Assembly (NCBI GenBank): GCA_035688025.1
Contig: DASSNM010000078.1
Coordinates: 915 to 64,914, forward strand
Reading direction: 5' to 3'
DNA: 64,000 nucleotides
DNA from: Gaiellaceae bacterium
GTDB taxonomy: Bacteria; Actinomycetota; Thermoleophilia; Gaiellales; Gaiellaceae
The position numbers and the translations under genes are program-made. Within the stretch, counting starts at the first letter, position 1; the number at the start of each line of letters is the position of its first letter. This document shows, piece after piece, positions 1 through 64,000 of this stretch. The notes under the pieces are model-generated. The model worked only from the letters and a program-made list of their open reading frames with translations, searched no databases and was not told where the DNA came from.

Positions 1-323
1 ACCGGGTCGCCGATGACGTTCCAGATGCGGCCGAGCGTCTCGTCGCCGACCGGCACCGAGATCGGCGCGCCGGTGTCGACCGCCTCCGCCCCACGCGGGA
101 GCCCGTCGGTCGTGTCCATCGCGACCGCGCGGACACGGTCGTCGCCGAGATGCTGCTGCACCTCCGCGATCAGCTCACGGGTGCCGCCCTTCTCCTCGGG
201 AACCTGGATCGAGAGCGCGCTGTAGATCTCCGGGAGGTTCTCCGCGAAGACGGCGTCGAGCACGACGCCCTTGATCTCGACGACCTGTCCCTTGTTGCTG
301 CCGTTGGACTTCTTGTCTGCCAT
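1..323 (-). CDS. atpD: F0F1 ATP synthase subunit beta, N-terminal fragment (gene continues past the left edge)
   Basis: Absent from the ORF track because it is open at the window edge. Reverse-strand translation from the ATG at 323..321 reads [107 protein letters not shown]. This is a typical AtpD N-terminal barrel domain. It lies directly downstream of atpG. Confidence 0.9.
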
Positions 324-347
324 GGGTCTCCTGTGTCCGATCCGAGG

Positions 348-1237
348 TTATCCGGCGAGGGCGTCTGCCCCGGCCACGACCTCGAGGATCTCCTGCGTGA
401 TCTCTGCCTGGCGGGCCCGGTTGAGCTGAAGCGTGTACCGGTCGATCAGCTCGCCCGCGTTCTTCGACGCGTTGCGCATCGCGGTCATCTGCGACGCGAG
501 GAACGAGGCTGCCGACTCGAGCAGAGCGCGGTAGATCTCCGTCTCCAGGTAGACCGGCAGCAGCCGCTGCAGGATCTCCTCCGGCTCCGGCTCGTAGATG
601 AAGTCCGCCGACGGGCCGCCGCGCTCCTCCTGCTCCCCGCCCTCGAGCACGTCCTCCGGGATCGGCAGCAGGTCGCTCGTCGTCACGCTCTGGACGAGCG
701 CCGACACGAAGCGGTTGTAGACGAGGACGACCCGGTCGACCTCCTCCTCCGTGTACAGCTCGGCGAGCCGGTGCGCGACCGCCTGCGCGTCCGCGTACTC
801 CGGCCGGTCGCTGAACCCGGCCCACTGGCCGGCGAGCTCGTAGCGGCGGAAGCGCAGCGTCGACGCGCCCTTGCGCCCGACGACGAGCCACGTCACCTCC
901 TGGCCCTCCGCCCGCGCCTGCCGCTCCAGCTCGAACGCGCGCCGCAGCACCTGCCCGTTGAACGGGCCGGCGAGGCCGCGGTCGCCGGAGACGACGACGA
1001 TCGCCGTCCGCCGCACCTGCTCGCGCCGCTGCATCAGCGCGAGGTTCCGGAACGAGGACGCCGCCCGCGCCGTGCCGACCATCAGCTCCTGCATCCGGTC
1101 GGCGTACGGGCGCATCTCCTCGATCCGCGTCTGCGCGCGGCGCAGGCGGGCGCCGGCGACCAGCTCCATCGCCTTCGTGATCTTGCGCGTGTTCTTGACG
1201 GACGTGATCCGCCGGCGGATGTCCTGCAGGGAGGCCA

Positions 1238-1238
<1 letters not shown>
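348..1238 (-). CDS. atpG: F0F1 ATP synthase subunit gamma
   Basis: This is the 3' part of track ORF 348..2528(-). The GTG at 1238..1236 shares one base with the atpA TAG stop. The 296-aa product starts VASLQDIRRRITSVKNTRKITKAMELVAGARLRRAQ and ends NRARQAEITQEILEVVAGADALAG, both hallmark gamma-subunit termini. Confidence 0.95.
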
Positions 1239-2761
<1,523 letters not shown>

Positions 2762-2771
2762 AGCGGTCTCC

Positions 2772-3302
2772 TCACCTCTTGACGAGTTCGTGTCTCAGTC
2801 GTTCCAAACGGCCGCGGACGCTCGCGTCCACCCGCAGCGAGCCCGCCTGCAGGACGATCCCGCCGACGAGATCCGGGTCGACGCTGCGGGTCGCCTCCAC
2901 CTTGCGGCCGGCCGCCTTCTCGATCTGGCCGACGATCGCGTCCGCCTCCGCGTCCGTGAGCTCGCGCGCCGTCGTCAGCTCGACCGTGAGGCGCCGCTCC
3001 TCGCGGGCCATCAGCCGCTCGAACTCGCGCGCGACGTCCTCCAGCTCGCCCGCCCGGCCCTTCTCCGCGGCGAGCGCGAGGAAGTTCGCGAGCAGCGGGT
3101 CGTCCTCGCCGGCGAGATCCCGCAGGATCGCCGCCTTCGCGGTCGACTCGAGCTGCGGGTTGCGCAGCACGGCGCGCAGCTCCGGCGACGCCTCGACGGC
3201 GGCCGCGAAGTCCGACAGCGCCTCGTGCACCTCGGCCAGCCGGCCCGCGTCCTTCGCGGCCCCGAACAGCGCCTCGGCGTAGATGCGGTGCGCGACGGCC
3301 AC
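2772..3302 (-). CDS. atpH: F0F1 ATP synthase subunit delta (OSCP)
   Basis: Track ORF of 176 aa. The OSCP-like pattern includes [10 protein letters not shown] near the N-terminus and [23 protein letters not shown] near the C-terminus. It lies between atpF and atpA. Confidence 0.9.
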
Positions 3303-3305
3303 GGG

Positions 3306-3848
3306 CTAGGCGTGCTCCTCCAGCCGCGAGAAGTCGAGGCCGGCGATTGCCTCCTCGATCAGGGCGCGGTCGCGCTCCGCGTCGAGCGTCTTGCCGACGA
3401 CCCGCGACGCCGCCTCGAGCGTGAGGTCGGCGACCTCGGAGCGGATCTGCTCCAGCGCGCGGGCGGTCTCGGCCGCGATCTCCTTGCGCGTCTCCTCGAG
3501 CCGGCGCTGACGCTCCGACTCGGTCTCCTCGCGCATGCGCTGCTCCATCGACTCCCGCGTCTTGCGCGCCTCGGCGAGGATCTGCTCCGCCTCGCCGCGG
3601 GCCTGCCCGATCAGCTGCTTGTGCTCCTCGAGCAGCTTGCGCGCCTCGTCGCGGGCGTCGTCCGCCGCCTCGAGGGCGGTGCGGATCGCCTCGCGGCGCT
3701 CGTCGATCATGGTCTGGATCGGGCCGAACGCGTAGCGCTTCAGCACGAAGAAGACGATCACGAAGAAGACGATCGTCCAGATCATCAGGCCCGGGATGAT
3801 CTTCGTCAGGGGGCTGGACGCCCCCAGGAGCGGCGCGACGTGGAGCAT
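3306..3848 (-). CDS. atpF: F0F1 ATP synthase subunit b
   Basis: Uses the internal ATG of track ORF 3306..3929, which shares one base with the atpE TGA (TGATG). It has one N-terminal TM helix (IIPGLMIWTIVFFVIVFFVL) followed by a long charged helical region (EAADDARDEARKLLEEHKQLIGQARGEAEQIL...). Confidence 0.9.
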   Translation of the reverse strand: MLHVAPLLGASSPLTKIIPGLMIWTIVFFVIVFFVLKRYAFGPIQTMIDERREAIRTALEAADDARDEARKLLEEHKQLIGQARGEAEQILAEARKTRESMEQRMREETESERQRRLEETRKEIAAETARALEQIRSEVADLTLEAASRVVGKTLDAERDRALIEEAIAGLDFSRLEEHA

Positions 3849-4108
3849 CAGGAAACGAGGACGAAGCCGAGGAAGCCGCCGACGAGGCCGTAGAACACGA
3901 CCGCCTCGGTCAGCGCGAACCCGAGCCACATGATCCCCTGCAGCTCGCCGCGCAGCTCCGGCTGCCGGGCGACCGACTGGATCATGGATGCGAAGACGGT
4001 GCCGATGCCGATGCCGGCGCCGAGCGAGCCGAGGCCCATGCCGACGCCGAACCCGAGCGCCTTCGCGGCCTTGACGATGTCTGCGGATGCAGCGAGCAGG
4101 TGAACCAC
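3848..4108 (-). CDS. atpE: F0F1 ATP synthase subunit c (proteolipid)
   Basis: Track ORF of 86 aa. It forms a two-helix hairpin with a Gly-rich helix 1 (GMGLGSLGAGIGIGTVF), an RQPE loop and the carboxylate helix GFALTEAVVFYGLV. Confidence 0.95.
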   Translation of the reverse strand: MVHLLAASADIVKAAKALGFGVGMGLGSLGAGIGIGTVFASMIQSVARQPELRGELQGIMWLGFALTEAVVFYGLVGGFLGFVLVS

Positions 4109-4118
4109 GAACTCCTCC

Positions 4119-4937
4119 TTAGTGCCCCGGCTCGATCGCCGAGCCGATGTAGATGGCGGTGAGAGCGGCGAAGATGAACGCCTGGATGGTGACGACGATG
4201 ACGACCTCGAAGATGTAGAACGCGATCCCGATCGGCAGCGAGAAGACGATCGTCACCCAGAAGGTGACCCCGCTGAGGATGAAGAGCAGGCCGATCGAGA
4301 CGAGGATCAGCATGTGCCCGGCGAGCATGTTCGCGTAGAGCCGGACGCTCAGGCTGACGACGCGGAAGACGTGCGAGATCGTCTCCAGGATCGCCATGAA
4401 CGGCACCATGAACGGCGGCACGCCCGCGGGGACGAAGCTCTTGAAGTACGGCAGCCCGTTGTAGCGGACGCCCTCCACGTGGGTGAAGATCACGCTCAGC
4501 AGCGCGAGCACGAGCGTGACCGACAGCTGCGACGTGACCGCGTAGATGCCCCAGGTCGGGACCCCGTGCCACGTCTCGCCGGTCAGCGGCAGCGGGATGA
4601 ACCCGACCATGTTCATCGTGAAGATGAAGAGGAAGAGCGTCGCGACGTACGGGAACCAGCGCCCGATCGCCTTCGACGGCAGGCCCTGCTCGGCGATCTG
4701 CGTCTGCGCGATCTCGTAGATCGCCTCGCCGATCGTCTGGCGCTTGCTCGGCAGCAGCGCGAGCCGGCTGCGCATCGTGAAGATCCCGAGCAGGATCGTC
4801 AGCAGCGCCGAGATCGCGAGGTAGACGACCGCCTTGTTGATCGACATGTCGATCGGGCCGAGGTGGATCCCGATCCATTGCTTCAGCTCGAACTCGTTCG
4901 CCGGGTTGAACGTCTCCGCGAGCACGGCCGCGATCAC
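4119..4937 (-). CDS. atpB: F0F1 ATP synthase subunit a
   Basis: This is the 3' part of track ORF 4119..5597. The GTG at 4937 forms a GTGA overlap with the upstream gene's stop. The 272-aa polytopic protein carries the a-subunit motif SLSVRLYANMLAGH, which contains the essential Arg. Confidence 0.93.
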   Translation of the reverse strand: MIAAVLAETFNPANEFELKQWIGIHLGPIDMSINKAVVYLAISALLTILLGIFTMRSRLALLPSKRQTIGEAIYEIAQTQIAEQGLPSKAIGRWFPYVATLFLFIFTMNMVGFIPLPLTGETWHGVPTWGIYAVTSQLSVTLVLALLSVIFTHVEGVRYNGLPYFKSFVPAGVPPFMVPFMAILETISHVFRVVSLSVRLYANMLAGHMLILVSIGLLFILSGVTFWVTIVFSLPIGIAFYIFEVVIVVTIQAFIFAALTAIYIGSAIEPGH

Positions 4938-5326
4938 GACAGCTTCTCCCCGGAGAAGTACTCGAGCAGCGAGATCCCGAGCGAGAGCGAGTACGCGAGC
5001 CCGTAGACGACGACGCCCGCGATCCCGGTCGGCTTGTCGGCGACCGCGACGATCAGCAGCACGATCATCACGCCGATGCCCCGGAACGAGTGCGCGAGCG
5101 CGACCAGCCCCGACGCGGCCAGATGGTCGGCGCCCGTCGGCAGCTTCGCCAGCCAGAGCCCGAGCGCCTCGCCGGCCGCGTAGAGCACCGCGGCGAGCGC
5201 CCAGCCGGCGAGCGGGAAGCCGCCGACGAGGAACACCGGCAGCGCGACCACGACCACCCCGGCGCCCGCGAGCGCGGGAACACGGCGTCCCGGGACGGGG
5301 CGCGGCGTGTCCAGCAGCCCGGCCAT
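4934..5326 (-). CDS. AtpI-like small membrane protein of the atp operon
   Basis: Uses an internal ATG of track ORF 4934..5458, giving 130 aa (MAGLLDTPRP...). It has about 4 hydrophobic helices. It sits immediately upstream of atpB and is translationally coupled to it (GTGA). The call rests on position and topology only. Confidence 0.6.
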   Translation of the reverse strand: MAGLLDTPRPVPGRRVPALAGAGVVVVALPVFLVGGFPLAGWALAAVLYAAGEALGLWLAKLPTGADHLAASGLVALAHSFRGIGVMIVLLIVAVADKPTGIAGVVVYGLAYSLSLGISLLEYFSGEKLS

Positions 5327-5529
5327 CACGAGAAGTAGCCCTTGAAGCGGCGGTAGACGGCGAAGACGCCGGCCGGCAGGCCGACCACGACCCCGGCGAG
5401 GGCGCCGTAGCCGGTGTTCCCGGCCGCCCAGCCGGCGAGCGCGCCGCCGCCGCCGCACATGCCGACGGTGCCAGCGAGAATCGCGCCCGCCTCTGCCGGG
5501 GCGAAGTTCGAGCGATCAGGGGCCTGCAT
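5326..5529 (-). CDS. AtpZ/ATPase_gene1-like small membrane protein
   Basis: Uses an internal ATG of track ORF 5326..5604, giving 67 aa (MQAPDRSNFAPAEAGAILAGTVGMCGGGGALAGWAAGNTGYGALAGVVVGLPAGVFAVYRRFKGYFS). It has two Gly-rich helices. It is the first gene of the atp operon, with an ATGA overlap onto the next ORF. Confidence 0.55.
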   Translation of the reverse strand: MQAPDRSNFAPAEAGAILAGTVGMCGGGGALAGWAAGNTGYGALAGVVVGLPAGVFAVYRRFKGYFS

Positions 5530-5566
5530 CCGGGCGCGAGAATAGCAGCATGCGAGGAGTGAGTTT

Positions 5567-6295
5567 GTGACAGCCGAAACCCGCACGGGAAAAGCACATC
5601 GCATCGTGCTCGTTCACGGCAGCGTCGTGAACGGCGAGACCACCTGGACGGCCCAGGAACCGCTCGCCGACGACTTCGAGCTCGTCGTCCCGAACCGCCC
5701 CGGCTTCCCGCCCGGACCCGAGGTCGAGCAGGTCGACTGGGAACGCGACGCCGTCTGGCTCGAGCCGTTCCTCGGGCCGGGCGCCCATCTCGTCGGGCAC
5801 TCCTACGGCGGCGTCGTCGCCCTCGTCGCCGCGGCGCGGCGCCCCGAGCTCGTCCGCTCGCTCACCGTCGTCGAGCCGCCCGCGTTCGCGATCGCCCGCG
5901 GCGTGCCCGAGGTCGACGCGGCCGTCGCGGAGGGCGACCGGCTCTGGCGCGACGGCCCGGACGACGCGGAGGCGTTCCTGCGCCTGTTCATGGCCTGGGT
6001 CGGCGCTCCCGTCCCGCCCGGGCGGCTCTCGCCGGCGCTGCTGCAGGGAGCACGGGCGCTCCGGCGCGAACGGCTGCCGTGGACGGCCGAGATCCCGCTC
6101 GACGCGCTCGCGGCGGCGCCGTTCCCGATCCTCGCCGTCTCCGGCGCCCACTCGGCCGCGTTCGACGCCGTCTGCGACGTGCTCGCCGACCGCTGCCGCG
6201 CGATCCGGGCCGTCCTGCCCGGCGCCGGCCACTCGGTGCAGCGACTCGGCGAGCCGTTCAACAAACTGCTCGCCTCGTTCGTCTCAGCGACGTAA
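5567..6295 (+). CDS. alpha/beta-fold hydrolase
   Basis: Track ORF of 242 aa with a GTG start. It has an HG oxyanion motif (IVLVHGS), the nucleophile elbow GHSYGG and a late His (PGAGHSVQ). Confidence 0.8.
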   Translation: MTAETRTGKAHRIVLVHGSVVNGETTWTAQEPLADDFELVVPNRPGFPPGPEVEQVDWERDAVWLEPFLGPGAHLVGHSYGGVVALVAAARRPELVRSLTVVEPPAFAIARGVPEVDAAVAEGDRLWRDGPDDAEAFLRLFMAWVGAPVPPGRLSPALLQGARALRRERLPWTAEIPLDALAAAPFPILAVSGAHSAAFDAVCDVLADRCRAIRAVLPGAGHSVQRLGEPFNKLLASFVSAT

Positions 6296-6326
6296 GGGGG
6301 TCGTCACCAGCGACAAGGAGAGAGCG

Positions 6327-7295
6327 GTGTTCACGTACGCAGGCCGGCGCTTCCTCTACAGCATCCCCGTGCTCGTGGTCTCGAGCTTCCTGAGCTTCGT
6401 CTTCGTCTCGCTCGCCGGCGACCCGATCGGGCAGCTGCGGATCATCCCCAACATCTCGCAGCAGACGCTCGCGAACCTGACCCACCAGTACCACCTCGAC
6501 GAGCCGATCCCGCTCCGCTACTGGTACTGGCTCGAGAACGTCGTCACCCACAAGTTCGGGACGTCGCTGCAGACGCTGCAGCCGATCTGGCCGGACATCA
6601 CGCGCACGTTCGGACACACCGCCGAGCTCGTCCTGCTCGCCGAAGGGATCGCGCTGCCGCTCGGCATCTTCGTCGGCGTCTACTCGGCGATCCGCCAGTA
6701 CTCCTGGCTCGACTACGTCACGACCTCGTTCAGCTTCCTCGGCTTCGCGATGCCCGTCTTCTGGCTCGCGCTGCTGCTGCAGGTCGCGTTCGTCGACCTC
6801 TACCTGCACTGGCACGTGCGGATCTTCTACACCTCGGGGCTGAACAGCCTTCCGGGCGGCTCGGCCTGGTCGCTCGACCGGCTGCAGCACCTGGCGCTGC
6901 CGGCGCTGACGCTCTGCATCGTCAACCTCGCGCTCTACAGCCGCTTCATGCGCGCGGCCATGCTCGACGTCGTCAACGCCGACTTCGTCAGGACGGCGCG
7001 CGCGAAGGGGATCCCCGAGTGGCGGGTCGTCGTCCGGCACGTCTTCCGGAACGCGCTCATCCCGCTCGTCACCGTCTGGACGCTCAACATCGGCGCCCTG
7101 CTCGGCGGCGTGATCGTGACCGAGAAGGTCTTCACGCTCGACGGGATCGGCTTCTACTTCATCTCCCGGCTCGGCGCCCTCGACGTCTACGCGGTGATGG
7201 CCTACCTGATGGTGACGGCGGTGATCGTGATCGCGTTCAACCTGATCGCGGACATCGCCTACGGGTTCCTCGACCCGCGGATCCGGTACGAGTGA
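6327..7295 (+). CDS. ABC transporter permease, DppB/OppB (peptide/nickel) type
   Basis: Track ORF of 322 aa. Both termini are typical of this family (RRFLYSIPVLVVSSFLSFVFVSLAGDPI ... ADIAYGFLDPRIRYE) and it has about 6 TM helices. A good SD (AAGGAGAG) precedes the GTG. No partner permease, ATPase or binding protein lies next to it. Confidence 0.85.
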   Translation: MFTYAGRRFLYSIPVLVVSSFLSFVFVSLAGDPIGQLRIIPNISQQTLANLTHQYHLDEPIPLRYWYWLENVVTHKFGTSLQTLQPIWPDITRTFGHTAELVLLAEGIALPLGIFVGVYSAIRQYSWLDYVTTSFSFLGFAMPVFWLALLLQVAFVDLYLHWHVRIFYTSGLNSLPGGSAWSLDRLQHLALPALTLCIVNLALYSRFMRAAMLDVVNADFVRTARAKGIPEWRVVVRHVFRNALIPLVTVWTLNIGALLGGVIVTEKVFTLDGIGFYFISRLGALDVYAVMAYLMVTAVIVIAFNLIADIAYGFLDPRIRYE

Positions 7296-7304
7296 CGGAG
7301 CGCC

Positions 7305-8471
7305 CTACGCGGAGCGCCGCAGCGGGTCGCCCGGCTCGCGGCGCTTCGCGATCGGGTTCCCGAACTTGACGATCTCGAGCAGGTAGACGACGTACACCGA
7401 GAAGCCGAGCGCGACCGCGCCGATCCCGGCCGCGAGCAGCGACGGCCAGAGATGCCAGGTGCCGTGCTCGCGGAAGGGGACGAAGCGCGTGGCGAGCGCG
7501 GCGGCCGCGAGCGACAGGCACCAGAGCCAGATCGTGACGGCGGCGCGCGCCTGCGAGAAGCCGCGGCGGAGGAAGCGGTGGTGCAGGTGCGCCTGGTCGC
7601 CGACGAAGACCCGCTCCCCGTGCTTCAGCCGGCGGAGGATGACGAAGCTCGTGTCCACGATCGGCACCGCGAGGACGAGCAGCGGGAAGAACAGGGCCAC
7701 GGTCGCCGCCGTCTTCAGCAGGCCCTGGACGGCGATCGCGCCGAGCACGTAGCCGAGCAGGAGCGCGCCCGAGTCGCCCATGAAGATCCGCGCCGGGTAG
7801 AAGTTGTGGCGGAGGAAGCCCGCGCAGGCGCCGAAGACGATCGCGGAGAGGATCGCCGCGTCCGGCTTGCCGAGCGAGAGGGCGATCACGCTGAACGTGA
7901 TCCCGGCGATCCCGGACACGCCGGCGGCGAGCCCGTCCATGCCGTCGAGGAAGTTGACCATGTTCATGATCGCGACGATCCAGAGCACGGTCAGCGGCAC
8001 GCCCGCCCACGCCGGGAGCGCGTGGATGCCGAGGAACGGGAACGTGAAGCGGTTGACCCAGACCCCGAACGCGGTCGGGACGGCGGCGGCGGCGAGCTGG
8101 CCGCCGAGCTTCTCGAACCAGCTGAGGCCGCGGAAGTCGTCGACGACGCCGACGACGACGGCGACCGCCGCGCCGAGCAGCAGCCCCCGGTTCTCGCGGC
8201 TGACGTTCAGGAACGCGAGCGACGGCACGAGCACGCCGAGGAAGAGCGCGACGCCGCCGAGCCTCGGGACCGGCTTCAGGTTGACGCGGCGTCCGCCGGG
8301 CGAGTCGACCACGCCGAGCCGGCGGGCGACGTCCCCGATCGCGGGCGTGAGGACGACGACGAGCGCGAAGGCGGCCAGCGCTCCCCAGACGACCTGCAGG
8401 TGGTCGCCGAGGTTGTCGACGACGTCGTGGCTCGTGCCGCCGGCGTCGTGGAGCAGCGAGATCGCGCCCAT
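7305..8471 (-). CDS. wecA: undecaprenyl-phosphate GlcNAc-1-phosphate transferase (MraY/WecA family, GT4 polyprenyl-P sugar-P transferase)
   Basis: This is track ORF 7305..8564 trimmed to the ATG at 8471 (MGAISLL...). It is polytopic and carries family motifs: VDDFRGL, NMVNFLDGMDGLAAG and FMGDSGALLLGY. Its position between upp and the atp operon matches the rfe/wecA position in mycobacteria. Confidence 0.85.
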   Translation of the reverse strand: MGAISLLHDAGGTSHDVVDNLGDHLQVVWGALAAFALVVVLTPAIGDVARRLGVVDSPGGRRVNLKPVPRLGGVALFLGVLVPSLAFLNVSRENRGLLLGAAVAVVVGVVDDFRGLSWFEKLGGQLAAAAVPTAFGVWVNRFTFPFLGIHALPAWAGVPLTVLWIVAIMNMVNFLDGMDGLAAGVSGIAGITFSVIALSLGKPDAAILSAIVFGACAGFLRHNFYPARIFMGDSGALLLGYVLGAIAVQGLLKTAATVALFFPLLVLAVPIVDTSFVILRRLKHGERVFVGDQAHLHHRFLRRGFSQARAAVTIWLWCLSLAAAALATRFVPFREHGTWHLWPSLLAAGIGAVALGFSVYVVYLLEIVKFGNPIAKRREPGDPLRRSA

Positions 8472-8534
8472 GCGTGGAGGGTACTTCGCCCGGCGGCGAA
8501 GGAGCCCTGCGCGCCGGGCGACCCGTCCCTTGCG

Positions 8535-8577
8535 GCCATGTCCCGGGACCAGGTCCGGGGACATGGCCGGAACGGAC
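8535..8577. repeat. 43-bp intergenic repeat, copy 1, containing a near-perfect palindrome
   Basis: The sequence is GCCATGTCCCGGGACCAGGTCCGGGGACATGGCCGGAACGGAC. Positions 8534..8568 form a 35-bp palindrome with 17-nt arms, 16/17 complementary. It lies in the upp-wecA intergenic region. Confidence 0.9.
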
Positions 8578-8626
8578 GTTTTCCCTGCTCAGAGAGCCGG
8601 CGGCCGGAAAGGACACGGCGCTTGGA

Positions 8627-8669
8627 GCCATGTCCCGGGACCAGGTCCGGGGACGTGGCCGGAACGGAC
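8627..8669. repeat. 43-bp intergenic repeat, copy 2
   Basis: Identical to copy 1 except one base (A at 8563 versus G at 8655). It lies 92 bp from copy 1 and starts 5 nt beyond the upp stop codon. Confidence 0.9.
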
Positions 8670-8674
8670 AGGCG

Positions 8675-9310
8675 CTACTTCGTGCCGTAGAGGCGGTCGC
8701 CGGCGTCGCCGAGGCCGGGGACGATGAAGCCGCGCTCGTTCAGGCCGCGGTCGACCGCGGCGCACACGACGTGCACGTCGGGGTGGCGGCGGTGCACCTC
8801 CTCGATCCCGGGCGGCGCGGCGACGATGCAGACGAGCGTCACCGAGTGCGCGCCCGCGTCCTTCACCGCCTCGATCGCGGCGCAGCTCGAGTGGCCCGTC
8901 GCGAGCATCGGGTCGAGGACGATCGCGTCGCGCTCGTCCAGGTCGACCGGGAGCTTGACGAAGTACTGCACCGCCTCGAGCGTCTCCTCGTCCCGGTAGA
9001 GGCCGATGAAGCCGACGCGCGCGCTCGACACGAGCGAGAGGACGCCGTCGAGCATCCCCATCCCCGCCCGCAGCACCGGGCAGACGGCGACCTTCTTCCC
9101 CGAGATCCGCTGCGCGGTCATCCGCTCCAGCGGCGTCTCGATCTCCGCCGGCTCGGTCGCCATGTCCTTCGTCGCCTCGTACGTCAGCAGCAGCGTGATC
9201 TCGTTCGCGAGCTTGCGGAAGTGGACGGTCGGCGTGTCCTTGTCGCGCAGGTAGCTGAGCTTGTGCCGGACGAGCGGATGCTCGACGACCGTGAGCCGGC
9301 GCTCGCTCAC
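8675..9310 (-). CDS. upp: uracil phosphoribosyltransferase
   Basis: This is the 3' part of track ORF 8675..9760. The GTG at 9310 forms a GTGA overlap with the glyA stop. The 211-aa product has [14 protein letters not shown], the PRPP loop [11 protein letters not shown] and the C-terminal [13 protein letters not shown]. Confidence 0.95.
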
Positions 9311-10599
9311 GCGCCGTACCGGGTGAAGCCGCGGAAGCCCGGATAGAGCGGCCGCCTGGCGCACAGCGCGTCGACCCGGCCGCGCAGCGCCTCGAGATCC
9401 GGGGCGTCGCCGAGCGCGTCGCAGATGATCCGGCCGACCTCGCGGAAGTCGTCCTCGTCGAAGCCGCGCATCGTCATCGCGGGCGTGCCGATCCGGACGC
9501 CGGAGGCGACGGTCGGCGGCCGCTCGTCGAACGGCACCGTGTTCCGGTTCGTCGTGATCCGCACCTCGTGCAGGCGATCCTCGGCGGTCTTGCCCGTCCA
9601 CTCCGAGTCGCGCAGGTCGAGCAGCATCAGGTGCGTGTCGGTGCCGCCGGTGAGCACGTCGAGCCCACCCTCCTGCAACGTCGCCGCGAGCACGTCCGCG
9701 TTCGCCCGGATCTGCGCCTGGTAGGTGCGGAAGGCGTCGCTCATCGCCACCTTGAAGCACGTCGCCTTCGCCGCGATCGTGTGCTCGAGCGGGCCGCCCT
9801 GCATCCCCGGGAACACGGCGCGGTCGACCGCCTGCGCGTGCTCCTCGCGGCAGAGGACGAAGCCGGCGCGCGGGCCCGCGAGCGTCTTGTGCGTCGTCGA
9901 GGTGACGAAGTCGCAGTGCTCGACCGGGTTCGGGTGCAGCCCGGCCGCGACGAGCCCCGCGAAGTGCGCCATGTCGCAGAGCAGCAGCGCGCCGACCTCG
10001 TCGGCGATCTCGCGGAACTTGTCCGTCTCGACCGTCCGCGGGTACGCGGAGCCGCCGCAGACGATCAGCTTCGGGCGCACCTCCTTCGCCTGGGCGAGCA
10101 CCTCGTCGTAGTCGACGAGCATCGTCTCGCGCGAGACGCCGTAGGACGCGATCTCGTAGAGGCGGCCGCTGAAGTTGACCTTCAGCCCGTGCGTGAGATG
10201 GCCGCCGTGGTCGAGGCGGAGGCCCATGATCGTGTCGCCCGGCTTCAGCACGGCCAGGTAGACCGCCATGTTCGTCTGCGCGCCCGCGTGCGGCTGAACG
10301 TTCGCGTGCTCGGCGCCGAACAGCTCCTTCGCGCGGTCGATCGCGAGCTGCTCGATCTCGTCCACGACCTCGCAGCCGCCGTAGTAGCGCTTGCCGGGGT
10401 AGCCCTCGGCGTACTTGTTCGTCGGCGTCGAGCCGACCGCCTCGAGCACGGCCGGCCAGGTGAAGTTCTCGGACGCGATCAGCTCGATCTGGCCGCGCTG
10501 CCGCTCGAGCTCGCGGCCGAGCAGGCGGGCGACGTCCGGATCCACCTCCTCGAGGCCTGCGGTGGTGAGCTGCTGGAAGGTCTCCTGCGCGACGGACAC
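9307..10599 (-). CDS. glyA: serine hydroxymethyltransferase
   Basis: Track ORF of 430 aa with a GTG start preceded by GGAGAGGAGAG. It has the PLP-lysine region [15 protein letters not shown] and shows SHMT-like sequence throughout. Confidence 0.97.
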
Positions 10600-10672
10600 G
10601 GCGATCTCTCCTCTCCCGGGCGGTGCGAGGATCGTATGCGACCCGCCCGACGCCGAGTTGGAAGCCGGGGCG

Positions 10673-11284
10673 CTAGACGAGCGCCGCGCGCACGGCTTCG
10701 AGCGCGTCCGCGGCGGGCGCGGCGCCGTCGCGCAGCACCTTCGGCTCGGCGCCGGAGAAGTCGATCACGGTCGAGGCGACGCCCGGGAGCTCGCCGCCGT
10801 CGAGGACGACCGCCTTCGAGCGGATCTCCTCCGGCACGTCCTCGAGCCGCCTCGGGTCGCGGCCGCCCGGCGCGTTCGCGCTCGTCGCGGCGACGGCCCC
10901 GACGAGCGAGAGGACGCGCGCCGCCGGCTCCGGCAGCTCCGGCACCCGCACGCCGATCGTGTCCGGGTTCGAGCCCGTCAGCCAGCGGTAGCGGCGCGCC
11001 GGGTTCGGCAGCACGAGCGTGTACGGCCCGGGCAGGAGCGCGCGGACGATCGTCCCCGCCTTCCCGCGCAGCTCCGGGACGCACTCGAAGAGCATGTCGA
11101 CGTCGGAGGCGAGGATCGCCGTCGGCTGGTGGAGCACGCGGCCCTTCAGCCGGTAGAGGCGCTCGACCGGCTCGGCGCGGTACGGGGTCGCGCAGAGGCC
11201 GTAGACGGTGTCGGTCGGCAGGACGACCGGGCGCCCCAGCCTGATCGCGGCCACAGCCGCGTACATCTCGTCGCTGTCCGTCAC
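10673..11284 (-). CDS. tsaC: L-threonylcarbamoyladenylate synthase (TsaC/Sua5/YwlC family, short form)
   Basis: Track ORF of 203 aa. It has the YrdC-domain motifs [20 protein letters not shown] and ATSAN. It forms a GTGA overlap with the prmC stop. Confidence 0.9.
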
Positions 11285-12063
11285 CGGCTCGCCTCCACCA
11301 CGCGCTCTCTACCCCCCAGGTCCCGACTGATGCTAACCGTCCCGTACCCATTCGCCGCGAGCATCGCCGCCACCTGCCCGGCCTGGCCGTCCCCGACCTC
11401 GAAGACGACGAAACGCGCCGCCGCCGCCGCCGCGATCCGCTCGTGCATGCCGTCGCCGACGAGCGCCTGCACGGGCTCCCAGGACAGCTCCGGCTGGAGC
11501 CCGTCGAGGCTCGCGACGTACGGCGGGTTCGCGGCCACCAGGTCCCAGCCCTCGGCCGCCGCCTCCACCCCGCCCTCGCGCAGCTCGACGTCGAGCCCGA
11601 GGCGCTCCGCGTTCTCCCGCGCCAGCGCGAGCGCGTCGCGCGAGACGTCGACGCCGACGACCAGGGCGTCGGGGCGCTCGTCCTTGAGCGCGAGCGCGAT
11701 CGCGCCCGAGCCGACCCCGACGTCGAGGATCCGCGGCGACTCGATCTCCGCCACGAGCGCGAGGGCGCGCTCGACGAGCGTCTCCGTCTCCGGCCGCGGG
11801 ACGAGCGCGCGCGCGTCGGTGCGGAGCGTCAGCCGCCGGAACCCCCACTCGCCGAGGACGTAGGCGAGCGGCTCGCGGCGCTCGCGACGCGCCAGCAACG
11901 GCTCGAACGCGTCGCCGACCTCGTCGTCGAGCCGCGCGACGAGGCCGGAGCGCGTCGCGCCGACGACGTGCGCGGCGAGCCACTCCGCGTCGACGCGCGG
12001 CGTGTCCACGCCGGCGGCGGCGAGCCTCCGCTCCGCCTCGGCAAGCGCCTCGCGGACGGTCAT
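11281..12063 (-). CDS. prmC: peptide chain release factor N5-glutamine methyltransferase
   Basis: This is the 3' part of track ORF 11281..12942. The ATG at 12063 forms an ATGA overlap with prfA. The 260-aa product has the SAM motif [12 protein letters not shown] and the catalytic NPPY (VAANPPYV). Confidence 0.93.
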
Positions 12064-13103
12064 TCCCCGAGCGCTCGGCGCCGGTCCTCGGTGGCCAGCG
12101 CCTCGGTGAACTCGTCCAGCTCCCCCTGGAGGATCCGGTCGAGCTGGTGCACGGTCAGCTTGATCCGGTGGTCGGTGAGCCGGTTCTCCGGGAAGTTGTA
12201 GGTGCGGATCTTCTCGGCGCGGTCGCCGCTCCCGATCTGCGAGCTGCGCACCGCGTCCCGCTCGGCGCGCTGCCGCTCCAGCTCGCGCTCGTAGAGGCGC
12301 GCGCGGAGGACGCGCATCGCCTTGTCCTTGTTCTGGAGCTGCGACTTCTCGTCCTGCATCGCGACGACGACACCGGTCGGGAGGTGCGTGATCCGCACCG
12401 CCGAGTCGGTCGTGTTCACGGACTGCCCGCCGGGGCCGGTCGACCGGTACACGTCGATCTTCAGGTCGTTCGGGTCGATCTCGATCTCGACCTCCTCCGC
12501 CTCCGGCATCACCGCGACCGTCGCCGTGGACGTGTGGATGCGGCCGGCGCTCTCGGTCTCGGGGACGCGCTGGACGCGATGGGTGCCGCCCTCCCACTTG
12601 AAGACGGAGTAGGCGCCGTCGCCCTTGACCGCGAACGTGACCTCCTTGTAGCCGCCGCCGTCGCTCGGGCTCGCCTCCAGCTCCTCGACCTTGAAGCCGC
12701 GCCGCTCGGCGTAGCGGGCGAGCATCCGGTAGAGGTCGCCGGCCCAGAGCGCCGCCTCGTCGCCGCCGACGCCCTGGCGCACCTCGAGGATCACGTCCTT
12801 GCGGTCGGCCGGGTCGGTCGGGACGAGCGCGAGGCGCAGCTCCTCCTCGAGCGCGGCGACCCGCTGCTCGAGCTCCGGCACGAGCTCGCGGAGGTCTGTG
12901 TCGGCGCGCGCGGCGGCGAGGTCGTCGCGCATCGCCTTCCACTCCTGCGCGAGCTTGTAGGCGGGCTCGAGCTCCTTCAGCTTGCGCCCGACCTCGGCCG
13001 CCTCGCGGTGGTCGTTGTAGACCGAGGGGTCGGCCATGCGCTGCTGCAGCTCCTCGTAGGAGCGCTCGAGCTCGGCGACCAGGTTGTCGAAGTCCGCGGC
13101 CAT
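12060..13103 (-). CDS. prfA: peptide chain release factor 1
   Basis: Track ORF of 347 aa. It has the GGQ motif ([10 protein letters not shown]) and the RF1-type recognition region [17 protein letters not shown]. Confidence 0.97.
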
Positions 13104-13125
13104 GCCGCGGGCAAGGGTACCCGGG

Positions 13126-13560
13126 CTACCCCGCGAGGCTCGCGTCGAGGGTGATCTCGGGCACGCTCGCGAGCGCCTTCGAGACCGGGCAGTTCTCCTT
13201 CGCCGTGCGCGCCGCCTCCTCGAACGCGGCGGCGTCGAGCCCGGGAACCCTGCCCTCGACGGTGAGCGCGATCTTCGTGATGCCCTGACCCGGCTGGAAG
13301 GTGACGGTCGCCGAGGTATGCAGCTCCTCCGGCGCGTTCCCGGCCTGCGCGAGGCCGTGCGAGAGCGCCATCGAGAAGCACGCGGCGTGCGCGGCGGCGA
13401 TCAGCTCCTCCGGGCTCGTCGCCGTCGGAGAGTCCTCGGCGCGGTTCGGCCAGCTCACCGGCTGCTCGCCGATCGCGCCGCTCGTCGTCGACACGATCGT
13501 CCCGGAGCCGTCCATCAGGCTCCCCTGCCACGTCACCTCGGCGCGCCGGTCGGTCGCCAT
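13126..13560 (-). CDS. osmC: OsmC-family peroxiredoxin
   Basis: Track ORF of 144 aa. It shows the OsmC pattern with two conserved Cys ([11 protein letters not shown] and [10 protein letters not shown]). Confidence 0.88.
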
Positions 13561-13601
13561 CTCGCTCTCCTCTCCTCCGCTGTCGGGTCGCCGCGAACCA
13601 T

Positions 13602-14765
13602 ATGCCGGACACGGGGGTTGAGGACGCGCCGTACCGCGGCTACCGTGGTCGCGTGGCTGCGGCGCCGCGCTTCGTCCTCGGCAACCGCCCCGCCCTCGAC
13701 GGGCTGCGGGGGCTCGCGATCGCCCTCGTCGTCCTCTTCCACCTCGGGATCCACTCGCCGGTCACGCGCGGCGGCTTCCTGGGCGTCGAGATGTTCTTCG
13801 TCCTCAGCGGCTTCCTGATCACCTTCCTGCTCGTCGACGAGCTGGGACGGCTCGGCCGCGTCGGCCTGCGCGACTTCTACGTCCGCCGTGCGCTGCGGCT
13901 GCTGCCGGCGCTCCTGGCGATGCTCGGGCTCCTGCTCGCGTACCTGGCCGCGTTCGGGCCGCACGCGCGATTTCACGTCTTCCAGCGCGAGGGCCTGGCG
14001 GCGCTGTTCTACGTCAACAACTGGTATCGCGCCTTCGACTGGGGGCCGTCGCTGACGCTGCCGCACACGTGGTCGCTCTCGGTCGAGGAGCAGTTCTACA
14101 TCGTCTGGCCGGTCGTCCTGCTCGCGGCGGTGCGGCTCCGCGGCCACGGGCTCGCCCTCGGGCTCGCCGGGGCCGGGCTGGTCGCCTCGGCGGTCTACCG
14201 CGGCCTCGCCTGGGGCGGCGACCCGACCCTGATCCGGCTCTTCACGGGCGCAGACAGCCGCGCCGACGCGCTCCTCGCCGGCTGCGCGCTCGCCCTGCTC
14301 GTCGCCTCCGGCCGCGTCCGGCCGGACCGGCTCGGCCGCTTCTTCCCCGCGCTCGCCGTGCTCTCGCTCGCCGGGCTCGCGGCGATGAGCGCGCGCGTCG
14401 CCTGGAACGAGGGCTTCCTCTACCGCGGCGGCTACACGCTCTACTCGCTGCTCGTCGCGGTGCTGATCCTGGCGCTCGTCGGCGACGCGACGCCCCGGCT
14501 GCGCGCAATCTTCGAGTGGCGGCCGGCGGTCGTGCTCGGGCGCGTCTCGTACGGGCTCTACCTGTGGCATCTGCCCGTCTTCGAGCTCGTCGGCGACCGC
14601 GTCCACGGCCAGGCGGCGCGGATCCCGCTCGAGCTCGCGCTGACGGCGGCGCTGACGGCGCTCTCGTGGCGGCTCGTCGAGCAGCCGGCGCTGCGGCTGA
14701 AGAAGCGGTTCGCGCCGGGCGCGCACGCGCGGCAGGTCGCCGCCGCGGCGCCCGCGACGGGCTAG
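13602..14765 (+). CDS. acyltransferase family 3 (AT3) membrane O-acyltransferase
   Basis: Track ORF of 387 aa. It has the AT3 N-terminal signature LDGLRGLAIALVVLFHLG followed by FLGVEMFFVLSGFLIT, plus SLSVEEQFY and about 10 TM helices. Confidence 0.88.
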   Translation: MPDTGVEDAPYRGYRGRVAAAPRFVLGNRPALDGLRGLAIALVVLFHLGIHSPVTRGGFLGVEMFFVLSGFLITFLLVDELGRLGRVGLRDFYVRRALRLLPALLAMLGLLLAYLAAFGPHARFHVFQREGLAALFYVNNWYRAFDWGPSLTLPHTWSLSVEEQFYIVWPVVLLAAVRLRGHGLALGLAGAGLVASAVYRGLAWGGDPTLIRLFTGADSRADALLAGCALALLVASGRVRPDRLGRFFPALAVLSLAGLAAMSARVAWNEGFLYRGGYTLYSLLVAVLILALVGDATPRLRAIFEWRPAVVLGRVSYGLYLWHLPVFELVGDRVHGQAARIPLELALTAALTALSWRLVEQPALRLKKRFAPGAHARQVAAAAPATG

Positions 14766-14768
14766 CGG

Positions 14769-15680
14769 CTAGGCCATCACTTCGACGCGCTGCGCCTCGG
14801 GCGTGCCGGCGCCCTCGAGGTCGAGCACCTCGCGGAGCGCGCGGATCGAGACCTCGAGCTGGTCGAGCGACGGCTCGCGCGTCGTCAACCGCTGCAGCCA
14901 GAGGCCGGGCGCGAGCAGGGTCATCAGCACGCGGTTCGACTGGTGCCTGCCCGCGAAGCGGATCAGCTCGTACGCGAGCCCGGCGATCACCGGCAGCAGC
15001 AGGATCCGGGTCGCGACGAGCCAGTACCAGGCGGGACGCCCGAAGAAGGCGAAGACGAAGACCGCGATCACCATCACCCAGAGCAGGAACGCCGTGCCGC
15101 AGCGCGGGTGGATCAGCGAGTAGCGCTGCACGACCGCCGGCTCGAGCGGCTCGCCTGCCTCGTAGGCGTTGATCGCCTTGTGCTCGGCCGCGTGGTACTG
15201 GAAGACGCGCCGCAGGTCGGGCAGGAGCGAGATCACGGACAGGTACGCGACGAACATCGTCACGCGGATCAGGCCCTCGACGATCACGAACCAGCCGGTG
15301 CTCTTGATCGGCAGCCAGTCGGTGATCAGGGCGGGCGTGACCTTGAAGAGCATGACCGCGAAGCCGATCGCGATCGCGAACGCGAAGACGAGCGCGCCGC
15401 GCGAGAGCTCCGTCTCGACCTCGCCGTCCTCGCCCTCCTCCTGCGCCGCGTAGTTCGCGGAGATCGCGAGCGCGCGGAAGCCGATCGCGAGCGACTCGCC
15501 GAGCGCCATCACGCCGCGGATCACGGGCAGCCGGAAGACGCGGTGGCGCGCCATCGCGGACTGGATCGGCCGCGAGACCTGGGCGATCTCCCCGGACGGC
15601 GTGCGGACGGCAACGGCCCAGTTGCCGGGGCCGCGCATCATCACGCCCTCGAGGACCGCCTGACCGCCGACGTTTGCCAT
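14769..15680 (-). CDS. DUF1385-domain membrane protein
   Basis: This is track ORF 14769..15869 trimmed to the ATG at 15680 (MANVGGQAVLEGVMMRG...), giving 303 aa. It contains QYHAAEHKAINAYE and HPRCGT, which I recognise as the DUF1385 family often found between rpmE and prfA/prmC in Gram-positives. Confidence 0.8.
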   Translation of the reverse strand: MANVGGQAVLEGVMMRGPGNWAVAVRTPSGEIAQVSRPIQSAMARHRVFRLPVIRGVMALGESLAIGFRALAISANYAAQEEGEDGEVETELSRGALVFAFAIAIGFAVMLFKVTPALITDWLPIKSTGWFVIVEGLIRVTMFVAYLSVISLLPDLRRVFQYHAAEHKAINAYEAGEPLEPAVVQRYSLIHPRCGTAFLLWVMVIAVFVFAFFGRPAWYWLVATRILLLPVIAGLAYELIRFAGRHQSNRVLMTLLAPGLWLQRLTTREPSLDQLEVSIRALREVLDLEGAGTPEAQRVEVMA

Positions 15681-15688
15681 GGGTGCGC

Positions 15689-15913
15689 CTACGAGGCGCC
15701 GCGCTGGGCGCGCTCGGCGCGCTCGAGCCGGCGCTGGAAGCGCTCGACGCGGCCGCCCGTGTCCATGAGCTTCTGCTTGCCCGTGTAGAACGGGTGGCAC
15801 TGCGAGCAGATCTCGACGTGGAGCTCCGGCTTCGTGGACCGCGTCTCGAACGTGTTCCCGCAGGAGCACGTCACGGTGGCGATCACGTAGTCGGGATGGA
15901 GTCCGGCCTTCAT
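15689..15913 (-). CDS. rpmE: 50S ribosomal protein L31 (Cys-containing, Zn-ribbon type)
   Basis: This is the 3' part of track ORF 15689..16597. The ATG at 15913 forms an ATGA overlap with the upstream gene's stop. The 74-aa product is [59 protein letters not shown]. Confidence 0.95.
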
Positions 15914-16833
15914 GGCGAGGCCAGGATAGCAGCGGCCCGGCGCGGATCCACGTTGCCGCCCGAGACCACGACGACGAGTCCGGGGCCGGCCTCGACCTTC
16001 CCGGCGAGCACCGCGCCGGCGGCCGCCGCGGCGGCCGGCTCGCACGCGAGCTTCGCCCGCGCGTAGAGGAAGCGCATCCCCGCCTCGATCTCCGCCTCGG
16101 TCACGAGCACGGTCTCGACCTTGCCCGCGCAGAGCGCGATCGGCAGCTCGCCGGCGAACGGCGGCGCGAGCCCGTCCGCGATCGTGTCGCTGCCGACGCG
16201 GACGCTCCGTCCGGCGGCGAGGCCCGCCGAGAACGCGGGCGAGCGCTCGGGCTCGACGGCGACGAGCCGGGCGCGCCCGTCGAGTCCGAGGAGGAGCCCC
16301 GCGGTCAGCCCGCCGCCGCCGACGCCGACCGCGACCGTCGCCGTCTCGGGCCGCTCCTCGAGGATCTCGAGCGCGAGCGTGCCGTGCCCCGCGACGACGT
16401 ACGGGTCGTCGTGCGGGTGCACGAAGACGCGGCCGTCCCGCGCGACCGCCTCCTGCGCCAGCTCGAAGGCGGCCGCCGCGTCCGGCGAGGACGTGTCCAC
16501 GGTCGCGCCGTACGCGCGCGCGACCGTGGCCTTGAGCGGGCTCGCCGTCTCCCACATGCAGACGAGGCAGTCGACGCCCGCGTCGGCGGCCGCCCACGCG
16601 ACCGCCTGCGCGTGGTTGCCGGCCGACCAGGTCACGACGCCGCGCTCCCGCTCCTCGGGGGTGAGCGCGAGGATCCGGTTGAGCGCGCCGCGCGCCTTGA
16701 ACGAGCCGGTCGTCTGGAACAGCTCCGCCTTGAGGTGCGCGCCGAGCGCGGTCGAGCGCAGCAGCGGCGTGCGCCGGACGCGGCCGGCGATCGCGTCGCG
16801 GGCGCGTTCGACGTCGGCGAGCTCGGGGGTCAC
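15910..16833 (-). CDS. PLP-dependent threonine/serine dehydratase-family enzyme (no regulatory ACT domain)
   Basis: Track ORF of 307 aa. It has the PLP-Lys motif [19 protein letters not shown] and the Gly loop GVGGGGL. The GTG at 16833 forms a GTGA overlap with the histidine kinase stop. Confidence 0.85.
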
Positions 16834-18164
16834 GCCGAGAGCGTAGGCGTGCGGCCGCCGACCGGCACGCGCAGGCGCACCGTGAACGCGGTCCGCTCGC
16901 CCGGCCGGGAGTCGACCTCGACGGCGCCGCCCATCGCCTGCGTCAGCTCCTTGACGATCGCGAGCCCGAGGCCGGTGCCGACCGGCCGCTCGCGGCCGTA
17001 GCGCTCGTGCAGGTAGAAGCGCTCGAACGCGTGCTCGCGGTCCTCCTCCTCGAGGCCCGGGCCGGTGTCCTCGACCCGGAGCAGTCCCGGCCCGGCGACG
17101 ATCCGCACCTCGCCGCCGGCGGGCGTGAGCCGGAGCGCGTTCTCGACGAGGTTCGAGACGACCTGGAGGACGCGGTCGGCGTCCGCGACCGCCGGCGCGG
17201 CGCCCTCCGCGACCGCGGCGAGCGAGACCCCGAAGCCGTCCGCCTGGGTGCGGTAGCGGCGGACGACGTCCTCGGCCACCTCGCCGAGGTCGATCTCGGA
17301 GTTGTGGACGGAGAAGTCGGTCCGGTTCATGCGCGCCAGGTCGAGCAGGTCGCGGACCAGCCGCTCCAGCCGGGCCGCCTCCTGCGCGACCGTCGCCGCG
17401 GCCTCGCGCGGGTCGAAGGCGCCGTCCTCGACCGCCTCCGCGTAGCCGCGGATCGCGGTCAGCGGCGTCTTCAGCTCGTGGCTGACCGAGAGCAGGAACG
17501 AGCGCTCCGCCTCCTGCGCCTGCCGCAGCTGCGCCGCGAGCTCGTTGAACGCGACCGCGAGCGTCGCGATCTCCGCCGCGCCCTCGACCGCCACCGGCTC
17601 CGGATGCGTCCCCCGCGTCAGGCTCCGCGCCGCGTCCGCGACCCGTCCGACCGGCCGGGAGATCCGGCGCGCGAGCCAGAACGCCGCCGCCGCCGCGAGC
17701 AGGCCGCCGGCCGCGGCCGCGATCAGGAGCCCCCAGACGTACGGCGTCCAGCGCGAGCGCGTGACGCTCGTCGGGCGCAGCAGCACGAACGGCTTCCCCT
17801 GCACCGGCGGCTCGGCGGCGAAGTAGTACTCCGTCCCTCGCCAGCGCACGGTGCCGCTCGCCGGTTCCCCTTCCGCGAGCGTCGCCCGGGCCGCCTCCGG
17901 GAGGAAGTCGACGCGGAGCCGGTACTGCTCGTGCTGGCGCTCCATCAGCGGCTGCACCTGGACGAGATCCGTGTACGCGGCCACCGCCGCCTGCTCGCGC
18001 GCCGCGATCAGCGCCGCCTGGTGCTCGACGTCGGAGAGCGTCGCCTCGTCGACCGCCCGGCGGGTCGTGTAGAGGCCGAGCCCGAGCGTCAGCGCGACGC
18101 AGAGCAGCACGACCAGGCCGATCGCCTGGAACAGCCGCGAGCGCAGAGACTGTCTGGGCCTCAC
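16830..18164 (-). CDS. sensor histidine kinase (2 TM, extracytoplasmic loop, HAMP, HisKA, HATPase_c)
   Basis: Track ORF of 444 aa. It has the H-box [16 protein letters not shown], an N/G1/G2 region ([11 protein letters not shown] ... EDTGPGL ... GTGLGLAIV) and two hydrophobic segments flanking a loop of about 150 aa. Confidence 0.92.
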
Positions 18165-18847
18165 GCCGGAATCAGCTTGTACCCGGCGCCGCGGACGGTG
18201 CGGATCCCCTCCGGGTCGCCGAGCTTGCGCCGCAGCTGCGCCACGTGGACGTCGACCGTGCGCGTGCCGCCCGGGTACGTCATCCCCCAGACGAGGTCGA
18301 GCAGCCGCTCGCGCGAGAGCACGATCCCGGGGTGCTCGAGGAAGCAGGCGAGCAGGTCGAACTCCTTGCCGGTCAGCTCGACCGGCGCGCCGGCGACCGT
18401 CACCTCGCGCGAGTCGCGGCGGAGGACGATCTCGCGCGACGAGAGCATCTCGTCGTCGCCGCGCTGCTCGACGCGGCGCAGGATCGCCTTGATCCGCGCG
18501 GCGAGCTCGCGCGGCGAGAACGGCTTCGCGACGTAGTCGTCGGCGCCGAGCTCGAGGCCGGCGACGCGGTCGGGCTCCTCGTCGCGGGCGGTCAGCATCA
18601 CGATCGGCACCTTGGAGCCCGCGCGCAGGCGGCGACAGACCTCGAAGCCGTCGATCCCGGGCAGGCCGATGTCGAGCACGACGAGCCGAACGGGGTGGCG
18701 GCGCAGCTCGGCGACCGCCTCCTCGCCCGAGCGCAGCCAGATCACGCGCCAGCCGTCCTGCTGCTCGAGGTACTGCTTGACGAGACGACCGATCGAGTCG
18801 TCGTCCTCGACGAGGAGAAGGACGCCCCCGGTTGCGTTGCCGGTCAT
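18161..18847 (-). CDS. OmpR/PhoB-family response regulator
   Basis: Track ORF of 228 aa. The receiver domain has LLLVEDDD, LVVLDIGLPGIDG and a conserved Lys (YVAKPF). The C-terminal winged helix includes RTVDVHVAQLRRKL. It forms a GTGA overlap with the kinase start. Confidence 0.95.
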   Translation of the reverse strand: MTGNATGGVLLLVEDDDSIGRLVKQYLEQQDGWRVIWLRSGEEAVAELRRHPVRLVVLDIGLPGIDGFEVCRRLRAGSKVPIVMLTARDEEPDRVAGLELGADDYVAKPFSPRELAARIKAILRRVEQRGDDEMLSSREIVLRRDSREVTVAGAPVELTGKEFDLLACFLEHPGIVLSRERLLDLVWGMTYPGGTRTVDVHVAQLRRKLGDPEGIRTVRGAGYKLIPA

Positions 18848-18851
18848 GCCC

Positions 18852-19286
18852 CTATGGTGCCCGGAACCCGCGGCGTCCGCCCTCGACCTGGATCGAAATG
18901 GCGGGCCCGTTCGCCTCGCGGACGACGAGCACCTGCAGGCCGCGGCGCGCGAGCGCGGGGAGCGCGAGCCGGCCCGCGCCGAGGACGCGGGTCGTGGCGG
19001 CGATCGGGATCGTCTGCACGGTCCCGTCGGCCTCCCGCAGCGAGATCGCCGGCGCGACGCCGGTCGTGGTCGCCGAGGTGACGACGCCGCGGTCGAGGCG
19101 GTAGTCCGTGGTGCTCGCGCCCGTGCCGGTCGCGACGACGACCTCGGCGCGCACCATGCGCGGCCCGAACAGCTGGTCGATCACGGCCTTGCGGAGCGCG
19201 AGCCCGGCCGGCGCGAGCCAGAGCACGACGTTCAGGACGACGAGAACGGCGGCAAGGACGACGAAGCGCCGACTGGGCATGCTCAT
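18852..19286 (-). CDS. hypothetical membrane-anchored protein, first gene of the two-component operon
   Basis: Only the last 144 codons of track ORF 18852..21920 look real (MSMPSRRFVVLAAVLVVLNVVLWLAP...). It has an N-terminal TM helix followed by a Thr/Val-rich, probably extracytoplasmic segment. I recognise no family. The rest of the 1022-aa ORF is antisense to the AT3 gene. Confidence 0.5.
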   Translation of the reverse strand: MSMPSRRFVVLAAVLVVLNVVLWLAPAGLALRKAVIDQLFGPRMVRAEVVVATGTGASTTDYRLDRGVVTSATTTGVAPAISLREADGTVQTIPIAATTRVLGAGRLALPALARRGLQVLVVREANGPAISIQVEGGRRGFRAP

Positions 19287-19334
19287 ATCATCGTCGTCTT
19301 GCCCGAAAAGCGCGTAAAGCAGCCGTAAAACCCG

Positions 19335-21326
19335 GTGGAGCCGATGCGGACGGCCACGAGGCACGAACGGCGACCCGACATCCAGGGCCTGCGCGCGGTC
19401 GCGGTGCTGCTCGTCGTCCTCTTCCACGCGGGCGAGCACGTGCCCGGCGGCTTCACCGGCGTCGACGTCTTCTTCGTCATCTCCGGCTTCGTCATCACCG
19501 GCACGCTCGTCGCCGAGCTGTGGCGGACCGGCGCGATCCGACTGCCCGCGTTCTACGGGCGGCGTGTCCGGCGGCTGCTGCCCGCGCTCGCGCTGATGGT
19601 CGCCGCCGTCTCGCTCGCGGCGATCCTGCTCGGGCCGGTCGCGAGCCAGCCGCAGGCGTCGCTCACCGGGATCTGGGCGTCGGTCTGGGGCGCGAACGTC
19701 TACCTGCTGCAGCTGCCGCACGGCTACTTCGACATCGGCAGCGACCTCAACCCGTTCCTGCACACGTGGACGCTCGCGGTCGAGGAGCAGTTCTACATCG
19801 TCTTCCCGGCGCTCCTGCTCGTCGCCTGGCGGCTCGGACGCGGCCGGTCGGCGGCGGTCGCGGTCATGGGCGCGGCGACCGCGGGCTCGTTCGCGCTCGC
19901 GCTCGCCCTCTCGCACGGCCACGGGACGCTCGACTTCTACAGCTCCCCCACGCGCGGCTGGGAGTTCGGCGCCGGCGCGCTCCTCGCGCTGCTGCCGGCG
20001 CTGCCGCGGCGGACGCCGCGCCTCCTGACCGAGCTGCTCGCCGCGGGCGGGCTCGGGGCGATCCTCTATGGCGCCCGGACGCTGCAGCAGAACGGCCACT
20101 TTCCGGACGCGTCGGCGCTCGTGCCCGTCCTCGGCGCCGTCGCCGTGATCGCGGCCGGGTCGAGGAGCGAGACGCTCGTCGGCCGGGCGCTCGCTCTCCG
20201 TCCCGCCACCTGGCTGGGCGACCTCTCGTACAGCTGGTACCTCTGGCACTGGCCGCTGATCGTCTTCGCGCGGGCGCTCTGGCCGCACGCCGGGGCGGCC
20301 GTGCCGCTCGCGGCGGCGCTGTCGCTCGCGCCGGCGGTCGCCTCCTTCTCCCTCGTCGAGAACCCGATCCGGTACGGGCCGCGCTTCCGCGGGCGCCGCG
20401 TGCTCGTGCTCGCCGGCGTCTCGATCGCGGTCTCGATCGGGTTCGCGGCCGCGCTCTACGGCGGCCACCGCGCCGTCCTCGCGACGAGCGCGGGCTCGCG
20501 CTGGCGGGCGATGGAGAGGCAGCCGCTCGAGCCGCACCGCGCCTGCGAGAGCGGCGCGCCCGCGTTCGACCCCGCGCATCCGGAGTGCAGGTGGCCGGCC
20601 GCGGGCTCGCACGGGAGCGCCGTCCTCGTCGGCGACTCGAACGCCGCCCACTTCACGCTCCCGTTCGTCCGCGCCGCGAACCGCGCCGGACTCGACGCCG
20701 TCGTCGCCACGTATCCGTCCTGCCCGTTCCTCGACCTGCGCGAGACGGGGAACGTCGCCCCGACAGCGTCCTGCCTGCACTACGTCGAGGGCTCGCTGGC
20801 CGCGATCCTCGCGCGGCGGCCGAACCTCGTCGTCGTCGCGATGCGCACCGACGGCGACGTCGGCGACGCCCGGATCGGAATGGCGCCGGTCGCGGGCGGC
20901 GGCTACGCGTACGACCCGGCGGCGAAGGCGCGGCTCGTCCGGCAGAGCCTGCGCTCGCTCGCCCGGCGGCTCGCGGCGGCCGGGATCCCGCTGCTGCTCG
21001 TCCACCCGATCCCGAGGCTCGCCGCCTTCGACCCGAGCGGCTGCGCCGCGATCCGCGTCCTGCTCGGCGACTGCGGCGCGTCGGTGACGCGGGCGGAGGC
21101 GGACGCGGCGCGGGCGCCGACGCTCCGGCTCGAGACCGGCGCCCTGCGCGGCGTCGCGCTCGCGCGCACGCTCGACCCGATCGGCGAGCTGTGCACGCCG
21201 GCGCGCTGCTCGTCGCGGCGCGACGGAGTCGACCTCTACCTCGACCAGGACCACCTCAGCCGCGCGGGCGCGCTTCGCCTGACGCCGCTGTTCGTGCGCG
21301 CGATCCGCGCGGCCGCGCGGGCCTAG
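19335..21326 (+). CDS. AT3 acyltransferase fused to a C-terminal SGNH-like domain (OafA/YrhL architecture)
   Basis: Track ORF of 663 aa. It has the AT3 signature IQGLRAVAVLLVVLFHAG...GVDVFFVISGFVIT and TLAVEEQFY, with about 10 TM helices. A soluble tail of about 280 aa follows, containing VLVGDSNAAHF (SGNH block I-like). Confidence 0.88.
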   Translation: MEPMRTATRHERRPDIQGLRAVAVLLVVLFHAGEHVPGGFTGVDVFFVISGFVITGTLVAELWRTGAIRLPAFYGRRVRRLLPALALMVAAVSLAAILLGPVASQPQASLTGIWASVWGANVYLLQLPHGYFDIGSDLNPFLHTWTLAVEEQFYIVFPALLLVAWRLGRGRSAAVAVMGAATAGSFALALALSHGHGTLDFYSSPTRGWEFGAGALLALLPALPRRTPRLLTELLAAGGLGAILYGARTLQQNGHFPDASALVPVLGAVAVIAAGSRSETLVGRALALRPATWLGDLSYSWYLWHWPLIVFARALWPHAGAAVPLAAALSLAPAVASFSLVENPIRYGPRFRGRRVLVLAGVSIAVSIGFAAALYGGHRAVLATSAGSRWRAMERQPLEPHRACESGAPAFDPAHPECRWPAAGSHGSAVLVGDSNAAHFTLPFVRAANRAGLDAVVATYPSCPFLDLRETGNVAPTASCLHYVEGSLAAILARRPNLVVVAMRTDGDVGDARIGMAPVAGGGYAYDPAAKARLVRQSLRSLARRLAAAGIPLLLVHPIPRLAAFDPSGCAAIRVLLGDCGASVTRAEADAARAPTLRLETGALRGVALARTLDPIGELCTPARCSSRRDGVDLYLDQDHLSRAGALRLTPLFVRAIRAAARA

Positions 21327-21335
21327 ACTCGGCGC

Positions 21336-22184
21336 ATGCTCCCGAACCTCCTCGTGATCGGAGCGATGAAGGCCGGCACCACCAGCCTGCACCGCTACCT
21401 CGACCTGCACCCGGAGATCGCGATGTCGCCCGTGAAGGAGCCGCGCTTCTTCTCGGACGACGCGAACTGGGCGCGCGGGGTCGAGTGGTACGAGGAGCAG
21501 TTCCCGGACGCGGCGCCGGTCCGTGGCGAGGCGACGCCCGACTACACGAAGGCGCCCGAGATCGACGGCGTCCCCGAGCGCATCCACGCCGTCGTCCCGG
21601 ACGCGAAGCTCGTCTATCTCGTGCGCGACCCGATCGAGCGGATCGTCTCCCAGTACGTCGACCAGTACGCGAACGCCGACCTGGACGAGTCGCTCGACGC
21701 CTACCTGCGCTCCGCGCCGTTCGAGCGCCTGCACCTGGTCAACGTCAGCCGCTACATGTTCCAGATCGACCGCTACCTGCCGCTCTTCGACGGCTCCCGG
21801 CTGCTCGTGGTCGCGTCGGAGGACCTCCGCGACCGGCGCCGCGAGACGCTCGCGACCGTCTACCGCTTCCTCGGCGTGGACGAGTCCTTCTGGGACGAGG
21901 ACGCCGCCCGCATCCACCACCCGAGCGGCCCGAAGACGCGGAAGCGGCCGCTCGCCTACCGCCTCGAGCGGGCCGCGGGCCGGCTCCGCGCGACGCGGGT
22001 CGGACGCCGTGTCCCGGCGCGCGTCGTCGCCGCGAAGCGAGCGCTCTCCGAGGCCGGCGCCGCGCCGATCGCGCGGCCGCGCCTCGACCCGGGACTCCGC
22101 CGCGAGCTCGCCGCCTTCCTGCGCGAGGACGTGGAGCGGCTCCGCGCCTTCACGGGCGGAGCCTTCGCCGCCTGGGAGCTCTAG
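21336..22184 (+). CDS. sulfotransferase (Sulfotransfer_1-like)
   Basis: Track ORF of 282 aa. It has the 5'-PSB loop VIGAMKAGTTSL and the 3'-PB motif YLVRDPIERIVSQY. It starts 10 bp downstream of the AT3-SGNH gene. Confidence 0.88.
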   Translation: MLPNLLVIGAMKAGTTSLHRYLDLHPEIAMSPVKEPRFFSDDANWARGVEWYEEQFPDAAPVRGEATPDYTKAPEIDGVPERIHAVVPDAKLVYLVRDPIERIVSQYVDQYANADLDESLDAYLRSAPFERLHLVNVSRYMFQIDRYLPLFDGSRLLVVASEDLRDRRRETLATVYRFLGVDESFWDEDAARIHHPSGPKTRKRPLAYRLERAAGRLRATRVGRRVPARVVAAKRALSEAGAAPIARPRLDPGLRRELAAFLREDVERLRAFTGGAFAAWEL

Positions 22185-22185
22185 G

Positions 22186-22223
22186 GCGGGCGCGGGGCGG
22201 GACGACGCCCGCCCCGCGCCCGC
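22186..22223. terminator. GC-rich hairpin between convergent genes (possible bidirectional terminator)
   Basis: A perfect 16-bp stem, GCGGGCGCGGGGCGGG (22186..22201) pairing with CCCGCCCCGCGCCCGC (22208..22223), has a 6-nt loop. It lies between the sulfotransferase stop (22184) and the stop of the minus-strand gene (22231). There is no U-tract. Confidence 0.5.
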
Positions 22224-22230
22224 GCACCGG

Positions 22231-22974
22231 CTAGCCGCCGTTCGCGGACGCGCTCGCCGGCTCCCGGTCGCCGACGTGCACGGCCGGGCTCGACTCGACC
22301 TGCGAGAGGGTCGAGCCCCTGTCCGCGCGGATCCGGACGACGACGCGGTCGCCGACCCGCAGCTGCGAGGGCGAGATCACGGTCGGGACCTTGCCCTGCC
22401 AGAGCAGGAAGATCGTCTGGTCGCCGGTCGCGAACGTCTGGCTTGCGCTCTGCCCGATCAGCAGCCGCATCGCGCGGGCGTTGCCGCCGCGGACGTCGAG
22501 GGTGACGCTCGAGGCGCCGACCGAGGTCAGCGTCCCGCGGAACAGGTAGAGCGGCTGCGTCGGCACGTACAGCGTCGTGCCGTGGTCGCCGACGAGCGGC
22601 GAGGCGATCTGCTCGAGCTCCGCCAGCGAGGCGCGACGCGGCGCCCGCAGGTTGATCCGGACGTAGTCGCCGACGGCGAGATCGGACGCCGAGACGACGG
22701 TCGGGATCCCCTTCTGCCAGCGGAGGAACTCGGTGCCGTCGCCGTAGGCGAACGTCTGGTCGACCGGCTGGCCGAGCATCGCCCGCAGGGCGAAACGGTC
22801 GCCGCCGACCAGCGACACGGCCAGCTTGCCGTCGGCGGGCGCCGCGGTCAGCCGACCGAGGAAGGCGTAGTGCACGCCTCGGGCGCGAGCCTGCCCGTGG
22901 CCGTTGCCGGCGGCGGCGACGCCCGTGACCGCGAGGGCGGCGAGGACGGCGAGGAGAAGCGTCGTGCGCATCAT
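22231..22974 (-). CDS. secreted protein with two tandem DUF5666-like domains
   Basis: Track ORF of 247 aa. It has a signal peptide (MMRTTLLLAVLAALAVTGVAAAG) and a GGAGG SD. It contains an internal duplication: ...QTFAYGDGTEFLRWQKGIPTVVSASDLAVGDYVRINLRA... versus ...QTFATGDQTIFLLWQGKVPTVISPSQLRVGDRVVVRIRA... Confidence 0.7.
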   Translation of the reverse strand: MMRTTLLLAVLAALAVTGVAAAGNGHGQARARGVHYAFLGRLTAAPADGKLAVSLVGGDRFALRAMLGQPVDQTFAYGDGTEFLRWQKGIPTVVSASDLAVGDYVRINLRAPRRASLAELEQIASPLVGDHGTTLYVPTQPLYLFRGTLTSVGASSVTLDVRGGNARAMRLLIGQSASQTFATGDQTIFLLWQGKVPTVISPSQLRVGDRVVVRIRADRGSTLSQVESSPAVHVGDREPASASANGG

Positions 22975-23069
22975 GTGACCTCCGTTGCGAGAAGAACCTG
23001 GACGCAGGTTCCCCGCGCCCGGTCAGGCTCGCGTCTCGCGCGCGTAAGCCGTCGGTAAGGCCGCTCGCC

Positions 23070-23957
23070 TCAGCCGCGCAGGCCGCCGAGCCGACGCAGC
23101 CAGCGTCCGGCGCGCACGCGGCCGCGGATCAGCACCGGGCGGAGGGCGGCCGGCGCGGCCGCGACGACGGCGTCCGCGAGGTCGGACCGCCGTGCCCGCT
23201 GGGCGGCGGCGAGCGCGTCGAGCGGGGTCCGCTTCGCGCACACGAACGCGCGTCGACGCCCCGCCCGGAAGTCGGGCGAGCCCTCCCAGCTCCCGAAGCG
23301 CGGCTCGAGCTCGACGCAGGCGTAGCCGAACGCGGCGACGAGGTCGTGCACCGCGCGGGCCGTCGGCCAGAGGATGAGCTCGTCCGCAAGCGAGTTCCGG
23401 GGATCGCCGGTGGACTCGCGTCGAAGCTCGAACGCCGACCCGGCGAGCGACGAGAGGTCGGTGTCGACGACGAGCACGTCGCCGTTCCAGCCGGAGATCC
23501 GCCGCAACAGCTCGACCGGGCGGTTGACGTGGTAGAGGAGCCCGAGGCAGAGGACGACGTCGAAGCGGGCGTCGCCGAGGTCGACGTCGAACACGTCCGC
23601 GAGCCGGAACTCGTAGCGGCTGCGGTCGACGCCCTTCGCGTCGAAGACGAGCTCCGCCTGGTCGAGCAGCGTCCGGCGGCCCTCGATCCCGAGCACGAAC
23701 TCGGCCCCGGCCTCGATCGCCGCGAGCGACCAGAAGCCCGCGTTGCAGCCGAGGTCGAGGACGCGCCGCCCCTGCAGGCCGCCGAGCAGCTCGACGACCG
23801 GGTCGAAGAAGTAGCGCCTGCGCTCGGCGTGTCGCGCCCGCTTCGTCGGGTCGGCGATCGGGGTGACGACGCCGCCGCCGAGGTCGAACTCGTAGTGCCA
23901 GTACTCGAAGGCGGCGACCCGCTCGCGCAACTCCGCTGCGCCGTCGCCGCCGGCCAT
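23070..23957 (-). CDS. class I SAM-dependent methyltransferase (CmoB/DUF1698-like N-terminal region)
   Basis: Track ORF of 295 aa. It has YWHYEFDLGGGVVTP followed by SAM motif I, RVLDLGCNAGFWSLAA, and motif II, FDVVLCLGLLYH. It starts 3 nt after the ETF-QO stop. Confidence 0.82.
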   Translation of the reverse strand: MAGGDGAAELRERVAAFEYWHYEFDLGGGVVTPIADPTKRARHAERRRYFFDPVVELLGGLQGRRVLDLGCNAGFWSLAAIEAGAEFVLGIEGRRTLLDQAELVFDAKGVDRSRYEFRLADVFDVDLGDARFDVVLCLGLLYHVNRPVELLRRISGWNGDVLVVDTDLSSLAGSAFELRRESTGDPRNSLADELILWPTARAVHDLVAAFGYACVELEPRFGSWEGSPDFRAGRRRAFVCAKRTPLDALAAAQRARRSDLADAVVAAAPAALRPVLIRGRVRAGRWLRRLGGLRG

Positions 23958-23960
23958 GCC

Positions 23961-25652
23961 CTACGTGAGCGTGTACTCGGGGCCGGAGCCGCCCTCGGGT
24001 GGGGTCAGCCGGCCGCCCTTGGCGGTGATCGCGCCGCACTGGACGCAGTTCGACGGCGCCATCTGGACGGTCACGGTGCCGTCGCCGCCCTCGGTGCCGA
24101 GCTCGTAGACCTGGGCCGGGCACATGTTCACCCAGAGGTCCGCCACCTCGCGCGGCACCTTCCGCTCGATCCGGATGTGGTTCGGCTGGTCGTCGCGGGT
24201 CTTGTTGCCGGACGCGAAGACCGACGAGAGCTTGTCGAAGGTGAGCTGCCCGTCCGGGGACGGGTAGCGCGCGGAGCGGTTCGTCGAGAGGAGCGGCTGC
24301 TCGGCGTCCGGCTCGGCGCGCATCCTGCCGAGCTCGACGCGGCCCTTCGAGACGGTCATCGCGCTCGCGAGCGCGCCGCCGACGAAGAAGCCGCGGCCGA
24401 ACACCTGGCGCATGTTCCGCACCTCGTGGAGGTCCTTGCCGACGAAGCCGGAGCGGATCGCGTCGTCGTAGCCCGCGAGCGCCGTCGCCGGGGTGGCGCC
24501 CCGCTGCAGCGCCGCGAACGCGGACTCGGCGGCGAGCCGGCCGGACTCGATCGCGTAGTGGACGCCCTTGAGCCGTGGGATGTTGACCATGCCGGGGCCG
24601 TCGCCGCAGAGCAGCAGTCCCGGCGCGTAGAGGCGCTTCGGCAGCGAGTGCCAGCCGCCGCTCGGGATCGTCTTCGCGCCCCAGCCGACCCGCTCGCCGC
24701 CCTCGAGCAGCTTGCGGATCTTCGGGTGCGTCTTCAGCTCCTGCAGCAGGTCGTGGACGGAGAGCTCGGCGTCGCGGTAGTCGAGGCCGACGACCATCCC
24801 GATCGTGAGCATGTCGTCGCCCATCGGGTAGACGAACGAGCCGCCGAACTCGCGGTACTTCGCGGCGTAGCGGAGCGGCCAGCCCATCGTGTGGATCACG
24901 TGCCGGAGCGGCTTCGCGACCTTCCAGACCTCCTTGACGCCGAGCTCCCAGACCTGCGGGTCGTCGCCGTGGAGGCCGAAGCGGTCGATCGCGACCCCGG
25001 TCAGGTGACCCTGCGTGCCCTCGGCGAGGACGGTCACCTTCGCGACGAGGTCGGCGCCCGGCTCGAAGTTGCCGAGCTGCTCGCCGTCGCGCCCGCGGCC
25101 CTTGTCGCCGGTGCGGACGCCGACGACGCGGCCGTGCGAGACGAGCAGCTTCTCGGCCGACGTCTCGGGGAGGATCATCGCGCCGCCCGCCTCCGCCTGC
25201 TCGCCGAGGAAGCGGCCGAGCTGCGCGAGCGAGAAGACCCAGTTGCCGTGGTTGCGCATCGGCGGCGGCGGCGGGATCCGCAGCGCGGCCCGCCTCGTCA
25301 GCAGGTAGACGGCCTCGCCGTGGACGGGCCCGTAGCTCGGCATGTCCTCGAGCCGGATCCGGTCGCCGAAGAGGCGGCGGAGCGAGCGCGGGTTGACGAC
25401 CGCGCCGGAGAGCAGGTGCGAGCCGGGCTGCTTGCCCTTCTCGACGACGGCGACCGGCACCTCGCCGAGCCGCTCCGCGACTTCCGGGTGCTCCTCGATC
25501 AGCTGGCCGAGCCGGATCGCGCAGGCGAGCCCGGCCGGGCCGCCGCCGACGATCAGGACGCCGACCTCGATCCGCTCGTCCTCGGGGTCGGTCGGCTCGG
25601 CGACGTAGCGCGCCGTGTCGAACGGCGGCGGGAAGTTGCTCGGCCGGGTCAT
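23961..25652 (-). CDS. electron-transfer flavoprotein:quinone oxidoreductase (ETF-QO/FixC-FixX-like fusion)
   Basis: Track ORF of 563 aa. It has the FAD dinucleotide fold VLIVGGGPAGLACA and a C-terminal 4Fe-4S region (CPAQVYE...NCVQCGAITAK). Confidence 0.92.
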   Translation of the reverse strand: MTRPSNFPPPFDTARYVAEPTDPEDERIEVGVLIVGGGPAGLACAIRLGQLIEEHPEVAERLGEVPVAVVEKGKQPGSHLLSGAVVNPRSLRRLFGDRIRLEDMPSYGPVHGEAVYLLTRRAALRIPPPPPMRNHGNWVFSLAQLGRFLGEQAEAGGAMILPETSAEKLLVSHGRVVGVRTGDKGRGRDGEQLGNFEPGADLVAKVTVLAEGTQGHLTGVAIDRFGLHGDDPQVWELGVKEVWKVAKPLRHVIHTMGWPLRYAAKYREFGGSFVYPMGDDMLTIGMVVGLDYRDAELSVHDLLQELKTHPKIRKLLEGGERVGWGAKTIPSGGWHSLPKRLYAPGLLLCGDGPGMVNIPRLKGVHYAIESGRLAAESAFAALQRGATPATALAGYDDAIRSGFVGKDLHEVRNMRQVFGRGFFVGGALASAMTVSKGRVELGRMRAEPDAEQPLLSTNRSARYPSPDGQLTFDKLSSVFASGNKTRDDQPNHIRIERKVPREVADLWVNMCPAQVYELGTEGGDGTVTVQMAPSNCVQCGAITAKGGRLTPPEGGSGPEYTLT

Positions 25653-26611
25653 CCCCTGCGGGCGCGGAGCAGCTCGGTCAGCTTCGGCACGATCTCGTGC
25701 ACGTCGCCGACGACGCCGAGATCCGAGAACTCGAAGATCGGCGCGTTCGCGTCCTTGTTGATCGAGACGATCACGTTCGAGGACTGCATCCCGACCTTGT
25801 GCTGGATCGCGCCGGAGATGCCGAGCGCCACGTAGAGCTTCGGCGAGACGGTCTTGCCGGTCTGGCCGATCTGGGCCGAGTACGGGTACCAGCCCGCGTC
25901 GACGACGGCGCGCGTCGCGCCGACCGCGCCGCCGAGCGCCTTCGCGAGCTCCTCGGCGAGGCTGAAGTTCTCGGGGGAGCCGAGGCCGCGGCCGCCGGCG
26001 ACGACGATGTCCGCGTCCTCGATCGACGGCCCGGTGGACTGCTCGCCCTCCTGGCCGGTCAGCCGCGCCTGCGTCGAGTGCGCCTCGAAGCTCGGCGACA
26101 CCTCGACGACCTCCGGCTCGCCGCCGCCGGCCGCGGCCGCGTCGAAGGAGCCGGCGCGGAAGAGCGCGAGCCGCGGCGTCGACGTCCAGCCGACGTCCGC
26201 GTAGACCGAGTCCTGGAGCGCCGGGCGCTTGCCGACGAGCTCGCCGCCACGGGCCTCGACGTCCGCGAGATCCCAGTTGAGCCCGGCGTCGAGGCGCGCC
26301 GCGAGCCCGGCGGCGACGTCCGCCGCGAGCACCGAGTTGGCGAAGAGGACGGTGTCGTAGCCGCCGTCGGCGACGACCTGCGCGAGCACGTCGACGCGCG
26401 GCTGCGGCAGCGGCTGGCGGACCTGCTCGTCCTCGCAGACCCAGACCTTCGCGGCGCCGAACTTCCCGGCCTCGGAGGCGAGCGCCTTCGCGCCCTCGCC
26501 GATCACGACCGCGTCCGCGCCGCCGAGCTGCGCCGCCTTGGTCAGCACGCCGAGCGCGCCCTTCTGGAGCTCGTTCCCGCGATGCTCGAGGAAGACCAGG
26601 GTGCCGGCCAT
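25649..26611 (-). CDS. etfA: electron transfer flavoprotein subunit alpha
   Basis: This is the last 320 codons of track ORF 25649..31879, starting at the ATG at 26611. It shares one base with the etfB stop (TGATG). It has the FAD-binding signature PKLYVALGISGAIQHKVGMQSSNVIVSINKD. Confidence 0.95.
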   Translation of the reverse strand: MAGTLVFLEHRGNELQKGALGVLTKAAQLGGADAVVIGEGAKALASEAGKFGAAKVWVCEDEQVRQPLPQPRVDVLAQVVADGGYDTVLFANSVLAADVAAGLAARLDAGLNWDLADVEARGGELVGKRPALQDSVYADVGWTSTPRLALFRAGSFDAAAAGGGEPEVVEVSPSFEAHSTQARLTGQEGEQSTGPSIEDADIVVAGGRGLGSPENFSLAEELAKALGGAVGATRAVVDAGWYPYSAQIGQTGKTVSPKLYVALGISGAIQHKVGMQSSNVIVSINKDANAPIFEFSDLGVVGDVHEIVPKLTELLRARRG

Positions 26612-27381
26612 CAGACGAGCCTCTTCTCGGCGAGGAAGTCGACGATCGCCTGCGCCGCGTTGCCGTCGTCCTCGATCTTCCGCGCGTCGCCGCGGGCGGG
26701 CGGCTGGCCGAGCGCGAGGACGGAGGTGCGCGAGCCGGCCTCGCCCGCGTCGTCGGCGCCGAGGCCGAGGTCGCCGAGCGAGCGCACGTCCTGCGGCTTC
26801 TTCTTCGCGCCCATGATCCCCTTCAGCGACGGGTAGCGCGGCTCGTTGATCGCGTCGGAGACCGCGACGACCGCGGGGAGCGGCGACTCGATCGTGTCGT
26901 ACCCGAACTCGGTCTGGCGCTTCGCCTTCAGCGAGCGGCCGTCGACCGCGAGCTCGGCCGCCTGCGAGACGACCGGCCGCTTCAGGCGCTCCGCGACGGC
27001 CGCCCAGAGCACGGCGCCGTCGGCGTCGGAGGCCTGCTGGCCGAAGAGGACGAGATCGGGGCTCTCCTGCTCGAGCGCGGCCGCGAGCACGCGGCTCGTC
27101 GCGACGAGGTCGGAGCCGGCGGCGCCGGGGTCGCTGACGAGGACGGCGCGGTCGGCGCCCATCGCGAGCGCCTTGCGCAGCGAGTCGGCCGCCTTCTCCG
27201 GACCCATCGAGACGACGACCACCTCGGTGTCGGAGTCGCCCTTGAGGCGCAGCGCCTCCTCGACCGCGTTCGCGTCGAACTTGTTCAACGCCCCCTCGCC
27301 CGAGCGGTCGAGCCGCTTCGAGCCGGGATCGAGCTTCGCCGCGCCCTCCGGCACGTGCTTGACGCAGACGGCGATCTTCAT
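26611..27381 (-). CDS. etfB: electron transfer flavoprotein subunit beta
   Basis: Track ORF of 256 aa. It starts MKIAVCVKHVPE and contains DLVLFGQQASD, typical of EtfB. Confidence 0.95.
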   Translation of the reverse strand: MKIAVCVKHVPEGAAKLDPGSKRLDRSGEGALNKFDANAVEEALRLKGDSDTEVVVVSMGPEKAADSLRKALAMGADRAVLVSDPGAAGSDLVATSRVLAAALEQESPDLVLFGQQASDADGAVLWAAVAERLKRPVVSQAAELAVDGRSLKAKRQTEFGYDTIESPLPAVVAVSDAINEPRYPSLKGIMGAKKKPQDVRSLGDLGLGADDAGEAGSRTSVLALGQPPARGDARKIEDDGNAAQAIVDFLAEKRLV

Positions 27382-27448
27382 GCGGGGCTGACTCTACACA
27401 CGGGCGTCGGGCGGCGATCCGGTCACCTTCGGGACTAGAGTCCGGCCC

Positions 27449-28207
27449 GTGACGGGCCCCTCGACCACGACGCGCTCGACCTCGGAACGGGCGCGGCTCG
27501 CGCGCGAGCACGCCCGCTGGCTCGCCCGCAATCGCGGCGGCCGCCTGCTGGAGCGGCTGCTGCGCCGCCGCGTCGGCCCGGGCGTCTGGGCGGCCCTCGT
27601 CGCGCTCGCGGGCGAGCGGCGGATCGCGCGCGAGCACCGGGCGGCGGTCCGCAAGGCGAGCGCGTACGCCGGCGCGCGCGGGCTCCGGATCAACGTCGGC
27701 TGCGGCCCGCGCCTGAAGGAGGGCTGGGTCAACCTCGACCTCGTCGGCGACGAGACGCTCCACCTCGACCTGCGGCGCCCGCTCCCGTTCGCCGACGGCA
27801 GCGCCGAGATCGTCTACGGCGAGCACGTCTTCGAGCACCTGGCCTTCCCCGAGGAGACGCACGGCTTCCTGCGGGAGTGCCTGCGCGTGCTCGCCCCGGG
27901 CGGCCGGCTCAGCCTCGTCGTCCCGGACACGCCGCCGCTCCTGCGCGCCGTCGCCGACCGCGACGAGGAGTGGCTGCGGGTCGCGCGCGAGCGCTGGCAT
28001 CCGGACTGGTGCCGCTTCCCGCTCGACCAGCTCAACTACCACTTCCGCCAGGACGGCGAGCACAAGTGGGCCTGGGACGAGGAGTCGCTCGTCCGCGCGT
28101 TCGAGGACGCCGGCTTCGCGGACGTCCACCGGCGCGCGTTCGACCCGGAGCTCGACAGCGAGGAGCGCCGCGAGGGCAGCCTCGCCGTCGACGGCCGCCG
28201 GCCCTAG
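27449..28207 (+). CDS. class I SAM-dependent methyltransferase (Methyltransf_11/23-like)
   Basis: Track ORF of 252 aa with a GTG start. It has motif I, LRINVGCGPRLKEGWVNLD, then EIVYGEHVFEHL and LAPGGRLSLVVPD. The N-terminal ~80 aa are Arg-rich, so the true start may lie further downstream. Confidence 0.75.
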   Translation: MTGPSTTTRSTSERARLAREHARWLARNRGGRLLERLLRRRVGPGVWAALVALAGERRIAREHRAAVRKASAYAGARGLRINVGCGPRLKEGWVNLDLVGDETLHLDLRRPLPFADGSAEIVYGEHVFEHLAFPEETHGFLRECLRVLAPGGRLSLVVPDTPPLLRAVADRDEEWLRVARERWHPDWCRFPLDQLNYHFRQDGEHKWAWDEESLVRAFEDAGFADVHRRAFDPELDSEERREGSLAVDGRRP

Positions 28208-28218
28208 CGCTCCCGCCG

Positions 28219-29301
28219 CTACATGCGCTGCGCGAGCGCGAGCACGTCCGCGACGAACGTCTCGCTCACCTTCAGCACGCCCCGCTCGCGCACGGCGCGC
28301 TCGCCCTGGTACCAGCCGGCGAGCGCGAGCCGGCGGTCGCCGTTGAAGGCGCCGAGCAGGTGGTGCAGGTAGGCGACCCCGACCTCGACGTTGCCGTCGG
28401 CCGTGTGCGCGACCTTGTGCCCGAGGAGCACGGTCTCGACGTACGTCCACGTCGTCGGCAGCAGCTGCATGATCCCCTGCGCGCCGACCGAGGAGACGAG
28501 CCGGTTGTTGTAGCCGGACTCCATCCAGGCGAGCGCGCGCGCCAGGTGCGGGTCGACGCCGAAGTGCGCGGCCCAGCGGTCGATCGAGGCGCGCACCGCG
28601 GCGACGCTCGAGACGCGCGCGGCGGCCGGCTGGACGTGGACGACCGCGGGCAGGCGGAGCCTCGTGCCGATCAGGAGCGGCTTCCCCGGGTCGAGGCGGT
28701 TCAGGTGCGCGAGCGCCGAGACGGTCGTCCGGAACCGCTGCGCGATCGCGCTCAGCGACTCGCCCGGCTTCACGACCCAGCGGCGCGCGACCACGACCGT
28801 CTTCGCCTTCACCGGCACCCGCGTCGTGCCCTCGACGGCGGCGAGCGTGTGCGGACCGACGACGCCGTCGGGCGCGAGGTGGAGTCGCCGCTGGTAGGCG
28901 CGGACGCCGCGCAGGGTCGGGCCGTCGAAGTACGCGTTCACCGGCACCTTGATCCCGCGCGCGACGAGCAGGTACTGGAGGACGGCGACGTCCCAGCCGA
29001 AGGCGCCGCGACGGAGCGTGCGGGCGCCGAAGAGCGGCCGGCCCATCGGGCCGAGCGCGGCGCGCGTCCTGGCGTCGGCGACGCCGGTGACCGGCAGCCC
29101 GTGCGAGCGCTGGAAGGCGCGGACGGCGGCGGCGGTGAGCGGCCCGGCGATCGCGTCGATCGGGCCTCGGTAGAGGCCCTGGGCGCGCAGGGCGACCTGG
29201 AGTCCGGCCTGCTGCGGGTTCGTCGAGGCGTGGGCGCCCGCCGGCGCGGCCGCCGCCAGGCCCGCTGCGAGCGCCCCCGCGAGAAGGAGACGGAAGCGCA
29301 T
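28219..29301 (-). CDS. secreted lytic transglycosylase with two PG_binding_1 repeats and a LysM domain
   Basis: This is track ORF 28219..29424 trimmed to the ATG at 29301 (MRFRLLLAGALAAGLAAAAPAGAHA, a signal peptide). It has two peptidoglycan-binding repeats (VRAFQRSHGLPVTGVAD and VRAYQRRLHLAPDGVVG). The LysM domain contains VVKPGESLSAIAQRF...LIGTRLRLP. The SLT catalytic region is AWMESGYN...AQGIMQLLP. Confidence 0.88.
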   Translation of the reverse strand: MRFRLLLAGALAAGLAAAAPAGAHASTNPQQAGLQVALRAQGLYRGPIDAIAGPLTAAAVRAFQRSHGLPVTGVADARTRAALGPMGRPLFGARTLRRGAFGWDVAVLQYLLVARGIKVPVNAYFDGPTLRGVRAYQRRLHLAPDGVVGPHTLAAVEGTTRVPVKAKTVVVARRWVVKPGESLSAIAQRFRTTVSALAHLNRLDPGKPLLIGTRLRLPAVVHVQPAAARVSSVAAVRASIDRWAAHFGVDPHLARALAWMESGYNNRLVSSVGAQGIMQLLPTTWTYVETVLLGHKVAHTADGNVEVGVAYLHHLLGAFNGDRRLALAGWYQGERAVRERGVLKVSETFVADVLALAQRM

Positions 29302-29362
29302 CGAGGCTTCGTTTACGCGGCCGGGCGGCGAAGTCCTCCGAGCGGGCGCATAGTCTGCGCGC

Positions 29363-30202
29363 GTGCCGTTCTTCCGCCCCAGGCAGCCGACGGTCGACGC
29401 CGGCTTCAACCTCGTCCTGATCACGTACGACAGCTGCCGCTACGACGTGCTCGCGGCCGCGCACACGCCGGTGCTCGACTCGTACGCGCGAATCGTGCCG
29501 GCGCAGACGCCCGCGAACTTCACGTACGCCGCCCACCACGCGTTCTTCGCCGGGATGCTCCCGAACGCGCCCGACGACCTCCCGTACTACAACCGCTTCG
29601 TCCGGCAGGTGGTGCGGCTCGGGCTCCGCGCCGAGATGACCCGGCCGGCGCTCCTCGTCGTCGAGAGCGACCGCAACGTCGTCGCCGGGCTCCGCGACGC
29701 CGGCTGGCAGACGCTCGGCACCGGCGCGATGGACTGGTTCCAGCAGCGCCTGCTCGTGGACGGGTTCGACCGCTTCCACTACACGAACGAGGGCGCCGCC
29801 GCGCAGATCGCCTGGCTGCTCGGGGCGCTCGACCGCCGCCGCCGCTTCTTCGCGTTCCTCAACTTCGGGGAGACGCACACGCCGTTCGCCTACCCGGGCA
29901 AGCCGGAGGCGGCGCAGGAGGACTGGTCGCCGAGGCGGATGACCTGGCCTCCGGCCGAGCACGGCCCCGCCGGCCGCGAGCACCCGGCCTGGGAGCTCCA
30001 GCGCGGCGCCGCCGAGTACCTCGACGGACAGCTGGCGACCCTCTTCGACGGGCTCCCGGGCGAGACGCTCGTCGTCCTCTGCGCAGACCACGGCGAGGCG
30101 ATGGGCGAGGACGGCTACGAGGGCCACGGCGTCAACCACGAGACCGTCCTGACCGTGCCGCTGGCGATCTTCCGGCTCGACCGCGAACCGCTGCCGGGCT
30201 AG
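29363..30202 (+). CDS. sulfatase/alkaline-phosphatase-superfamily protein (short, atypical)
   Basis: Track ORF of 279 aa. Its N-terminal LVLITYDSCRYDVLAAAHTPVLDS and C-terminal VVLCADHGEAMGEDGYEGHG resemble the metal-binding ends of PF00884-type enzymes. There is no CxPxR/SxPxR formylglycine motif and no signal peptide. Confidence 0.55.
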   Translation: MPFFRPRQPTVDAGFNLVLITYDSCRYDVLAAAHTPVLDSYARIVPAQTPANFTYAAHHAFFAGMLPNAPDDLPYYNRFVRQVVRLGLRAEMTRPALLVVESDRNVVAGLRDAGWQTLGTGAMDWFQQRLLVDGFDRFHYTNEGAAAQIAWLLGALDRRRRFFAFLNFGETHTPFAYPGKPEAAQEDWSPRRMTWPPAEHGPAGREHPAWELQRGAAEYLDGQLATLFDGLPGETLVVLCADHGEAMGEDGYEGHGVNHETVLTVPLAIFRLDREPLPG

Positions 30203-31347
30203 GGCGCGGCCGCGACGGGCGCGTCGGCCGGGGGCCGCGGCGGCGCCGCGTCGGTGCGCGAGAAGCGCTCCTTGAGCGCCAGGAACGGCGACTCGACCAG
30301 CGTGTGGCTGAGCCAGGCCGCCGCCAGCGCGCAGGCGATCCCGAGCGCCGCGTTCCGCGGCAGCCACGGGTCCGCGTCGGTGAGGAAGAGCTGCTGCCAG
30401 AGGTAGAGGCTGTACGAGAGGACGCCGAGCGTCGTCAGCCACCGCTGCTCGAGGAAGCGGCGGACGCGGCCTCCCGGCCCGAGCGCGACGGCGATCAGGA
30501 ACGCGGTCGAGACGTTCGCGAGCGTCCAGCCGACCGTGAGGTCGAAGCCGCCGTGGAGCCGGTCGCTCGCGTACGGGAAGAGGAGCAGCCCGCCGACCGC
30601 CGCCAGGACGACCGGCGTCCGGACGGTCGCCCGGCGCAGCCGCTCGGCGAGCGCCGGCGCCGCGACCGGGAGCAGCGCGAGGGCGGCGCCGGTCATCAGC
30701 GAGTCCGCGCGGGTGTGCAGGTAGACCGGGATCCGGCCGCGGCCGTCCGGCCAGGCGAGGTACTCGACGACGCGCAGCGCCGGCTCGCACGCGAGGATCG
30801 CGACCGCCAGCCGGAAGGCGCGCCTCGTGCCGAGCAGCAGCAGGGCGAGCGGCCAGAGGAGGTAGAACTGCTCCTCGACCGCGAGCGACCAGGTGTGGCC
30901 GAGCCACCAGTTGGAGCCGCCCGGCGCGTAGTTCCAGACGTAGACGCCGGCGGTCGCGATCTCCCTCCCGCTCGCGGCGATCGCGCCCGCGGAGGCGAGC
31001 ACGGCGGCCGCGGCGAGGTAGGCGTAGAACGCCGGCCAGATCCGCAGCGCGCGCCGCGTGTAGAAGGCGCGGAGCGAGATCGAGCCGGTGCGTTCCCGCT
31101 CGCGGACGAGGATCGACGTGATCAGGTAGCCGCTGAGGACGAAGAACACGAGCACGCCGAGCTCGCTCGAGAGGAGCGGCTGCGCCGTGACGCGCAGCCA
31201 TTCGGGCGGACGCTGGAGCAGGCTTGCGTGCCCGAGCACGACGAGCAGGATGGCGACGCCGCGCACGCCGTCCAGCGCGGGAATCCGCCCCCGCGAGGTG
31301 ACCGACCGCATCGCCCGAGTGTAGGCGGGTCGCGCGCGACCGGCCAT
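30199..31347 (-). CDS. acyltransferase family 3 (AT3) membrane O-acyltransferase
   Basis: Track ORF of 382 aa. It has LDGVRGVAILLVVLGHAS, VLVFFVLSGYLIT and SLAVEEQFY. The start may instead be the second Met (MRSVTS...). Its stop overlaps the convergent gene's stop in a CTAG. Confidence 0.88.
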   Translation of the reverse strand: MAGRARPAYTRAMRSVTSRGRIPALDGVRGVAILLVVLGHASLLQRPPEWLRVTAQPLLSSELGVLVFFVLSGYLITSILVRERERTGSISLRAFYTRRALRIWPAFYAYLAAAAVLASAGAIAASGREIATAGVYVWNYAPGGSNWWLGHTWSLAVEEQFYLLWPLALLLLGTRRAFRLAVAILACEPALRVVEYLAWPDGRGRIPVYLHTRADSLMTGAALALLPVAAPALAERLRRATVRTPVVLAAVGGLLLFPYASDRLHGGFDLTVGWTLANVSTAFLIAVALGPGGRVRRFLEQRWLTTLGVLSYSLYLWQQLFLTDADPWLPRNAALGIACALAAAWLSHTLVESPFLALKERFSRTDAAPPRPPADAPVAAAP

Positions 31348-31359
31348 ACCGCGAACGGG

Positions 31360-32112
31360 TCAGCGTCCGCTGAAGCGCGGCGGGCGCTTCTCGACGAAGG
31401 CGGCGAGGCCCTCCTTCGCGTCCTCGCTCGCGAACAGCTCGCCGAACTCCTCCGCCTCCCGCTCGAGCGCGCCCGGGGAGAGGTTGAGCAGCCGCTTCGC
31501 CACGCGCAGCGCGACCGGGCTCTTCTCCGCGAGCGTGCGGGCGACGCCGAGCGCGTGCTCGAGCACCGGGTCGGCGACCGCGTGGACGAGTCCGATCCGG
31601 AGCGCCTCCTCGGCGTCGACGGTGCGGCCGGTGAGGATCAGCTCCTTCGCGACGCCGAGTCCGCAGACGCGGGCCAGCCGCTGCGTGCCGCCCCAGCCGG
31701 GGACGATGCCGAGGTCGATCTCCGGCTGGCCGAGCTTCGCGCGCGGGGACGCGTAGCGGAGGTCGCAGCCGAGCGCGAGCTCGCAGCCGCCGCCGAGCGC
31801 GAAGCCGTTGACCGCCGCGATCGTCGGCTTCGGCATCTCCTCGAGCAGGCGGGCCGCCTCGTGGCCGAGCGCGCCCCACGCCTTCGCGCCCGCCGGGTCG
31901 AGCCCGCCCATGTACTTGATGTCCGCGCCGGCGACGAACGCCTTCTCGCCCGCGCCCGTGAGGACGACGGCGTGCGCCGAGTCGTCCGCCGAGAGCTCCC
32001 GCAGCCGGTCGCGGAGCTCGGTCAGCGTCTCGACGTCCAGGGCGTTGAGGGCCTGCTCGCGGTCGATCGTCACGACCGCCACGGCGCCCTCGCGCCCGAC
32101 CCGGACGCTCAC
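31360..32112 (-). CDS. enoyl-CoA hydratase/isomerase (crotonase family)
   Basis: Track ORF of 250 aa. It has [32 protein letters not shown] and [19 protein letters not shown]. Confidence 0.93.
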
Positions 32113-32504
32113 GCCGGGACGGCTCCCCGCACGAACTCGACGATCTCGCCGGTCGGCGCCCCCGGCCCGAAGACCCCGGCGACGCCGAGCTTGCGCAGCT
32201 CGTCCGCGTCGTCCTCGGGGATCGTGCCGCCGACCACGACGACGACGTCCTCGGCCCCGTTGTCCCGCAGCAGCTCGAGGATGCGCGGGACGAGCGTCAT
32301 GTGGGCGCCGGAGAGGATCGAGATCCCGACCGCGTCCGCGTCCTCCTGGATCGCCGTCTCGACGATCTGGTCGGGCGTCTGGTGGAGGCCGGTGTAGATC
32401 ACCTCCATGCCCGCGTCCCGGAGCGCGCGGGCGATGATCTTCGCGCCGCGGTCGTGGCCGTCGAGGCCGGGCTTCGCGACGACGACCCTGATCTTCCCCG
32501 CCAT
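32109..32504 (-). CDS. B12-binding small subunit of a split acyl-CoA mutase (IcmB/MCM C-terminal domain type)
   Basis: Track ORF of 131 aa. It has the cobalamin motif GLDGHDRG, then SILSGAH and VVVGGTIP. Confidence 0.92.
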
Positions 32505-32514
32505 GACGCGAACG

Positions 32515-33359
32515 CTACCGCGCCGCCGGCCGGCGCAGGGGCAGTTCCGACGCGAGCGCGCGCGCCAGCCCGGCGAGCGGCAGCAACGAGCGGGTCGCGA
32601 CCGACTCGCGGGCGACGCGGAGCGGCGCGAGCGCGATCGCTCCGGCGCGCCGGCCGCCGCGCGTGTAGTGGAAGACGTAGCGCCAGCGGTTCGCCGAGAT
32701 CGCCGCCTTCTGCCGGCGCGAGCGCTCGGCGGCCGCGGGTTCGAAGTGCCGCGCCACCGCGCCCGCGACCATCAACGTCCGCGCGCCGGTGCGCCGCAGC
32801 GCCTCGCCGAACGCGGTGTCCTCGAAGTAGTTCGGCCGGAAGCGCCGGTCGAAGCCGCCCGCCCGCTCGAAGAGCGCCCGCGGCACGAGCAGGCAGGCGC
32901 CGAGCGGGTAGTCGACCTCGGCGACCGGCTCGGGCTCGTGCACCCAGCGCGGCTCGAGCAGCTTCTGCGTCCGCACGAGCGCGTTCTGGAGGCCGCCGTC
33001 CGCCGTCCGCACCTCGGGCACGACGCAGGCGTCCTCGCGGCGCGCCGCCCAGAGCGCCCGCAGCGCCGCCGCGTCGAGCTCGACGTCGTCGTCGACGAAC
33101 AGGAGCCACACCCCGCGCGACCGGCGGGCACCGGCGTTGCGCGCCCCGGCCGCGCCCTCGTGCCCGGCGAGCGGCAGCAGCGCGAACCCCGCCGGCAGCG
33201 TGTCCGCGCCGGGCGGCCCGGCCGCGGAGGCGTCGTCGACGACGACCCCCTCCCAGGCGACGCCGAGCGCCGCCGCCGCGTCCGCGAGTCGCGGCAGGTG
33301 AACGGCGAGACGCGCGTCCCCGTCCCGGCTCGGGACGACGACGGAGAGCTCGGGCGGCA

Positions 33360-33360
<1 letters not shown>
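32515..33360 (-). CDS. family 2 glycosyltransferase located between the two mutase subunit genes
   Basis: This is the 3' part of track ORF 32515..35286. The GTG at 33360 shares one base with the mutase large-subunit TAG. The 281-aa product has [23 protein letters not shown] and the DxD region LFVDDDVEL. Confidence 0.8.
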
Positions 33361-35027
<1,667 letters not shown>

Positions 35028-35221
35028 CCCGGGCAGTGTAGTGGCCGCCGCGCGACCGCTTTCCGCCTGGATTTCGTGGCCTTCTGACAACGTGCAAGCC
35101 CCCTCGAACGGGTGATCGTTGGCCGCGGAAACCGCGAGTATGATCGCCGCAAGGCGACGGGTTCTGCGGCTCTTGAACCCCCGCCCCATGCGGACAAGCG
35201 GGAGAGGAAGGCACAAGGGGC

Positions 35222-36757
35222 ATGTCGGACGGACCGAGCGAGCACTCCTCGTTCATCGAGTTCCTACGGATTGCGCGGCGGCGCAAGTGGCTGATCCTGG
35301 CCGCGATCGTCGTCGTCCCGCTCGCCGCCTACTACCACGCGAAGCGCCAGCCCCCCGTCTTCCAGGCGTCCTCGCAGGTGCTCCTGACCCCGCAGAACCC
35401 CGCGGCCGCGTACGCCGGCGTCGGCGGCTCGAGCTCCGCCTCGGTCGACCCCGTCCGCTACGGCGCCACCCAGTCGTTCCTCGCCCGCTCCCCGGCCGTC
35501 GTCAACAGCGTCCTCCGGGAGGCCGACAACCCGAACCTCAACGCCGGGATCCTGCTCGGGTCGACGTCGGTCACCTCGCTCTCCGACGCCAACCTGCTCG
35601 TCTTCACCGCCCGCGGCGGCACGCCCGACATCGCGCAGCAGCTCGCGAACCTCTACGCGCAGGGGTTCACCCAGTACCGCCGCCACGTCGACTCCGCCGG
35701 CGTCAAGGGGGCGATGGCCCAGCTCCAGAAGAGCCTCGACGGGCTCGGCAAGAACGAGACCGCGCTCCGCGGCCAGATCATCGACAAGCTCGAGTCGCTG
35801 CGCACGATCCAGTCGCTCCAGGCCCAGGCGACGTATCTCGCGCGCCCGGCCGGCCCCGGCATCCAGGTCGCGCCCCGCCCCCAGCGCGACGCGATGCTCG
35901 GGCTCGTGCTCGGGATCGTGATCGGCGTCGGCCTCGCCTTCCTCCGCGACGCCTCCGACACCCGCATCCGCACGACGGACGAGATCGGCGACCGGCTCGG
36001 CATGCCGCTCCTCGGCCACCTTCCCGAGCTCGACAAGCGCAGCCGCGCCGAGCGCCGGCTCGTGATGCTCGACGAGCCGTACGGCGCCTCCGCCGAGATG
36101 TTCCGGATGCTCCGGACGAGCATCGACCTCGCCAACCTCGACCGGCACGCGCACGCGATCATGGTCACGAGCGCGAGCGAGGGCGAGGGCAAGACGACGA
36201 CCGCGTGCAACCTCGCGATCGCGTTCGCCGCCTCCGGCCGCCGGGTCGTCCTGCTCGACCTCGACCTGCGCCGGCCGACCGTCCACAACCTGCTCGGCCT
36301 CGCGAGCCGTCCGGGGCTCACCGACGTCGCCGTCGGCCAGGCGGCGCTCACCGAGGCGCTCGTCAAGGTGACGCTCGAGGACGACCACAGCGGCGGCTCC
36401 TTCATGGTGCTGCCCTCCGGGCCGATGCCGCCGAACCCGGGCGAGTTCGCCGGCACGACCGCGGTCGGCGAGCTGCTCGCCGAGCTGCAGGCGATGTCCG
36501 ACCTCGTGATCGTCGACACGCCCCCGGTCCTGCAGGTCGCCGAGGCGATGAGCGTCTCGAGCCGCGTCGACGCGATGCTCGTCGTCGTCAACGTCGCCGC
36601 CGCGAAGCGCGGCCAGATCGCGGAGATGCACCGGCAGCTCGAGCGCTCGCCGGTGAAGAAGCTCGGCTTCGTCGCGATCGGCGGCCCGGAGAGCCCGGCC
36701 GGCCAGTACGAGCACTACGCCCCGTTCGCCTATCCCGTCGACGACCTCGTCTCGTGA
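35222..36757 (+). CDS. polysaccharide co-polymerase (Wzz-like) fused to a BY-type tyrosine autokinase
   Basis: Track ORF of 511 aa. The N-terminal Wzz pattern is [24 protein letters not shown], followed by a long loop and a second TM ([17 protein letters not shown]). The kinase domain has Walker [12 protein letters not shown], plus [11 protein letters not shown] and LVIVDTPP. The C-terminal Tyr cluster is [11 protein letters not shown]. Confidence 0.9.
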
Positions 36758-38274
36758 GCACCCTCGTCTCCGACCTCGCACCCGAGCTCGACGTCGCCCA
36801 CGACGGCGGCCACGTCCTGCCGCGCCCGCACGACTTCCAGCGGCTGTCGAGCCGCGTCGCCCGCGAGCGCGGCTGGCTCGTCCGCCGCGCGCTCGTCGCC
36901 GCCGAGGGCCTGGCGCTCGTGCTCTCGTACGGGCTCGCGGACGTCATCGTCCACGGCGCCGGCCAGCTCGGGCAGGCGGGGTTCTGGCGCTCGCTCCCGC
37001 TCGCGCTGCTCGTCCTCCCGCTCTGGATCGTCGCCGCGAAGGTCGCCGGCCTCTACGACCGCGACATCCGCTTCGCGAGCTACTCGTCGACCGAGGACGT
37101 CGCCCCCGTCTTCGGCGTCGCCACGCTCGGCGCGCTCGTCGCCCTCTTCGCCTGGCACCTCGCCGGCGCCGAGCCGTCGTGGGGCCAGATCGGCGTCTGC
37201 TGGCTGACCGTCATCCCGGCGGTGACGATCGGCCGCGCGACGGCCCGGGCGCTCGTCTGGCGCAGCCACGCCTTCCGCCAGAACACGGTCATCGTCGGCG
37301 CCGGCGACGTCGGCCGCGCCGTCGCGCAGAAGTTCAGCCGCCACCCGGAGACCGGGATCGACGTGATCGGCTTCGTCGACTCCGACCTCGAGCCGATGCT
37401 CGACATCGACGGGCTGCCGCTGCTCGGCACGACGCACGAGCTGCCGCTCTTCGCACGCGAGCTCGGCGTGCAGCGCGTCGTCATCGCCTTCTCGTCCGAC
37501 CACCACGAGCAGGTGCTCGACCTCGTCCGCGAGCTGCGCGAGCTCGGCGTCCACGTCGACATCGTCCCGCGGCTCCTCGACGTGGTCGGCCCCGGCACCG
37601 AGGTGCACGACATCGAGGGGATGCCGCTCGTCGGCCTCGCGACGCTCCGCCTCTCCCGCTCGTCGCTGATCGTCAAGCGGACGCTCGACCTGACGCTCGC
37701 CTCGCTGATCCTGCTCCTGCTGCTGCCGGTGTTCCTCGTCGTCGCCGCCGCGATCGCGCTCGACTCGCGCGGGCCCGTCTTCTTCCGGCAGACGCGGATG
37801 GGCTACCGCAACCAGCCGTTCCGGCTCTTCAAGTTCCGGACGATGGTCAAGGACGCCGACCTCCGCAAGCACGAGTTCGCGCACCTCAACCGGCACGCGG
37901 CCGAGGGCGGCGACGCGCGCATGTTCAAGATCTGCAACGACCCTCGCGTGACGCGTGTCGGCCGCGTCCTGCGCAAGTACTTCCTCGACGAGCTGCCGCA
38001 GCTGATCAACGTGCTCCGCGGCGAGATGAGCCTGATCGGGCCGCGGCCGCTGATCCCGGAGGAGGCCGCGTTCGTGGAGAGCTGGGGCAACCGCCGCCTC
38101 GACCTGAAGCCCGGCATGACCGGGAGCTGGCAGGTGCTCGGCCGCAGCGCGATCTCGTTCGAGGAGATGGTCAAGCTCGACTACTGGTACGTGACCACCT
38201 GGTCGCTCGGCCGCGACCTGCGCCTCCTGCTGCGCACGGTCCCGCTCGTGCTGCGCGGCGAGGCGCCGGTCTGA
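36754..38274 (+). CDS. polyprenyl-phosphate hexose-1-phosphate transferase (WbaP/CpsE-type 'bacterial sugar transferase'), priming enzyme
   Basis: This is the 3' part of track ORF 35119..38274, with a GTG at 36754 (GTGA overlap), giving 506 aa. It has about 4 N-terminal TM helices and a Rossmann-like linker (VIVGAGDVGRAVA). The catalytic domain contains RGPVFFRQTRMGYRNQPFRLFKFRTM, LPQLINVLRGEMSLIGPRP and PGMTGSWQV. Confidence 0.92.
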   Translation: MSTLVSDLAPELDVAHDGGHVLPRPHDFQRLSSRVARERGWLVRRALVAAEGLALVLSYGLADVIVHGAGQLGQAGFWRSLPLALLVLPLWIVAAKVAGLYDRDIRFASYSSTEDVAPVFGVATLGALVALFAWHLAGAEPSWGQIGVCWLTVIPAVTIGRATARALVWRSHAFRQNTVIVGAGDVGRAVAQKFSRHPETGIDVIGFVDSDLEPMLDIDGLPLLGTTHELPLFARELGVQRVVIAFSSDHHEQVLDLVRELRELGVHVDIVPRLLDVVGPGTEVHDIEGMPLVGLATLRLSRSSLIVKRTLDLTLASLILLLLLPVFLVVAAAIALDSRGPVFFRQTRMGYRNQPFRLFKFRTMVKDADLRKHEFAHLNRHAAEGGDARMFKICNDPRVTRVGRVLRKYFLDELPQLINVLRGEMSLIGPRPLIPEEAAFVESWGNRRLDLKPGMTGSWQVLGRSAISFEEMVKLDYWYVTTWSLGRDLRLLLRTVPLVLRGEAPV

Positions 38275-38398
38275 CAGGAGCCGAGTCGTGGCTGCGACGA
38301 CGGCAAGCGCCGCCTCCTCGGCCGGCGGAGTTCGCAACGGCGGACGGGCGCGATACCGTGATCGTGCACCGCTGCACGCCGCCGGACCCGAGATCCGC

Positions 38399-38941
38399 AT
38401 GAACGTCTTCGCACTCGTCGACGGCGACCCGCTCGCCGACCCGGAGCCGCTGATCCGGCGCGTCTACGCGTACGTCGCCTACCGCCTCGGCCACGGCCCG
38501 GAGGCGGAGGACGTCGTCGCGGCGACGTTCGAGCGCGCGCTCCGCTACCGGCACACGTACAGCCCGAAGCGCGGCGAGCCGATGGCATGGCTCGTGGGGA
38601 TCGCGAAGCACTGCCTCAACGACGCGCTCTCGGCGCGCGCGCAGGCGCCGGCCGAGCTGCGCCCCGAGGACGACGGCTCGGCGTCGTTCGAGGAGGCGTC
38701 GCTCGAGCGGCTCGCGCTCCGCGAGGCGATCGCGCGGCTGTCCGAGCGCGACCAGGAGCTGCTCGCGCTGCGCTACGGCGCCGACATGAGCGCCCGCGCG
38801 ATCGCGAAGCTGATGAACGCGCGGCCGAACGCGGTCGAGGTGGCGCTGCACCGGGCCGTGTCGCGGCTGCGGGAGGAGCTGGAGCCGCCGGTGGGGAGAC
38901 CGCACGCCCCGTCGAGCGCCGCGACGCCGGAGGCGTTCTGA
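38399..38941 (+). CDS. ECF-type sigma-70 family RNA polymerase sigma factor
   Basis: Uses the ATG at 38399 inside track ORF 38288..38941. Region 2 is RRVYAYVAYRLGHGPEAEDVVAATFERALRYRHTYSPKRGEPMAWLVGIAKHCLNDAL. Region 4 is LSERDQELLALRYGADMSARAIAKLMNARPNAVEVALHRAVSRLREEL. The alternative GTG at 38288 has a good AGGAG SD, but that stretch has visibly lower GC3. The stop shares one base with the wzm ATG. Confidence 0.8.
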   Translation: MNVFALVDGDPLADPEPLIRRVYAYVAYRLGHGPEAEDVVAATFERALRYRHTYSPKRGEPMAWLVGIAKHCLNDALSARAQAPAELRPEDDGSASFEEASLERLALREAIARLSERDQELLALRYGADMSARAIAKLMNARPNAVEVALHRAVSRLREELEPPVGRPHAPSSAATPEAF

Positions 38942-39849
38942 TGGCGAGCATGCCCCACACCGGCGCCGACCCGGTCGCGTCGGCGCTCGCCGCGCCGCCG
39001 CTCGAGGCGACGCGGCTCCCGGAGCTCCCCGAGATCGTCGTCGAGGGCGGCCCGGGACGCGTCTCGCGCGCCGGCCTGCGTGAGCTCTGGGACTTCCGCG
39101 AGCTCGTGACCGCGTTCGCGGCGCGGCAGGTGCTCGTCAAGTACAAGCAGGCGTTCGTCGGCCTCGGCTGGTCGGTCGTCCAGCCGGTCGCGAGCGCGAT
39201 CATCTTCTCGATCTTCCTCGGCCGCTTCGCGCATCTCGGCGGCGAGGGGCTCCCCTACGTGCTGTTCGTCCTCGCCGGGATGACCTCGTGGACGTTCTTC
39301 TCCGGCGCGCTCGGCAACTCGATGGAGTCGTGCGTGCGCGACGCCGTGCTGCTGCGCAAGGTCTTCTTCCCGCGGGAGATCCTGCCGCTGGCGGCGGTGC
39401 TCGCGTCGCTCGTCGACTTCGCCCCCACGCTGCTGACGCTCGTCGTCGTCTCCGCGGTCAAGGGGATCTACCCCGCCTGGACGCTGCTCGCGGTGCCGCT
39501 GCCGCTCGTGATCCTGGTCGCGACCGCGCTCGCGCTCGGGCTCGCCGCGTCGGCGCTCAACGTCTACTACCGCGACGTCCGCTACGTGCTGCCGTTCCTC
39601 GTCCAGATCGGCCTGTTCGCGACGCCCGTCGTGTTCTCGCTCTCGCTCGTGCCCCCGCGCTGGCGGCTCGCCTACCAGACCCTCAACCCGGTGGCGACCG
39701 CGATCGACGACATGCGCCGGGCCGTCGTCCACCACACGTGGCCGGCGCCGCTGCCGAACGCGCTCGCGCTCGTCTGGGTGCTCGTCCTCCTCGTCCTCGG
39801 CTACCTCCTCTTCAAGCGGCTCGAGCGCGGGTTCGCCGACCGGGTGTGA
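38941..39849 (+). CDS. wzm: ABC-2 type polysaccharide export permease
   Basis: This is the 3' part of track ORF 38587..39849, with the ATG at 38941, giving 302 aa. It has the family signature LRELWDFRELVTAFAARQVLVKYKQAFVGLGWSVVQP and 6 TM helices. Confidence 0.9.
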   Translation: MASMPHTGADPVASALAAPPLEATRLPELPEIVVEGGPGRVSRAGLRELWDFRELVTAFAARQVLVKYKQAFVGLGWSVVQPVASAIIFSIFLGRFAHLGGEGLPYVLFVLAGMTSWTFFSGALGNSMESCVRDAVLLRKVFFPREILPLAAVLASLVDFAPTLLTLVVVSAVKGIYPAWTLLAVPLPLVILVATALALGLAASALNVYYRDVRYVLPFLVQIGLFATPVVFSLSLVPPRWRLAYQTLNPVATAIDDMRRAVVHHTWPAPLPNALALVWVLVLLVLGYLLFKRLERGFADRV

Positions 39850-39850
39850 G

Positions 39851-41077
39851 ATGAGCAGCGCGATCGCCTTCGAGAACGTCGTCAAGCACTACCGGGGCGC
39901 CGGCGCGCGCTCGCTCCGCGACGAGCTCGCCGGAGTCGTCCGGCGCGACCGGCCGAAGCGGGTCGTCCGCGCGCTCGACGGGATCAGCTTCGACATCCCG
40001 GAAGGCGAGGCGTGCGCGCTGCTCGGCGCGAACGGCGCCGGCAAGACGACCGCGCTCAAGCTCGCGACCCGGATCGCGTACCCGACGAGCGGGACGGTCC
40101 GCGTCCGCGGTCGGGTCGGCGCGCTGATCGAGGTCGGCAGCGGCATGCATCCCGAGCTGACCGGGCGCGAGAACGTCCTCCTCTACGGCCGCATCCTCGG
40201 CCTCTCCCGCGCCGACGTCGCGCGCCGCTTCGACGAGATCGTCGAGTTCGCCGAGGTCGGCCCGGCGATCGACCAGCCGGTGAAGCAGTACTCGTCCGGG
40301 ATGCAGCTGCGGCTCGGCTTCGCCGTCGCGGCGCACCTCGAGCCCGACGTGCTGATCGTCGACGAGGCGATCGCGGTCGGGGACGCGGGCTTCCAGCTCC
40401 GCTGCGTCGAGCGGATGTCGAAGCTCGTCCGCGAGGGCCGGACGCTCGTCTTCGTCTCGCACAACACGAACGCGGTCGAGACGCTCTGCAGCCGCGCCGT
40501 CATGCTCCGCCAGGGGGAGGTCGTCCTCGACGGACCGGCGCCCGAGGTCGTGGCCGCCTATCTCGACTCGTTCGCGCAGGCGCGGCTCGAGCGCCAGGCC
40601 GACCATGCCGCGCTCGGCTCGCCGCTCGAGATCCTGCGGACGAGCCTGCACGACGCGAGCGGACGCGAGGTGGACGAGATCGCCTCCGGCGAGCCGCTGA
40701 CGGTGCGCCTGCACTATCGGGCCGCCCGGCCGCTCGAGCGGCCGATCGTCAACGTCGGCCTCGCCGATCCGCGCATCGGCTGCTTCACGACCGCGTCGAT
40801 GGCCCGCGACGGCGGCTCGCCGGAGCTGCTCGTCGGCGAGGGGTCGATCGACGTGACGTTCGCGGAGCTGCCCCTGCTCCCGCGCGTCTACGAGGTCTGG
40901 GCGGGCGGCCGCTCGGGCGTCGGCGTCGGCGCGATCCTCGACTGGCAGCGCCTGCGCCTCTTCCGCGTCGTCGACGAGCGCGAGCGGCAGGGCAAGACCG
41001 CCGTCACCGCGACCCAGAACTCGGGGCCGGTGCTCATCCCCTACGCCTGGAGCTTCGGCGGGCGCGACGAGGGCTGA
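39851..41077 (+). CDS. wzt: polysaccharide export ABC ATPase with a ~160-aa C-terminal extension (Wzt-type)
   Basis: Track ORF of 408 aa. It has Walker A GANGAGKTT, the signature YSSGMQLRL and Walker B VLIVDEA. An additional beta-rich domain follows (LEILRTSLHDASGREVDEIASGEPLTVRLHY...WQRLRLFRVV), in the position of the Wzt glycan-terminus-binding domain. Confidence 0.9.
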   Translation: MSSAIAFENVVKHYRGAGARSLRDELAGVVRRDRPKRVVRALDGISFDIPEGEACALLGANGAGKTTALKLATRIAYPTSGTVRVRGRVGALIEVGSGMHPELTGRENVLLYGRILGLSRADVARRFDEIVEFAEVGPAIDQPVKQYSSGMQLRLGFAVAAHLEPDVLIVDEAIAVGDAGFQLRCVERMSKLVREGRTLVFVSHNTNAVETLCSRAVMLRQGEVVLDGPAPEVVAAYLDSFAQARLERQADHAALGSPLEILRTSLHDASGREVDEIASGEPLTVRLHYRAARPLERPIVNVGLADPRIGCFTTASMARDGGSPELLVGEGSIDVTFAELPLLPRVYEVWAGGRSGVGVGAILDWQRLRLFRVVDERERQGKTAVTATQNSGPVLIPYAWSFGGRDEG

Positions 41078-41078
41078 G

Positions 41079-42053
41079 ATGGGCGCAGGCGGGACCGTCT
41101 TCGTGGTCGGCGCGGCGCGCAGCGGCACGACGTTCGTCCAGACCCTGCTCGGCGCCCACCCGGGCGTCGTGACGGCGCAGGAGAACGACCTCTTCGACCA
41201 GTTCGTCGCCCCGTGGCGGGCGGCCTGGGAGTACCAGCTCCCGGCGGACGCCGAGACGTGGCGGCGGCGGCGGCACAAGGGCCTGCCCGCGGTGCTGCGC
41301 GAGGAGGAGTTCGACGCGCTCCTCGCGGGCGCGATCGAGCGCGTGCACGCGGCGACGCGCGCGCTCAAGCCGGAGGCGTCGGTGCTCGTCGACAAGACGC
41401 CCGGCAACGTCCTCCACGCCGAGCTGATCCTCCGCTTCCTCCCCGACGCGCGCTTCGTCCACGTCGTCCGAGACGGACGCGACGTCGTCTGCTCGCTGCG
41501 CCGCGCCGGCCGCGGCTGGGGCGCAGAATGGGCGTCGCAGGCGCTCGTCGACAACGCGCGCGCCTGGCGCGCCAGGGTCGAGGCGGGGCACGGGATCGCC
41601 TCGCTCGCCGACGCGTACCGCGAGGTGCGCTTCGAGCGGCTCGCGGCCGGGGAGGGCGCCGCCGAGGAGCTGGGACGGCTGTTCGCCTTCTGCGGCGTCG
41701 AGGCGACCGCGGCGGAGTGCGCCCGGATCCTGGCCGAGCACGAGCTCGGCGCCGAGGCCCGGTCGAGCCTCGTCTGGGGCGGCGAGGTGGTCGCCCGGCT
41801 CGGCGGCCCGCCGGAGGAGCCCGAGGGGTTCGCGGGCGAGGGCGGCGTCGGCGCGTGGCGGCGCGAGCTCGGCGCCCGCGAGCGGCTCGTCGTCGAGCGC
41901 TATGCGGGCGACCTGCTGCGCGAGCTCGGCTACGCGGGCGACGACTGGCCGGGGGTCGCGCCGCTCGCGCGCGGCGTCGCGCTCGGGCGGCTCGCGCTCG
42001 AGCGGGCCCGGCTCCGCACCGGGCGGGCGCTGCGGGGAGCGCTGCAGCAGTGA
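41079..42053 (+). CDS. sulfotransferase (Sulfotransfer_3-like)
   Basis: Track ORF of 324 aa. It has the 5'-PSB loop VVGAARSGTTFV and the 3'-PB motif HVVRDGRDVVCSL. It starts 1 nt after the wzt stop. Confidence 0.85.
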   Translation: MGAGGTVFVVGAARSGTTFVQTLLGAHPGVVTAQENDLFDQFVAPWRAAWEYQLPADAETWRRRRHKGLPAVLREEEFDALLAGAIERVHAATRALKPEASVLVDKTPGNVLHAELILRFLPDARFVHVVRDGRDVVCSLRRAGRGWGAEWASQALVDNARAWRARVEAGHGIASLADAYREVRFERLAAGEGAAEELGRLFAFCGVEATAAECARILAEHELGAEARSSLVWGGEVVARLGGPPEEPEGFAGEGGVGAWRRELGARERLVVERYAGDLLRELGYAGDDWPGVAPLARGVALGRLALERARLRTGRALRGALQQ

Positions 42054-43006
42054 GCCCGCGCGCGACGATCGTCGTCCCGACCCGCGACAACGCGGCGGTC
42101 GTGGAGGAGACGGTGCGCAGCGTGCTCGCGGACGGCTCCGCGCTCGAGCGCGAACTCGTCGTCGTCGACAACGGCTCCCGCGACGACACCGGCGAGCGGG
42201 TCGAGCGGCTCGCCGCCGGCGCGCCGTTCCCGGTCCGGCTCGTCCGCGAGCCCGAGCCCGGCAGCTCCCCCGCCCGCAACGCGGGCGTCGCGGCCGCGCA
42301 GGGCGAGCTGATCCTCTTCGTGGACGACGACGTGCTCGTCGCCGACGGCTGGGCGGACGCGCTCGCCGCGCCGTTCTCCGACCCTGCGGTCGGTCTCGTC
42401 GGCGGGCGGATCCTGCCGCTGTGGCCGGCCGAGCCGGAGCCGTGGCTGAACGGGCCGCACAGCACGCGCCTCACGCTCCACGACTTCGGGCCGGACGACC
42501 GCGCGCTCGCGCCGGACGAGCTGCCGGTGACGGCGAACCTCGGCGTGCGCGCGTCGCTCCTCGCCGGGCTCGAGCACCCGTTCCCGCTCGCGCTCGGCAA
42601 CCACGGCCCGCGCAGCTTCGGCCAGGAGGACTACCACCTCGTCCGGCTCGTCCGCGCCACGCACGAGGTGCGCTACGCGGCGGGCGCGGTCGTGCACCAC
42701 CGCATCTCCCGCGAGCGGATGACCCTCCACTGGATGCGCGGCACCTTCTTCGACATGGGCGTGGGGCTCGCCCGCTCCGAGCGCGAGGAGCGCGCCCCGC
42801 GGCCGAGCCTGCCGCGCCGCGCGGTGCGGGCCGTCCGCGTCTGCGCGGGCGTCCGGCGCCGCCGCCGCGCGAACGACCGCCGCGAGCGGCTCGGCCCGGA
42901 GACCTGGGAGGAGCTGTCCGGCTGCATGTGGGCCGGGAAGCACGTCGAGATGCTCCTCGGCCGCTACCCGCGGCTCCGCGACCTCGTGCGAGGCGCGTTT
43001 GTCTGA
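42050..43006 (+). CDS. family 2 glycosyltransferase, tandem paralog 1 of 3
   Basis: GTG at 42050 (GTGA overlap), 318 aa. It has IVVPTRDN, VVVDNGSRDDT, ARNAG and the DxD region LFVDDDV. The conserved C-terminal region is HHRISRERMTLHWMRGTFFDMG...LPRRAVRAVR...NDRRERLGPE. Confidence 0.88.
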   Translation: MSPRATIVVPTRDNAAVVEETVRSVLADGSALERELVVVDNGSRDDTGERVERLAAGAPFPVRLVREPEPGSSPARNAGVAAAQGELILFVDDDVLVADGWADALAAPFSDPAVGLVGGRILPLWPAEPEPWLNGPHSTRLTLHDFGPDDRALAPDELPVTANLGVRASLLAGLEHPFPLALGNHGPRSFGQEDYHLVRLVRATHEVRYAAGAVVHHRISRERMTLHWMRGTFFDMGVGLARSEREERAPRPSLPRRAVRAVRVCAGVRRRRRANDRRERLGPETWEELSGCMWAGKHVEMLLGRYPRLRDLVRGAFV

Positions 43007-43964
43007 GTCGCCCCGCGTCTCGGTGATCGTCCCGACCCTCGACAATGCGCGGGTGCTCGGCGACTGCCTGCGCAGCATCGCCGGCGACGGCTCGTCGCTC
43101 GCACGCGAGGTCGTCGTCGTCGACAACGGCTCGCGCGACGAGACGGCGGCCGTGGTCGCCGCCGTCGCCGCGGAGGCGAACTGCCCGGTGCGGCTCGTCC
43201 CGGAGCCCCGGCGCGGCAGCTCGCACGCCCGGAACGCCGGCATCGCCGCGGCGCGCGGCGAGATCCTCGTCTTCGCCGACGACGACGTCGTGGTCGAGCC
43301 CGGGTGGACGGACGCGCTCGCCGCGCCGTTCGCCGACCCCGAGGTCGTGCTCGTCGGCGGCCGCACCGTCCCGGACTGGCCGCAGGAGCCGCCCGCCTGG
43401 CTGGCGAACGGACCGCACATCGCCATCCTCACGCTCGCCGACTTCGGCGCGGCCGACCGGGAGCTGCACGACGACGAGCTGCCGGTGACCGCGAACTGCG
43501 CCGCGCGCGCCGACCGCGTCCGCGCGCTCGGGACGCCGTTCTCCCCCGACCTCGGCCACCAGGGCTCGCGCAACTTCGGCCACGAGGACCTCGACTTCGT
43601 CGAGCGCGTCCGGCGCGGCGGTCGCGTCGTCTACGCCGCCGGCGCGGTCGCGCACCACCGGATCGACCCGCGGCGGATGACCCTCGGCTGGTTCCGCGGC
43701 CGCTTCTTCGACCTCGGCGTCGCCGAGCTGCGGATGGCGCTCCGCGACGGCGAGACCGCGCCCGCGCTGCCGCGCCGCGCCGTCCGCGCCTGGCGCGTCG
43801 CCCGCGGCGTGCGCCGGCTGCGCCGCGACAACGACCGCAGCGAGCGCTCCGGGCCCGAGACGGTGGAGGAGCTGAAGGCCTTCATCTGGGCGGGCCGCCA
43901 TGCCGAGCTGCTCTTCCCGCGCGCCCCGCGCTGCCGCGACCTGATCCGCCGTGTCCTCGTCTGA
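42999..43964 (+). CDS. family 2 glycosyltransferase, tandem paralog 2 of 3
   Basis: Track ORF of 321 aa with a TTG start overlapping the previous stop. It is collinear with paralog 1. By my manual count, 75 of the first 119 aligned residues are identical. Confidence 0.88.
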   Translation: MSESPRVSVIVPTLDNARVLGDCLRSIAGDGSSLAREVVVVDNGSRDETAAVVAAVAAEANCPVRLVPEPRRGSSHARNAGIAAARGEILVFADDDVVVEPGWTDALAAPFADPEVVLVGGRTVPDWPQEPPAWLANGPHIAILTLADFGAADRELHDDELPVTANCAARADRVRALGTPFSPDLGHQGSRNFGHEDLDFVERVRRGGRVVYAAGAVAHHRIDPRRMTLGWFRGRFFDLGVAELRMALRDGETAPALPRRAVRAWRVARGVRRLRRDNDRSERSGPETVEELKAFIWAGRHAELLFPRAPRCRDLIRRVLV

Positions 43965-44922
43965 GACCCCCAGCCCGCGCGTCAGCGTGATCGTCGTCAC
44001 GCGCGACAACGCCGACCTGCTCCGCGACGCGCTCGCGAGCATCCTCGCCGACCCCTCGGCCGTTCCGCGGGAGCTCGTCGTCGTCGACAACGGCTCGCGC
44101 GACGCGACCGCCGAGGTCGTCGCCGAGGCCGCCGGCGACGCGCCCTTCGCGGTGCGGCTGCTCGCCGAGCCCGAGCCGGGGCTCTCGCGCGGTCGCAACC
44201 GCGGCGTCGCGGCCGCGCGCGGCGAGCTCCTCCTCTTCACCGACGACGACGTCGTCGTCGAGGACGGCTGGGCCGACCGGCTCGCGGCCGCCTTCGACGA
44301 CCCGCGGGTCGGCTTCGCCGGCGGCCGCACGCTTCCCCTCTGGCCGGAGCCGCCGCCGCGCTGGATGGAGGGCCCGCACTGGGTGCACCTCGCGCTCTAC
44401 GACCACGGCGACGAGTCGCGGCCGCTCGCGCCCGGCGAGCACGTCGCCGGCGCGAACATGGCGATCCGCGCCTCCCTGCTCGGGCCGGCCCCGTTCCCGG
44501 TCGACCTCGGCAACGCCGGCGACCGCCGCTTCGGCTACGAGGAGACGCACGTGCTCGACGCGATCCGGCGCGAGCACGCGGCCGCGTACGTCGCCGACGC
44601 GGTCGTCCACCACCGGATCCGCCGCGAGCGGATGCAGCCGAGCTGGTTTCGCGCCACGTACTTCGACCAGGGGATCGCGCTCGTCCGGATCGAGGAGCGC
44701 GAACGCGGGGTCGCCCGGCCCGCGCTGCCCCGCCGCGTGCTCCGCGCCGTGCGCACGTGCGGCCAGGCGCTGCGGCTGCGGTTCCGCAACGACCGCCGCG
44801 GCCGCGGGCCGGACGAGATGTGGGACGAGCTCGAGCGCTACAAGTGGGCGGGGCGGCACGTCGACCTGCTCCTGCGCAACCATCCCGGCCTCTCGAGGAG
44901 GGTGCGTGACCTCGTCGCCTGA
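43951..44922 (+). CDS. family 2 glycosyltransferase, tandem paralog 3 of 3
   Basis: Track ORF of 323 aa with a GTG start. It has the same motif order as the other two paralogs: VIVVTRDN, VVVDNGSRDAT, LFTDDDV, HHRIRRERMQPSWFRATYFDQG and NDRRGRGPDE. Confidence 0.88.
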   Translation: MSSSETPSPRVSVIVVTRDNADLLRDALASILADPSAVPRELVVVDNGSRDATAEVVAEAAGDAPFAVRLLAEPEPGLSRGRNRGVAAARGELLLFTDDDVVVEDGWADRLAAAFDDPRVGFAGGRTLPLWPEPPPRWMEGPHWVHLALYDHGDESRPLAPGEHVAGANMAIRASLLGPAPFPVDLGNAGDRRFGYEETHVLDAIRREHAAAYVADAVVHHRIRRERMQPSWFRATYFDQGIALVRIEERERGVARPALPRRVLRAVRTCGQALRLRFRNDRRGRGPDEMWDELERYKWAGRHVDLLLRNHPGLSRRVRDLVA

Positions 44923-45880
44923 GCCGCGGATCTCGGTCGTCTCGCCGGTGCGGAACGTCGCCCGGTACCTGCCCGACCTGCTGGCCGCGCTCGCGGCGCA
45001 GACGCTGCCGGCGGACGCGTTCGAGACGATCGTCGTCGACGACCGCTCGGCCGACGCGACGCCCGAGCTGCTGCGCGCGTGGGAGGCGGCGGAGCCGCTG
45101 CGGCGGCGCGTCCTCCGCGGCGAGGGCCTCGGCCCGGCGACCGCGCGCAACCTCGGCGTCGCCGCCGCCCGCGCGCCGTGGGTCGCGTTCACCGACGGGG
45201 ACACGATCCCCGACCCGCGCTGGCTCGAGGCGCTGCTCGCCGCCGGCGCCGACGCCGACGCGGTCGAGGGCGCGGTGCTCCGCTGGCCCCCGGACGCGCC
45301 GCGCACGCGCGTGCACACGGTCGAGAACACGCGCGGCGGCCTCTACGTGACCGCGAACATGGCGTATCGGCGCGCCCTGCTGGAGCGGCTCGGCGGCTTC
45401 GACGAGCGCTTCCGCGCCGCCTTCCTCGAGGACTCCGACCTCGCCTTCCGCGCCCTCGACGCGGGCGCCCGGATCCCGTTCGCCGCCGACGCCGTCGTCC
45501 GGCACCGCGTGCTCGAGCGGACGTCCCGGCAGACGATCCGCGACGCGCGCAAGCTGCAGTGGCTGCCGCTGCTGCAGGCCAAGCACCCGCGCCGCTACGC
45601 CGAGGAGATCCGCCCGATCCTGCGTCCGCTCACCCGTCCCGAGTGGCACGTGCTCGTCGGGCTCGCCGCCCTGCCGGTGCTCGGCGTCCGCGGCGCGCCG
45701 CGTGCGGTCGCCGCGCTCGCGGCGCTGAACGCCGTCCGCGTCGTCGCGCGCGACCCGCGGCTCGACGTCGCGCCGCGCGAGCGTCCCGGCCAGGCCGCGC
45801 TCGCAGCGGTGCTCCCGCTCGTCAAGGCCGCCTGGTGGACGCGCGGCTGGGCCCGCGCCCGGCTGGAGGAGCGGCGATGA
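44906..45880 (+). CDS. family 2 glycosyltransferase (distinct from the triplet)
   Basis: Track ORF of 324 aa, with a GTG preceded by GGAGG. It has ISVVSPVRNV, VVDDRSAD, ARNLG and FTDGD, plus a hydrophobic C-terminal segment. Confidence 0.85.
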   Translation: MTSSPEPRISVVSPVRNVARYLPDLLAALAAQTLPADAFETIVVDDRSADATPELLRAWEAAEPLRRRVLRGEGLGPATARNLGVAAARAPWVAFTDGDTIPDPRWLEALLAAGADADAVEGAVLRWPPDAPRTRVHTVENTRGGLYVTANMAYRRALLERLGGFDERFRAAFLEDSDLAFRALDAGARIPFAADAVVRHRVLERTSRQTIRDARKLQWLPLLQAKHPRRYAEEIRPILRPLTRPEWHVLVGLAALPVLGVRGAPRAVAALAALNAVRVVARDPRLDVAPRERPGQAALAAVLPLVKAAWWTRGWARARLEERR

Positions 45881-47076
45881 GAGTCGTCTTCGTCGCGCCG
45901 CGCGTCTGGCCGGCGGTCGGCGGCATGGAGAACTTCCTCCGCCACCTCTCGCACGGGCTCGTCGCCCGCGGCCACGAGGTGCGGATCCTCGCGCAGGGCA
46001 CCGACTCGGGCCCGCGCAGCCAGCTCGCGGACAGCCTGCGGCCGCCGCCCGGCTTCGCGGCGTTCGAGGACGGCGGCGTCCGCGTCGAGCCGATCCGGCT
46101 CTCGCCCGCCCGCCGCGCCGCGCTCGCCCCGCTCGTCTCCCAGGTCGTGCCCGGCCTGCGCCGGTACGCGTACGGCCGGCCCCGCCTCGTCGCGAACCGG
46201 CTCTACGCGCGCGTCGCCGGGCCCGCGCTCGCGGCGCAGGCGCACGGCGCGGACGTCGTCCACGTCTGGGGCGCCGACCTGCTCGCCGCCGCGGGACTCG
46301 CGGCGGCTCGCGAGCTCGGCGTGCCGCTGACGATGACGCCGTTCGCGCACGAGGGCCAGTGGGGCGACGGCGAGTCGTTCGCCGCGACGTACCGCCGCGC
46401 CGACCGCGTCATCGGACTGCTCGAGTCCGACGCCGACCTCTACGAGCGGCTCGGCGTCGCGCCCGGGCGGATCGCCGTCTGCGGCGTCTGCTCGCCCGGC
46501 GCGGAGCCGGGCGGCGGAGCGGCGCTGCGCGCGCGGCACGGGATCGCGGGGCCGCTCGTCGTCTTCCTCGGGGTCCGCCGCGCCTACAAGGGCTACGACC
46601 TGCTCCTCGACGCCGCGGCGCGGCTGCCCGAGGCGACCTTCGCCTTCCTCGGCCCGGGCGACCCGGTGGCTGCGCCGGCCGGCGCGAGCGTCGTCGACGC
46701 GGGCGAGGTGGACGAGGCGGAGCGGGCCGCCTGGCTCGACGCGGCCGACCTCCTCTGCCTGCCGTCGGCGAACGAGATCTTCCCCGTCTCGATCCTGGAG
46801 GCGTGGAGCGTCGGCACCGCGGTCGTGACGAGCGACATCCCGCCGCTCCGCGAGCTGGTCGAGCGCTCGGGCGGCGGCATCGCCGTCCCCCGCGACGCCG
46901 AGGCGCTGACGACCACCTTCCGCGCGCTCTTCGCCGAGCCGTCGGTGCCTGCGCGCCTCGGCGAGACGGGCCGCGAGTTCTGGCGGCGGAGCTTCACGCC
47001 GGACGCGGTCGCGGCCCGCCACGAGGAGCTGTACGCGGCCGCGGCCGGAGCGAGGGAGCCCGCGTGCGCAGCCTGA
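45877..47076 (+). CDS. GT4-family (GT-B) glycosyltransferase
   Basis: ATG at 45877 (ATGA overlap), 399 aa. It has an MRVVFVAP...GGMENF N-terminus and the E-x7-E motif EIFPVSILEA. Confidence 0.85.
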   Translation: MRVVFVAPRVWPAVGGMENFLRHLSHGLVARGHEVRILAQGTDSGPRSQLADSLRPPPGFAAFEDGGVRVEPIRLSPARRAALAPLVSQVVPGLRRYAYGRPRLVANRLYARVAGPALAAQAHGADVVHVWGADLLAAAGLAAARELGVPLTMTPFAHEGQWGDGESFAATYRRADRVIGLLESDADLYERLGVAPGRIAVCGVCSPGAEPGGGAALRARHGIAGPLVVFLGVRRAYKGYDLLLDAAARLPEATFAFLGPGDPVAAPAGASVVDAGEVDEAERAAWLDAADLLCLPSANEIFPVSILEAWSVGTAVVTSDIPPLRELVERSGGGIAVPRDAEALTTTFRALFAEPSVPARLGETGREFWRRSFTPDAVAARHEELYAAAAGAREPACAA

Positions 47077-47990
47077 CCCGCGCCCTCGTCGTCGGCGGCG
47101 CCGGCTTCTACGGCGGCTGGCTCGTCGAGGCGCTCCGCGAGGCCGGGATCGAGCCGGTCGTGCTCGACACCGCCGAGCGCGCCGACCGCGGCGGGGGACC
47201 GGAGGCGGAGACGATCCGCGGCGACGCGACCGAGCTCGACCTCGACGCGATCCTCGCCGAGCGCGAGCCGGACGCGGTCTTCCAGCTCGCGGGCACCGGC
47301 CTCGTCCCGAACTCGCTCGAGCGCCCGCTCGACGACCTCGTCCGCAACGCGGCGACGACGGTCGCCGTCCTCGACGCCGCCCGCCGCGCCGCGACGCCGC
47401 CGGTCGTCGCGTACGTCTCGTCCGCCGCCGTCTACGGCGAGGGCGTGCGGATGCCGATGGACGAGCTCCACCCGTGCGCGCCGCTCTCGCCGTACGGCAT
47501 CTCGAAGCTCGCCGCCGAGCGGTACGTCGCGCTCTACGCCGAGCTGTACGGCCTGCCCGCCTTCTCGGTCCGCCCCTTCTCCCTCTACGGGCCGCGCCAG
47601 CGGAAGCTCGTCGTCTACGACCTGCTCCGGCGCGCGCACGGCGGCGAGTCGCCGCTCGTCGTCGCCGCCCCGCCGGACGTCAGCCGCGACTTCGTCTTCG
47701 TCGAGGACGCCGCCCGCGCGCTCGTCACGCTCGCGGCGGCCGCGCCGGCGCGCGGCGAGGCGTACAACATCGCGTCCGGCCGGCCGGTGACGCTGCGGGA
47801 GCTCGCCGAGCAGGTCGTCGCGGCGCTCGGACTCGGGACCGCGGTCGAGTTCACCGGCAGCGTCCGCCCCGGCGACCCGCTGCGCTGGGACGGCGACGCG
47901 TCGCTCGCGCGGCGGCTCGGCTGCACGTTCGACACGCCGCTCGCGGACGGGATGGCTCGGACCGCGGCCTGGCTGCGGGAGTCGGCGTGA
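47064..47990 (+). CDS. NAD-dependent nucleotide-sugar epimerase/dehydratase (extended SDR)
   Basis: GTG at 47064 in the frame of track ORF 46359..47990, giving 308 aa. It has the Rossmann motif VVGGAGFYGG and the catalytic motif YGISK. Confidence 0.88.
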   Translation: MRSLTRALVVGGAGFYGGWLVEALREAGIEPVVLDTAERADRGGGPEAETIRGDATELDLDAILAEREPDAVFQLAGTGLVPNSLERPLDDLVRNAATTVAVLDAARRAATPPVVAYVSSAAVYGEGVRMPMDELHPCAPLSPYGISKLAAERYVALYAELYGLPAFSVRPFSLYGPRQRKLVVYDLLRRAHGGESPLVVAAPPDVSRDFVFVEDAARALVTLAAAAPARGEAYNIASGRPVTLRELAEQVVAALGLGTAVEFTGSVRPGDPLRWDGDASLARRLGCTFDTPLADGMARTAAWLRESA

Positions 47991-49084
47991 GGATCTTCGT
48001 CCCGAGCGCGGCCGCGCTCCTGACCGACCGCGCGGGGCACGGCGAGGGGCTGATCGCATGGAACGTGCTCTCCGGCCTCGCGGCGCGCGGCCACGAGCTG
48101 ACGGTCTGCGCGCGCGAGGTCGCGCTCGACGCGGAGCCGCCGTTCCGGCTCGTCCGGATCGGCCGGCGCTCGCGCTTCGAGAGCATCGAGCCGCTCGCGT
48201 ACGCGCACGCGGTCGCCGCCGAGCTGGAGCGCACGCGGGCGGCCGGCGGCGTCGACGTCGTCCACTGGCTCTACCCGGCCGAGCCGGAGCAGACGGTCTT
48301 CGCGCCGCCCACCGGGATCCCGTTCGTGCTGGGACCGGTGTTCCGCCCCTGGACGAACGGCCGCGGCCGGCCGTTCCGCGCGGGCGACGCCGTGCGGCTC
48401 GCGCTCGCGCCGGTCGAGCGCGTGCGGCGCCGGACCGCGCTCGGCGCGGCGACGCTCCTGCTCGCGACGCCGGACGCGGCGCCGGCGGGGACGGTCGTGC
48501 CGCCGGGAGTCGACCTCTCGCGCTTCGAGCCGCGCCCGCCCGCGGGCGAGACGGTGCTCTTCCTCGGGCGCCTGACGGAGGCGAAGGGCGTCCGCGAGCT
48601 GGTCGAGGCGTTCACGCGCGTCGCCGCGGAACGGCCCGGCGCGCGGCTCGTCCTCGCGGGCGAGGGCCCCGAGGCGCCCTGGGTCGAGCGGCGCGCCGCC
48701 GAGCTCGGGATCGCCGGGCGCGTCCACCTCGCCGGGGCGGTCGCGCAGGCGGACGTCCCGAGGCTGCTCGCCGAGTCGGCGCTCTTCTGCCTCCCGTCCC
48801 ACGGCGAGCCGTACGGGATGGTGCTGCTCGAGGCGATGGCCGCGGGCCGTGCGGTCGTCGCGACCGACAGCGGCGGCCCGCGCTTCGTCGTCCCGGACGG
48901 CGGCGGCCGGCTCGTGCCGGTCGGCGACCGCTCCGCGCTGGCGGACGCGCTCGGCGCGCTGCTCGCCGACCCGGACGCGCTCGCCGCGATGGGGCGGCGC
49001 AACCGCGAGCACGCCGAGCGCGAGCTCTCGCTCGAGCGGATGCTCGACCGGCTCGAGGAGGTCTACGCCGGGGTGACGCGGTGA
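47987..49084 (+). CDS. GT4-family glycosyltransferase
   Basis: GTG at 47987 (GTGA overlap), 365 aa. It has FLGRLTEAKG and the E-x7-E motif EPYGMVLLEA. Confidence 0.85.
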   Translation: MRIFVPSAAALLTDRAGHGEGLIAWNVLSGLAARGHELTVCAREVALDAEPPFRLVRIGRRSRFESIEPLAYAHAVAAELERTRAAGGVDVVHWLYPAEPEQTVFAPPTGIPFVLGPVFRPWTNGRGRPFRAGDAVRLALAPVERVRRRTALGAATLLLATPDAAPAGTVVPPGVDLSRFEPRPPAGETVLFLGRLTEAKGVRELVEAFTRVAAERPGARLVLAGEGPEAPWVERRAAELGIAGRVHLAGAVAQADVPRLLAESALFCLPSHGEPYGMVLLEAMAAGRAVVATDSGGPRFVVPDGGGRLVPVGDRSALADALGALLADPDALAAMGRRNREHAERELSLERMLDRLEEVYAGVTR

Positions 49085-50223
49085 GGATCGCGCACCTGCT
49101 CGCGGAGCCGAGCCGCCACGGCGGCGCGGAGGCCCACGCGCTCGCGCTCGCGGCGGCGCAGGCCGCGCGCGGCGACGACGTGATCCTGGTCGCGCTCCGT
49201 CCGGGCCCGGACGCGCCCGCCGGCGTCCCGCTCCACGTCTCGACCGACCCCGCCTCGGCGCTCGCCGCCGCGGCCCCGGACGTCGTCCACGTGCACGGCA
49301 CGCCGCTCGGCGGCGGCGAGGAGGAGGCGCTCGGCCGGGCGGTCGTCCGCTCGCTCCACGACTGGTCGTTCGCCTGCGCGTCGGGCGAGAAGCGCTTCCG
49401 GGGCGACGTCCCCTGCGGGCGCGCGCACGGCGCCGGCTGCGTCGAGGGCATCCTCGCGCGCGGCTGCGCGCACCGCCCGAACGTGCTCGTGCCGCTGCGG
49501 CGGCTGCGGGAGATCTCGGCGCAGCTCCCCGCCCTGCGGGCGAGCGGCGCGGTCGTCGTCTACAGCCACGCGGTGCGCGAGGCGGCGCTCGCGAACGGCT
49601 TCCCGCCGGAGCGCGTGCACGTCGTCCCCTACTTCGTCGAGCGTGCGCCGGCGCCCGCGCCGGTCGCGGCCGGCCGCTCGTTCGTCTTCGCCGGCCGGGT
49701 CGTCGGCTCCAAGGGGCTCGACGTCGCGCTCCGCGCGCTCGCGGCTGCGCCCGGCGCCTGGGACGAGCTGCACGTCGCCGGCGACGGCTGGGCGCGGCCG
49801 GACGCGGAGCGGCTCGCGGCGGAGCTCGGAATCGGGGCCCGCGTCCGCTTCCACGGCTGGCTCGACGCGGCCGGCGTCCGGACGCTGGTGCGCGACTCGC
49901 GCGCGCTCCTCCTCCCCTCCCGCTGGCCGGAGCCGTTCGGGATCGCCGGCCTCGAGGCGCTCGCGCTCGGCCGCCCGGTCGTCGCCTCGCACGGCGGCGG
50001 CATCCCGGAGTGGCTGACCGCCGACTGCGGGATCCTCGTGCCGCCGGGGGACCCGGCGTCGCTCGCCGCCGCGGTCGCCCTCCTCGACGCCGAGCCCGGA
50101 CTCGCCGAGCGGCTCGGCCGAGGCGGCTGGGAGCGGGCGGCCCGCTACTCGCCGGCCGCGCACCTCGAGCGGCTCGACGCGGTCTACGCGAGCGTCGCCG
50201 CCGCGCGCGGGAGGGCGGCGTGA
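49081..50223 (+). CDS. GT4-family glycosyltransferase with a four-Cys insertion
   Basis: GTG at 49081 (GTGA overlap), 380 aa. It has FAGRVVGSKG and the E-x7-E motif EPFGIAGLEA. The Cys cluster lies at aa 99, 112, 120 and 129. Confidence 0.85.
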   Translation: MRIAHLLAEPSRHGGAEAHALALAAAQAARGDDVILVALRPGPDAPAGVPLHVSTDPASALAAAAPDVVHVHGTPLGGGEEEALGRAVVRSLHDWSFACASGEKRFRGDVPCGRAHGAGCVEGILARGCAHRPNVLVPLRRLREISAQLPALRASGAVVVYSHAVREAALANGFPPERVHVVPYFVERAPAPAPVAAGRSFVFAGRVVGSKGLDVALRALAAAPGAWDELHVAGDGWARPDAERLAAELGIGARVRFHGWLDAAGVRTLVRDSRALLLPSRWPEPFGIAGLEALALGRPVVASHGGGIPEWLTADCGILVPPGDPASLAAAVALLDAEPGLAERLGRGGWERAARYSPAAHLERLDAVYASVAAARGRAA

Positions 50224-51305
50224 GGCTGCTCGTCGCGGGCGCCTCGGCGGAGGAGATCTGCGGGACGCGGGACGCCGCGACCGTGCTCGCCGGGCCGCTC
50301 GGGGCGGCCGGCGCCGAGGTCGAGACGGTGTGGTGGGAGCGCGGCGCACAGCCGTTCCCGGCCTGGACGCGCGACCTGACCGCTCGCGCCCGCGGCGCCG
50401 ACGCCGTCCTCTGGCACTACTCGCCCTTCACCTACGCCACGCGCGGGGTGCCGACGCTCGTGCCGGCCGTCGTCAGGGCGATCCGCCGCGGCGGCGCGCC
50501 GCTCGTCGTCCTCCTCCACGAGCTCGTCTTCCCCTGGCGTCCCGAGCCGCGCGCGCTCGTGTGGGCGGCGACGCAGCGGGCCGCGCTCCTGCCCGTGCTC
50601 CGCGCCGCCGCGGGCGCGGTCGTCACCACGAACGACCGCCGCGACTGGCTCGCCTCGCATCGCCTGCTGCCGCGGCGGCCGCTCCTCTTCCTCCCCGTCC
50701 CGTCGAACCTGCCGGCAGCCGCCGCGCCGGACCGGGACGGCGGCGGGCTGCGGATCGGCGTCTTCGGCTTCCGCCGCGACGAGCTGCCGGTGGAGGTCGT
50801 CGTCGACGCCGTCGCGCGCGTGCGCGAGCGCGACGCCTCCGCGCGGCTCGTGCTCGCGGGCGCGCCCGGCCCCGACCGCCCCGAGGCGGACGCCTGGCGC
50901 GGCGCGGCCGGCCGCGCGGGGATCGCGGACGCGCTCTCGTTCACCGGCGTCCTGCCCGCGGACGAGCTCGCCGCCGCGATCGCCGGCCTCGACGTCGTCG
51001 TCTTCCCCGACCCGATGGGCCCGACCTCGCGCCGCGGCACGCTCGCAGCCGCCCTGGCGCAGGGACGCCCCGTCGTCGCCTTCCAGGGCCCGCTGACCTG
51101 GGAGCGCTACGCGGCCGAGGGCGCGCTCGACCTCGTCGCGCCGAGCAGCGAGGCGCTCGCCGCCCGGCTGGTCGAGCTCGCGGCCGACCCCGACCTGCGC
51201 GCCCGCCGCGGCGCCGCCGCCCGCGCCTTCCACGAGCGCTGGCTCGACCTGCCGCTCGTCGCCGAGCGCCTGCTCTCGTTCGTCCGGGAGGCGACCCGTG
51301 CCTGA
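50220..51305 (+). CDS. divergent GT-B/GT4-like glycosyltransferase
   Basis: GTG at 50220 (GTGA overlap), 361 aa. Its size and C-terminal layout are GT4-like (LVLAGAPGP..., VVVFPDP...GTLAAALAQGRPVVAF), but the E-x7-E motif is degenerate. Confidence 0.55.
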   Translation: MRLLVAGASAEEICGTRDAATVLAGPLGAAGAEVETVWWERGAQPFPAWTRDLTARARGADAVLWHYSPFTYATRGVPTLVPAVVRAIRRGGAPLVVLLHELVFPWRPEPRALVWAATQRAALLPVLRAAAGAVVTTNDRRDWLASHRLLPRRPLLFLPVPSNLPAAAAPDRDGGGLRIGVFGFRRDELPVEVVVDAVARVRERDASARLVLAGAPGPDRPEADAWRGAAGRAGIADALSFTGVLPADELAAAIAGLDVVVFPDPMGPTSRRGTLAAALAQGRPVVAFQGPLTWERYAAEGALDLVAPSSEALAARLVELAADPDLRARRGAAARAFHERWLDLPLVAERLLSFVREATRA

Positions 51306-52380
51306 GCGCGGCCGCCTCACCGTCGTCAGCCACGCCTGCGTGCTCGCGGTCAACCAGCTCGTGTACGCGCGCCTGCTGGAGCTCGGCTGGGACGTGACCC
51401 TCGTCGTCCCCGCGAGCTGGCGGCACGAGTACGCGGCCGCCGCCTTCCCCGCCGAGCGCCTGCCCGAGCTCGCCGACCGGATCGAGCCGCGCCGGGTGGC
51501 GCTCGCCGGCCGGCCGCAGAGACACCTCTATATAGGAGCGCCCGTCCGCGTCCTCCGCCGCACCCGGCCGGACGTGCTCTTCCTCGACGAGGAGCCGTTC
51601 TCGGTTCCGGCCCTCCAGTGGGCGCGCGCGGCCCGCCGGCTCGGCGTCCCGTTCGGCTGCGCCGCCTTCGAGAACCTCGACCGGCCGTTCCCGCTGCCGG
51701 CCCGGCTGATCCGCTCCCGGGTGCTGCCGCGCGCCCGCTTCCTCGCCGCCCGCTCGCCGGCCGCCGCCGACCTGCTCCGCCGCTGGGGGGCGCGCAGCCT
51801 CGTCGGCGTCGCCCCGCCCGCGGTTCCCGAATGGCCGCTGCCCGAGCCGCGCCGGAACGGAGGCTTCACGGTCGGCTACGCCGGCCGGCTCGTCCCGGAG
51901 AAGGGCGTGCTCGAGCTCGCCCGCGCGACGCAGCGGCTCGAGGGCGCCCGGCTCCTGCTCGTCGGCGAGGGGCCGCTCCGCGCCGAGGCAGAGGCGCTCG
52001 GCGCCGAGGTCCGCACGACCCGTCACGAGGCGATGGCGGCGGCCTACGCCGAGATGGACGTGCTCGCCCTGCCCTCCCGCACCACCGCGACGTGGGCCGA
52101 GCAGTTCGGCCGCGTCCTCGTGGAGGCCCTCTGGTGCGGCGTGCCCGTGGTCGGCTCCGACTCGGGCGAGATCCCGTGGGTGATCGAGACGACGGGCGGC
52201 GGTCTCGTCGTCCCGGAGGGCGACGAGGACGCGCTCGCCGCGGCGCTGCGCGAGCTCCGCGACGACCCGCGCCGCCGCGCCGAGCTGGCCGAGCGCGGCC
52301 GCCGCGAGGTCGCTGCGCGCTTCTCCGTCGAGGCGGCCGCCGGCGCGCTCGACCGGCTGCTGCTGGAGGCGCGGACGTGA
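51298..52380 (+). CDS. GT4-family glycosyltransferase
   Basis: Track ORF of 360 aa with a GTG start. It has YAGRLVPEKG and the E-x7-E motif EQFGRVLVEA. Confidence 0.85.
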   Translation: MPERGRLTVVSHACVLAVNQLVYARLLELGWDVTLVVPASWRHEYAAAAFPAERLPELADRIEPRRVALAGRPQRHLYIGAPVRVLRRTRPDVLFLDEEPFSVPALQWARAARRLGVPFGCAAFENLDRPFPLPARLIRSRVLPRARFLAARSPAAADLLRRWGARSLVGVAPPAVPEWPLPEPRRNGGFTVGYAGRLVPEKGVLELARATQRLEGARLLLVGEGPLRAEAEALGAEVRTTRHEAMAAAYAEMDVLALPSRTTATWAEQFGRVLVEALWCGVPVVGSDSGEIPWVIETTGGGLVVPEGDEDALAAALRELRDDPRRRAELAERGRREVAARFSVEAAAGALDRLLLEART

Positions 52381-53510
52381 GCGGCAAGCCGGAAGTCGCG
52401 GTCGTCGCGCACGGCGTCCACGAGGGCGGCGGCATGGAACGCGCGCTCTACGAGCTGATCGCGCGCGGCGCCCCGAGGTTCCGGTTCGTCGTCCTCGCGG
52501 CCGAGCTGGACGAGCGCCTGCTTCCGCTCGTCGAGTGGCGGCGGATCCGGACGCCGATGCGGCCGATTCCGCTGAAGATCCTCGTCTTCGCCGCCGCCGC
52601 CGGGCTAGCGCTGCGCCGCCGCCGGCCCGCGCTCGTGCACACGCTCGGCGCAGTCGTCCCGAACCGGGCCGACCTCGCGAGCGTGCACTTCTGCGCCACC
52701 GGCCTCGCGGCGGCGACGGGCCGCAACGCTCCCCGCGACGGCTCGTTCCTCCGCCGCGCGAACACGGCGCTGACCCGGCTGCTCGCGCGGGCGGGCGAGC
52801 GTCGCTGCTACCGGCCCGGACGCGTGCGCGCGCTCGCTGCCGTCTCGCCCGGCGAAGCGGATGAACTGCGGCGACACTTTCCCGCAGTGGACGTGACCGT
52901 GACCCCGAACGGCATCGACACCGCGCGCTACCGGCCCGACCCGGCCGCGCGCGCCGCCGTGCGCGCCGAGCTCGGCGTGGCCGACGACGCCCCGGTCGTC
53001 CTCTTCGTCGGCGGCGACTGGCACCACAAGGGCGTCGCGCTCGTGCTCGAGGGGGCCGCCCGCGCCGGCGTGCCGCTGCGTGTCTGGGTGGTCGGACGCG
53101 GCGACGCGGCGCGCTTCGGCCGGCTCGCCCGCCGGCTCGGCGTCGACGCGACCTTCCTCGGCGTCCGCCCCGACGTGGAGCGCTTCTTCGCCGCTGCCGA
53201 TGTCTACTGCATGGCGAGCCTCTACGAGACCTTCTCGATCGCCGCGCACGAGGCGGCGGCGTCCGGACTGCCCGTCGTCTCGACCCGCGTCCACGGCGTC
53301 GCGGAGCTCGTCGGCGACGAGGAGGCGGGGATCCTGGTCGCGCGCGACGCGGAGTCGATCGGCGCGGCGCTCGCCCGTCTCGCTGCCGACCCCGACCTGC
53401 GGGCGCGGCTCGGCGCCGAGGGCCGGCGTCGCGCCGAGGCGTTCACCTGGGAGCGCTCCGCCGAGAGCGTGCTCGCCCTCTACGACCGGCTGCTCCGGAG
53501 CGCGGCATGA
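52377..53510 (+). CDS. GT4-family glycosyltransferase
   Basis: GTG at 52377 (GTGA overlap), 377 aa. It has FVGGDWHHKG and the E-x7-E motif ETFSIAAHEA. Confidence 0.85.
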   Translation: MSGKPEVAVVAHGVHEGGGMERALYELIARGAPRFRFVVLAAELDERLLPLVEWRRIRTPMRPIPLKILVFAAAAGLALRRRRPALVHTLGAVVPNRADLASVHFCATGLAAATGRNAPRDGSFLRRANTALTRLLARAGERRCYRPGRVRALAAVSPGEADELRRHFPAVDVTVTPNGIDTARYRPDPAARAAVRAELGVADDAPVVLFVGGDWHHKGVALVLEGAARAGVPLRVWVVGRGDAARFGRLARRLGVDATFLGVRPDVERFFAAADVYCMASLYETFSIAAHEAAASGLPVVSTRVHGVAELVGDEEAGILVARDAESIGAALARLAADPDLRARLGAEGRRRAEAFTWERSAESVLALYDRLLRSAA

Positions 53511-55276
53511 CCTCGTCGGTCCGCGCGCTCCGCCGCACGCTCCGCCCGAGCACGGCGACGAGCGGCCGCCTCGTCGCCGCCGCCTGGTTCGCCGGCACGC
53601 TCGCGATCGCCGCCTTCGCCGGCGAGAACGCGGCCAGCCCTACCTTCTCGCGCCTGATCGTCGCGGCGGCGTTCCTCGCGCTCGTCGTCGCCTTCGGGAT
53701 GCGGAACCCGCGGGGGCTGCTGCTCGCGCTGCCGGTCTGGCTCGTCGCGCTCGGCCTCGTCCGCCGCCTGCTCAGCGGCATCTCGACGGGCGGGTCGGCC
53801 GACCCCATGCTGCTCGTCGAGCCGGTCGCCCTGATCATCCTCGTCTTCGCGGCCGCCGACCGCGGCGCGTTCAAGGGCCGCTCGACGCTCTCGTCGCTCG
53901 TGCTCGCCTACACGGGACTGACCCTGCTCGGCGCGTTCAACCCCGAGCAGGGCAGCATGAAGGCGGGCGTCACCTCGCTGATCTTCTTCGTGCCGATGCT
54001 CGCCTTCTGGGTCGGGCGCGGCCTCGTCGACGACGGGACGCTCCGGAAGCTGCTGCTCGTGATCGGCGTCGCGGCGATCCCGGCTGCGCTCTACGGGCTC
54101 AACCAGACCTTCGGCAGCTTCCCGTCCTGGGACCAGCGCTGGATCGCCGCGCAGGGCTACTCCTCGCTGAACGTCGGCGGAGCGGTGCGCCCGTTCGGGA
54201 CGTTCTCGAGCTCGGCCGAGTACGCGACCTTCCTCGCGCTCGCGATGCTGATCTGGCTGCGCCTCGGGCCGCGCCGCTTCCTGCGGCCGATCGGCGTCGC
54301 GACGGCGGCGCTGCTCGTGGTCGCGGTCTTCTACCAGGGGTCGCGCGGCTCGGTCGTCGTCCTGCTGGCGGCGTTCGCGGTCATGCTCGCGGCACGGCGG
54401 CGGATGCCGCTGACGGCGGCGGCCGTGATCGGCGCCGCGCTGCTGGCGGCGATGCCGTACGTCGTCAAGCAGATCGCGCCGACGAGCAACGCCGACGCGA
54501 CCGGCTCGTCCGCGCTCGTCCAGCACCAGGTGCAGGGGCTCGCGAACCCGCTCGACCCGAACAGCTCGACGGCAGGCGCGCACTTCCACCAGATCTGGCT
54601 CGCGATGGGCGAGGCGCTGCGGAAGCCGGCCGGCCAGGGGATCGGGGCGGTGACGATCGCGGGAGCGAAGTTCGGCGCGATCCAGGCGTCCGCGGAGGCC
54701 GACCCCGGGAACGCGGCGGTGGCGCTCGGGCTGCCCGGCCTGGTGCTCTTCTTCGCGCTCTTCTTCGTCGCCTACCGCTCGACGTACTCGCTCGCCCGAG
54801 GCGGCGGAGCGCTCGCCGGCGTCGCGATGGGGATCCTCGTCGGGACGACGCTGCAGTGGCTGAACGGGGGCGAGTACTCGGTGGCGTTCCTGCCGTGGCT
54901 CGTGCTCGGCTGGGTCGACCGGCAGCTGCTCCTGCGAAAGGCCGAGCCGACCGCCGAGGCCGCGGCCCCTGCGCCGCTTCCGGAGACGCCGCGCCCGCCG
55001 ACGCTCCGCCGCCTGCCGCGCCCGCGGCCGCGCCCGCAGCCCGCCCCGGCCGCGGAGACGGCGGCCAAGCCGGCCGAGACCGCTCCCCGCCGTCCGCGCG
55101 GGCCGATGCCGCGCCGCTGGAACGTCTTCGAGCTGGAGGCGCTGCCGGAGCTCTCGCTCGAGCAGCACTACCTGCTCGTCGAGCTGCGCCGGCACGCGTC
55201 CCCGGAGGGGCTCCTGCCGCTCTCGTTCGACGGCTTCGTCCGCTCCTCGTTCGGGGTCGGAGGCGGAGCGAGCTGA
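53507..55276 (+). CDS. Wzy_C / O-antigen-ligase-family polytopic membrane protein with a Pro-rich linker and a C-terminal tail
   Basis: Track ORF of 589 aa with an ATGA overlap. It has about 10-12 TM helices. The family-typical region runs from YQGSRGSVVVLLAAF through a long loop to AHFHQIWLAMGEALRKPAGQGIG. A Pro/Arg-rich segment follows (nt 54938..55105), then a 56-aa tail (55106..55273). Confidence 0.8.
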   Translation: MTSSVRALRRTLRPSTATSGRLVAAAWFAGTLAIAAFAGENAASPTFSRLIVAAAFLALVVAFGMRNPRGLLLALPVWLVALGLVRRLLSGISTGGSADPMLLVEPVALIILVFAAADRGAFKGRSTLSSLVLAYTGLTLLGAFNPEQGSMKAGVTSLIFFVPMLAFWVGRGLVDDGTLRKLLLVIGVAAIPAALYGLNQTFGSFPSWDQRWIAAQGYSSLNVGGAVRPFGTFSSSAEYATFLALAMLIWLRLGPRRFLRPIGVATAALLVVAVFYQGSRGSVVVLLAAFAVMLAARRRMPLTAAAVIGAALLAAMPYVVKQIAPTSNADATGSSALVQHQVQGLANPLDPNSSTAGAHFHQIWLAMGEALRKPAGQGIGAVTIAGAKFGAIQASAEADPGNAAVALGLPGLVLFFALFFVAYRSTYSLARGGGALAGVAMGILVGTTLQWLNGGEYSVAFLPWLVLGWVDRQLLLRKAEPTAEAAAPAPLPETPRPPTLRRLPRPRPRPQPAPAAETAAKPAETAPRRPRGPMPRRWNVFELEALPELSLEQHYLLVELRRHASPEGLLPLSFDGFVRSSFGVGGGAS

Positions 55277-56376
55277 GAGCGCTCCTCGTGAGCGCGAGCA
55301 GCCGACCGGGCGGGGCGGAGCGCGCGCTGCTCGGGCTCGCGCGCTCGCTGCCGGCCGCGGGCGTGACGCCGGTCGCGGTCGTGCTCGAGGACGGCCCGCT
55401 CGCGGACTGGCTCGACGACGCGGGGGTGCCGCCGCTGCGGCTGCCCGCGCATCGCTTCCGCCGGCTCGACCGCTCGCTCGCGACCGTGCTCGCGCTCCGG
55501 CGGGCGGTCCGCGAGCACGGCGCCGACGTCGTCCTCTCGAACCAGTCGAAGACGCATGTCGCCGGCGGCGCCGCCGCGCTCCTCGCCGGGGTGCCGGCGG
55601 TCTGGTGGCAGCACGGCGTGCCGCAGCCGTCGCGGATCGAGCGCGCGGCCGCGGCCGTCCCCGCGGCGGCGATCGCGTGCGTGAGCGAGGACGGCGTCGC
55701 CGCGCAGCGCCGCCTGACCCCGCGGCGGCGGCTGGAGAGGATCCCGGGCGGCGTGCCGCTCGGCGAGGTGCGCGCGGCCGCCGGCCGCGGCGCCGCGATC
55801 CGCGAGCGGCTCGGCTGGAGCGACCGCGTCGTCGCCGGCGTCGTCGCGCGGCTGGAGCCGTGGAAGGGCCAGGAGCTGTTCCTGCGCGCGGCCGCCGAGC
55901 TCGCGCGCGAGGACGACCGGCTCCGCTTCGCCGTCGTCGGCGGCGCCGTCCTCGGCTGGGAGGGCGACTACCCGCAGCGGCTGGAGGCGCTCGCCGCCGA
56001 GCTCGGTCTCGGCGACCGCGTCCACTTCGCCGGCCACCAGGAGGACGCCTGGGCGTGGCTGGACGCGCTCGACGTCGTCGTCGCCCCGTCGCTCGGCGAG
56101 CCGTTCGGTCTGACGGTCGTCGAGGCGATGGCGCTCGGCAAGCCGGTCGTCGCCACCGACTCGGGCGGCCATCGCGAGACGGTCGAGGACGCCGTCTCCG
56201 GCCTGCTCGTCGCGCCCGAGCCGGACGCGCTCGCCGCGGCGATCCGCCGCGTCGTCGCCGAGCCGGAGCTGGCCGCCTCGCTCGCCGCCGGGGCGCGCGA
56301 GCGCGCGGAGCTGTTCGACGAGAGCCGGACCGGTCCGGCGTTCGCGGCGCTCTTCGCCGCCGCGCTGGAGTCATGA
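55273..56376 (+). CDS. GT4-family glycosyltransferase
   Basis: In the frame of track ORF 53080..56376. The N-terminus LRALLVSASSRPGGAERA looks like a canonical GT4 start. This favours the CTG at 55273 (CTGA overlap), but the GTG at 55288 is the conservative alternative. It has VVARLEPWKG and the E-x7-E motif EPFGLTVVEA. Confidence 0.8.
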   Translation: MRALLVSASSRPGGAERALLGLARSLPAAGVTPVAVVLEDGPLADWLDDAGVPPLRLPAHRFRRLDRSLATVLALRRAVREHGADVVLSNQSKTHVAGGAAALLAGVPAVWWQHGVPQPSRIERAAAAVPAAAIACVSEDGVAAQRRLTPRRRLERIPGGVPLGEVRAAAGRGAAIRERLGWSDRVVAGVVARLEPWKGQELFLRAAAELAREDDRLRFAVVGGAVLGWEGDYPQRLEALAAELGLGDRVHFAGHQEDAWAWLDALDVVVAPSLGEPFGLTVVEAMALGKPVVATDSGGHRETVEDAVSGLLVAPEPDALAAAIRRVVAEPELAASLAAGARERAELFDESRTGPAFAALFAAALES

Positions 56377-58586
56377 GCGCCGACCCGCTGATCGTCTCGA
56401 CCGGCTGGTTCCCGGACGACGCCGGCGGCCTGCCCCGCTACGTCCGCGGCCTCGCCGAGGCGCTCGCGGCCGCGGGCGCCGAGCCGCGCGTGCTCGCGGT
56501 CGGCCCGGCGACCGACGCGCCGCCGTGGGTGACCGCGGTCGCGCCGGCCGGCTCGACGCTGCCGCTTCGCCTGCTCGCCTTCCGCCGCGCGGCCGCCGGC
56601 TCGCGAGCGCTCCTCGACGCGCACTTCGCGCTCTACGCGCTGCCGGTCCTGCTCGGCCGGCGCGGCCCGCTCGTCGTCCACTTCCACGGCCCCTGGGCGG
56701 AGGAGGCGGACGCCGCCGGCGACGCGGCCTCGCTCGGCGCCGTGGTCCGCGCCGCCGTCGAGCGCGTCGTCTACCGGCGCGCCGACGCGGTCGTCACCCT
56801 GAGCGCCGCGTTCGCGGAGCTCGTCTGCGAGCGGTACGGCGTCGACCGCGCGCGCGTGCACACGATCCCGCCCGGCGTCGACCTCGAGCGCTTCTCGCCC
56901 GGCGACCGGGCCGCCGCCCGCGCCCGGCTCGGGCTGCCGCCGGACGCGTTCGTCGCCGTCGCCGCCCGCCGCCTCGTGCCGCGCATGGGCCTCGACGTCC
57001 TCCTCGACGCGTGGACGCGCCTGGAGCTCCCCGGCGCCGCGCTCCTCGTCGCGGGCGAGGGTCCGCAGCGGGAGGAGCTCGAGGGGCGGGCCGTCCCCGG
57101 CGTCCGCTTCGCGGGCAAGCTCTCCGACGACGACCTGGTCGCGGCCTACCGCGCGGCCGACGTCGTCGTCCTGCCGAGCCGCGGCCTCGAGGGCTTCGGC
57201 CTCGCCGCGCTCGAGGCGCTCGCCTGCGGCACGCCGGTCGTCGCGAGCGAGACCGGCGGCCTGCCCGAGGCGCTCGCCGGGCTCCCGGGCGGCTGCCTCG
57301 TCCCGCCCGGCGACGTCGCGGCGCTCGCGTCCCGGCTGGGCGACGCCGCCGCCGGCGCGCGCCCGCTGCCGGACGAGGCGACGTGCCGCGCCCACGCCGA
57401 GCGGTTCGCGTGGGCGGAGGCGGCCCGCCGCCACCTCGACCTCTACGCCGCCGTCCGCGCCCGCCGGCCGCGCGTCGTCTTCCTCGACCACACGGCCGTG
57501 CTCGCCGGCGGCGAGGTCGCGCTGCTGCGCACGCTGCCGGCCCTCGACGTCGACGCGCACGTGATCCTCGCGACCGACGGCCCGCTCGCCGACGCGCTCC
57601 GCGCGGCCGGGATCGCGGTCGAGGTGCTGCCGCTGCACGAGAGCGCCCGCGACCTCGGCCGCGAGCACGTCGGCGCGCTCGGCGCCGCGGGCGAGGCGCT
57701 CCGCTCGCTCGGCCACGCGCTGCGGCTGGCGCGCCGCCTGCGCGAGCTGCGCCCGGACGCGGTGCATGCGAACTCGCTCAAGGCGAACCTCTACGGCGGG
57801 CTCGCCGCCCGGCTCGCGCGCGTCCCCGTCGTCTGGCACGTCCGCGACCGCCTCAGCGAGGACTACCTCGAGCCGCGCGCGCTGCGGATCGTGCACGCGG
57901 CCGAGCGGCTGCTCGCCGACGCCGTGGTCGTGGACACCGAGACCGTCCGCGCGACGCTCGCCCGGCCCGCGCGCGCGGTCGTGATCCCGAGCCCGGTGCC
58001 GCCCGCCCCGCCGGCGAGCGGGCGCGAGCCCGGCCCGCTGCACGTCGGCATCGTCGGGCGGATCGCGCCGTGGAAGGGACAGGACGTCTTCCTCGACGCG
58101 TTCGCGCAGGCGTTCCCGGACGGCGAGGAGCGGGCGGTCGTCGTCGGGGCGCCGCTCTTCGGCGCCGACGAGGAGGCGTGGGCCGCGGGGCTGGAGGAGC
58201 GCGCGCGCGAGCTCGGGATCGGCGACCGGGTCGAGTTCCGGGGCTTCCGCGAGGACGTCGCCGCCGAGCTCGCCCGCCTCGACGTGCTCGTCCACGCGTC
58301 GGTCATCCCGGAGCCGTTCGGCCTCGTCGTCGTCGAGGGGATGGCGGCCGGCCTGCCCGTCGTGGCCGCGGACGCGGGCGGCCCGGCCGAGACGGTCGAG
58401 GACGGGGTCGCGGGGATCCTCTATCCGCCGGGCGACGCGGCCGCGCTCGCGGCCGCGCTTCGCGACCTGGCCGGCGACCCCGAGCGCCGCCGCGCGCTCG
58501 GCGAGGCCGGCCGCGAGCGCGCCGCGGCGTTCGCGCCCGAGCGGGTGGCGGCGCGCCTGCGCGAGGTGTACGAGGGCCTGCGATGA
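56373..58586 (+). CDS. fusion of two complete GT4 glycosyltransferase modules
   Basis: ATG at 56373 (ATGA overlap), 737 aa. Module 1 has AARRLVPRMG and EGFGLAALEA. Module 2 starts near nt 57465 (PRVVFLDHTAVLAGGE) and has IVGRIAPWKG and EPFGLVVVEG. Confidence 0.85.
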   Translation: MSADPLIVSTGWFPDDAGGLPRYVRGLAEALAAAGAEPRVLAVGPATDAPPWVTAVAPAGSTLPLRLLAFRRAAAGSRALLDAHFALYALPVLLGRRGPLVVHFHGPWAEEADAAGDAASLGAVVRAAVERVVYRRADAVVTLSAAFAELVCERYGVDRARVHTIPPGVDLERFSPGDRAAARARLGLPPDAFVAVAARRLVPRMGLDVLLDAWTRLELPGAALLVAGEGPQREELEGRAVPGVRFAGKLSDDDLVAAYRAADVVVLPSRGLEGFGLAALEALACGTPVVASETGGLPEALAGLPGGCLVPPGDVAALASRLGDAAAGARPLPDEATCRAHAERFAWAEAARRHLDLYAAVRARRPRVVFLDHTAVLAGGEVALLRTLPALDVDAHVILATDGPLADALRAAGIAVEVLPLHESARDLGREHVGALGAAGEALRSLGHALRLARRLRELRPDAVHANSLKANLYGGLAARLARVPVVWHVRDRLSEDYLEPRALRIVHAAERLLADAVVVDTETVRATLARPARAVVIPSPVPPAPPASGREPGPLHVGIVGRIAPWKGQDVFLDAFAQAFPDGEERAVVVGAPLFGADEEAWAAGLEERARELGIGDRVEFRGFREDVAAELARLDVLVHASVIPEPFGLVVVEGMAAGLPVVAADAGGPAETVEDGVAGILYPPGDAAALAAALRDLAGDPERRRALGEAGRERAAAFAPERVAARLREVYEGLR

Positions 58587-59686
58587 CCGTCGCCCTCGTC
58601 CACGACTACCTCACGCAGCGCGGCGGCGCGGAGCGCGTCGTGCTCGCGCTGCTCGACGCGTTCCCGGGCGCGCCGGTGCACACGTCCCTCTACGACCCCG
58701 ACGGGACGTTCGCCGAGTTCGCCGCCGCCGACGTCCGCCCGAGCCCTCTCGACCGGGTCGGCCTCCTGCGCCGCCACCACCGGCTGGCGCTGCCGCTGCT
58801 CGCGCGGACCTTCGAACGGCTCGTCGTCGACGCGGACGTCGCCGTCTGCAGCTCGAGCGGCTGGGCGCACGGCGCGCGCGTCACCGGCCGCAAGGTCGTC
58901 TACTGCCACACGCCGGCGCGCTGGCTCTACCAGACCGACCGCTATGCCGGCGAGACCGGCCGGGCGGCCCGGCTCGCCGTCGGCGTCCTCGGCCGCCGCC
59001 TGCGCGCGTGGGACCGCGCCACCGCGGCGAGCGCGGACGCCTATCTCGTCAACTCGACCGCCGTCCGCGACCGGGTCCGCGAGCTCTACGGGATCGCGGC
59101 CGAGGTCGTCCCGCCGCCGCCGGCGCTCGAGCCCGACGGCGAGCAGCGGCCGGTGCCCGGACTCGAGCCCGGCTTCGTCCTCTGCGTCTCCCGGCTGCTG
59201 CCGTACAAGAACGTCGGCGCGGTCGCGGCCGCCTTCGCCCGTCTCCCGGACGCGCGCCTCGTCGTCGCCGGAGGAGGTCCGGAGCTCGAGCGGCTGCGGC
59301 GGACGGCGCCCGAGAACACGACCGTGCTCGGGCGGGTCGGCGACGACGAGCTGCGCTGGCTCTACGCAAACGGCGCGGGAGTCGTCGCCGCCTCGTACGA
59401 GGACTTCGGCCTGACGCCGCTCGAGGGCGCGGCGTTCGGACGGCCGGCGGCGGTGCTCCGGTTCGGCGGCTTCCTCGACACCGTCCGCGACGGGGAGACC
59501 GGACTCTTCTTCGCCGAGCCGACGCCCGAGGCGATCGCCGAGGCCGTCGAGCGGCTGCTCGCGAGCCGCTGGGACGAGTCCCGGCTGCGCGCCCACGCGG
59601 GCCTGTTTGGTCGTGCTCGGTTCGTGGAAAGACTCCGCGAAGCAGCAGCGGGCGGAACATCACCTCTACCTCGAGTCGAGCCTTAA
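58583..59686 (+). CDS. GT4-family glycosyltransferase (last gene of the locus)
   Basis: ATG at 58583 (ATGA overlap), 367 aa. It has an MTVALVHDYLTQRGGAERV N-terminus and the motifs VSRLLPYKN and EDFGLTPLEG. It ends in a TAA stop. Confidence 0.85.
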   Translation: MTVALVHDYLTQRGGAERVVLALLDAFPGAPVHTSLYDPDGTFAEFAAADVRPSPLDRVGLLRRHHRLALPLLARTFERLVVDADVAVCSSSGWAHGARVTGRKVVYCHTPARWLYQTDRYAGETGRAARLAVGVLGRRLRAWDRATAASADAYLVNSTAVRDRVRELYGIAAEVVPPPPALEPDGEQRPVPGLEPGFVLCVSRLLPYKNVGAVAAAFARLPDARLVVAGGGPELERLRRTAPENTTVLGRVGDDELRWLYANGAGVVAASYEDFGLTPLEGAAFGRPAAVLRFGGFLDTVRDGETGLFFAEPTPEAIAEAVERLLASRWDESRLRAHAGLFGRARFVERLREAAAGGTSPLPRVEP

Positions 59687-59916
59687 CCCTGCCGGGGTTT
59701 GGCTCAACTGTCGCGAAAACCCCCATCCGAGGGATATCGGCTTGCCCCAACCAGGGACACAGTTCGCGTGTTGTAAGTGCGAAAACACTCGCGATCTGAG
59801 TGAGCGTGCCGTATCCTGCGCCCACTCGGTTGCAGGTGGCACGAGAACGAGTGCGGCTAGTTCTTCGATGTTGAGCGACGAGGGGTGGTACACGCTTGAC
59901 CCCTGAGGCGAAGGGG
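59687..59916 (+). promoter_or_regulatory. low-GC intergenic leader/promoter region upstream of the giant surface-protein gene
   Basis: Apart from 38275..38398, this is the only sizeable non-coding stretch in the right half of the window, and it is visibly less GC-rich. A 7-bp hairpin (GGGGTTT 59694..59700 / AAACCCC 59717..59723) follows the GT4 stop. Candidate promoter elements are TTGTAA at 59771, GAAAAC-N18-CGTG at 59781..59808 and TATCCT at 59812. The SD-like GAGGCGAAGGGG lies just before the ATG at 59917. None of these elements is validated. Confidence 0.4.
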
Positions 59917-62900
59917 ATGTTGCGGCGGCTGCGGCTCCGCCTTGAGGATTGGGACTGGCGCCACGAAGCGGGGCGCGCCCGCCTGGCTTCGCTCGGCGGC
60001 CTCCTCCTCGTCACCGCGCTCGCGGCGGGCGTGGCGCTGTTCTTCGCCGGCAAGGCGACGTCGGCGTCCCGCAACTGCGTCGCCACGCTCGCGAGCGGCT
60101 CGACCGCGATCAACGCGGCGGCCGGATACACCTGCGACGGCACCGCGAACTCGACGCTCGTCCTGACCGGCTCGACGCCGGACAACCTGACGATCAACAA
60201 CGGCCAGATCATCACCGTCCCGGCCGACGCGACCGCCGGCGTGGCGTACCTCCTCAACAACGTCACGATCAACTCCGGCGGCAAGCTGAACCTGAACGAC
60301 GCGACGTCGAGCACCACGGGAGACGTGACCGTGCTCGGCACGTACACGATGGCGAACGGCGGCCTGCAGCAGTGGGCGAACCAGGCGGGCACGCTCGAGC
60401 TCGACGGCAACGTCACGATCGCGAGCGGGAACACCTCCGCGAACTGGATCGGCGTCAACAGCGGCACGCGCGTCCTCAAGCTCGCGGGCTCGGGCAACTC
60501 GACCTACGACGTCGCCTCGACGATCTACGTCAACCGCCTCTGGGTGGCGGTGCCGAGCGGCACCACGAAGACCTTCAGCCCGTCGGTCTCGCAGGCGAAC
60601 CCGGCGATCAACGTCACCCAGACAGGCGGCGTCACCGGCGCGTCGATCCCGACGGAGCTCGACCTCGGCACCGGCACGCCGAGCGGCACCGGCTGCAGCC
60701 CGACGACGCCGACGCGGAGCAACAACGTCGCCGGCAACATCGCGCAGACCGGCAGCCCCGGCAGCAACGGCACGATCCTCTTCAACCCGAGCACGGTCGA
60801 GCACAACTGCGTCGACGCCCACACCGGCGGCGTCGGCGACAACTCGACCGCGCTCCTGGTCGTCGGCGGCGCGAGCGGCAGCACCGTCAACATCGTCCCG
60901 CAGGGCAGCCTCGACTACGGCTCGTTCCCGAAGATGTCGATGGACCTGACGAACCAGACCATCAACTGGGTCGGGCCGCTGCTCTCTGGCACGACGGTCG
61001 CCGCGGCGCGTCTCGGTCAGGACCTCACCGTCACGAACGGCAGCGGCACGACCCACTGGTCGCTGAACAACATGCGCTTCGACTTCGCGCCGGCAGACGG
61101 GAACACGATGACGCTCTCGCCGAGCAGCGAGACGTGGCAGTCGGTGGACATCGGCGGCGAGAACGGCAACGGCGCGAACGACGGCCACGTCGTCATCGCG
61201 GACGGGAAGACGCTGAACGTCAACGCGAACGTCGGCCTGATGGACGGCTATCTCGACGTCAACGGCGGCGGCGCCGGCACCGGCACCGTGAAGATGACGG
61301 GCAACAACAAGGGCCTCGTCCTCAACTCGGCCTTCGACGGCGGCACCGGCACGATCGCGCTCTTCGGCGGCAGCACCGCCTCCGGCCCGATCTGGCTCGA
61401 CGGCTGCTACGGCGCCTCGAGCGACAGCAACTTCAGCGGCGGCAACACCGCGAACGTGACCGGCGCGACGGAGCACTGCCTCGGCGACGTCGGCGCGACG
61501 AGCGCCGTGTATCCGAAGACGATCACCGTCGACGCGGGCGCGTTCGTCGGCGTCCAGGGCAACATCCGCTTCCAGAGCGGCGGCTCGTTCGCGAACAGCT
61601 CGAACCAGCTCCAGCTCGGCGGCTTCTCGAGCTCGGTCGCGACGGCGAGCGCGAACCCGGGCGACGGCTCGACGGTGACGATCCACGACGTCACCTACCG
61701 CTTCGCGGCCACCCCGTCGAGCGGCAACGACGTCCAGATCGGCGCGTCTCGGGACATCACGCTCGCGAACCTCGCCGCGGCCGTCAACGGCACCGGGACG
61801 CCGGGCACCGAGTACTTCGCGGGCACGGCGCAGCCCGGCGACGTCGTGGCGTCGGGCGTGAACACGACGAACCACACGCTCATCCTGCGCTCGCACGCGC
61901 CGGGGACGACCGGGAACGGCGCCTATCTGGCGACCGCGAGCGGGGCGAGCAACATCACCTGGACGAGCGGCACCTTCAGCGGCGGCGACACGAACAACGC
62001 CGGCACCGTCTACTCGGCGGGCGCGTCGCTCACCGGGACGGCGACCTTCTACAACCTGTCGATCTCGGGCTCGACGACGCTGAACAGCAACACGACGGTG
62101 CTCGGCAACCTGATCCTGAACGCCGTTCCGTCCGGCTCCGGGACGATCTACATGTCGCCGCCCGCTTCGACGACGCGCATGATCCAGAGCGACACGAATC
62201 AGACGCTCTCCCAGCCGCTGTGGCTGAACGGCGAGAACTCGAACGCGAACGTCGCCGTCAAGAAGCTCGACGGGTCGACGAACGGCACGGTCACGGCGAC
62301 CGGCGCGGTGACGCTGAACTCGGGCACGCTGTCCGCCGGCGAGATCGACGCCCAGGGCAACGTCTCGGCGAGCCAGTACTTCAGCGGCGGCGCCGGCACG
62401 CTCAAGCTCAACAACACGAGCGCGGGCCAGACGTTCACGGGCACGCAGACGTCGACGGCCGGCGACCTGCCGAACGTGACCATCGCCGACACCGGCCAGA
62501 CGATGACCCTCTCGGGCACGGTGCGCAGCACGAAGAACTGGACGTTCTCGAGCGGCGCGGGCATCTCGGCGACGGGCTCGACCTTCTACGCGAACGGGAC
62601 GACCTTCGCCGGCTCGCAGACCCTGAACAACCTGAACGTGATCGCGAACTCGACGATCTCGAGCGGCACGCTCAGCACCGGCACGAGCGGCGTCGTCACG
62701 TTCGCGGGCGGCAAGCTCGCGACGGGCGCGAACGAGCTCTGGGTGAAGAACACGTCCACCTCCGCGGTGACCGGCGCGAGTGGGACGAACGGCTGGGTGA
62801 ACGGCAACCTCGAGCGCTCGATCCCGGGCTCCGGCTCGAGCCAGGCGTACACGTGGGACATCGGCGGCGCGACGAACTACACGCCCGCGACGACGACGTT

Positions 62901-64000
62901 CCCGACCCTGACCCAGGCCGGCTCGATCACGATGTCGGCGACGAGCGCGGACGCCACGCACAAGAGCACCTGGACGCTCAGCTCGACGAACTACGTCAAG
63001 CGCTACTTCACCGTCACGAACAGCGCCACCCCGGTCACGTGGAGCGGCGGCAACGCGAACACGAAGTTCTTCTACGTCACCGGCGACATCCAGAACAGCG
63101 CGACGGAGGCGAACTTCGTCGTCGCCAAGGACACCGATCCGAGCGGCACCGGCTCCTGGAGCACGCTCGCCGCGACCGCCGACGCCGTCGGCCACGGCAC
63201 GACCGCGACGAGTGGGATCAGCTCGCTGCAGTCGTCCGCGACGCAGTTCGCGCTCGGCGAGCCCGGCGGGCCCGACCACTTCAACCTGACGCCTGCGTCG
63301 ACCACGGTCACCGCCGGCGCCTCGACGACGCTGACGATCACCGCCGTGAACTCGAGCAACCAGACGTTCACCGGCTACACCGGCGACAAGACGATCACGC
63401 TCGGCGGCGCGAACAACGCCCCGGACGGGACGGTTCCGACCGGTAGCGACAAGACCGCCGCCGACGTGAACTTCGGCACCGCGACGACCATCACGTTCAC
63501 GAACGGCGTCGGCACGACCACGGTGAAGCTCTACAAGGCCGAGACCGCGCACCTGACCGCGACCGACGGCACGGTCAGCCAGGGCGCAACCGCCGACTGG
63601 ACGGTCAACCCGCACGCGGCGACGCGGCTCGTGGTCACCGGCTCCGGCACGCAGACGGCCGGCAGCGCGCAGACGATCACCCTGACGGCGAAGGACGCGT
63701 GGGGCAACACCGACACGAACTACTCGGGCAACGAGTCGATCACCTTCAGCGGCGCCAACGACCCGCTCGAGACGTCGAACCATCCGACGGTCACCAACAC
63801 GAGCGCGAGCGCCACGAACTTCGGCTCGGCGACGACGATCCACTTCGCCTCGGGCGTCAGCGACAACGACTCCAGCGGCAGCCGCTCGATGATCCTCTAC
63901 AAGGCCGAGACGGCGAACATCGCCGCGGCCGACTCGACGAACGCGATCAGCGCCTCCACCGGCAGCGACCGGCTGACCGTCGTGGTCAGCGCCCACGCCG
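59917..64000 (+). CDS. very large secreted/cell-surface protein, Thr/Asn/Gly/Ser/Ala-rich (S-layer- or adhesin-like), 3' end beyond the window
   Basis: Not in the ORF track because there is no stop within the window. My own translation from the ATG at 59917 gives 1361 uninterrupted codons with the GC3-rich codon usage of the neighbouring genes. It starts MLRRLRLRLEDWDWRHEAGRARLASLGGLLLVTALAAGVALFFAGKATSA, which looks like a signal peptide or anchor. Repetitive segments follow (...NVTINSGGKLNLN..., ...GNVTIASGNTSANW...), ending in Ig-like tandem domains. The nearest in-frame upstream stop is at 59872. Confidence 0.85.
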   Translation, partial: MLRRLRLRLEDWDWRHEAGRARLASLGGLLLVTALAAGVALFFAGKATSASRNCVATLASGSTAINAAAGYTCDGTANSTLVLTGSTPDNLTINNGQIITVPADATAGVAYLLNNVTINSGGKLNLNDATSSTTGDVTVLGTYTMANGGLQQWANQAGTLELDGNVTIASGNTSANWIGVNSGTRVLKLAGSGNSTYDVASTIYVNRLWVAVPSGTTKTFSPSVSQANPAINVTQTGGVTGASIPTELDLGTGTPSGTGCSPTTPTRSNNVAGNIAQTGSPGSNGTILFNPSTVEHNCVDAHTGGVGDNSTALLVVGGASGSTVNIVPQGSLDYGSFPKMSMDLTNQTINWVGPLLSGTTVAAARLGQDLTVTNGSGTTHWSLNNMRFDFAPADGNTMTLSPSSETWQSVDIGGENGNGANDGHVVIADGKTLNVNANVGLMDGYLDVNGGGAGTGTVKMTGNNKGLVLNSAFDGGTGTIALFGGSTASGPIWLDGCYGASSDSNFSGGNTANVTGATEHCLGDVGATSAVYPKTITVDAGAFVGVQGNIRFQSGGSFANSSNQLQLGGFSSSVATASANPGDGSTVTIHDVTYRFAATPSSGNDVQIGASRDITLANLAAAVNGTGTPGTEYFAGTAQPGDVVASGVNTTNHTLILRSHAPGTTGNGAYLATASGASNITWTSGTFSGGDTNNAGTVYSAGASLTGTATFYNLSISGSTTLNSNTTVLGNLILNAVPSGSGTIYMSPPASTTRMIQSDTNQTLSQPLWLNGENSNANVAVKKLDGSTNGTVTATGAVTLNSGTLSAGEIDAQGNVSASQYFSGGAGTLKLNNTSAGQTFTGTQTSTAGDLPNVTIADTGQTMTLSGTVRSTKNWTFSSGAGISATGSTFYANGTTFAGSQTLNNLNVIANSTISSGTLSTGTSGVVTFAGGKLATGANELWVKNTSTSAVTGASGTNGWVNGNLERSIPGSGSSQAYTWDIGGATNYTPATTTFPTLTQAGSITMSATSADATHKSTWTLSSTNYVKRYFTVTNSATPVTWSGGNANTKFFYVTGDIQNSATEANFVVAKDTDPSGTGSWSTLAATADAVGHGTTATSGISSLQSSATQFALGEPGGPDHFNLTPASTTVTAGASTTLTITAVNSSNQTFTGYTGDKTITLGGANNAPDGTVPTGSDKTAADVNFGTATTITFTNGVGTTTVKLYKAETAHLTATDGTVSQGATADWTVNPHAATRLVVTGSGTQTAGSAQTITLTAKDAWGNTDTNYSGNESITFSGANDPLETSNHPTVTNTSASATNFGSATTIHFASGVSDNDSSGSRSMILYKAETANIAAADSTNAISASTGSDRLTVVVSAHA
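63274..63612 (+). repeat. Ig-like domain repeat A inside the surface-protein gene (aa 1120-1232)
   Basis: The sequence HFNLTPASTTVTAGASTTLTITAVNSSNQTFTGYTGDKTITLGGAN...NFGTATTITFTNGVGTTTVKLYKAETAHLTATDGT follows the same pattern as the next unit. Confidence 0.6.
63613..64000 (+). repeat. Ig-like domain repeat B (aa 1233 to the window end)
   Basis: The sequence ATRLVVTGSGTQTAGSAQTITLTAKDAWGNTDTNYSGNESITFSGAN...NFGSATTIHFASGV...MILYKAETANIAAADST shares this pattern with repeat A: T.TAG...T.T.TA......Y.G...IT..GAN...NFG.ATTI.F..GV...LYKAETA. The LYKAETA motif starts at 63529 and at 63895. Confidence 0.6.

What the first reader, a model, noticed from the sequence alone, without database searches (positions are those of the whole stretch)
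35222..64000. 24-kb one-strand glycan-assembly locus plus an adjacent giant surface protein: candidate protein (S-layer/adhesin) glycosylation system
**Seen in sequence.** Twenty-two co-directional genes with essentially no intergenic space encode the following:
- a Wzz-like co-polymerase/BY-kinase and a WbaP-type priming phosphoglycosyl transferase
- an ECF sigma factor
- Wzm, and Wzt with a C-terminal extension
- a sulfotransferase and one epimerase
- 4 GT2 genes and 10 GT4 modules
- a Wzy_C/O-antigen-ligase-family membrane protein

There is no MOP/Wzx-type flippase in the locus. The next gene, after a 230-bp low-GC leader, is an ORF of more than 1361 aa for a Thr/Ser/Asn-rich surface protein.

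**Established knowledge.**
- In ABC-transporter-dependent pathways the polymer is completed in the cytoplasm, so a Wzy polymerase is not needed.
- The Wzy_C family also contains WaaL ligases and the O-oligosaccharyltransferases PglL, PilO and WsaB.
- The Geobacillus stearothermophilus S-layer glycosylation (slg) locus combines the same parts: a WbaP-like WsaP, Wzm/Wzt, glycosyltransferases, a chain-terminating modification and the Wzy_C-type oligosaccharyltransferase WsaB, encoded next to the S-layer protein gene.

**Inference.** This locus may build a long, capped glycan on undecaprenyl phosphate, export it through Wzm/Wzt, and attach it via the Wzy_C protein to Ser/Thr of the downstream giant protein. 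As far as I know, such a system has not been described in a high-GC lineage of this kind.
Basis: partly seen in the sequence, partly recalled or inferred. Interest (0 to 1): 0.85.

Follow-up and report, generated by a model that had tools for sequence, protein, structure and literature searches.

The report
Hybrid glycan-assembly locus beside giant protein
An uncultured soil actinobacterium (Gaiellaceae) carries a real 24.5-kb operon for building and exporting a probably sulfated surface sugar polymer next to a giant Thr/Ser-rich surface protein. The enzyme proposed to attach the sugar to that protein looks more like a sugar-chain polymerase, so protein glycosylation remains possible but is not the best-supported reading.

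Summary
The gene inventory is confirmed. There are 21 tightly packed + strand genes (35222-59686): a Wzz/BY-kinase, a WbaP-type primer, an ECF sigma, Wzm, Wzt with Wzt_C, a sulfotransferase, 4 GT2, an epimerase and 10 GT4 modules. A 230-bp leader follows, then a >1361-aa Thr/Gly/Ser/Asn-rich ORF. No Wzx or LCP gene lies in the 64 kb.

The key "Wzy_C" call is weak. The 53507-55276 protein ("g18") hits no Pfam or NCBIfam model. Only homologues touch PF04932, and its confident AF2 model finds no PDB match.

I surveyed 80 related loci in Thermoleophilia and Acidimicrobiia.
- g18 with a double-GT4 gene forms a conserved core.
- A BY-kinase is nearby in 48 of 80 loci.
- The exporter varies: Wzx (23), a PglK-like ABC (25) or Wzm/Wzt (4 of the 80, plus the window and two further loci).
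- Several loci carry Wzx, g18 and a second, canonical Wzy_C+TPR "ligase". That protein has the PglL/WsfB-like architecture and is absent from the window.

g18 is therefore most parsimoniously a Wzy-like polymerase. Large T-rich proteins follow the locus only in the window's own five-genome clade.

Verdict: a hybrid surface-polysaccharide locus and a new variant of a known kind. Protein O-glycosylation gets about 0.2.

The parts
35222..36757 (+). g1: PCP-2-type protein, a Wzz-like N-terminal domain fused to a BY-kinase (511 aa)
   Evidence: TIGR01007 tyrosine autokinase scores 130.7 bits against a cut-off of 108. PF02706 Wzz scores 24.4 bits, just below its cut-off. It has a Walker A motif GEGKTT at residue 321 and a C-terminal Tyr cluster [10 protein letters not shown].
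36754..38274 (+). g2: WbaP-type polyprenyl-phosphate hexose-1-phosphate transferase (506 aa)
   Evidence: PF02397 at 2e-63 plus CoA_binding_3. TIGR03025 scores 380 bits against a cut-off of 295.
38288..38941 (+). g3: ECF sigma factor. An alternative ATG start at 38399 would give 180 aa.
   Evidence: Sigma70_r2 and r4_2 domains; TIGR02937 at 78 bits. It is orthologous (1e-46 to 2e-56) to the ECF sigma that in relatives sits between the Wzy_C+TPR gene and the T-rich protein. No anti-sigma-like partner is found in the window.
38941..39849 (+). g4: Wzm, the ABC-2 permease
   Evidence: PF01061 at 4.5e-14. Orthologues occur in L002, L009, L019, L059 and L070.
39851..41077 (+). g5: Wzt ATPase with a C-terminal Wzt_C carbohydrate-binding domain
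   Evidence: ABC_tran at 3e-20. PF14524 scores 40.1 bits against a cut-off of 30.4, covering residues 260-376. The nucleotide-binding domain is closest to Aquifex Wzt 8DKU (1.9e-54), then TagH/TarH and mycobacterial RfbE.
41079..42053 (+). g6: PAPS-type sulfotransferase, directly after wzt
   Evidence: PF13469 at 2e-30. The wzt-sulfotransferase adjacency is conserved in L002, L009 and L046, the same loci with the strongest Wzt_C similarity. The nearest solved structures are tyrosylprotein sulfotransferases, but only over the PAPS-binding region (3.5e-7).
42050..45880 (+). g7-g10: four GT2 glycosyltransferases (42050-43006, 42999-43964, 43951-44922, 44906-45880)
   Evidence: PF00535 at 1e-23 to 1e-25 for each. 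g7-g9 are tandem paralogues at 50-58% identity.
45877..47076 (+). g11: GT4 glycosyltransferase
   Evidence: Glyco_transf_4 plus Glycos_transf_1.
47064..47990 (+). g12: NAD-dependent sugar-nucleotide epimerase/dehydratase
   Evidence: PF01370 at 7e-50.
47987..53510 (+). g13-g17: five GT4 glycosyltransferases (47987-49084, 49081-50223, 50220-51305, 51298-52380, 52377-53510)
   Evidence: Glycos_transf_1 and Glyco_trans_1_4 hits. g17 is part of the core conserved across related loci.
53507..55276 (+). g18: polytopic membrane protein of a divergent, uncharacterised Wzy_C-related family, with a Pro/Arg-rich linker and a ~60-aa C-terminal domain
   Evidence: No Pfam or NCBIfam hit of its own. 231 homologues were found, and 22 of 40 touch PF04932. 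hhalign to the Wzy_C+TPR family gives 78% probability, E 1.8e-5, including the shared S-R-G motif. The AF2 model has pLDDT 85 but no PDB match. Invariant residues lie in two predicted outer loops: W208, D209, W212 and R228 in one, and H359, G376, G378, E397, D399 and N402 in the other.
55288..56376 (+). g19: GT4 glycosyltransferase
   Evidence: Glycos_transf_1 at 3e-42.
56373..58586 (+). g20: double GT4 (two complete GT4 modules, 737 aa), the constant partner of g18
   Evidence: Two stretches match each of the GT4 N- and C-terminal domains. Homologues with E-values from about 1e-150 to 1e-279 lie next to g18 homologues in roughly half of the 80 related loci.
58583..59686 (+). g21: GT4 glycosyltransferase, the last gene of the operon and part of the conserved core
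   Evidence: Glycos_transf_1 at 1.3e-24. It is conserved after the double GT4 in relatives.
59687..59916 (+). 230-bp leader or promoter region of the giant gene, at 61% GC
   Evidence: Sequence blocks are conserved with the L001 leader at 59713-59737, 59770-59785, 59842-59863 and 59896-59906. No Rfam family matches, and there is no sigma-70 consensus or terminator after g21.
59917..64000 (+). 5' part of a giant secreted or N-terminally anchored Thr/Gly/Ala/Ser/Asn-rich protein (more than 1361 aa; cut by the contig end)
   Evidence: Composition, with R+K+E only about 5%, and a single N-terminal hydrophobic helix at residues 26-44. It is homologous to the proteins downstream of the locus in L001 (55% identity over 479 aa) and L046. 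There are no significant Pfam hits, and only 4 database relatives, of which P0123 and P0124 carry Big_1/Ig-like domains.

Best explanation
The 24.5-kb operon is an assembly line of hybrid design for a cell-surface heteropolysaccharide, probably sulfated.

**Shown by sequence**
- A WbaP-type transferase (g2) can prime undecaprenyl phosphate.
- Up to 14 glycosyltransferase modules, an epimerase and a PAPS-type sulfotransferase are present.
- A Wzm/Wzt exporter is present, and Wzt carries a Wzt_C carbohydrate-binding domain.
- No Wzx lies within the 64 kb.

**Inferred**
- The lipid-linked glycan is built and sulfated in the cytoplasm.
- The Wzt_C domain recognises a terminal tag on the glycan, possibly the sulfate.
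- Wzm/Wzt takes the export role that Wzx or a PglK-like ABC transporter fills in sister loci.
- Outside the membrane, g18 handles the Und-PP-linked glycan. g18 is a very divergent Wzy_C-superfamily protein that always travels with the double GT4. It most likely acts as a Wzy-like polymerase or transferase.
- The Wzz/BY-kinase g1 acts as co-polymerase and regulator.

The final acceptor is unknown: free or capsular polymer, wall, lipid or protein. The giant T/S/N-rich protein is a separately promoted neighbour specific to this clade. It may function with the glycan or be decorated by it, but no evidence here shows that it is glycosylated.
For: - Gene content is confirmed.
- No Wzx, fused ABC exporter or LCP is found in the window.
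- The core GT4_17-g18-(GT4_19)-doubleGT4-GT4_21 is conserved across Thermoleophilia and Acidimicrobiia.
- Among the 80 species-level loci:
  - a BY-kinase lies within 10 kb in 48;
  - a Wzx-like gene in 23, of which 20 also have a BY-kinase;
  - a fused ABC_membrane+ABC_tran exporter in 25;
  - Wzm in 4.
- No locus has both Wzx and Wzm.
- In L004 and L012, g18 is the only polytopic Wzy-like candidate in an otherwise canonical BYK-PGT-Wzx-GT locus. The other unknown gene there encodes a secreted soluble protein.
- L014, L051, L079 and L084 carry BYK, Wzx, g18 and a separate canonical Wzy_C+TPR ligase-type protein. That leaves the polymerase role for g18.
- In an NJ tree of g18 homologues, the exporter type switches repeatedly between close relatives.
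- The sulfotransferase directly follows wzt wherever the Wzt_C similarity is strong: L002, L009, L046 and the window.
Against: - In textbook ABC-transporter pathways the polymer is finished in the cytoplasm and needs no Wzy. A non-reducing-end cap would also hinder Wzy-type block polymerisation. In this particular locus a ligase role for g18 is therefore mechanistically tidier.
- No experimentally characterised member of the g18 family exists. Polymerase and ligase roles cannot be told apart from sequence.
- Large T-rich surface proteins follow the locus in all five members of the window's clade, and they belong to two unrelated protein families. That hints at functional coupling.
- The flanks examined are only +/-10 kb. 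My labelling of related loci rests on phmmer hits to raw ORFs.
- The rest of the window's genome was not available.
Confidence: 0.5

Rival explanations
1. A capped glycan is completed on Und-PP in the cytoplasm and exported by Wzm/Wzt. g18 then acts as a WsaB/PglL-like O-oligosaccharyltransferase and transfers the glycan en bloc to Ser/Thr of the downstream giant protein. The locus would be an S-layer or adhesin glycosylation system.
For: - The part list matches the Geobacillus slg cluster described in PMC2943079.
- Wzt_C is present, with a modification enzyme encoded next to wzt.
- The window has no Wzx and no LCP.
- g18 is the only candidate extracytoplasmic transferase in the locus.
- A T-rich large protein lies directly downstream in every member of the window's clade: WIN, L001, L002, L006 and L046.
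- O-OTase genes often sit next to their target genes (PMC3643930).
Against: - g18 has no PF04932 or PglL_A (PF15864) hit and no TPR.
- Its family is mostly found in BY-kinase/Wzx EPS-type loci without any large surface protein.
- Relatives have a separate Wzy_C+TPR protein, the architecture reported for PglL and WsfB, placed next to the ECF sigma and the T-rich protein. That protein is absent from the window.
- A BY-kinase is not part of the known slg or Pgl systems described in the sources read here.
- The association with a giant protein is confined to one clade, so it amounts to one evolutionary event.
- L009 keeps the PGT-Wzm-Wzt-sulfotransferase-g18 layout but has no large protein downstream.
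Confidence: 0.22
2. This is a two-glycan, or dual-chain, model. The locus is a composite of two modules. One is ABC-transporter-dependent: Wzm/Wzt, the sulfotransferase, the GT2 genes and some of the GT4 genes. The other is the ancestral g18 core: GT4_17, g18, GT4_19, the double GT4, GT4_21 and the BY-kinase. The two lipid-linked products meet outside the membrane. There g18 joins or polymerises one onto the other, or the core unit is flipped by a flippase encoded elsewhere in the genome.
For: - The g18 core is found unchanged with three different exporter types.
- In the window clade, the block from Wzm/Wzt and the sulfotransferase through the GT2 genes, GT4_11-16 and the epimerase lies between the primer and the core.
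- 14 GT modules is a large number for a single repeat unit.
- A second priming enzyme of the WecA/MraY type lies at 7305-8564.
- Dual-chain wall polysaccharides are known in lactococci and enterococci. This point comes from my own knowledge and was not checked here.
Against: - Only one priming transferase lies inside the locus.
- No second flippase is visible in the 64 kb.
- All genes appear to form one translationally coupled operon.
- No GT-C-type extracytoplasmic glycosyltransferase was detected.
Confidence: 0.15
3. The adjacency is coincidental. The glycan locus makes a free EPS or capsule. The giant protein is an unrelated adhesin or cell-surface protein that simply occupies a variable surface-gene hotspot at the end of the locus.
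For: - The giant gene has its own 230-bp leader, with blocks conserved between the window and L001.
- Two unrelated protein families occupy the same slot in sister genomes.
- Most g18 loci have no such neighbour.
- In relatives, the slot is that of the anti-sigma-like partner of the ECF sigma.
Against: - Every one of the five clade members has a T-rich large protein at this position.
- The ECF sigma gene links the two in relatives.
Confidence: 0.1

Closest known systems
Geobacillus stearothermophilus NRS 2004/3a S-layer glycosylation (slg) cluster: WsaP, Wzm/Wzt, WsaC-F, WsaB, with sgsE nearby
   Same: - Both have a WbaP-type primer combined, unusually, with a Wzm/Wzt exporter.
- Both are polycistronic one-strand clusters with overlapping genes.
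- In slg a chain-end modification is thought to be read by Wzt. The window has Wzt_C plus a candidate modification enzyme.
- Both have a Wzy_C-related membrane protein.
- In both, a large surface-protein gene lies close by (PMC2943079).
   Different: - The window has a Wzz/BY-kinase and an ECF sigma inside the locus.
- It has a sulfotransferase where slg has the WsaE methyltransferase domain.
- It has 14 GT modules and no rml genes.
- Its Wzy_C-like protein does not hit PF04932 itself. That protein belongs to a family that mostly sits in Wzx/BY-kinase loci.
- The neighbouring protein has no recognisable S-layer features.
- The organism is a high-GC actinobacterium (Thermoleophilia).
Wzx/Wzy-dependent capsule/EPS loci with a PCP-2 BY-kinase (for example E. 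coli group 1 capsule Wzc, Gram-positive CpsC/D systems). This comparison is from my own knowledge.
   Same: - PGT primer.
- Wzz-domain BY-kinase with a C-terminal Tyr cluster.
- A Wzy_C-like polytopic protein embedded among GT4 genes.
- Sister loci such as L004, L012 and L014 have exactly this layout, including a Wzx.
   Different: - The window has no Wzx.
- Its exporter is a Wzm/Wzt transporter with a carbohydrate-binding domain, a combination not part of the textbook pathway.
ABC-transporter-dependent O-antigen assembly with Wzt_C recognition of a chain cap and WaaL ligation (E. coli O8/O9a, Aquifex Wzm/Wzt)
   Same: - Wzm/Wzt with a Wzt_C domain. The nucleotide-binding domain is closest to Aquifex Wzt 8DKU.
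- A modification enzyme is encoded next to wzt.
- A Wzy_C-superfamily protein acts after export (PMC9445017 abstract; PMC2943079).
   Different: - No lipid A-core acceptor is expected in an actinobacterium. This is an assumption and was not tested.
- The primer is WbaP-type, not WecA.
- A BY-kinase is present.
- The putative cap enzyme is a sulfotransferase, for which I know of no precedent as a Wzt_C ligand.
PglL/PilO/WsfB protein O-oligosaccharyltransferases
   Same: - They are distant members of the same Wzy_C superfamily.
- The gene lies close to a possible target gene (PMC3643930).
   Different: - g18 has no PglL_A (PF15864) or PF04932 hit and no TPR.
- Relatives carry a distinct Wzy_C+TPR protein that matches this architecture better. 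It is not in the window.

Membership tests
Wzy_C / O-antigen ligase-like superfamily (PF04932), for g18 | Significant match of the protein itself to PF04932 | tested here: not met
   No Pfam family at E<=10 and no relevant NCBIfam family.
Wzy_C / O-antigen ligase-like superfamily (PF04932), for g18 | Homology to bona fide Wzy_C proteins through intermediates or profiles | tested here: inconclusive
   - 22 of 40 homologues hit PF04932 at E<=1, best 6.6e-8.
- About 10% of homologues carry a precomputed PF04932 hit.
- hhalign of A1 against the Wzy_C+TPR family A2 gives 78% probability and E 1.8e-5 over only 89 columns, which include the shared S-R-G motif.
- The A1 profile finds no WaaL in PDB sequences, whereas A2 finds WaaL 7TPG at 5.8e-6.
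Wzy_C / O-antigen ligase-like superfamily (PF04932), for g18 | Polytopic membrane protein with conserved Arg/His in extracytoplasmic loops | tested here: met
   The AF2 model (pLDDT 85) shows about 12-14 membrane helices. Invariant residues include R228, R280, H359, E397 and D399. The loop topology is inferred from positive-inside charges, not measured.
Wzy_C / O-antigen ligase-like superfamily (PF04932), for g18 | Fold similarity to solved WaaL (7TPG) | tested here: not met
PglL-type protein O-oligosaccharyltransferase | PglL_A motif (PF15864) or PglL_B motif flanking Wzy_C | tested here: not met
   The Pfam-A scan at E<=10 returned nothing. The motifs are defined in PMC3643930.
PglL/WsfB-type O-OTase | C-terminal TPR, or an adjacent TPR protein as with WsaA/WsaB | tested here: not met
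   The g18 C-terminus is a Pro/Arg-rich linker plus a 60-aa helical domain with no TPR hit. No TPR gene lies in the locus. The TPR-bearing Wzy_C family A2 exists in relatives only.
PglL/WsaB-type O-OTase | Transfer of Und-PP-linked glycan to Ser/Thr/Tyr of a protein | not testable with these tools
   This needs glycoproteomics or an in vitro assay.
slg-type S-layer glycosylation cluster | WbaP-like primer, Wzm/Wzt and GTs in one polycistronic cluster | tested here: met
   definition from PMC2943079.
slg-type S-layer glycosylation cluster | The target is an S-layer protein | tested here: inconclusive
   - The giant protein is secreted or anchored and T/S/N-rich. It has no SLH or other S-layer signature.
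- Its C-terminus is missing.
- The AF2 model of residues 41-740 was unusable, with pLDDT 38.
ABC-transporter-dependent glycan pathway | Wzm permease plus Wzt ATPase; Wzt_C domain for capped chains | tested here: met
   PF01061, PF00005 and PF14524 all score above their cut-offs. The nearest solved structure is Aquifex Wzt.
ABC-transporter-dependent glycan pathway | A chain-terminating modification recognised by Wzt_C | not tested
   The only indication is that the sulfotransferase is adjacent to wzt in 4 loci. The substrate and position of sulfation are unknown.
Wzx/Wzy-dependent pathway | MOP-family Wzx flippase in the locus | tested here: not met
   No Polysacc_synt or MOP hit appears in any scanned window gene. 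An iterated Wzx HMM finds 24 related loci but not the window. A Wzx elsewhere in the genome cannot be excluded.
Wzx/Wzy-dependent pathway | PCP-2 co-polymerase with BY-kinase (Walker A/A'/B motifs, C-terminal Tyr cluster) | tested here: met
   TIGR01007 scores above its cut-off. A GEGKTT Walker A motif and three Tyr in the last 18 residues are present. The Walker A' and B motifs were read by eye in the translation.

The most novel reading that the evidence does not exclude
g18 defines a new, highly divergent branch of the Wzy_C superfamily that acts as a ligase. Under this reading the window encodes an ABC-transporter-dependent protein O-glycosylation system in Actinomycetota (Thermoleophilia). 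I know of no such system described there. A long glycan tagged at its end with sulfate would be read by Wzt_C, exported, and attached to the giant Thr/Ser-rich surface protein.
Probability: 0.2. Interest if true: 0.8.

Novelty: new variant of a known kind. Interest (0 to 1): 0.5.

Why it matters
Surface-glycan assembly is usually taught as separate routes: Wzx/Wzy, ABC transporter and synthase.

This locus and its relatives show one conserved core, an uncharacterised Wzy_C-like protein with a double GT4. That core is combined interchangeably with Wzx, a PglK-like ABC exporter or Wzm/Wzt. It often also has a BY-kinase and sometimes a second, TPR-bearing ligase-type protein.

If the window's combination is functional, one of two things follows:
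- a Wzy-like enzyme and a BY-kinase work downstream of a Wzm/Wzt exporter; or
- a new ligase branch exists in monoderm actinobacteria.

Either would extend the rules used to annotate glycan loci. It would also open up the cell envelope of Thermoleophilia and Acidimicrobiia, abundant soil lineages about whose surfaces almost nothing is known.

A sulfotransferase coupled to a Wzt_C transporter would be a new kind of export tag.

None of this is demonstrated here. All of it rests on MAG sequence.

Tried and rejected
- **Foldseek of the g18 AF2 model against the PDB.** There were no meaningful hits. It neither supports nor excludes a WaaL-like fold.
- **A1 profile against PDB sequences.** Nothing relevant was found.
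- **hhalign of A1 and of A2 against E. coli K-12 WaaL as a single sequence.** This had no power. Even the bona fide Wzy_C family A2 scored 0.1% probability.
Similarity is too low for a meaningful alignment, and the reference sequences were not at hand.
- **Last protein-database search, with the Wzy_C+TPR profile.** The aim was to see whether the window's genome (locus tags VFJ91_) has such a gene elsewhere. The top 120 of 1388 hits included no such tag, so the result is inconclusive.
- **AF2 of giant-protein residues 41-740 without an alignment.** The model had pLDDT 38 and was unusable.
- **N-X-S/T sequon enrichment in the giant protein.** I counted 38 against 29 +/- 4.4 in shuffles. This is marginal and was not pursued.
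- **Idea that the giant protein's N-terminus is the anti-sigma partner of g3.** An HMM of the anti-sigma-like N-termini of relatives scores it at E 0.45, so I rejected the idea.
- **Search for a repeated ECF-type promoter motif.** The conserved leader block occurs only once in the window.
- **Rfam scan of 33-64 kb.** No family matched.
- **My own GC3-based gene callers on related loci.** They were unreliable below about 68% GC. I replaced them with phmmer and HMM labelling of raw ORFs.

Full report
**Origin and gene calls**

The window is nearly all of a 65,126-bp contig of an uncultured Gaiellaceae bacterium (Thermoleophilia, Actinomycetota). The 53507-55276 product is 100% identical to NCBI "MAG TPA: hypothetical protein VFJ91_10730". 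The giant ORF matches the partial protein VFJ91_10750.

At about 75% GC the raw ORF list is dominated by spurious frames, so I called genes from third-position GC. This gives 21 + strand genes from 35222 to 59686. Neighbouring genes overlap by 1-17 nt or are separated by 1-13 nt. A 230-bp gap follows, and then an ORF from 59917 that runs off the window. Upstream, a methylmalonyl-CoA mutase gene on the minus strand (33360-35216) bounds the locus.

**Checking the inventory**

| Gene(s) | Assignment | Key support |
|---|---|---|
| g1 | Wzz-like N-terminus fused to a BY-kinase | TIGR01007 above cut-off; Walker A GEGKTT; C-terminal Tyr cluster |
| g2 | WbaP-type phosphoglycosyl transferase | PF02397 2e-63 |
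| g3 | ECF sigma factor | Sigma70_r2 and r4_2 |
| g4 | Wzm | PF01061 |
| g5 | Wzt with a Wzt_C domain | PF14524 above its gathering score; NBD closest to Aquifex Wzt 8DKU |
| g6 | PAPS-type sulfotransferase | PF13469 |
| g7-g10 | Four GT2 | g7-g9 are tandem paralogues at 50-58% identity |
| g12 | Epimerase | PF01370 |
| g11, g13-17, g19-21 | Nine GT4 genes with ten GT4 modules | g20 is a double GT4 |

No MOP/Wzx flippase, fused ABC exporter or LCP ligase is found anywhere in the 64 kb.

The giant ORF is T 16%, G 13%, A 11.5%, S 11% and N 8%, with very few charged residues. It has one N-terminal hydrophobic helix, which fits a secreted or N-terminally anchored surface protein. It has no significant Pfam hit.

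**The weak point: the "Wzy_C" protein (g18)**

- g18 itself matches no Pfam or NCBIfam model, even at E<=10.
- It has 231 database homologues, nearly all unnamed.
- 22 of 40 aligned homologues touch PF04932 at E<=1, best 6.6e-8.
- A profile of the family finds no WaaL among PDB sequences.
- A confident AF2 model (pLDDT 85, pTM 0.81) finds nothing in the PDB by Foldseek.
- Profile-profile comparison with a genuine Wzy_C family (A2, described below) gives 78% probability and E 1.8e-5 over 89 columns. That stretch includes a shared S-R-G motif at the end of a membrane helix.

I therefore accept g18 as a very distant Wzy_C-superfamily relative, on indirect evidence only. It lacks the PglL_A motif that PMC3643930 uses to separate O-oligosaccharyltransferases from WaaL. 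It also lacks any TPR. Its C-terminus is a Pro/Arg-rich linker plus a 60-aa domain, predicted cytoplasmic by charge, and conserved only in the closest relatives.

**Context across genomes**

Exact-protein look-ups and one scan of species-representative genomes gave 84 loci. Nearly all are Thermoleophilia or Acidimicrobiia MAGs. I labelled their raw ORFs with phmmer and iterated HMMs built from the window's proteins and from loci L002-L004.

- **Conserved core.** GT4_17-g18-(GT4_19)-doubleGT4-GT4_21 recurs widely.
- **BY-kinase.** One lies within 10 kb in 48 of 80 loci.
- **Exporter varies.**
  - A Wzx-like MOP protein occurs in 23 loci, 20 of them with a BY-kinase. Pfam confirms it for L014.
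  - A fused ABC_membrane+ABC_tran half-transporter (PglK/MsbA-like) occurs in 25.
  - Wzm occurs in 4 of the 80. It also occurs in the window and in L002, and L046 has wzt at its contig edge.
  - No locus has both Wzx and Wzm.
- **Switching.** In an NJ tree of g18 homologues the exporter type switches repeatedly between close relatives.
- **L004 and L012.** The layout is BYK-PGT-Wzx-GTs-g18-doubleGT4-GT4. g18 is the only polytopic Wzy-like candidate there. The neighbouring 686-aa unknown is a secreted soluble protein.

**A second, better ligase candidate that the window lacks**

About 19 loci carry another protein, which I call "Wzy2" (alignment A2).
- It has a strong PF04932 core whose profile hits WaaL 7TPG at 5.8e-6.
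- It also has C-terminal TPR repeats.
- Database sources name it "O-antigen ligase/TPR".
- The S-layer review states that PglL and WsfB have exactly this Wzy_C + C-terminal TPR architecture, and that WsaB has a TPR protein encoded next to it.

L014, L051, L079 and L084 contain a BY-kinase, Wzx, g18 and Wzy2 together. That is a flippase, a polymerase-slot protein and a ligase-slot protein. This is the main reason I read g18 as the Wzy-like polymerase of the family.

In L002, L006, L007 and L008 the order is GT4_21-Wzy2-ECF sigma-T-rich protein.

The window, L001 and L046 have no Wzy2 in the sequence available. I could not determine whether the window's genome has one elsewhere.

**The giant protein and synteny**

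T/S/G-rich, Arg-poor large ORFs lie within 10 kb of a g18 homologue in only a handful of genomes. In the g18 tree, five of them form one clade: the window, L001/L005, L006, L002 and L046. All five have the Wzm/Wzt and sulfotransferase layout wherever the contig reaches that far, together with the ECF sigma.

The downstream proteins fall into two unrelated families.
- The window, L001 and L046 share one family, with 55% identity over 479 aa between the window and L001.
- L002 and L006 share another. It has Ig-like arrays behind an N-terminus that resembles the small anti-sigma-like partner of the ECF sigma.

L009 keeps PGT-Wzm-Wzt-sulfotransferase-...-g18 but has only ordinary-sized ORFs downstream.

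So the co-occurrence is real, but phylogenetically it amounts to about one event. The replacement of one T-rich protein family by another at the same position is a mild hint of functional coupling.

**How it most likely works**

*Shown.* The parts are present for Und-P priming, cytoplasmic glycan assembly, sulfation and Wzm/Wzt export with a carbohydrate-binding Wzt. A BY-kinase co-polymerase and one distant Wzy_C-like membrane protein are also present.

*Inferred.*
- Wzm/Wzt has taken over the export step that Wzx or a PglK-like ABC performs in sister loci.
- The sulfotransferase provides the feature read by Wzt_C. It sits directly after wzt in the four loci with closely related Wzt_C domains.
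- g18 acts on the exported Und-PP-glycan, most probably as a polymerase or transferase under BY-kinase control.

*The tension.* In this particular locus a capped, cytoplasmically completed polymer would not need a polymerase, so a ligase role is mechanistically neater. Family context argues for a polymerase and local logic for a ligase.

I put the models at these confidences:

| Model | Confidence |
|---|---|
| Generic hybrid surface-polysaccharide reading, with acceptor unknown | 0.5 |
| Two-glycan composite | 0.15 |
| Coincidental adjacency | 0.1 |

**Comparison with known systems and novelty**

- The closest described system in its part list is the Geobacillus slg cluster. That system has no BY-kinase, and its WsaB is a recognisable Wzy_C protein.
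- The closest in family context is a Wzx/Wzy/BY-kinase EPS locus, but the window has no Wzx.
- Limited literature searches found nothing on such loci in Gaiellales, nor on Wzy_C-type O-OTases in Actinobacteria.

I rate this a new variant of a known kind. The interest lies mainly in the exporter-swapping g18 core and the unusual mix of BY-kinase, Wzm/Wzt_C and sulfotransferase. It does not lie in a demonstrated glycoprotein system.

**Caveats**

- All related sequences are MAGs.
- Flanks are limited to 10 kb.
- Labels in related loci come from homology to raw ORFs, not from curated annotation.
- The monoderm, LPS-free status of Gaiellaceae is assumed, not tested.

Noticed in passing
L002:17037-21779; L006:16834-20836; L007:14778-17818; L008:8672-11900; L017:4065-7300; L085:10001-12867; L086:10001-13047: A three-gene module is conserved in relatives. 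It consists of a Wzy_C+TPR 'O-antigen ligase' gene, an ECF sigma gene, and a gene for a small single-pass membrane protein with the N-terminal motif LExELRxxRPxP, which looks like an anti-sigma factor. The module occurs even outside glycan loci; in L085 it lies among housekeeping genes and YkuD transpeptidase genes. In L002, L006 and L017 the anti-sigma-like protein carries a long T-rich or Ig-like extracellular extension. The window has the orthologous ECF sigma (g3) but neither partner.
   Followed up: partly
window 59713-59737, 59770-59785, 59842-59863, 59896-59906: Sequence blocks in the 230-bp leader of the giant gene are conserved with the leader of the orthologous gene in L001. Examples are GCGAAAACCCCC.TCCGAGGGATAT and CGAGAAC.AGTGCGGC.AGTTC. 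They match no Rfam family and no sigma-70 consensus, and the second block is unique in the window. This may be a promoter or a 5'-UTR element.
   Followed up: partly
L005-L084 (survey); examples L004:3362-4714 (Wzx), L017:18816-20666 and L036:5446-7734 (fused ABC), L009:101-3681 (Wzm/Wzt): The same g18 + double-GT4 core is paired with three different exporter classes in closely related genomes: Wzx in 23 loci, a PglK/MsbA-like fused ABC in 25 and Wzm/Wzt in 4. Wzx and Wzm never occur together in one locus.
   Followed up: yes
window 42050-44922: Three tandem paralogous GT2 genes (g7-g9) share 50-58% identity. The same set is present in L001. L006 has only one gene of this type (plus a g10-like GT2), and L002 has none. 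This is a recent expansion in the window's lineage.
   Followed up: partly
window 7305-8564 (-), 13602-14765 (+), 19335-21326 (+), 21336-22184 (+), 29363-30202 (+), 30199-31347 (-), 32515-33384 (-): More envelope-glycan genes are scattered upstream of the locus. They are a WecA/MraY-type transferase, three AT3 acyltransferases (one fused to SGNH), a second sulfotransferase, a sulfatase-like protein and a GT2.
   Followed up: no
window 55100-55276 (g18 residues ~530-589): A confidently modelled ~60-aa helical domain follows a Pro/Arg-rich linker at the C-terminus of g18. It is probably cytoplasmic. It is detectable only in the closest relatives (L001, L002, L006), and its function is unknown.
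   Followed up: no
window 41079-42053: The nearest solved structures to the locus sulfotransferase are eukaryotic tyrosylprotein sulfotransferases (E 3.5e-7). The match covers only the PAPS-binding N-terminal 140 residues, so it does not indicate the acceptor.
   Followed up: no
window 38275-38398: The start of the ECF sigma gene is ambiguous: GTG at 38288 or ATG at 38399. The later start gives a typical 180-aa ECF sigma and leaves a 124-nt gap after g2 that could hold an internal promoter.
   Followed up: no
L004:14859-16919 and homologues in L010, L012, L047, L061, L067, L072, L075, L076: A 686-aa secreted or lipoprotein-like protein with no Pfam hit recurs at the end of Wzx-type g18 loci. 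It may be a glycan-processing enzyme.
   Followed up: no

Follow-up and report, generated by a model that had tools for sequence, protein, structure and literature searches.

A giant, putatively filamentous surface protein encoded at the end of an exopolysaccharide-type locus in Gaiellaceae

The locus and the reading frame of the giant gene

The window, i.e. the whole stretch of 64,000 nucleotides analysed here, comes from a metagenome-assembled genome (MAG) of a soil actinobacterium of the Gaiellaceae and ends inside a very long gene that follows a cluster of glycan biosynthesis genes. The main features of this part of the locus are the following:

35222..59686, + strand: exopolysaccharide-type glycan biosynthesis cluster, co-directional with the giant gene (gene content, family matches)
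53507..55276, + strand: 589-aa polytopic membrane protein within the cluster (hydrophobic segments, Wzy_C match of the sister ortholog)
59687..59895, + strand: intergenic region 5' of the giant gene (gap after overlapping or abutting genes, conserved blocks)
59896..64000, + strand: giant coding sequence, 3'-truncated by the window (open frame, GC by codon position, identical deposited protein)

The first-pass annotation had proposed that a giant open reading frame starting at ATG 59917 was absent from the supplied ORF track, and this holds: 1,361 codons without a stop or a frameshift run from 59917 to the window end at 64000, the gene being missing from the track because the lister omits ORFs that run off either source end. 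The closest upstream in-frame stop is at 59872, leaving as start candidates TTG 59896, chosen in the GenBank record, and ATG 59917. All 600-nt slices of the frame show the same GC content at codon positions 1/2/3 (0.52/0.58/0.98), and the third-position value (GC3) falls within the range of the window's 60 predicted genes (0.92-0.995, mean 0.975). The synonymous codon choice agrees with that of the ~60 neighbouring genes—as claimed earlier—with, e.g., ACG for Thr at 0.61 versus 0.60 and AAC for Asn at 0.99 in both. The two listed ORFs, 59857..63996(-) and 59949..63446(+), were rightly regarded as shadow frames, having their GC maximum at codon position 1 (0.97, 0.98) and translations with 24% and 28% Arg. 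The giant frame is 100% identical to VFJ91_10750 (P0001; 1,439 aa), a partial "hypothetical protein" from a Gaiellaceae MAG. Its truncation by the window was also correctly recognised, and the deposited contig likewise ends within the C-terminal repeats, the protein breaking off in repeat unit 3. The complete homologues (P0005 and P0013) have 3,574 and 3,677 aa; the gene is thus genuinely giant, and the window holds at most two-fifths of it, from the 5' end.

Concerning the cluster, it encodes a tyrosine autokinase (TIGR01007) and a priming glycosylphosphotransferase (TIGR03025), both scoring above cutoff, together with an ECF sigma factor, a Wzm/Wzt-like ABC exporter, a sulfotransferase, four GT2 proteins, an epimerase and ~10 GT4 proteins. 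The 589-aa membrane protein—with at least nine hydrophobic segments and a Pro-rich tail—has itself no family match; its ortholog from a sister MAG (61% identity) covers the whole Wzy_C profile with an E-value of 1.2e-6 and 28.9 bits, below the cutoff of 31.7 bits. This makes the protein a candidate ligase, polymerase or O-oligosaccharyltransferase of the Wzy_C type. The terminal gene order is the same in the window and in the sister MAG (four GT4 genes, the Wzy_C-like gene, GT4, double GT4, GT4, gap, giant gene), and in a third locus a GT4 gene is again found upstream of the giant homologue. In more distantly related proteins that carry module B or C (described below), the genes are not adjacent to glycosyltransferases, which was counted against the interpretation given below; the link to the glycan is a lineage-specific synteny, seen in three loci only.

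Genes of the cluster otherwise overlap or abut, whereas a gap of ~210 nt precedes the giant gene, the equivalent gap being ~190 nt in the sister locus and ~225 nt in the third one. The window and the sister MAG share intergenic blocks, such as GCGAAAACCCCC-TCCGAGGGATAT and CGAGAAC-AGTGCGGC-AGTTC; neither a sigma-70 consensus nor an Rfam family was found in the region, which probably holds the giant gene's own promoter and 5' leader.

Domain anatomy of the encoded protein

The segments of the giant protein, all on the + strand and numbered according to P0001, are listed here in their order along the chain:

59983..60051 (aa 30-52): hydrophobic segment LASLGGLLLVTALAAGVALFFAG, the only 19-residue window with a Kyte-Doolittle mean >1.6
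60067..61620 (aa 58-575): N-terminal all-beta region with conserved Cys pairs (homologues, AF2, module-B HMM)
61621..61968 (aa 576-691): module A, a phage-type domain with a compact alpha/beta fold (AF2, BFVD, relatives)
61969..62685 (aa 692-930): predicted beta-solenoid stalk (confident model, periodicity)
62278-62670 (aa 795-925): module B within the solenoid, a repeat unit of other giant proteins
62686..63261 (aa 931-1122): module C, a conserved domain of ~170-190 aa (alignment of 12 members)
63268..63618 (aa 1125-1241): Ig-like repeat unit 1 (similarity to unit 2 and to P0002, P0003 and P0005)
63619..64000 (aa 1242-1368): Ig-like repeat unit 2 (similarity to unit 3, which starts at the window end)

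Residue counts confirm a composition dominated by T (16%), G (13%), A (12%), S (11%) and N (8%), with D, E, K and R together at ~9%. After an Arg-rich basic tail comes a hydrophobic stretch of 23 residues, the sole one of its kind in the protein, and the same plan recurs at the N-terminus of both P0005 and P0013; in a comparison of the three, small-residue motifs (AFA-G, VFA-V, TSA-S) lie behind the hydrophobic segment. The suggestion of a signal peptide or anchor therefore stands, the segment being a putative Sec signal peptide or N-terminal membrane anchor.

The whole region of aa 58-575 is covered by P0005 alone, at 39% identity, with P0013 and P0133 covering parts of it. Its Cys pairs 61/62-80 and 504-528 are kept in all three of P0001 and two homologues, and the pair 267-305 in two of them. 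The AF2 model of the N-terminal ~520 aa is poor (mean pLDDT 40.7) and contains short strands only. An HMM of module B matches P0001 at aa 143-210 (7.6 bits) and 438-493 (6.7 bits), the best of 200 shuffles reaching 5.4, and the equivalent part of P0013 with E-values of 3e-9 and 2.5e-11; these ~520 aa are probably made of decayed solenoid units. The short repeats described earlier in the first 1,100 aa as N-V/L-T-I/L-x-S/N-G do occur far above the shuffled mean of 0.01, but "many" was an overstatement, the exact motif being present three times (aa 90, 115 and 165); BLAST at E<0.01 detected no internal repeats in these 1,100 aa.

For aa ~704-939, the model is confidently that of a beta-solenoid; the stalk (aa 692-930) has a pLDDT of 80-95, 53% strand and no helix. 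Its strand autocorrelation is highest at 12, with additional maxima at 36-37 and 47-48, and hydrophobic residues recur every 23-24 positions, i.e. coils of ~24 residues. A single beta-helix over ~1,100 aa, as first envisaged, is an oversimplification: a confident solenoid model is limited to aa ~704-939, the first ~520 aa model poorly, their solenoid link through module B being weak in P0001 and stronger in a homologue, and two non-solenoid modules lie inside (A at aa 576-691 and C at ~931-1122). Module B occurs in ~270 copies in 76 of the best matches, with up to 13 copies per protein; one carrier, P0011 (3,873 aa), is a TPS-domain exoprotein whose adjoining gene encodes a ShlB-type transporter. 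The top structural alignments of the solenoid—HxuA, Ag43, Hbp, polygalacturonase and a phage depolymerase—are all non-significant.

Module C, with conserved residues including G-x-V-x-G-x-L, Y-x-P and R-x-W across its 12-member alignment, has no match in Pfam, NCBIfam or PDB, and AF2 did not resolve its fold (pLDDT <50). An indexed search gave 25 unannotated relatives, three carrying DUF11 and one a T9SS sorting tail.

Module A is a 116-aa insertion missing from both homologues, including the otherwise collinear P0005. Its model is of high confidence (pLDDT 94-98) and has nine structural matches in BFVD (E 3e-6 to 6e-4); for the five best of these, the RMSD is 1.6-2.9 Å over ~120 residues. The module is present in ~80 of the best 149 relatives, mostly proteins of 150-600 aa; the standalone P0087 is encoded in phage contigs between the terminase gene and that of a 623-aa, probable portal protein. 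PhiJL001 Gp68, proteins of the Rhodobacter phage RcTitan and phrog_28344 (a weak match) resemble it in sequence (~30-45% identity to standalone proteins) and predicted fold; in contrast to such virion accessory or decoration proteins, module A forms just one inserted domain of a surface protein that is cellular. To our knowledge, none of the phage proteins resembling module A has a known function.

The C-terminal part consists of tandem units of ~116-127 aa each, with 42-47% identity between units 1 and 2 and 70-84% between units 2 and 3. Unit 1, bearing the shared motif LT(I/V)TA-x-D/N-xx-(G)N, shares 39-53% identity with units of P0002, P0003 and P0005, and the relatives P0003 and P0004 are annotated with Big_1/Invasin_D3 domains. 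The earlier description of these repeats as Ig-like holds insofar as they resemble units of proteins carrying such domains, but the label rests on the motif and on a non-significant best named PDB match of the repeat profile, FdeC (E 0.43); Pfam Big_1 was not matched even at E up to 1. The arrays of invasin, intimin and FdeC are likewise composed of tandem all-beta units of ~100-125 aa with the signature LT(V/I)TA-x-D-xx-GN-x-(V/T); the units of the giant protein are longer and are accompanied by neither a LysM nor a beta-barrel anchor.

The two complete homologues end in a different conserved region, and they have neither a second transmembrane segment nor a detected SLH domain nor any other visible wall or membrane anchor beyond the N-terminal one, so that the wall anchor expected in the missing C-terminus is probably absent. 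There is a faint similarity between their C-terminus and a receiver domain; such a domain would be unexpected in an extracellular position.

A predicted surface fibre and its alternatives

Based on the above, it appears that the product is a giant filamentous protein, secreted or located at the cell surface and comparable to adhesins or matrix fibres, to which interpretation we assign a probability of roughly 70%. From the anatomy of the protein and its locus we infer export, topology, fibre shape and the link to the glycan. The basic tail and hydrophobic segment would direct membrane crossing via Sec, the latter then being kept as an N-terminal anchor or cleaved; the remainder would be extracellular, where the conserved Cys pairs could form disulfides. 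A long beta-solenoid stalk built from module-B-type units, which are well kept at aa ~700-930 and degenerate over the first ~520 aa, would carry the phage-type, decoration-like module A and the uncatalogued module C, and the array of Ig-like repeats would extend the fibre outward. In Gaiellaceae, the gene would hold, under a promoter of its own, the conserved last place in an exopolysaccharide-type locus; the protein therefore probably acts together with the glycan, which it may either carry, as a glycosylated protein, or bind and arrange on the surface of the cell.

Counted in favour of a fibre were the single N-terminal hydrophobic segment, the conserved Cys pairs, the solenoid model with its best, though non-significant, alignments to beta-helix adhesins and enzymes, the kinship of module B and the Ig-like repeats, the reach of the module-B HMM into the N-terminal regions of the family, the module C relatives bearing DUF11 repeats or a T9SS sorting tail, and the conserved gene order and intergenic blocks, besides the reality of the gene and its identity with a deposited protein; counted against it were the lack of a confident model for the first 520 aa and module C, the N-terminal segment as sole anchor, and the receiver-like C-terminus of the homologues. 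As no part of the protein gave a significant match to a curated family, a PDB sequence or a PDB structure, adhesin is to be understood in an architectural sense. The giant protein would be of an ordinary kind, with domains that are almost all uncatalogued.

Among known systems, TpsA proteins (FHA/FhaB, HxuA, HMW1) and the autotransporter passengers Ag43 and Hbp are likewise giant, rich in Thr, Gly, Asn and Ser, poorly charged, and built on a long beta-helical stalk with coils of ~20-25 residues, and the module-B unit is the tandem repeat of the TPS-domain protein P0011. The giant protein differs in having neither a TPS domain nor an autotransporter barrel, in the glycosyltransferase gene—instead of one for a TpsB transporter—upstream of it, and in its actinobacterial host; its export would rely on the N-terminal Sec-type signal or anchor.

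A system resembling S-layer glycoproteins, overlapping the fibre interpretation rather than excluding it, is conceivable although doubtful. The giant protein would here be the acceptor of the neighbouring glycan, which a WbaP-type enzyme would prime, the glycosyltransferases extend, Wzm/Wzt export and the Wzy_C-like protein, acting as an O-oligosaccharyltransferase, couple to Ser/Thr, in parallel with SgsE and the slg cluster of Geobacillus stearothermophilus. The slg clusters contain a PHPT initiator, Wzm/Wzt, glycosyltransferases and a Wzy_C-like protein in tightly packed genes, with the adjacent S-layer structural gene as its own transcription unit (PMC2943079). The present cluster has the same set of components, with many glycosyltransferases, and the conserved gap of ~200 nt sets the giant gene apart as an apparent separate transcription unit, as with SgsE and SpaA of Paenibacillus alvei, whose genes lie beside tightly packed glycan clusters; the synteny in three loci and the 27% of Thr and Ser in the protein point the same way. 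On the other hand, the Wzy_C match is sub-threshold and concerns the ortholog only, in a family that includes O-antigen ligases and is hence no proof of a protein transferase. The present cluster also differs from the slg clusters by its ECF sigma factor, its sulfotransferase and its Wzc-type autokinase, the last being a typical component of loci for capsule or free exopolysaccharide. In neither the window protein nor P0005 was an SLH or other S-layer anchoring domain detected, and N-glycosylation sequons are not enriched (39 versus 31 +/- 4.7 expected from composition). The protein is three to four times larger than SgsE and SpaA, with a solenoid-plus-Ig architecture in place of a lattice-forming one, and both lattice formation and glycosylation are purely hypothetical for it.

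It is improbable that the solenoid is a glycan-processing enzyme, i.e. a lyase, hydrolase or epimerase trimming or modifying the polymer of the cluster like the beta-helix enzymes of alginate or Pel systems or phage depolymerases. The position at the end of a polysaccharide cluster would suit such a role, and polygalacturonase and phage depolymerase appear among the structural alignments, as does a pectate-lyase-superfamily phage protein in BFVD (E 0.22); however, all structural matches to enzymes have E >0.1 and none of the beta-helix enzyme families of Pfam and NCBIfam was matched, even with E-values up to 1 allowed. Acidic and basic residues are scarce, and an architecture of 3,600 aa, mostly Ig-like repeats, is not enzyme-like. 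Module B, moreover, recurs in long tandem series and is found in a TpsA exoprotein, as is typical for the units of structural stalks.

A prophage tail-fibre or tail-spike gene is highly improbable: beta-helices are common in tail spikes and the nearest relatives of module A, in both structure and sequence, are phage virion-module proteins, but this insertion is confined to P0001 among the three homologues, the codon usage and GC3 are native, the synteny with the glycan cluster is kept between MAGs, and the annotated genes in the surrounding ~36 kb (27.4-59.7 kb) include no phage gene. Finally, a chance open frame, shadow ORF or decaying pseudogene can practically be dismissed; at ≥70% GC several frames do stay open, three of the six having two or fewer stops over 4 kb here, but this reading is refuted by the GC3 signature and neighbour-like codon usage found in the giant frame only, by its freedom from stops and frameshifts, by homologues with 39-53% identity in two other assemblies, collinear over >1,000 aa, and by the hundreds of proteins that several of its segments match.

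Reading frame and identity of the giant gene

The giant gene at the 3' end of the window had been proposed in the first-pass annotation as an open frame missing from the ORF track. The frame 59917-64000 on the plus strand is indeed open, with 1,361 codons and 0 stops on translation; the closest upstream in-frame stop is found at 59872, the candidate starts being TTG 59896 and ATG 59917. Openness by itself is, however, no proof of coding, since three of the six frames have at most two stops over the 4 kb in this DNA of 69-80% GC, and the choice of the coding frame is therefore based on codon-position composition. The giant frame exhibits GC1/2/3 values of 0.52/0.58/0.98, even along its whole length, the GC3 of all 60 genes called in the window being 0.92-0.995, and its synonymous codon fractions equal those of the other 59 window genes, in agreement with the claimed likeness to the neighbours. 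The two ORFs listed in the track do exist, yet they are shadow frames, as judged from GC values that are highest at codon position 1 and from the 24% and 28% arginine in their translations, whereas the true frame is absent from the track because the lister omits ORFs running off the end of the source. That the giant frame is a non-coding artefact, a view to which the near-open frames around it might lend some weight, deserves hardly any credence beside such a native codon-position pattern. It should be pointed out that at 70% GC or more the length of an ORF tells nothing on which frame codes, and that an ORF list without end-truncated frames can conceal the largest gene of a window. The GC content over the giant gene is 0.69 versus 0.78-0.80 upstream. 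Horizontal transfer was ruled out as the source of this drop, GC3 and codon usage both being native; the lower value arises at codon positions 1 and 2, through the abundance of Thr, Asn, Ser and Gly in the protein.

At 100% identity, the translation corresponds to P0001, the 1,439-aa partial "hypothetical protein VFJ91_10750" deposited from a 65-kb contig of a Gaiellaceae MAG. Residues are numbered below as in P0001; for a start at the ATG, 7 has to be subtracted. With regard to the missing 3' end, the deposited contig does continue past the window, but only by ~1.1 kb, and still ends inside the gene. The deposited protein breaks off within the last of its three C-terminal repeat units, and the truncation is probably due to the assembly having broken at near-identical repeats.

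Nothing usable was retrieved from Pfam, NCBIfam and PHROGs with the whole fragment, and the search of PDB sequences yielded no match; ~1,400 aa are without a curated family match, while their modules recur in hundreds of unannotated proteins. With an exhaustive HMMER search, 996 relatives were recovered for the N-terminal 1,070 aa. The word-indexed search with the whole protein retrieved relatives of the Ig-like repeats only, nearly all of the 996 being missed, including the 3,677-aa homologue that is 47% identical over 730 aa; with a two-sequence profile of the N-terminal part it gave zero matches, because low-complexity words saturate its candidate list. The "orphan" status of low-complexity proteins derived from indexed searches is consequently not trustworthy. 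Scans of GTDB genomes recovered the sister MAG as the sole genome.

Modular architecture of the protein

Parts of the giant protein (residues of P0001 unless otherwise stated)
aa 1-57: Arg-rich tail followed by a hydrophobic segment
aa 58-575: N-terminal all-beta region, putative decayed solenoid units
aa 576-691 (window 61621-61968, + strand): module A, a ~116-aa compact α/β domain modelled by AF2 with pLDDT 94-98
aa ~692-930: beta-solenoid, its core being module B (aa 795-925)
aa ~931-1122: module C, a conserved domain of 170-190 aa
aa 1125 onwards: Ig-like repeats in units of 116-127 aa
L002 (sister-MAG locus) ~20650-21031, i.e. the last ~130 residues of P0005, together with the C-terminal end of P0013 (locus L006): C-terminal conserved region

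The entire plan is present in two proteins—P0005 from the sister Gaiellaceae MAG (3,677 aa) and P0013 from a JGI metagenome (3,574 aa)—the C-termini of which are 45% identical to each other. Concerning the N-terminus, its sequence is in keeping with the claimed signal-peptide- or anchor-like character: a positively charged n-region precedes a 23-residue h-region, both being kept in the two complete homologues, the segment LASLGGLLLVTALAAGVALFFAG being the sole strongly hydrophobic 19-residue window of the protein, and a small-residue motif follows it in P0005 as well as in P0013. It is predicted from sequence to be either a cleaved Sec signal or an N-terminal membrane anchor; a Tat signal was dismissed, the RR motif not being kept among the three N-termini.

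The following region, aa 58-575, is covered entirely by P0005 only (39% identity) and partly by P0013 and P0133. The cysteines 61/62-80 and 504-528 are common to the three proteins, those at 267-305 to two of them, which would fit extracellular disulfides. The AF2 model of aa 51-585, built from three sequences after the multi-copy module-A proteins that caused misalignment had been left out of the alignment, consists of short strands with a mean pLDDT of 41. The HMM of module B matches P0001 at aa 143-210 with 7.6 bits and at aa 438-493 with 6.7 bits, the best of 200 shuffles reaching 5.4, and the equivalent parts of P0013 with E-values of 3e-9 and 2.5e-11; the region may accordingly be read as putative decayed solenoid units. 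The short N-V/L-T-I/L-x-S/N-G repeats, described previously as numerous, were found, but only three times and all before aa 175, and self-BLAST detected no internal repeats in the N-terminal part. An enrichment in N-glycosylation sequons was considered and dropped, with 39 observed versus 31 +/- 4.7 expected from composition.

The proposed beta-helix or solenoid fold is predicted for aa 704-939, modelled with pLDDT 80-95 and with short strands recurring at a period of ~12/24; for aa 51-585, the model is unreliable. Over aa ~692-930, the AF2 model (pLDDT 80-95) contains 53% strand and zero helix, the strand periodicity peaking at 12 residues and further at 36-37 and 47-48, and the hydrophobic periodicity amounting to 23-24 residues. 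Among the curated beta-helix families, Beta_helix, PbH1, NosD and Pectate_lyase gave no Pfam or NCBIfam match at E up to 1, a trace of G8 at E 0.15 being the only signal. A Foldseek comparison of the solenoid model with the PDB found nothing below E 1; the top non-significant alignments are beta-helix adhesins and enzymes, and with no profile of an enzymatic beta-helix such as Pectate_lyase matched, an enzymatic solenoid seems quite improbable. Among the best 149 relatives, 76 carry module B, with ~270 copies in total and up to 13 per protein. One carrier, P0011 (3,873 aa), possesses a TPS domain, and its gene adjoins that of a ShlB-type transporter, so that P0011 is a two-partner-secretion exoprotein.

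Module A, elsewhere typical of small proteins of phage virion modules, is inserted relative to the otherwise collinear P0005 and is absent from both orthologs. It forms the core of many small standalone proteins, one of which, P0087, is encoded on phage contigs between the gene for the large subunit of the terminase and that for a probable portal protein.

Phage relatives of module A
L004 (phage contig locus) 9509-10168: module-A relative between terminase and probable portal gene
L005 (phage contig locus) 3463-4122: module-A relative between terminase and probable portal gene

The comparison of the module-A model with predicted viral structures gave nine significant matches (E 3e-6 to 6e-4), the best five with an RMSD of 1.6-2.9 Å over ~120 residues, all nine being uncharacterised or generically named virion proteins. 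No Pfam family was matched, and phrog_28344, a family of unknown function, only weakly. The module may represent a shared surface-binding or decoration domain of phages and hosts, and the presence of such a phage-type insert in just one ortholog is an unusual feature of the giant protein. A phage origin of the giant gene as a whole, for which module A would speak, is very improbable in view of the native codon usage and the orthologs lacking this module.

As far as module C is concerned, no relative was found in Pfam, NCBIfam or PDB (the profiles of module C, of the repeat unit and of the homologue C-terminus reached E 0.4-4.6 at best versus PDB). Its carriers belong to uncultured bacteria and lack annotation; DUF11 repeats or a T9SS sorting tail are present in a few of them. 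AF2 did not resolve the domain, in part owing to a poor MAFFT alignment in that stretch. Modules A, B and C are candidates for new domain families.

The C-terminal repeats are common to P0002, P0003 and P0005, and units 2 and 3 are 70-84% identical. As putative Ig-like domains, the tandem units carry the motif LT(V/I)TA-x-D-xx-GN, the mark of invasin/intimin-type Ig domains. The Big_1 profile (PF02369) is not reached: the window protein gave no match at E up to 1, and P0002, a relative made entirely of such repeats, gave none up to E 0.1. The repeat profile A5 aligned with FdeC (4e9l) in the PDB at E 0.43, the motif being common to four FdeC domains.

It should be noted that the C-terminal end is visible only in the complete homologues. 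A sortase anchor finds no support there: LPXTG is lacking, and neither P0005 nor P0013 has a hydrophobic segment beyond the N-terminal one. An SLH domain is present neither in the visible 1,361 aa of the window protein nor in the complete P0005. The last ~55 residues of the homologue C-terminus faintly resemble the beta4-alpha4-beta5 part of a receiver domain (3rqi, E 0.62, not significant), an odd ending for a protein predicted to be extracellular.

The glycan gene cluster and its neighbourhood

The giant gene is preceded by 24 kb of co-directional genes of the exopolysaccharide type (window 35222..59686, + strand), with overlapping or abutting junctions.

Genes of the cluster and of the adjoining region (window coordinates)
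35222-38274: tyrosine autokinase (TIGR01007, above cutoff) and EPS-type priming glycosylphosphotransferase (TIGR03025, 380 bits, cutoff 295.55)
38399-38941: ECF-type sigma factor, best match the BldN family, below the equivalog cutoff
38941-41077: Wzm/Wzt-like ABC exporter (ABC2_membrane; ABC_tran + Wzt_C)
41079-42053: sulfotransferase (Sulfotransfer_3, E 2e-30), directly after the Wzt gene
53507-55276: 589-aa polytopic membrane protein with at least nine hydrophobic segments and a Pro/Arg-rich, cytoplasmic-looking tail
Within the cluster: about 14 glycosyltransferases (four GT2, about ten GT4) and an epimerase
28219-29301 (- strand): protein with two PG_binding_1, LysM and SLT lytic transglycosylase domains
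29363-30202: sulfatase-domain protein
30199-31311: acyltransferase_3 protein, a methyltransferase gene being nearby

The sulfotransferase gene suggests a sulfated glycan, and the genes with PG_binding_1/LysM/SLT domains and of acyltransferase_3 indicate that the envelope-related neighbourhood reaches beyond the glycan cluster. The 589-aa membrane protein has no Pfam or NCBIfam match of its own; its ortholog in the sister MAG, 61% identical, reaches 28.9 bits with the full Wzy_C profile versus a cutoff of 31.7, and via this ortholog the protein is a candidate, very divergent member of the ligase/polymerase/O-OTase superfamily. Autokinases of the Wzc type and WbaP/EPS-type initiators are usual in Wzx/Wzy pathways; here, both are combined with a Wzm/Wzt exporter, and no Wzx flippase was seen among the genes scanned. 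The use of a WbaP-type initiator with Wzm/Wzt has been noted as an unexpected combination in a review of S-layers (PMC2943079).

The last eight cluster genes, the ~200-nt gap and the giant gene follow each other in identical order in the sister MAG, and the gene of P0013 is situated after a GT4 gene with a gap of 225 nt. Three distant carriers of modules B and C are without glycosyltransferase neighbours, so that a general link of such proteins to glycan clusters was rejected, the association being specific to this small clade.

Possible role of the giant protein

Based on the above, the giant protein is best read, with a probability of about 0.7, as a filamentous surface or secreted protein composed of an export signal, a solenoid stalk, accessory domains and an Ig-like array, and its conserved place after the glycan locus suggests a joint function. 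Giant solenoid/Ig surface proteins beside envelope loci are a familiar class, common in bacteria; what is new here is a lineage-restricted member of that class built of uncatalogued modules. It does not qualify as a TpsA, autotransporter, Big_1, LPXTG or S-layer protein, the defining features being absent or inconclusive in the tests made. With the TpsA exoprotein P0011 it shares the repeat unit of module B, whereas the TPS domain and the transporter gene are on the side of P0011 only: the window protein has no PF05860, its upstream genes encode GT4 enzymes, and no TpsB (ShlB/FhaC) is adjacent. The S-layer glycoproteins with their slg clusters are alike in the adjacent PHPT initiator, Wzm/Wzt exporter and glycosyltransferases, the synteny of the Gaiellaceae cluster being conserved, but their SLH anchor is missing from both the visible window protein and P0005.

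The arrangement is similar to that of the S-layer glycoprotein genes and slg clusters reviewed previously (PMC2943079), and this resemblance makes it reasonable to consider, as a doubtful extension overlapping with the surface-fibre reading, that the fibre might be glycosylated by a Wzy_C-type transferase; the kinase and the overall make-up, however, also suit an ordinary exopolysaccharide locus. Slightly less probable still is a dedicated Gaiellaceae surface-glycoprotein system, with a solenoid/Ig fibre of >3,500 aa as the specific acceptor of the glycan, possibly sulfated, made by the adjacent ~24-kb cluster. In such a system, Wzm/Wzt would bring the glycan out, a divergent O-oligosaccharyltransferase of the Wzy_C type would link it to the fibre, and the conserved C-terminal end of the fibre would be a receiver-like domain. 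Were this true, a deep lineage of the actinobacteria would possess a pathway resembling that of S-layer glycoproteins but built on an entirely different, uncatalogued protein scaffold.

Returning to the reading as a surface or secreted fibre, the Gaiellales are abundant in soil but scarcely represented in culture, and the giant protein is among the very few clues to their cell surface. Its place after an exopolysaccharide-type locus offers a testable tie of a giant surface fibre to a specific glycan, while the current understanding is unchanged by these findings.

As for regulation, the ECF sigma factor, its gene lying between those of the priming transferase and the ABC exporter, is a candidate for the control of the cluster or the giant gene. 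An ECF-type promoter, GAGAAC-N17-CGAT, was considered in the upstream gap and dropped, its -10 element not being kept in the sister locus, and the gap contains no Rfam family and no sigma-70 consensus in the scans used. The non-coding blocks conserved between both MAGs (window 59687-59895 versus L002 9814-10000) are GCGAAAACCCCC-TCCGAGGGATAT, GTTG-AAG-GCGAAAA and CGAGAAC-AGTGCGGC-AGTTC.
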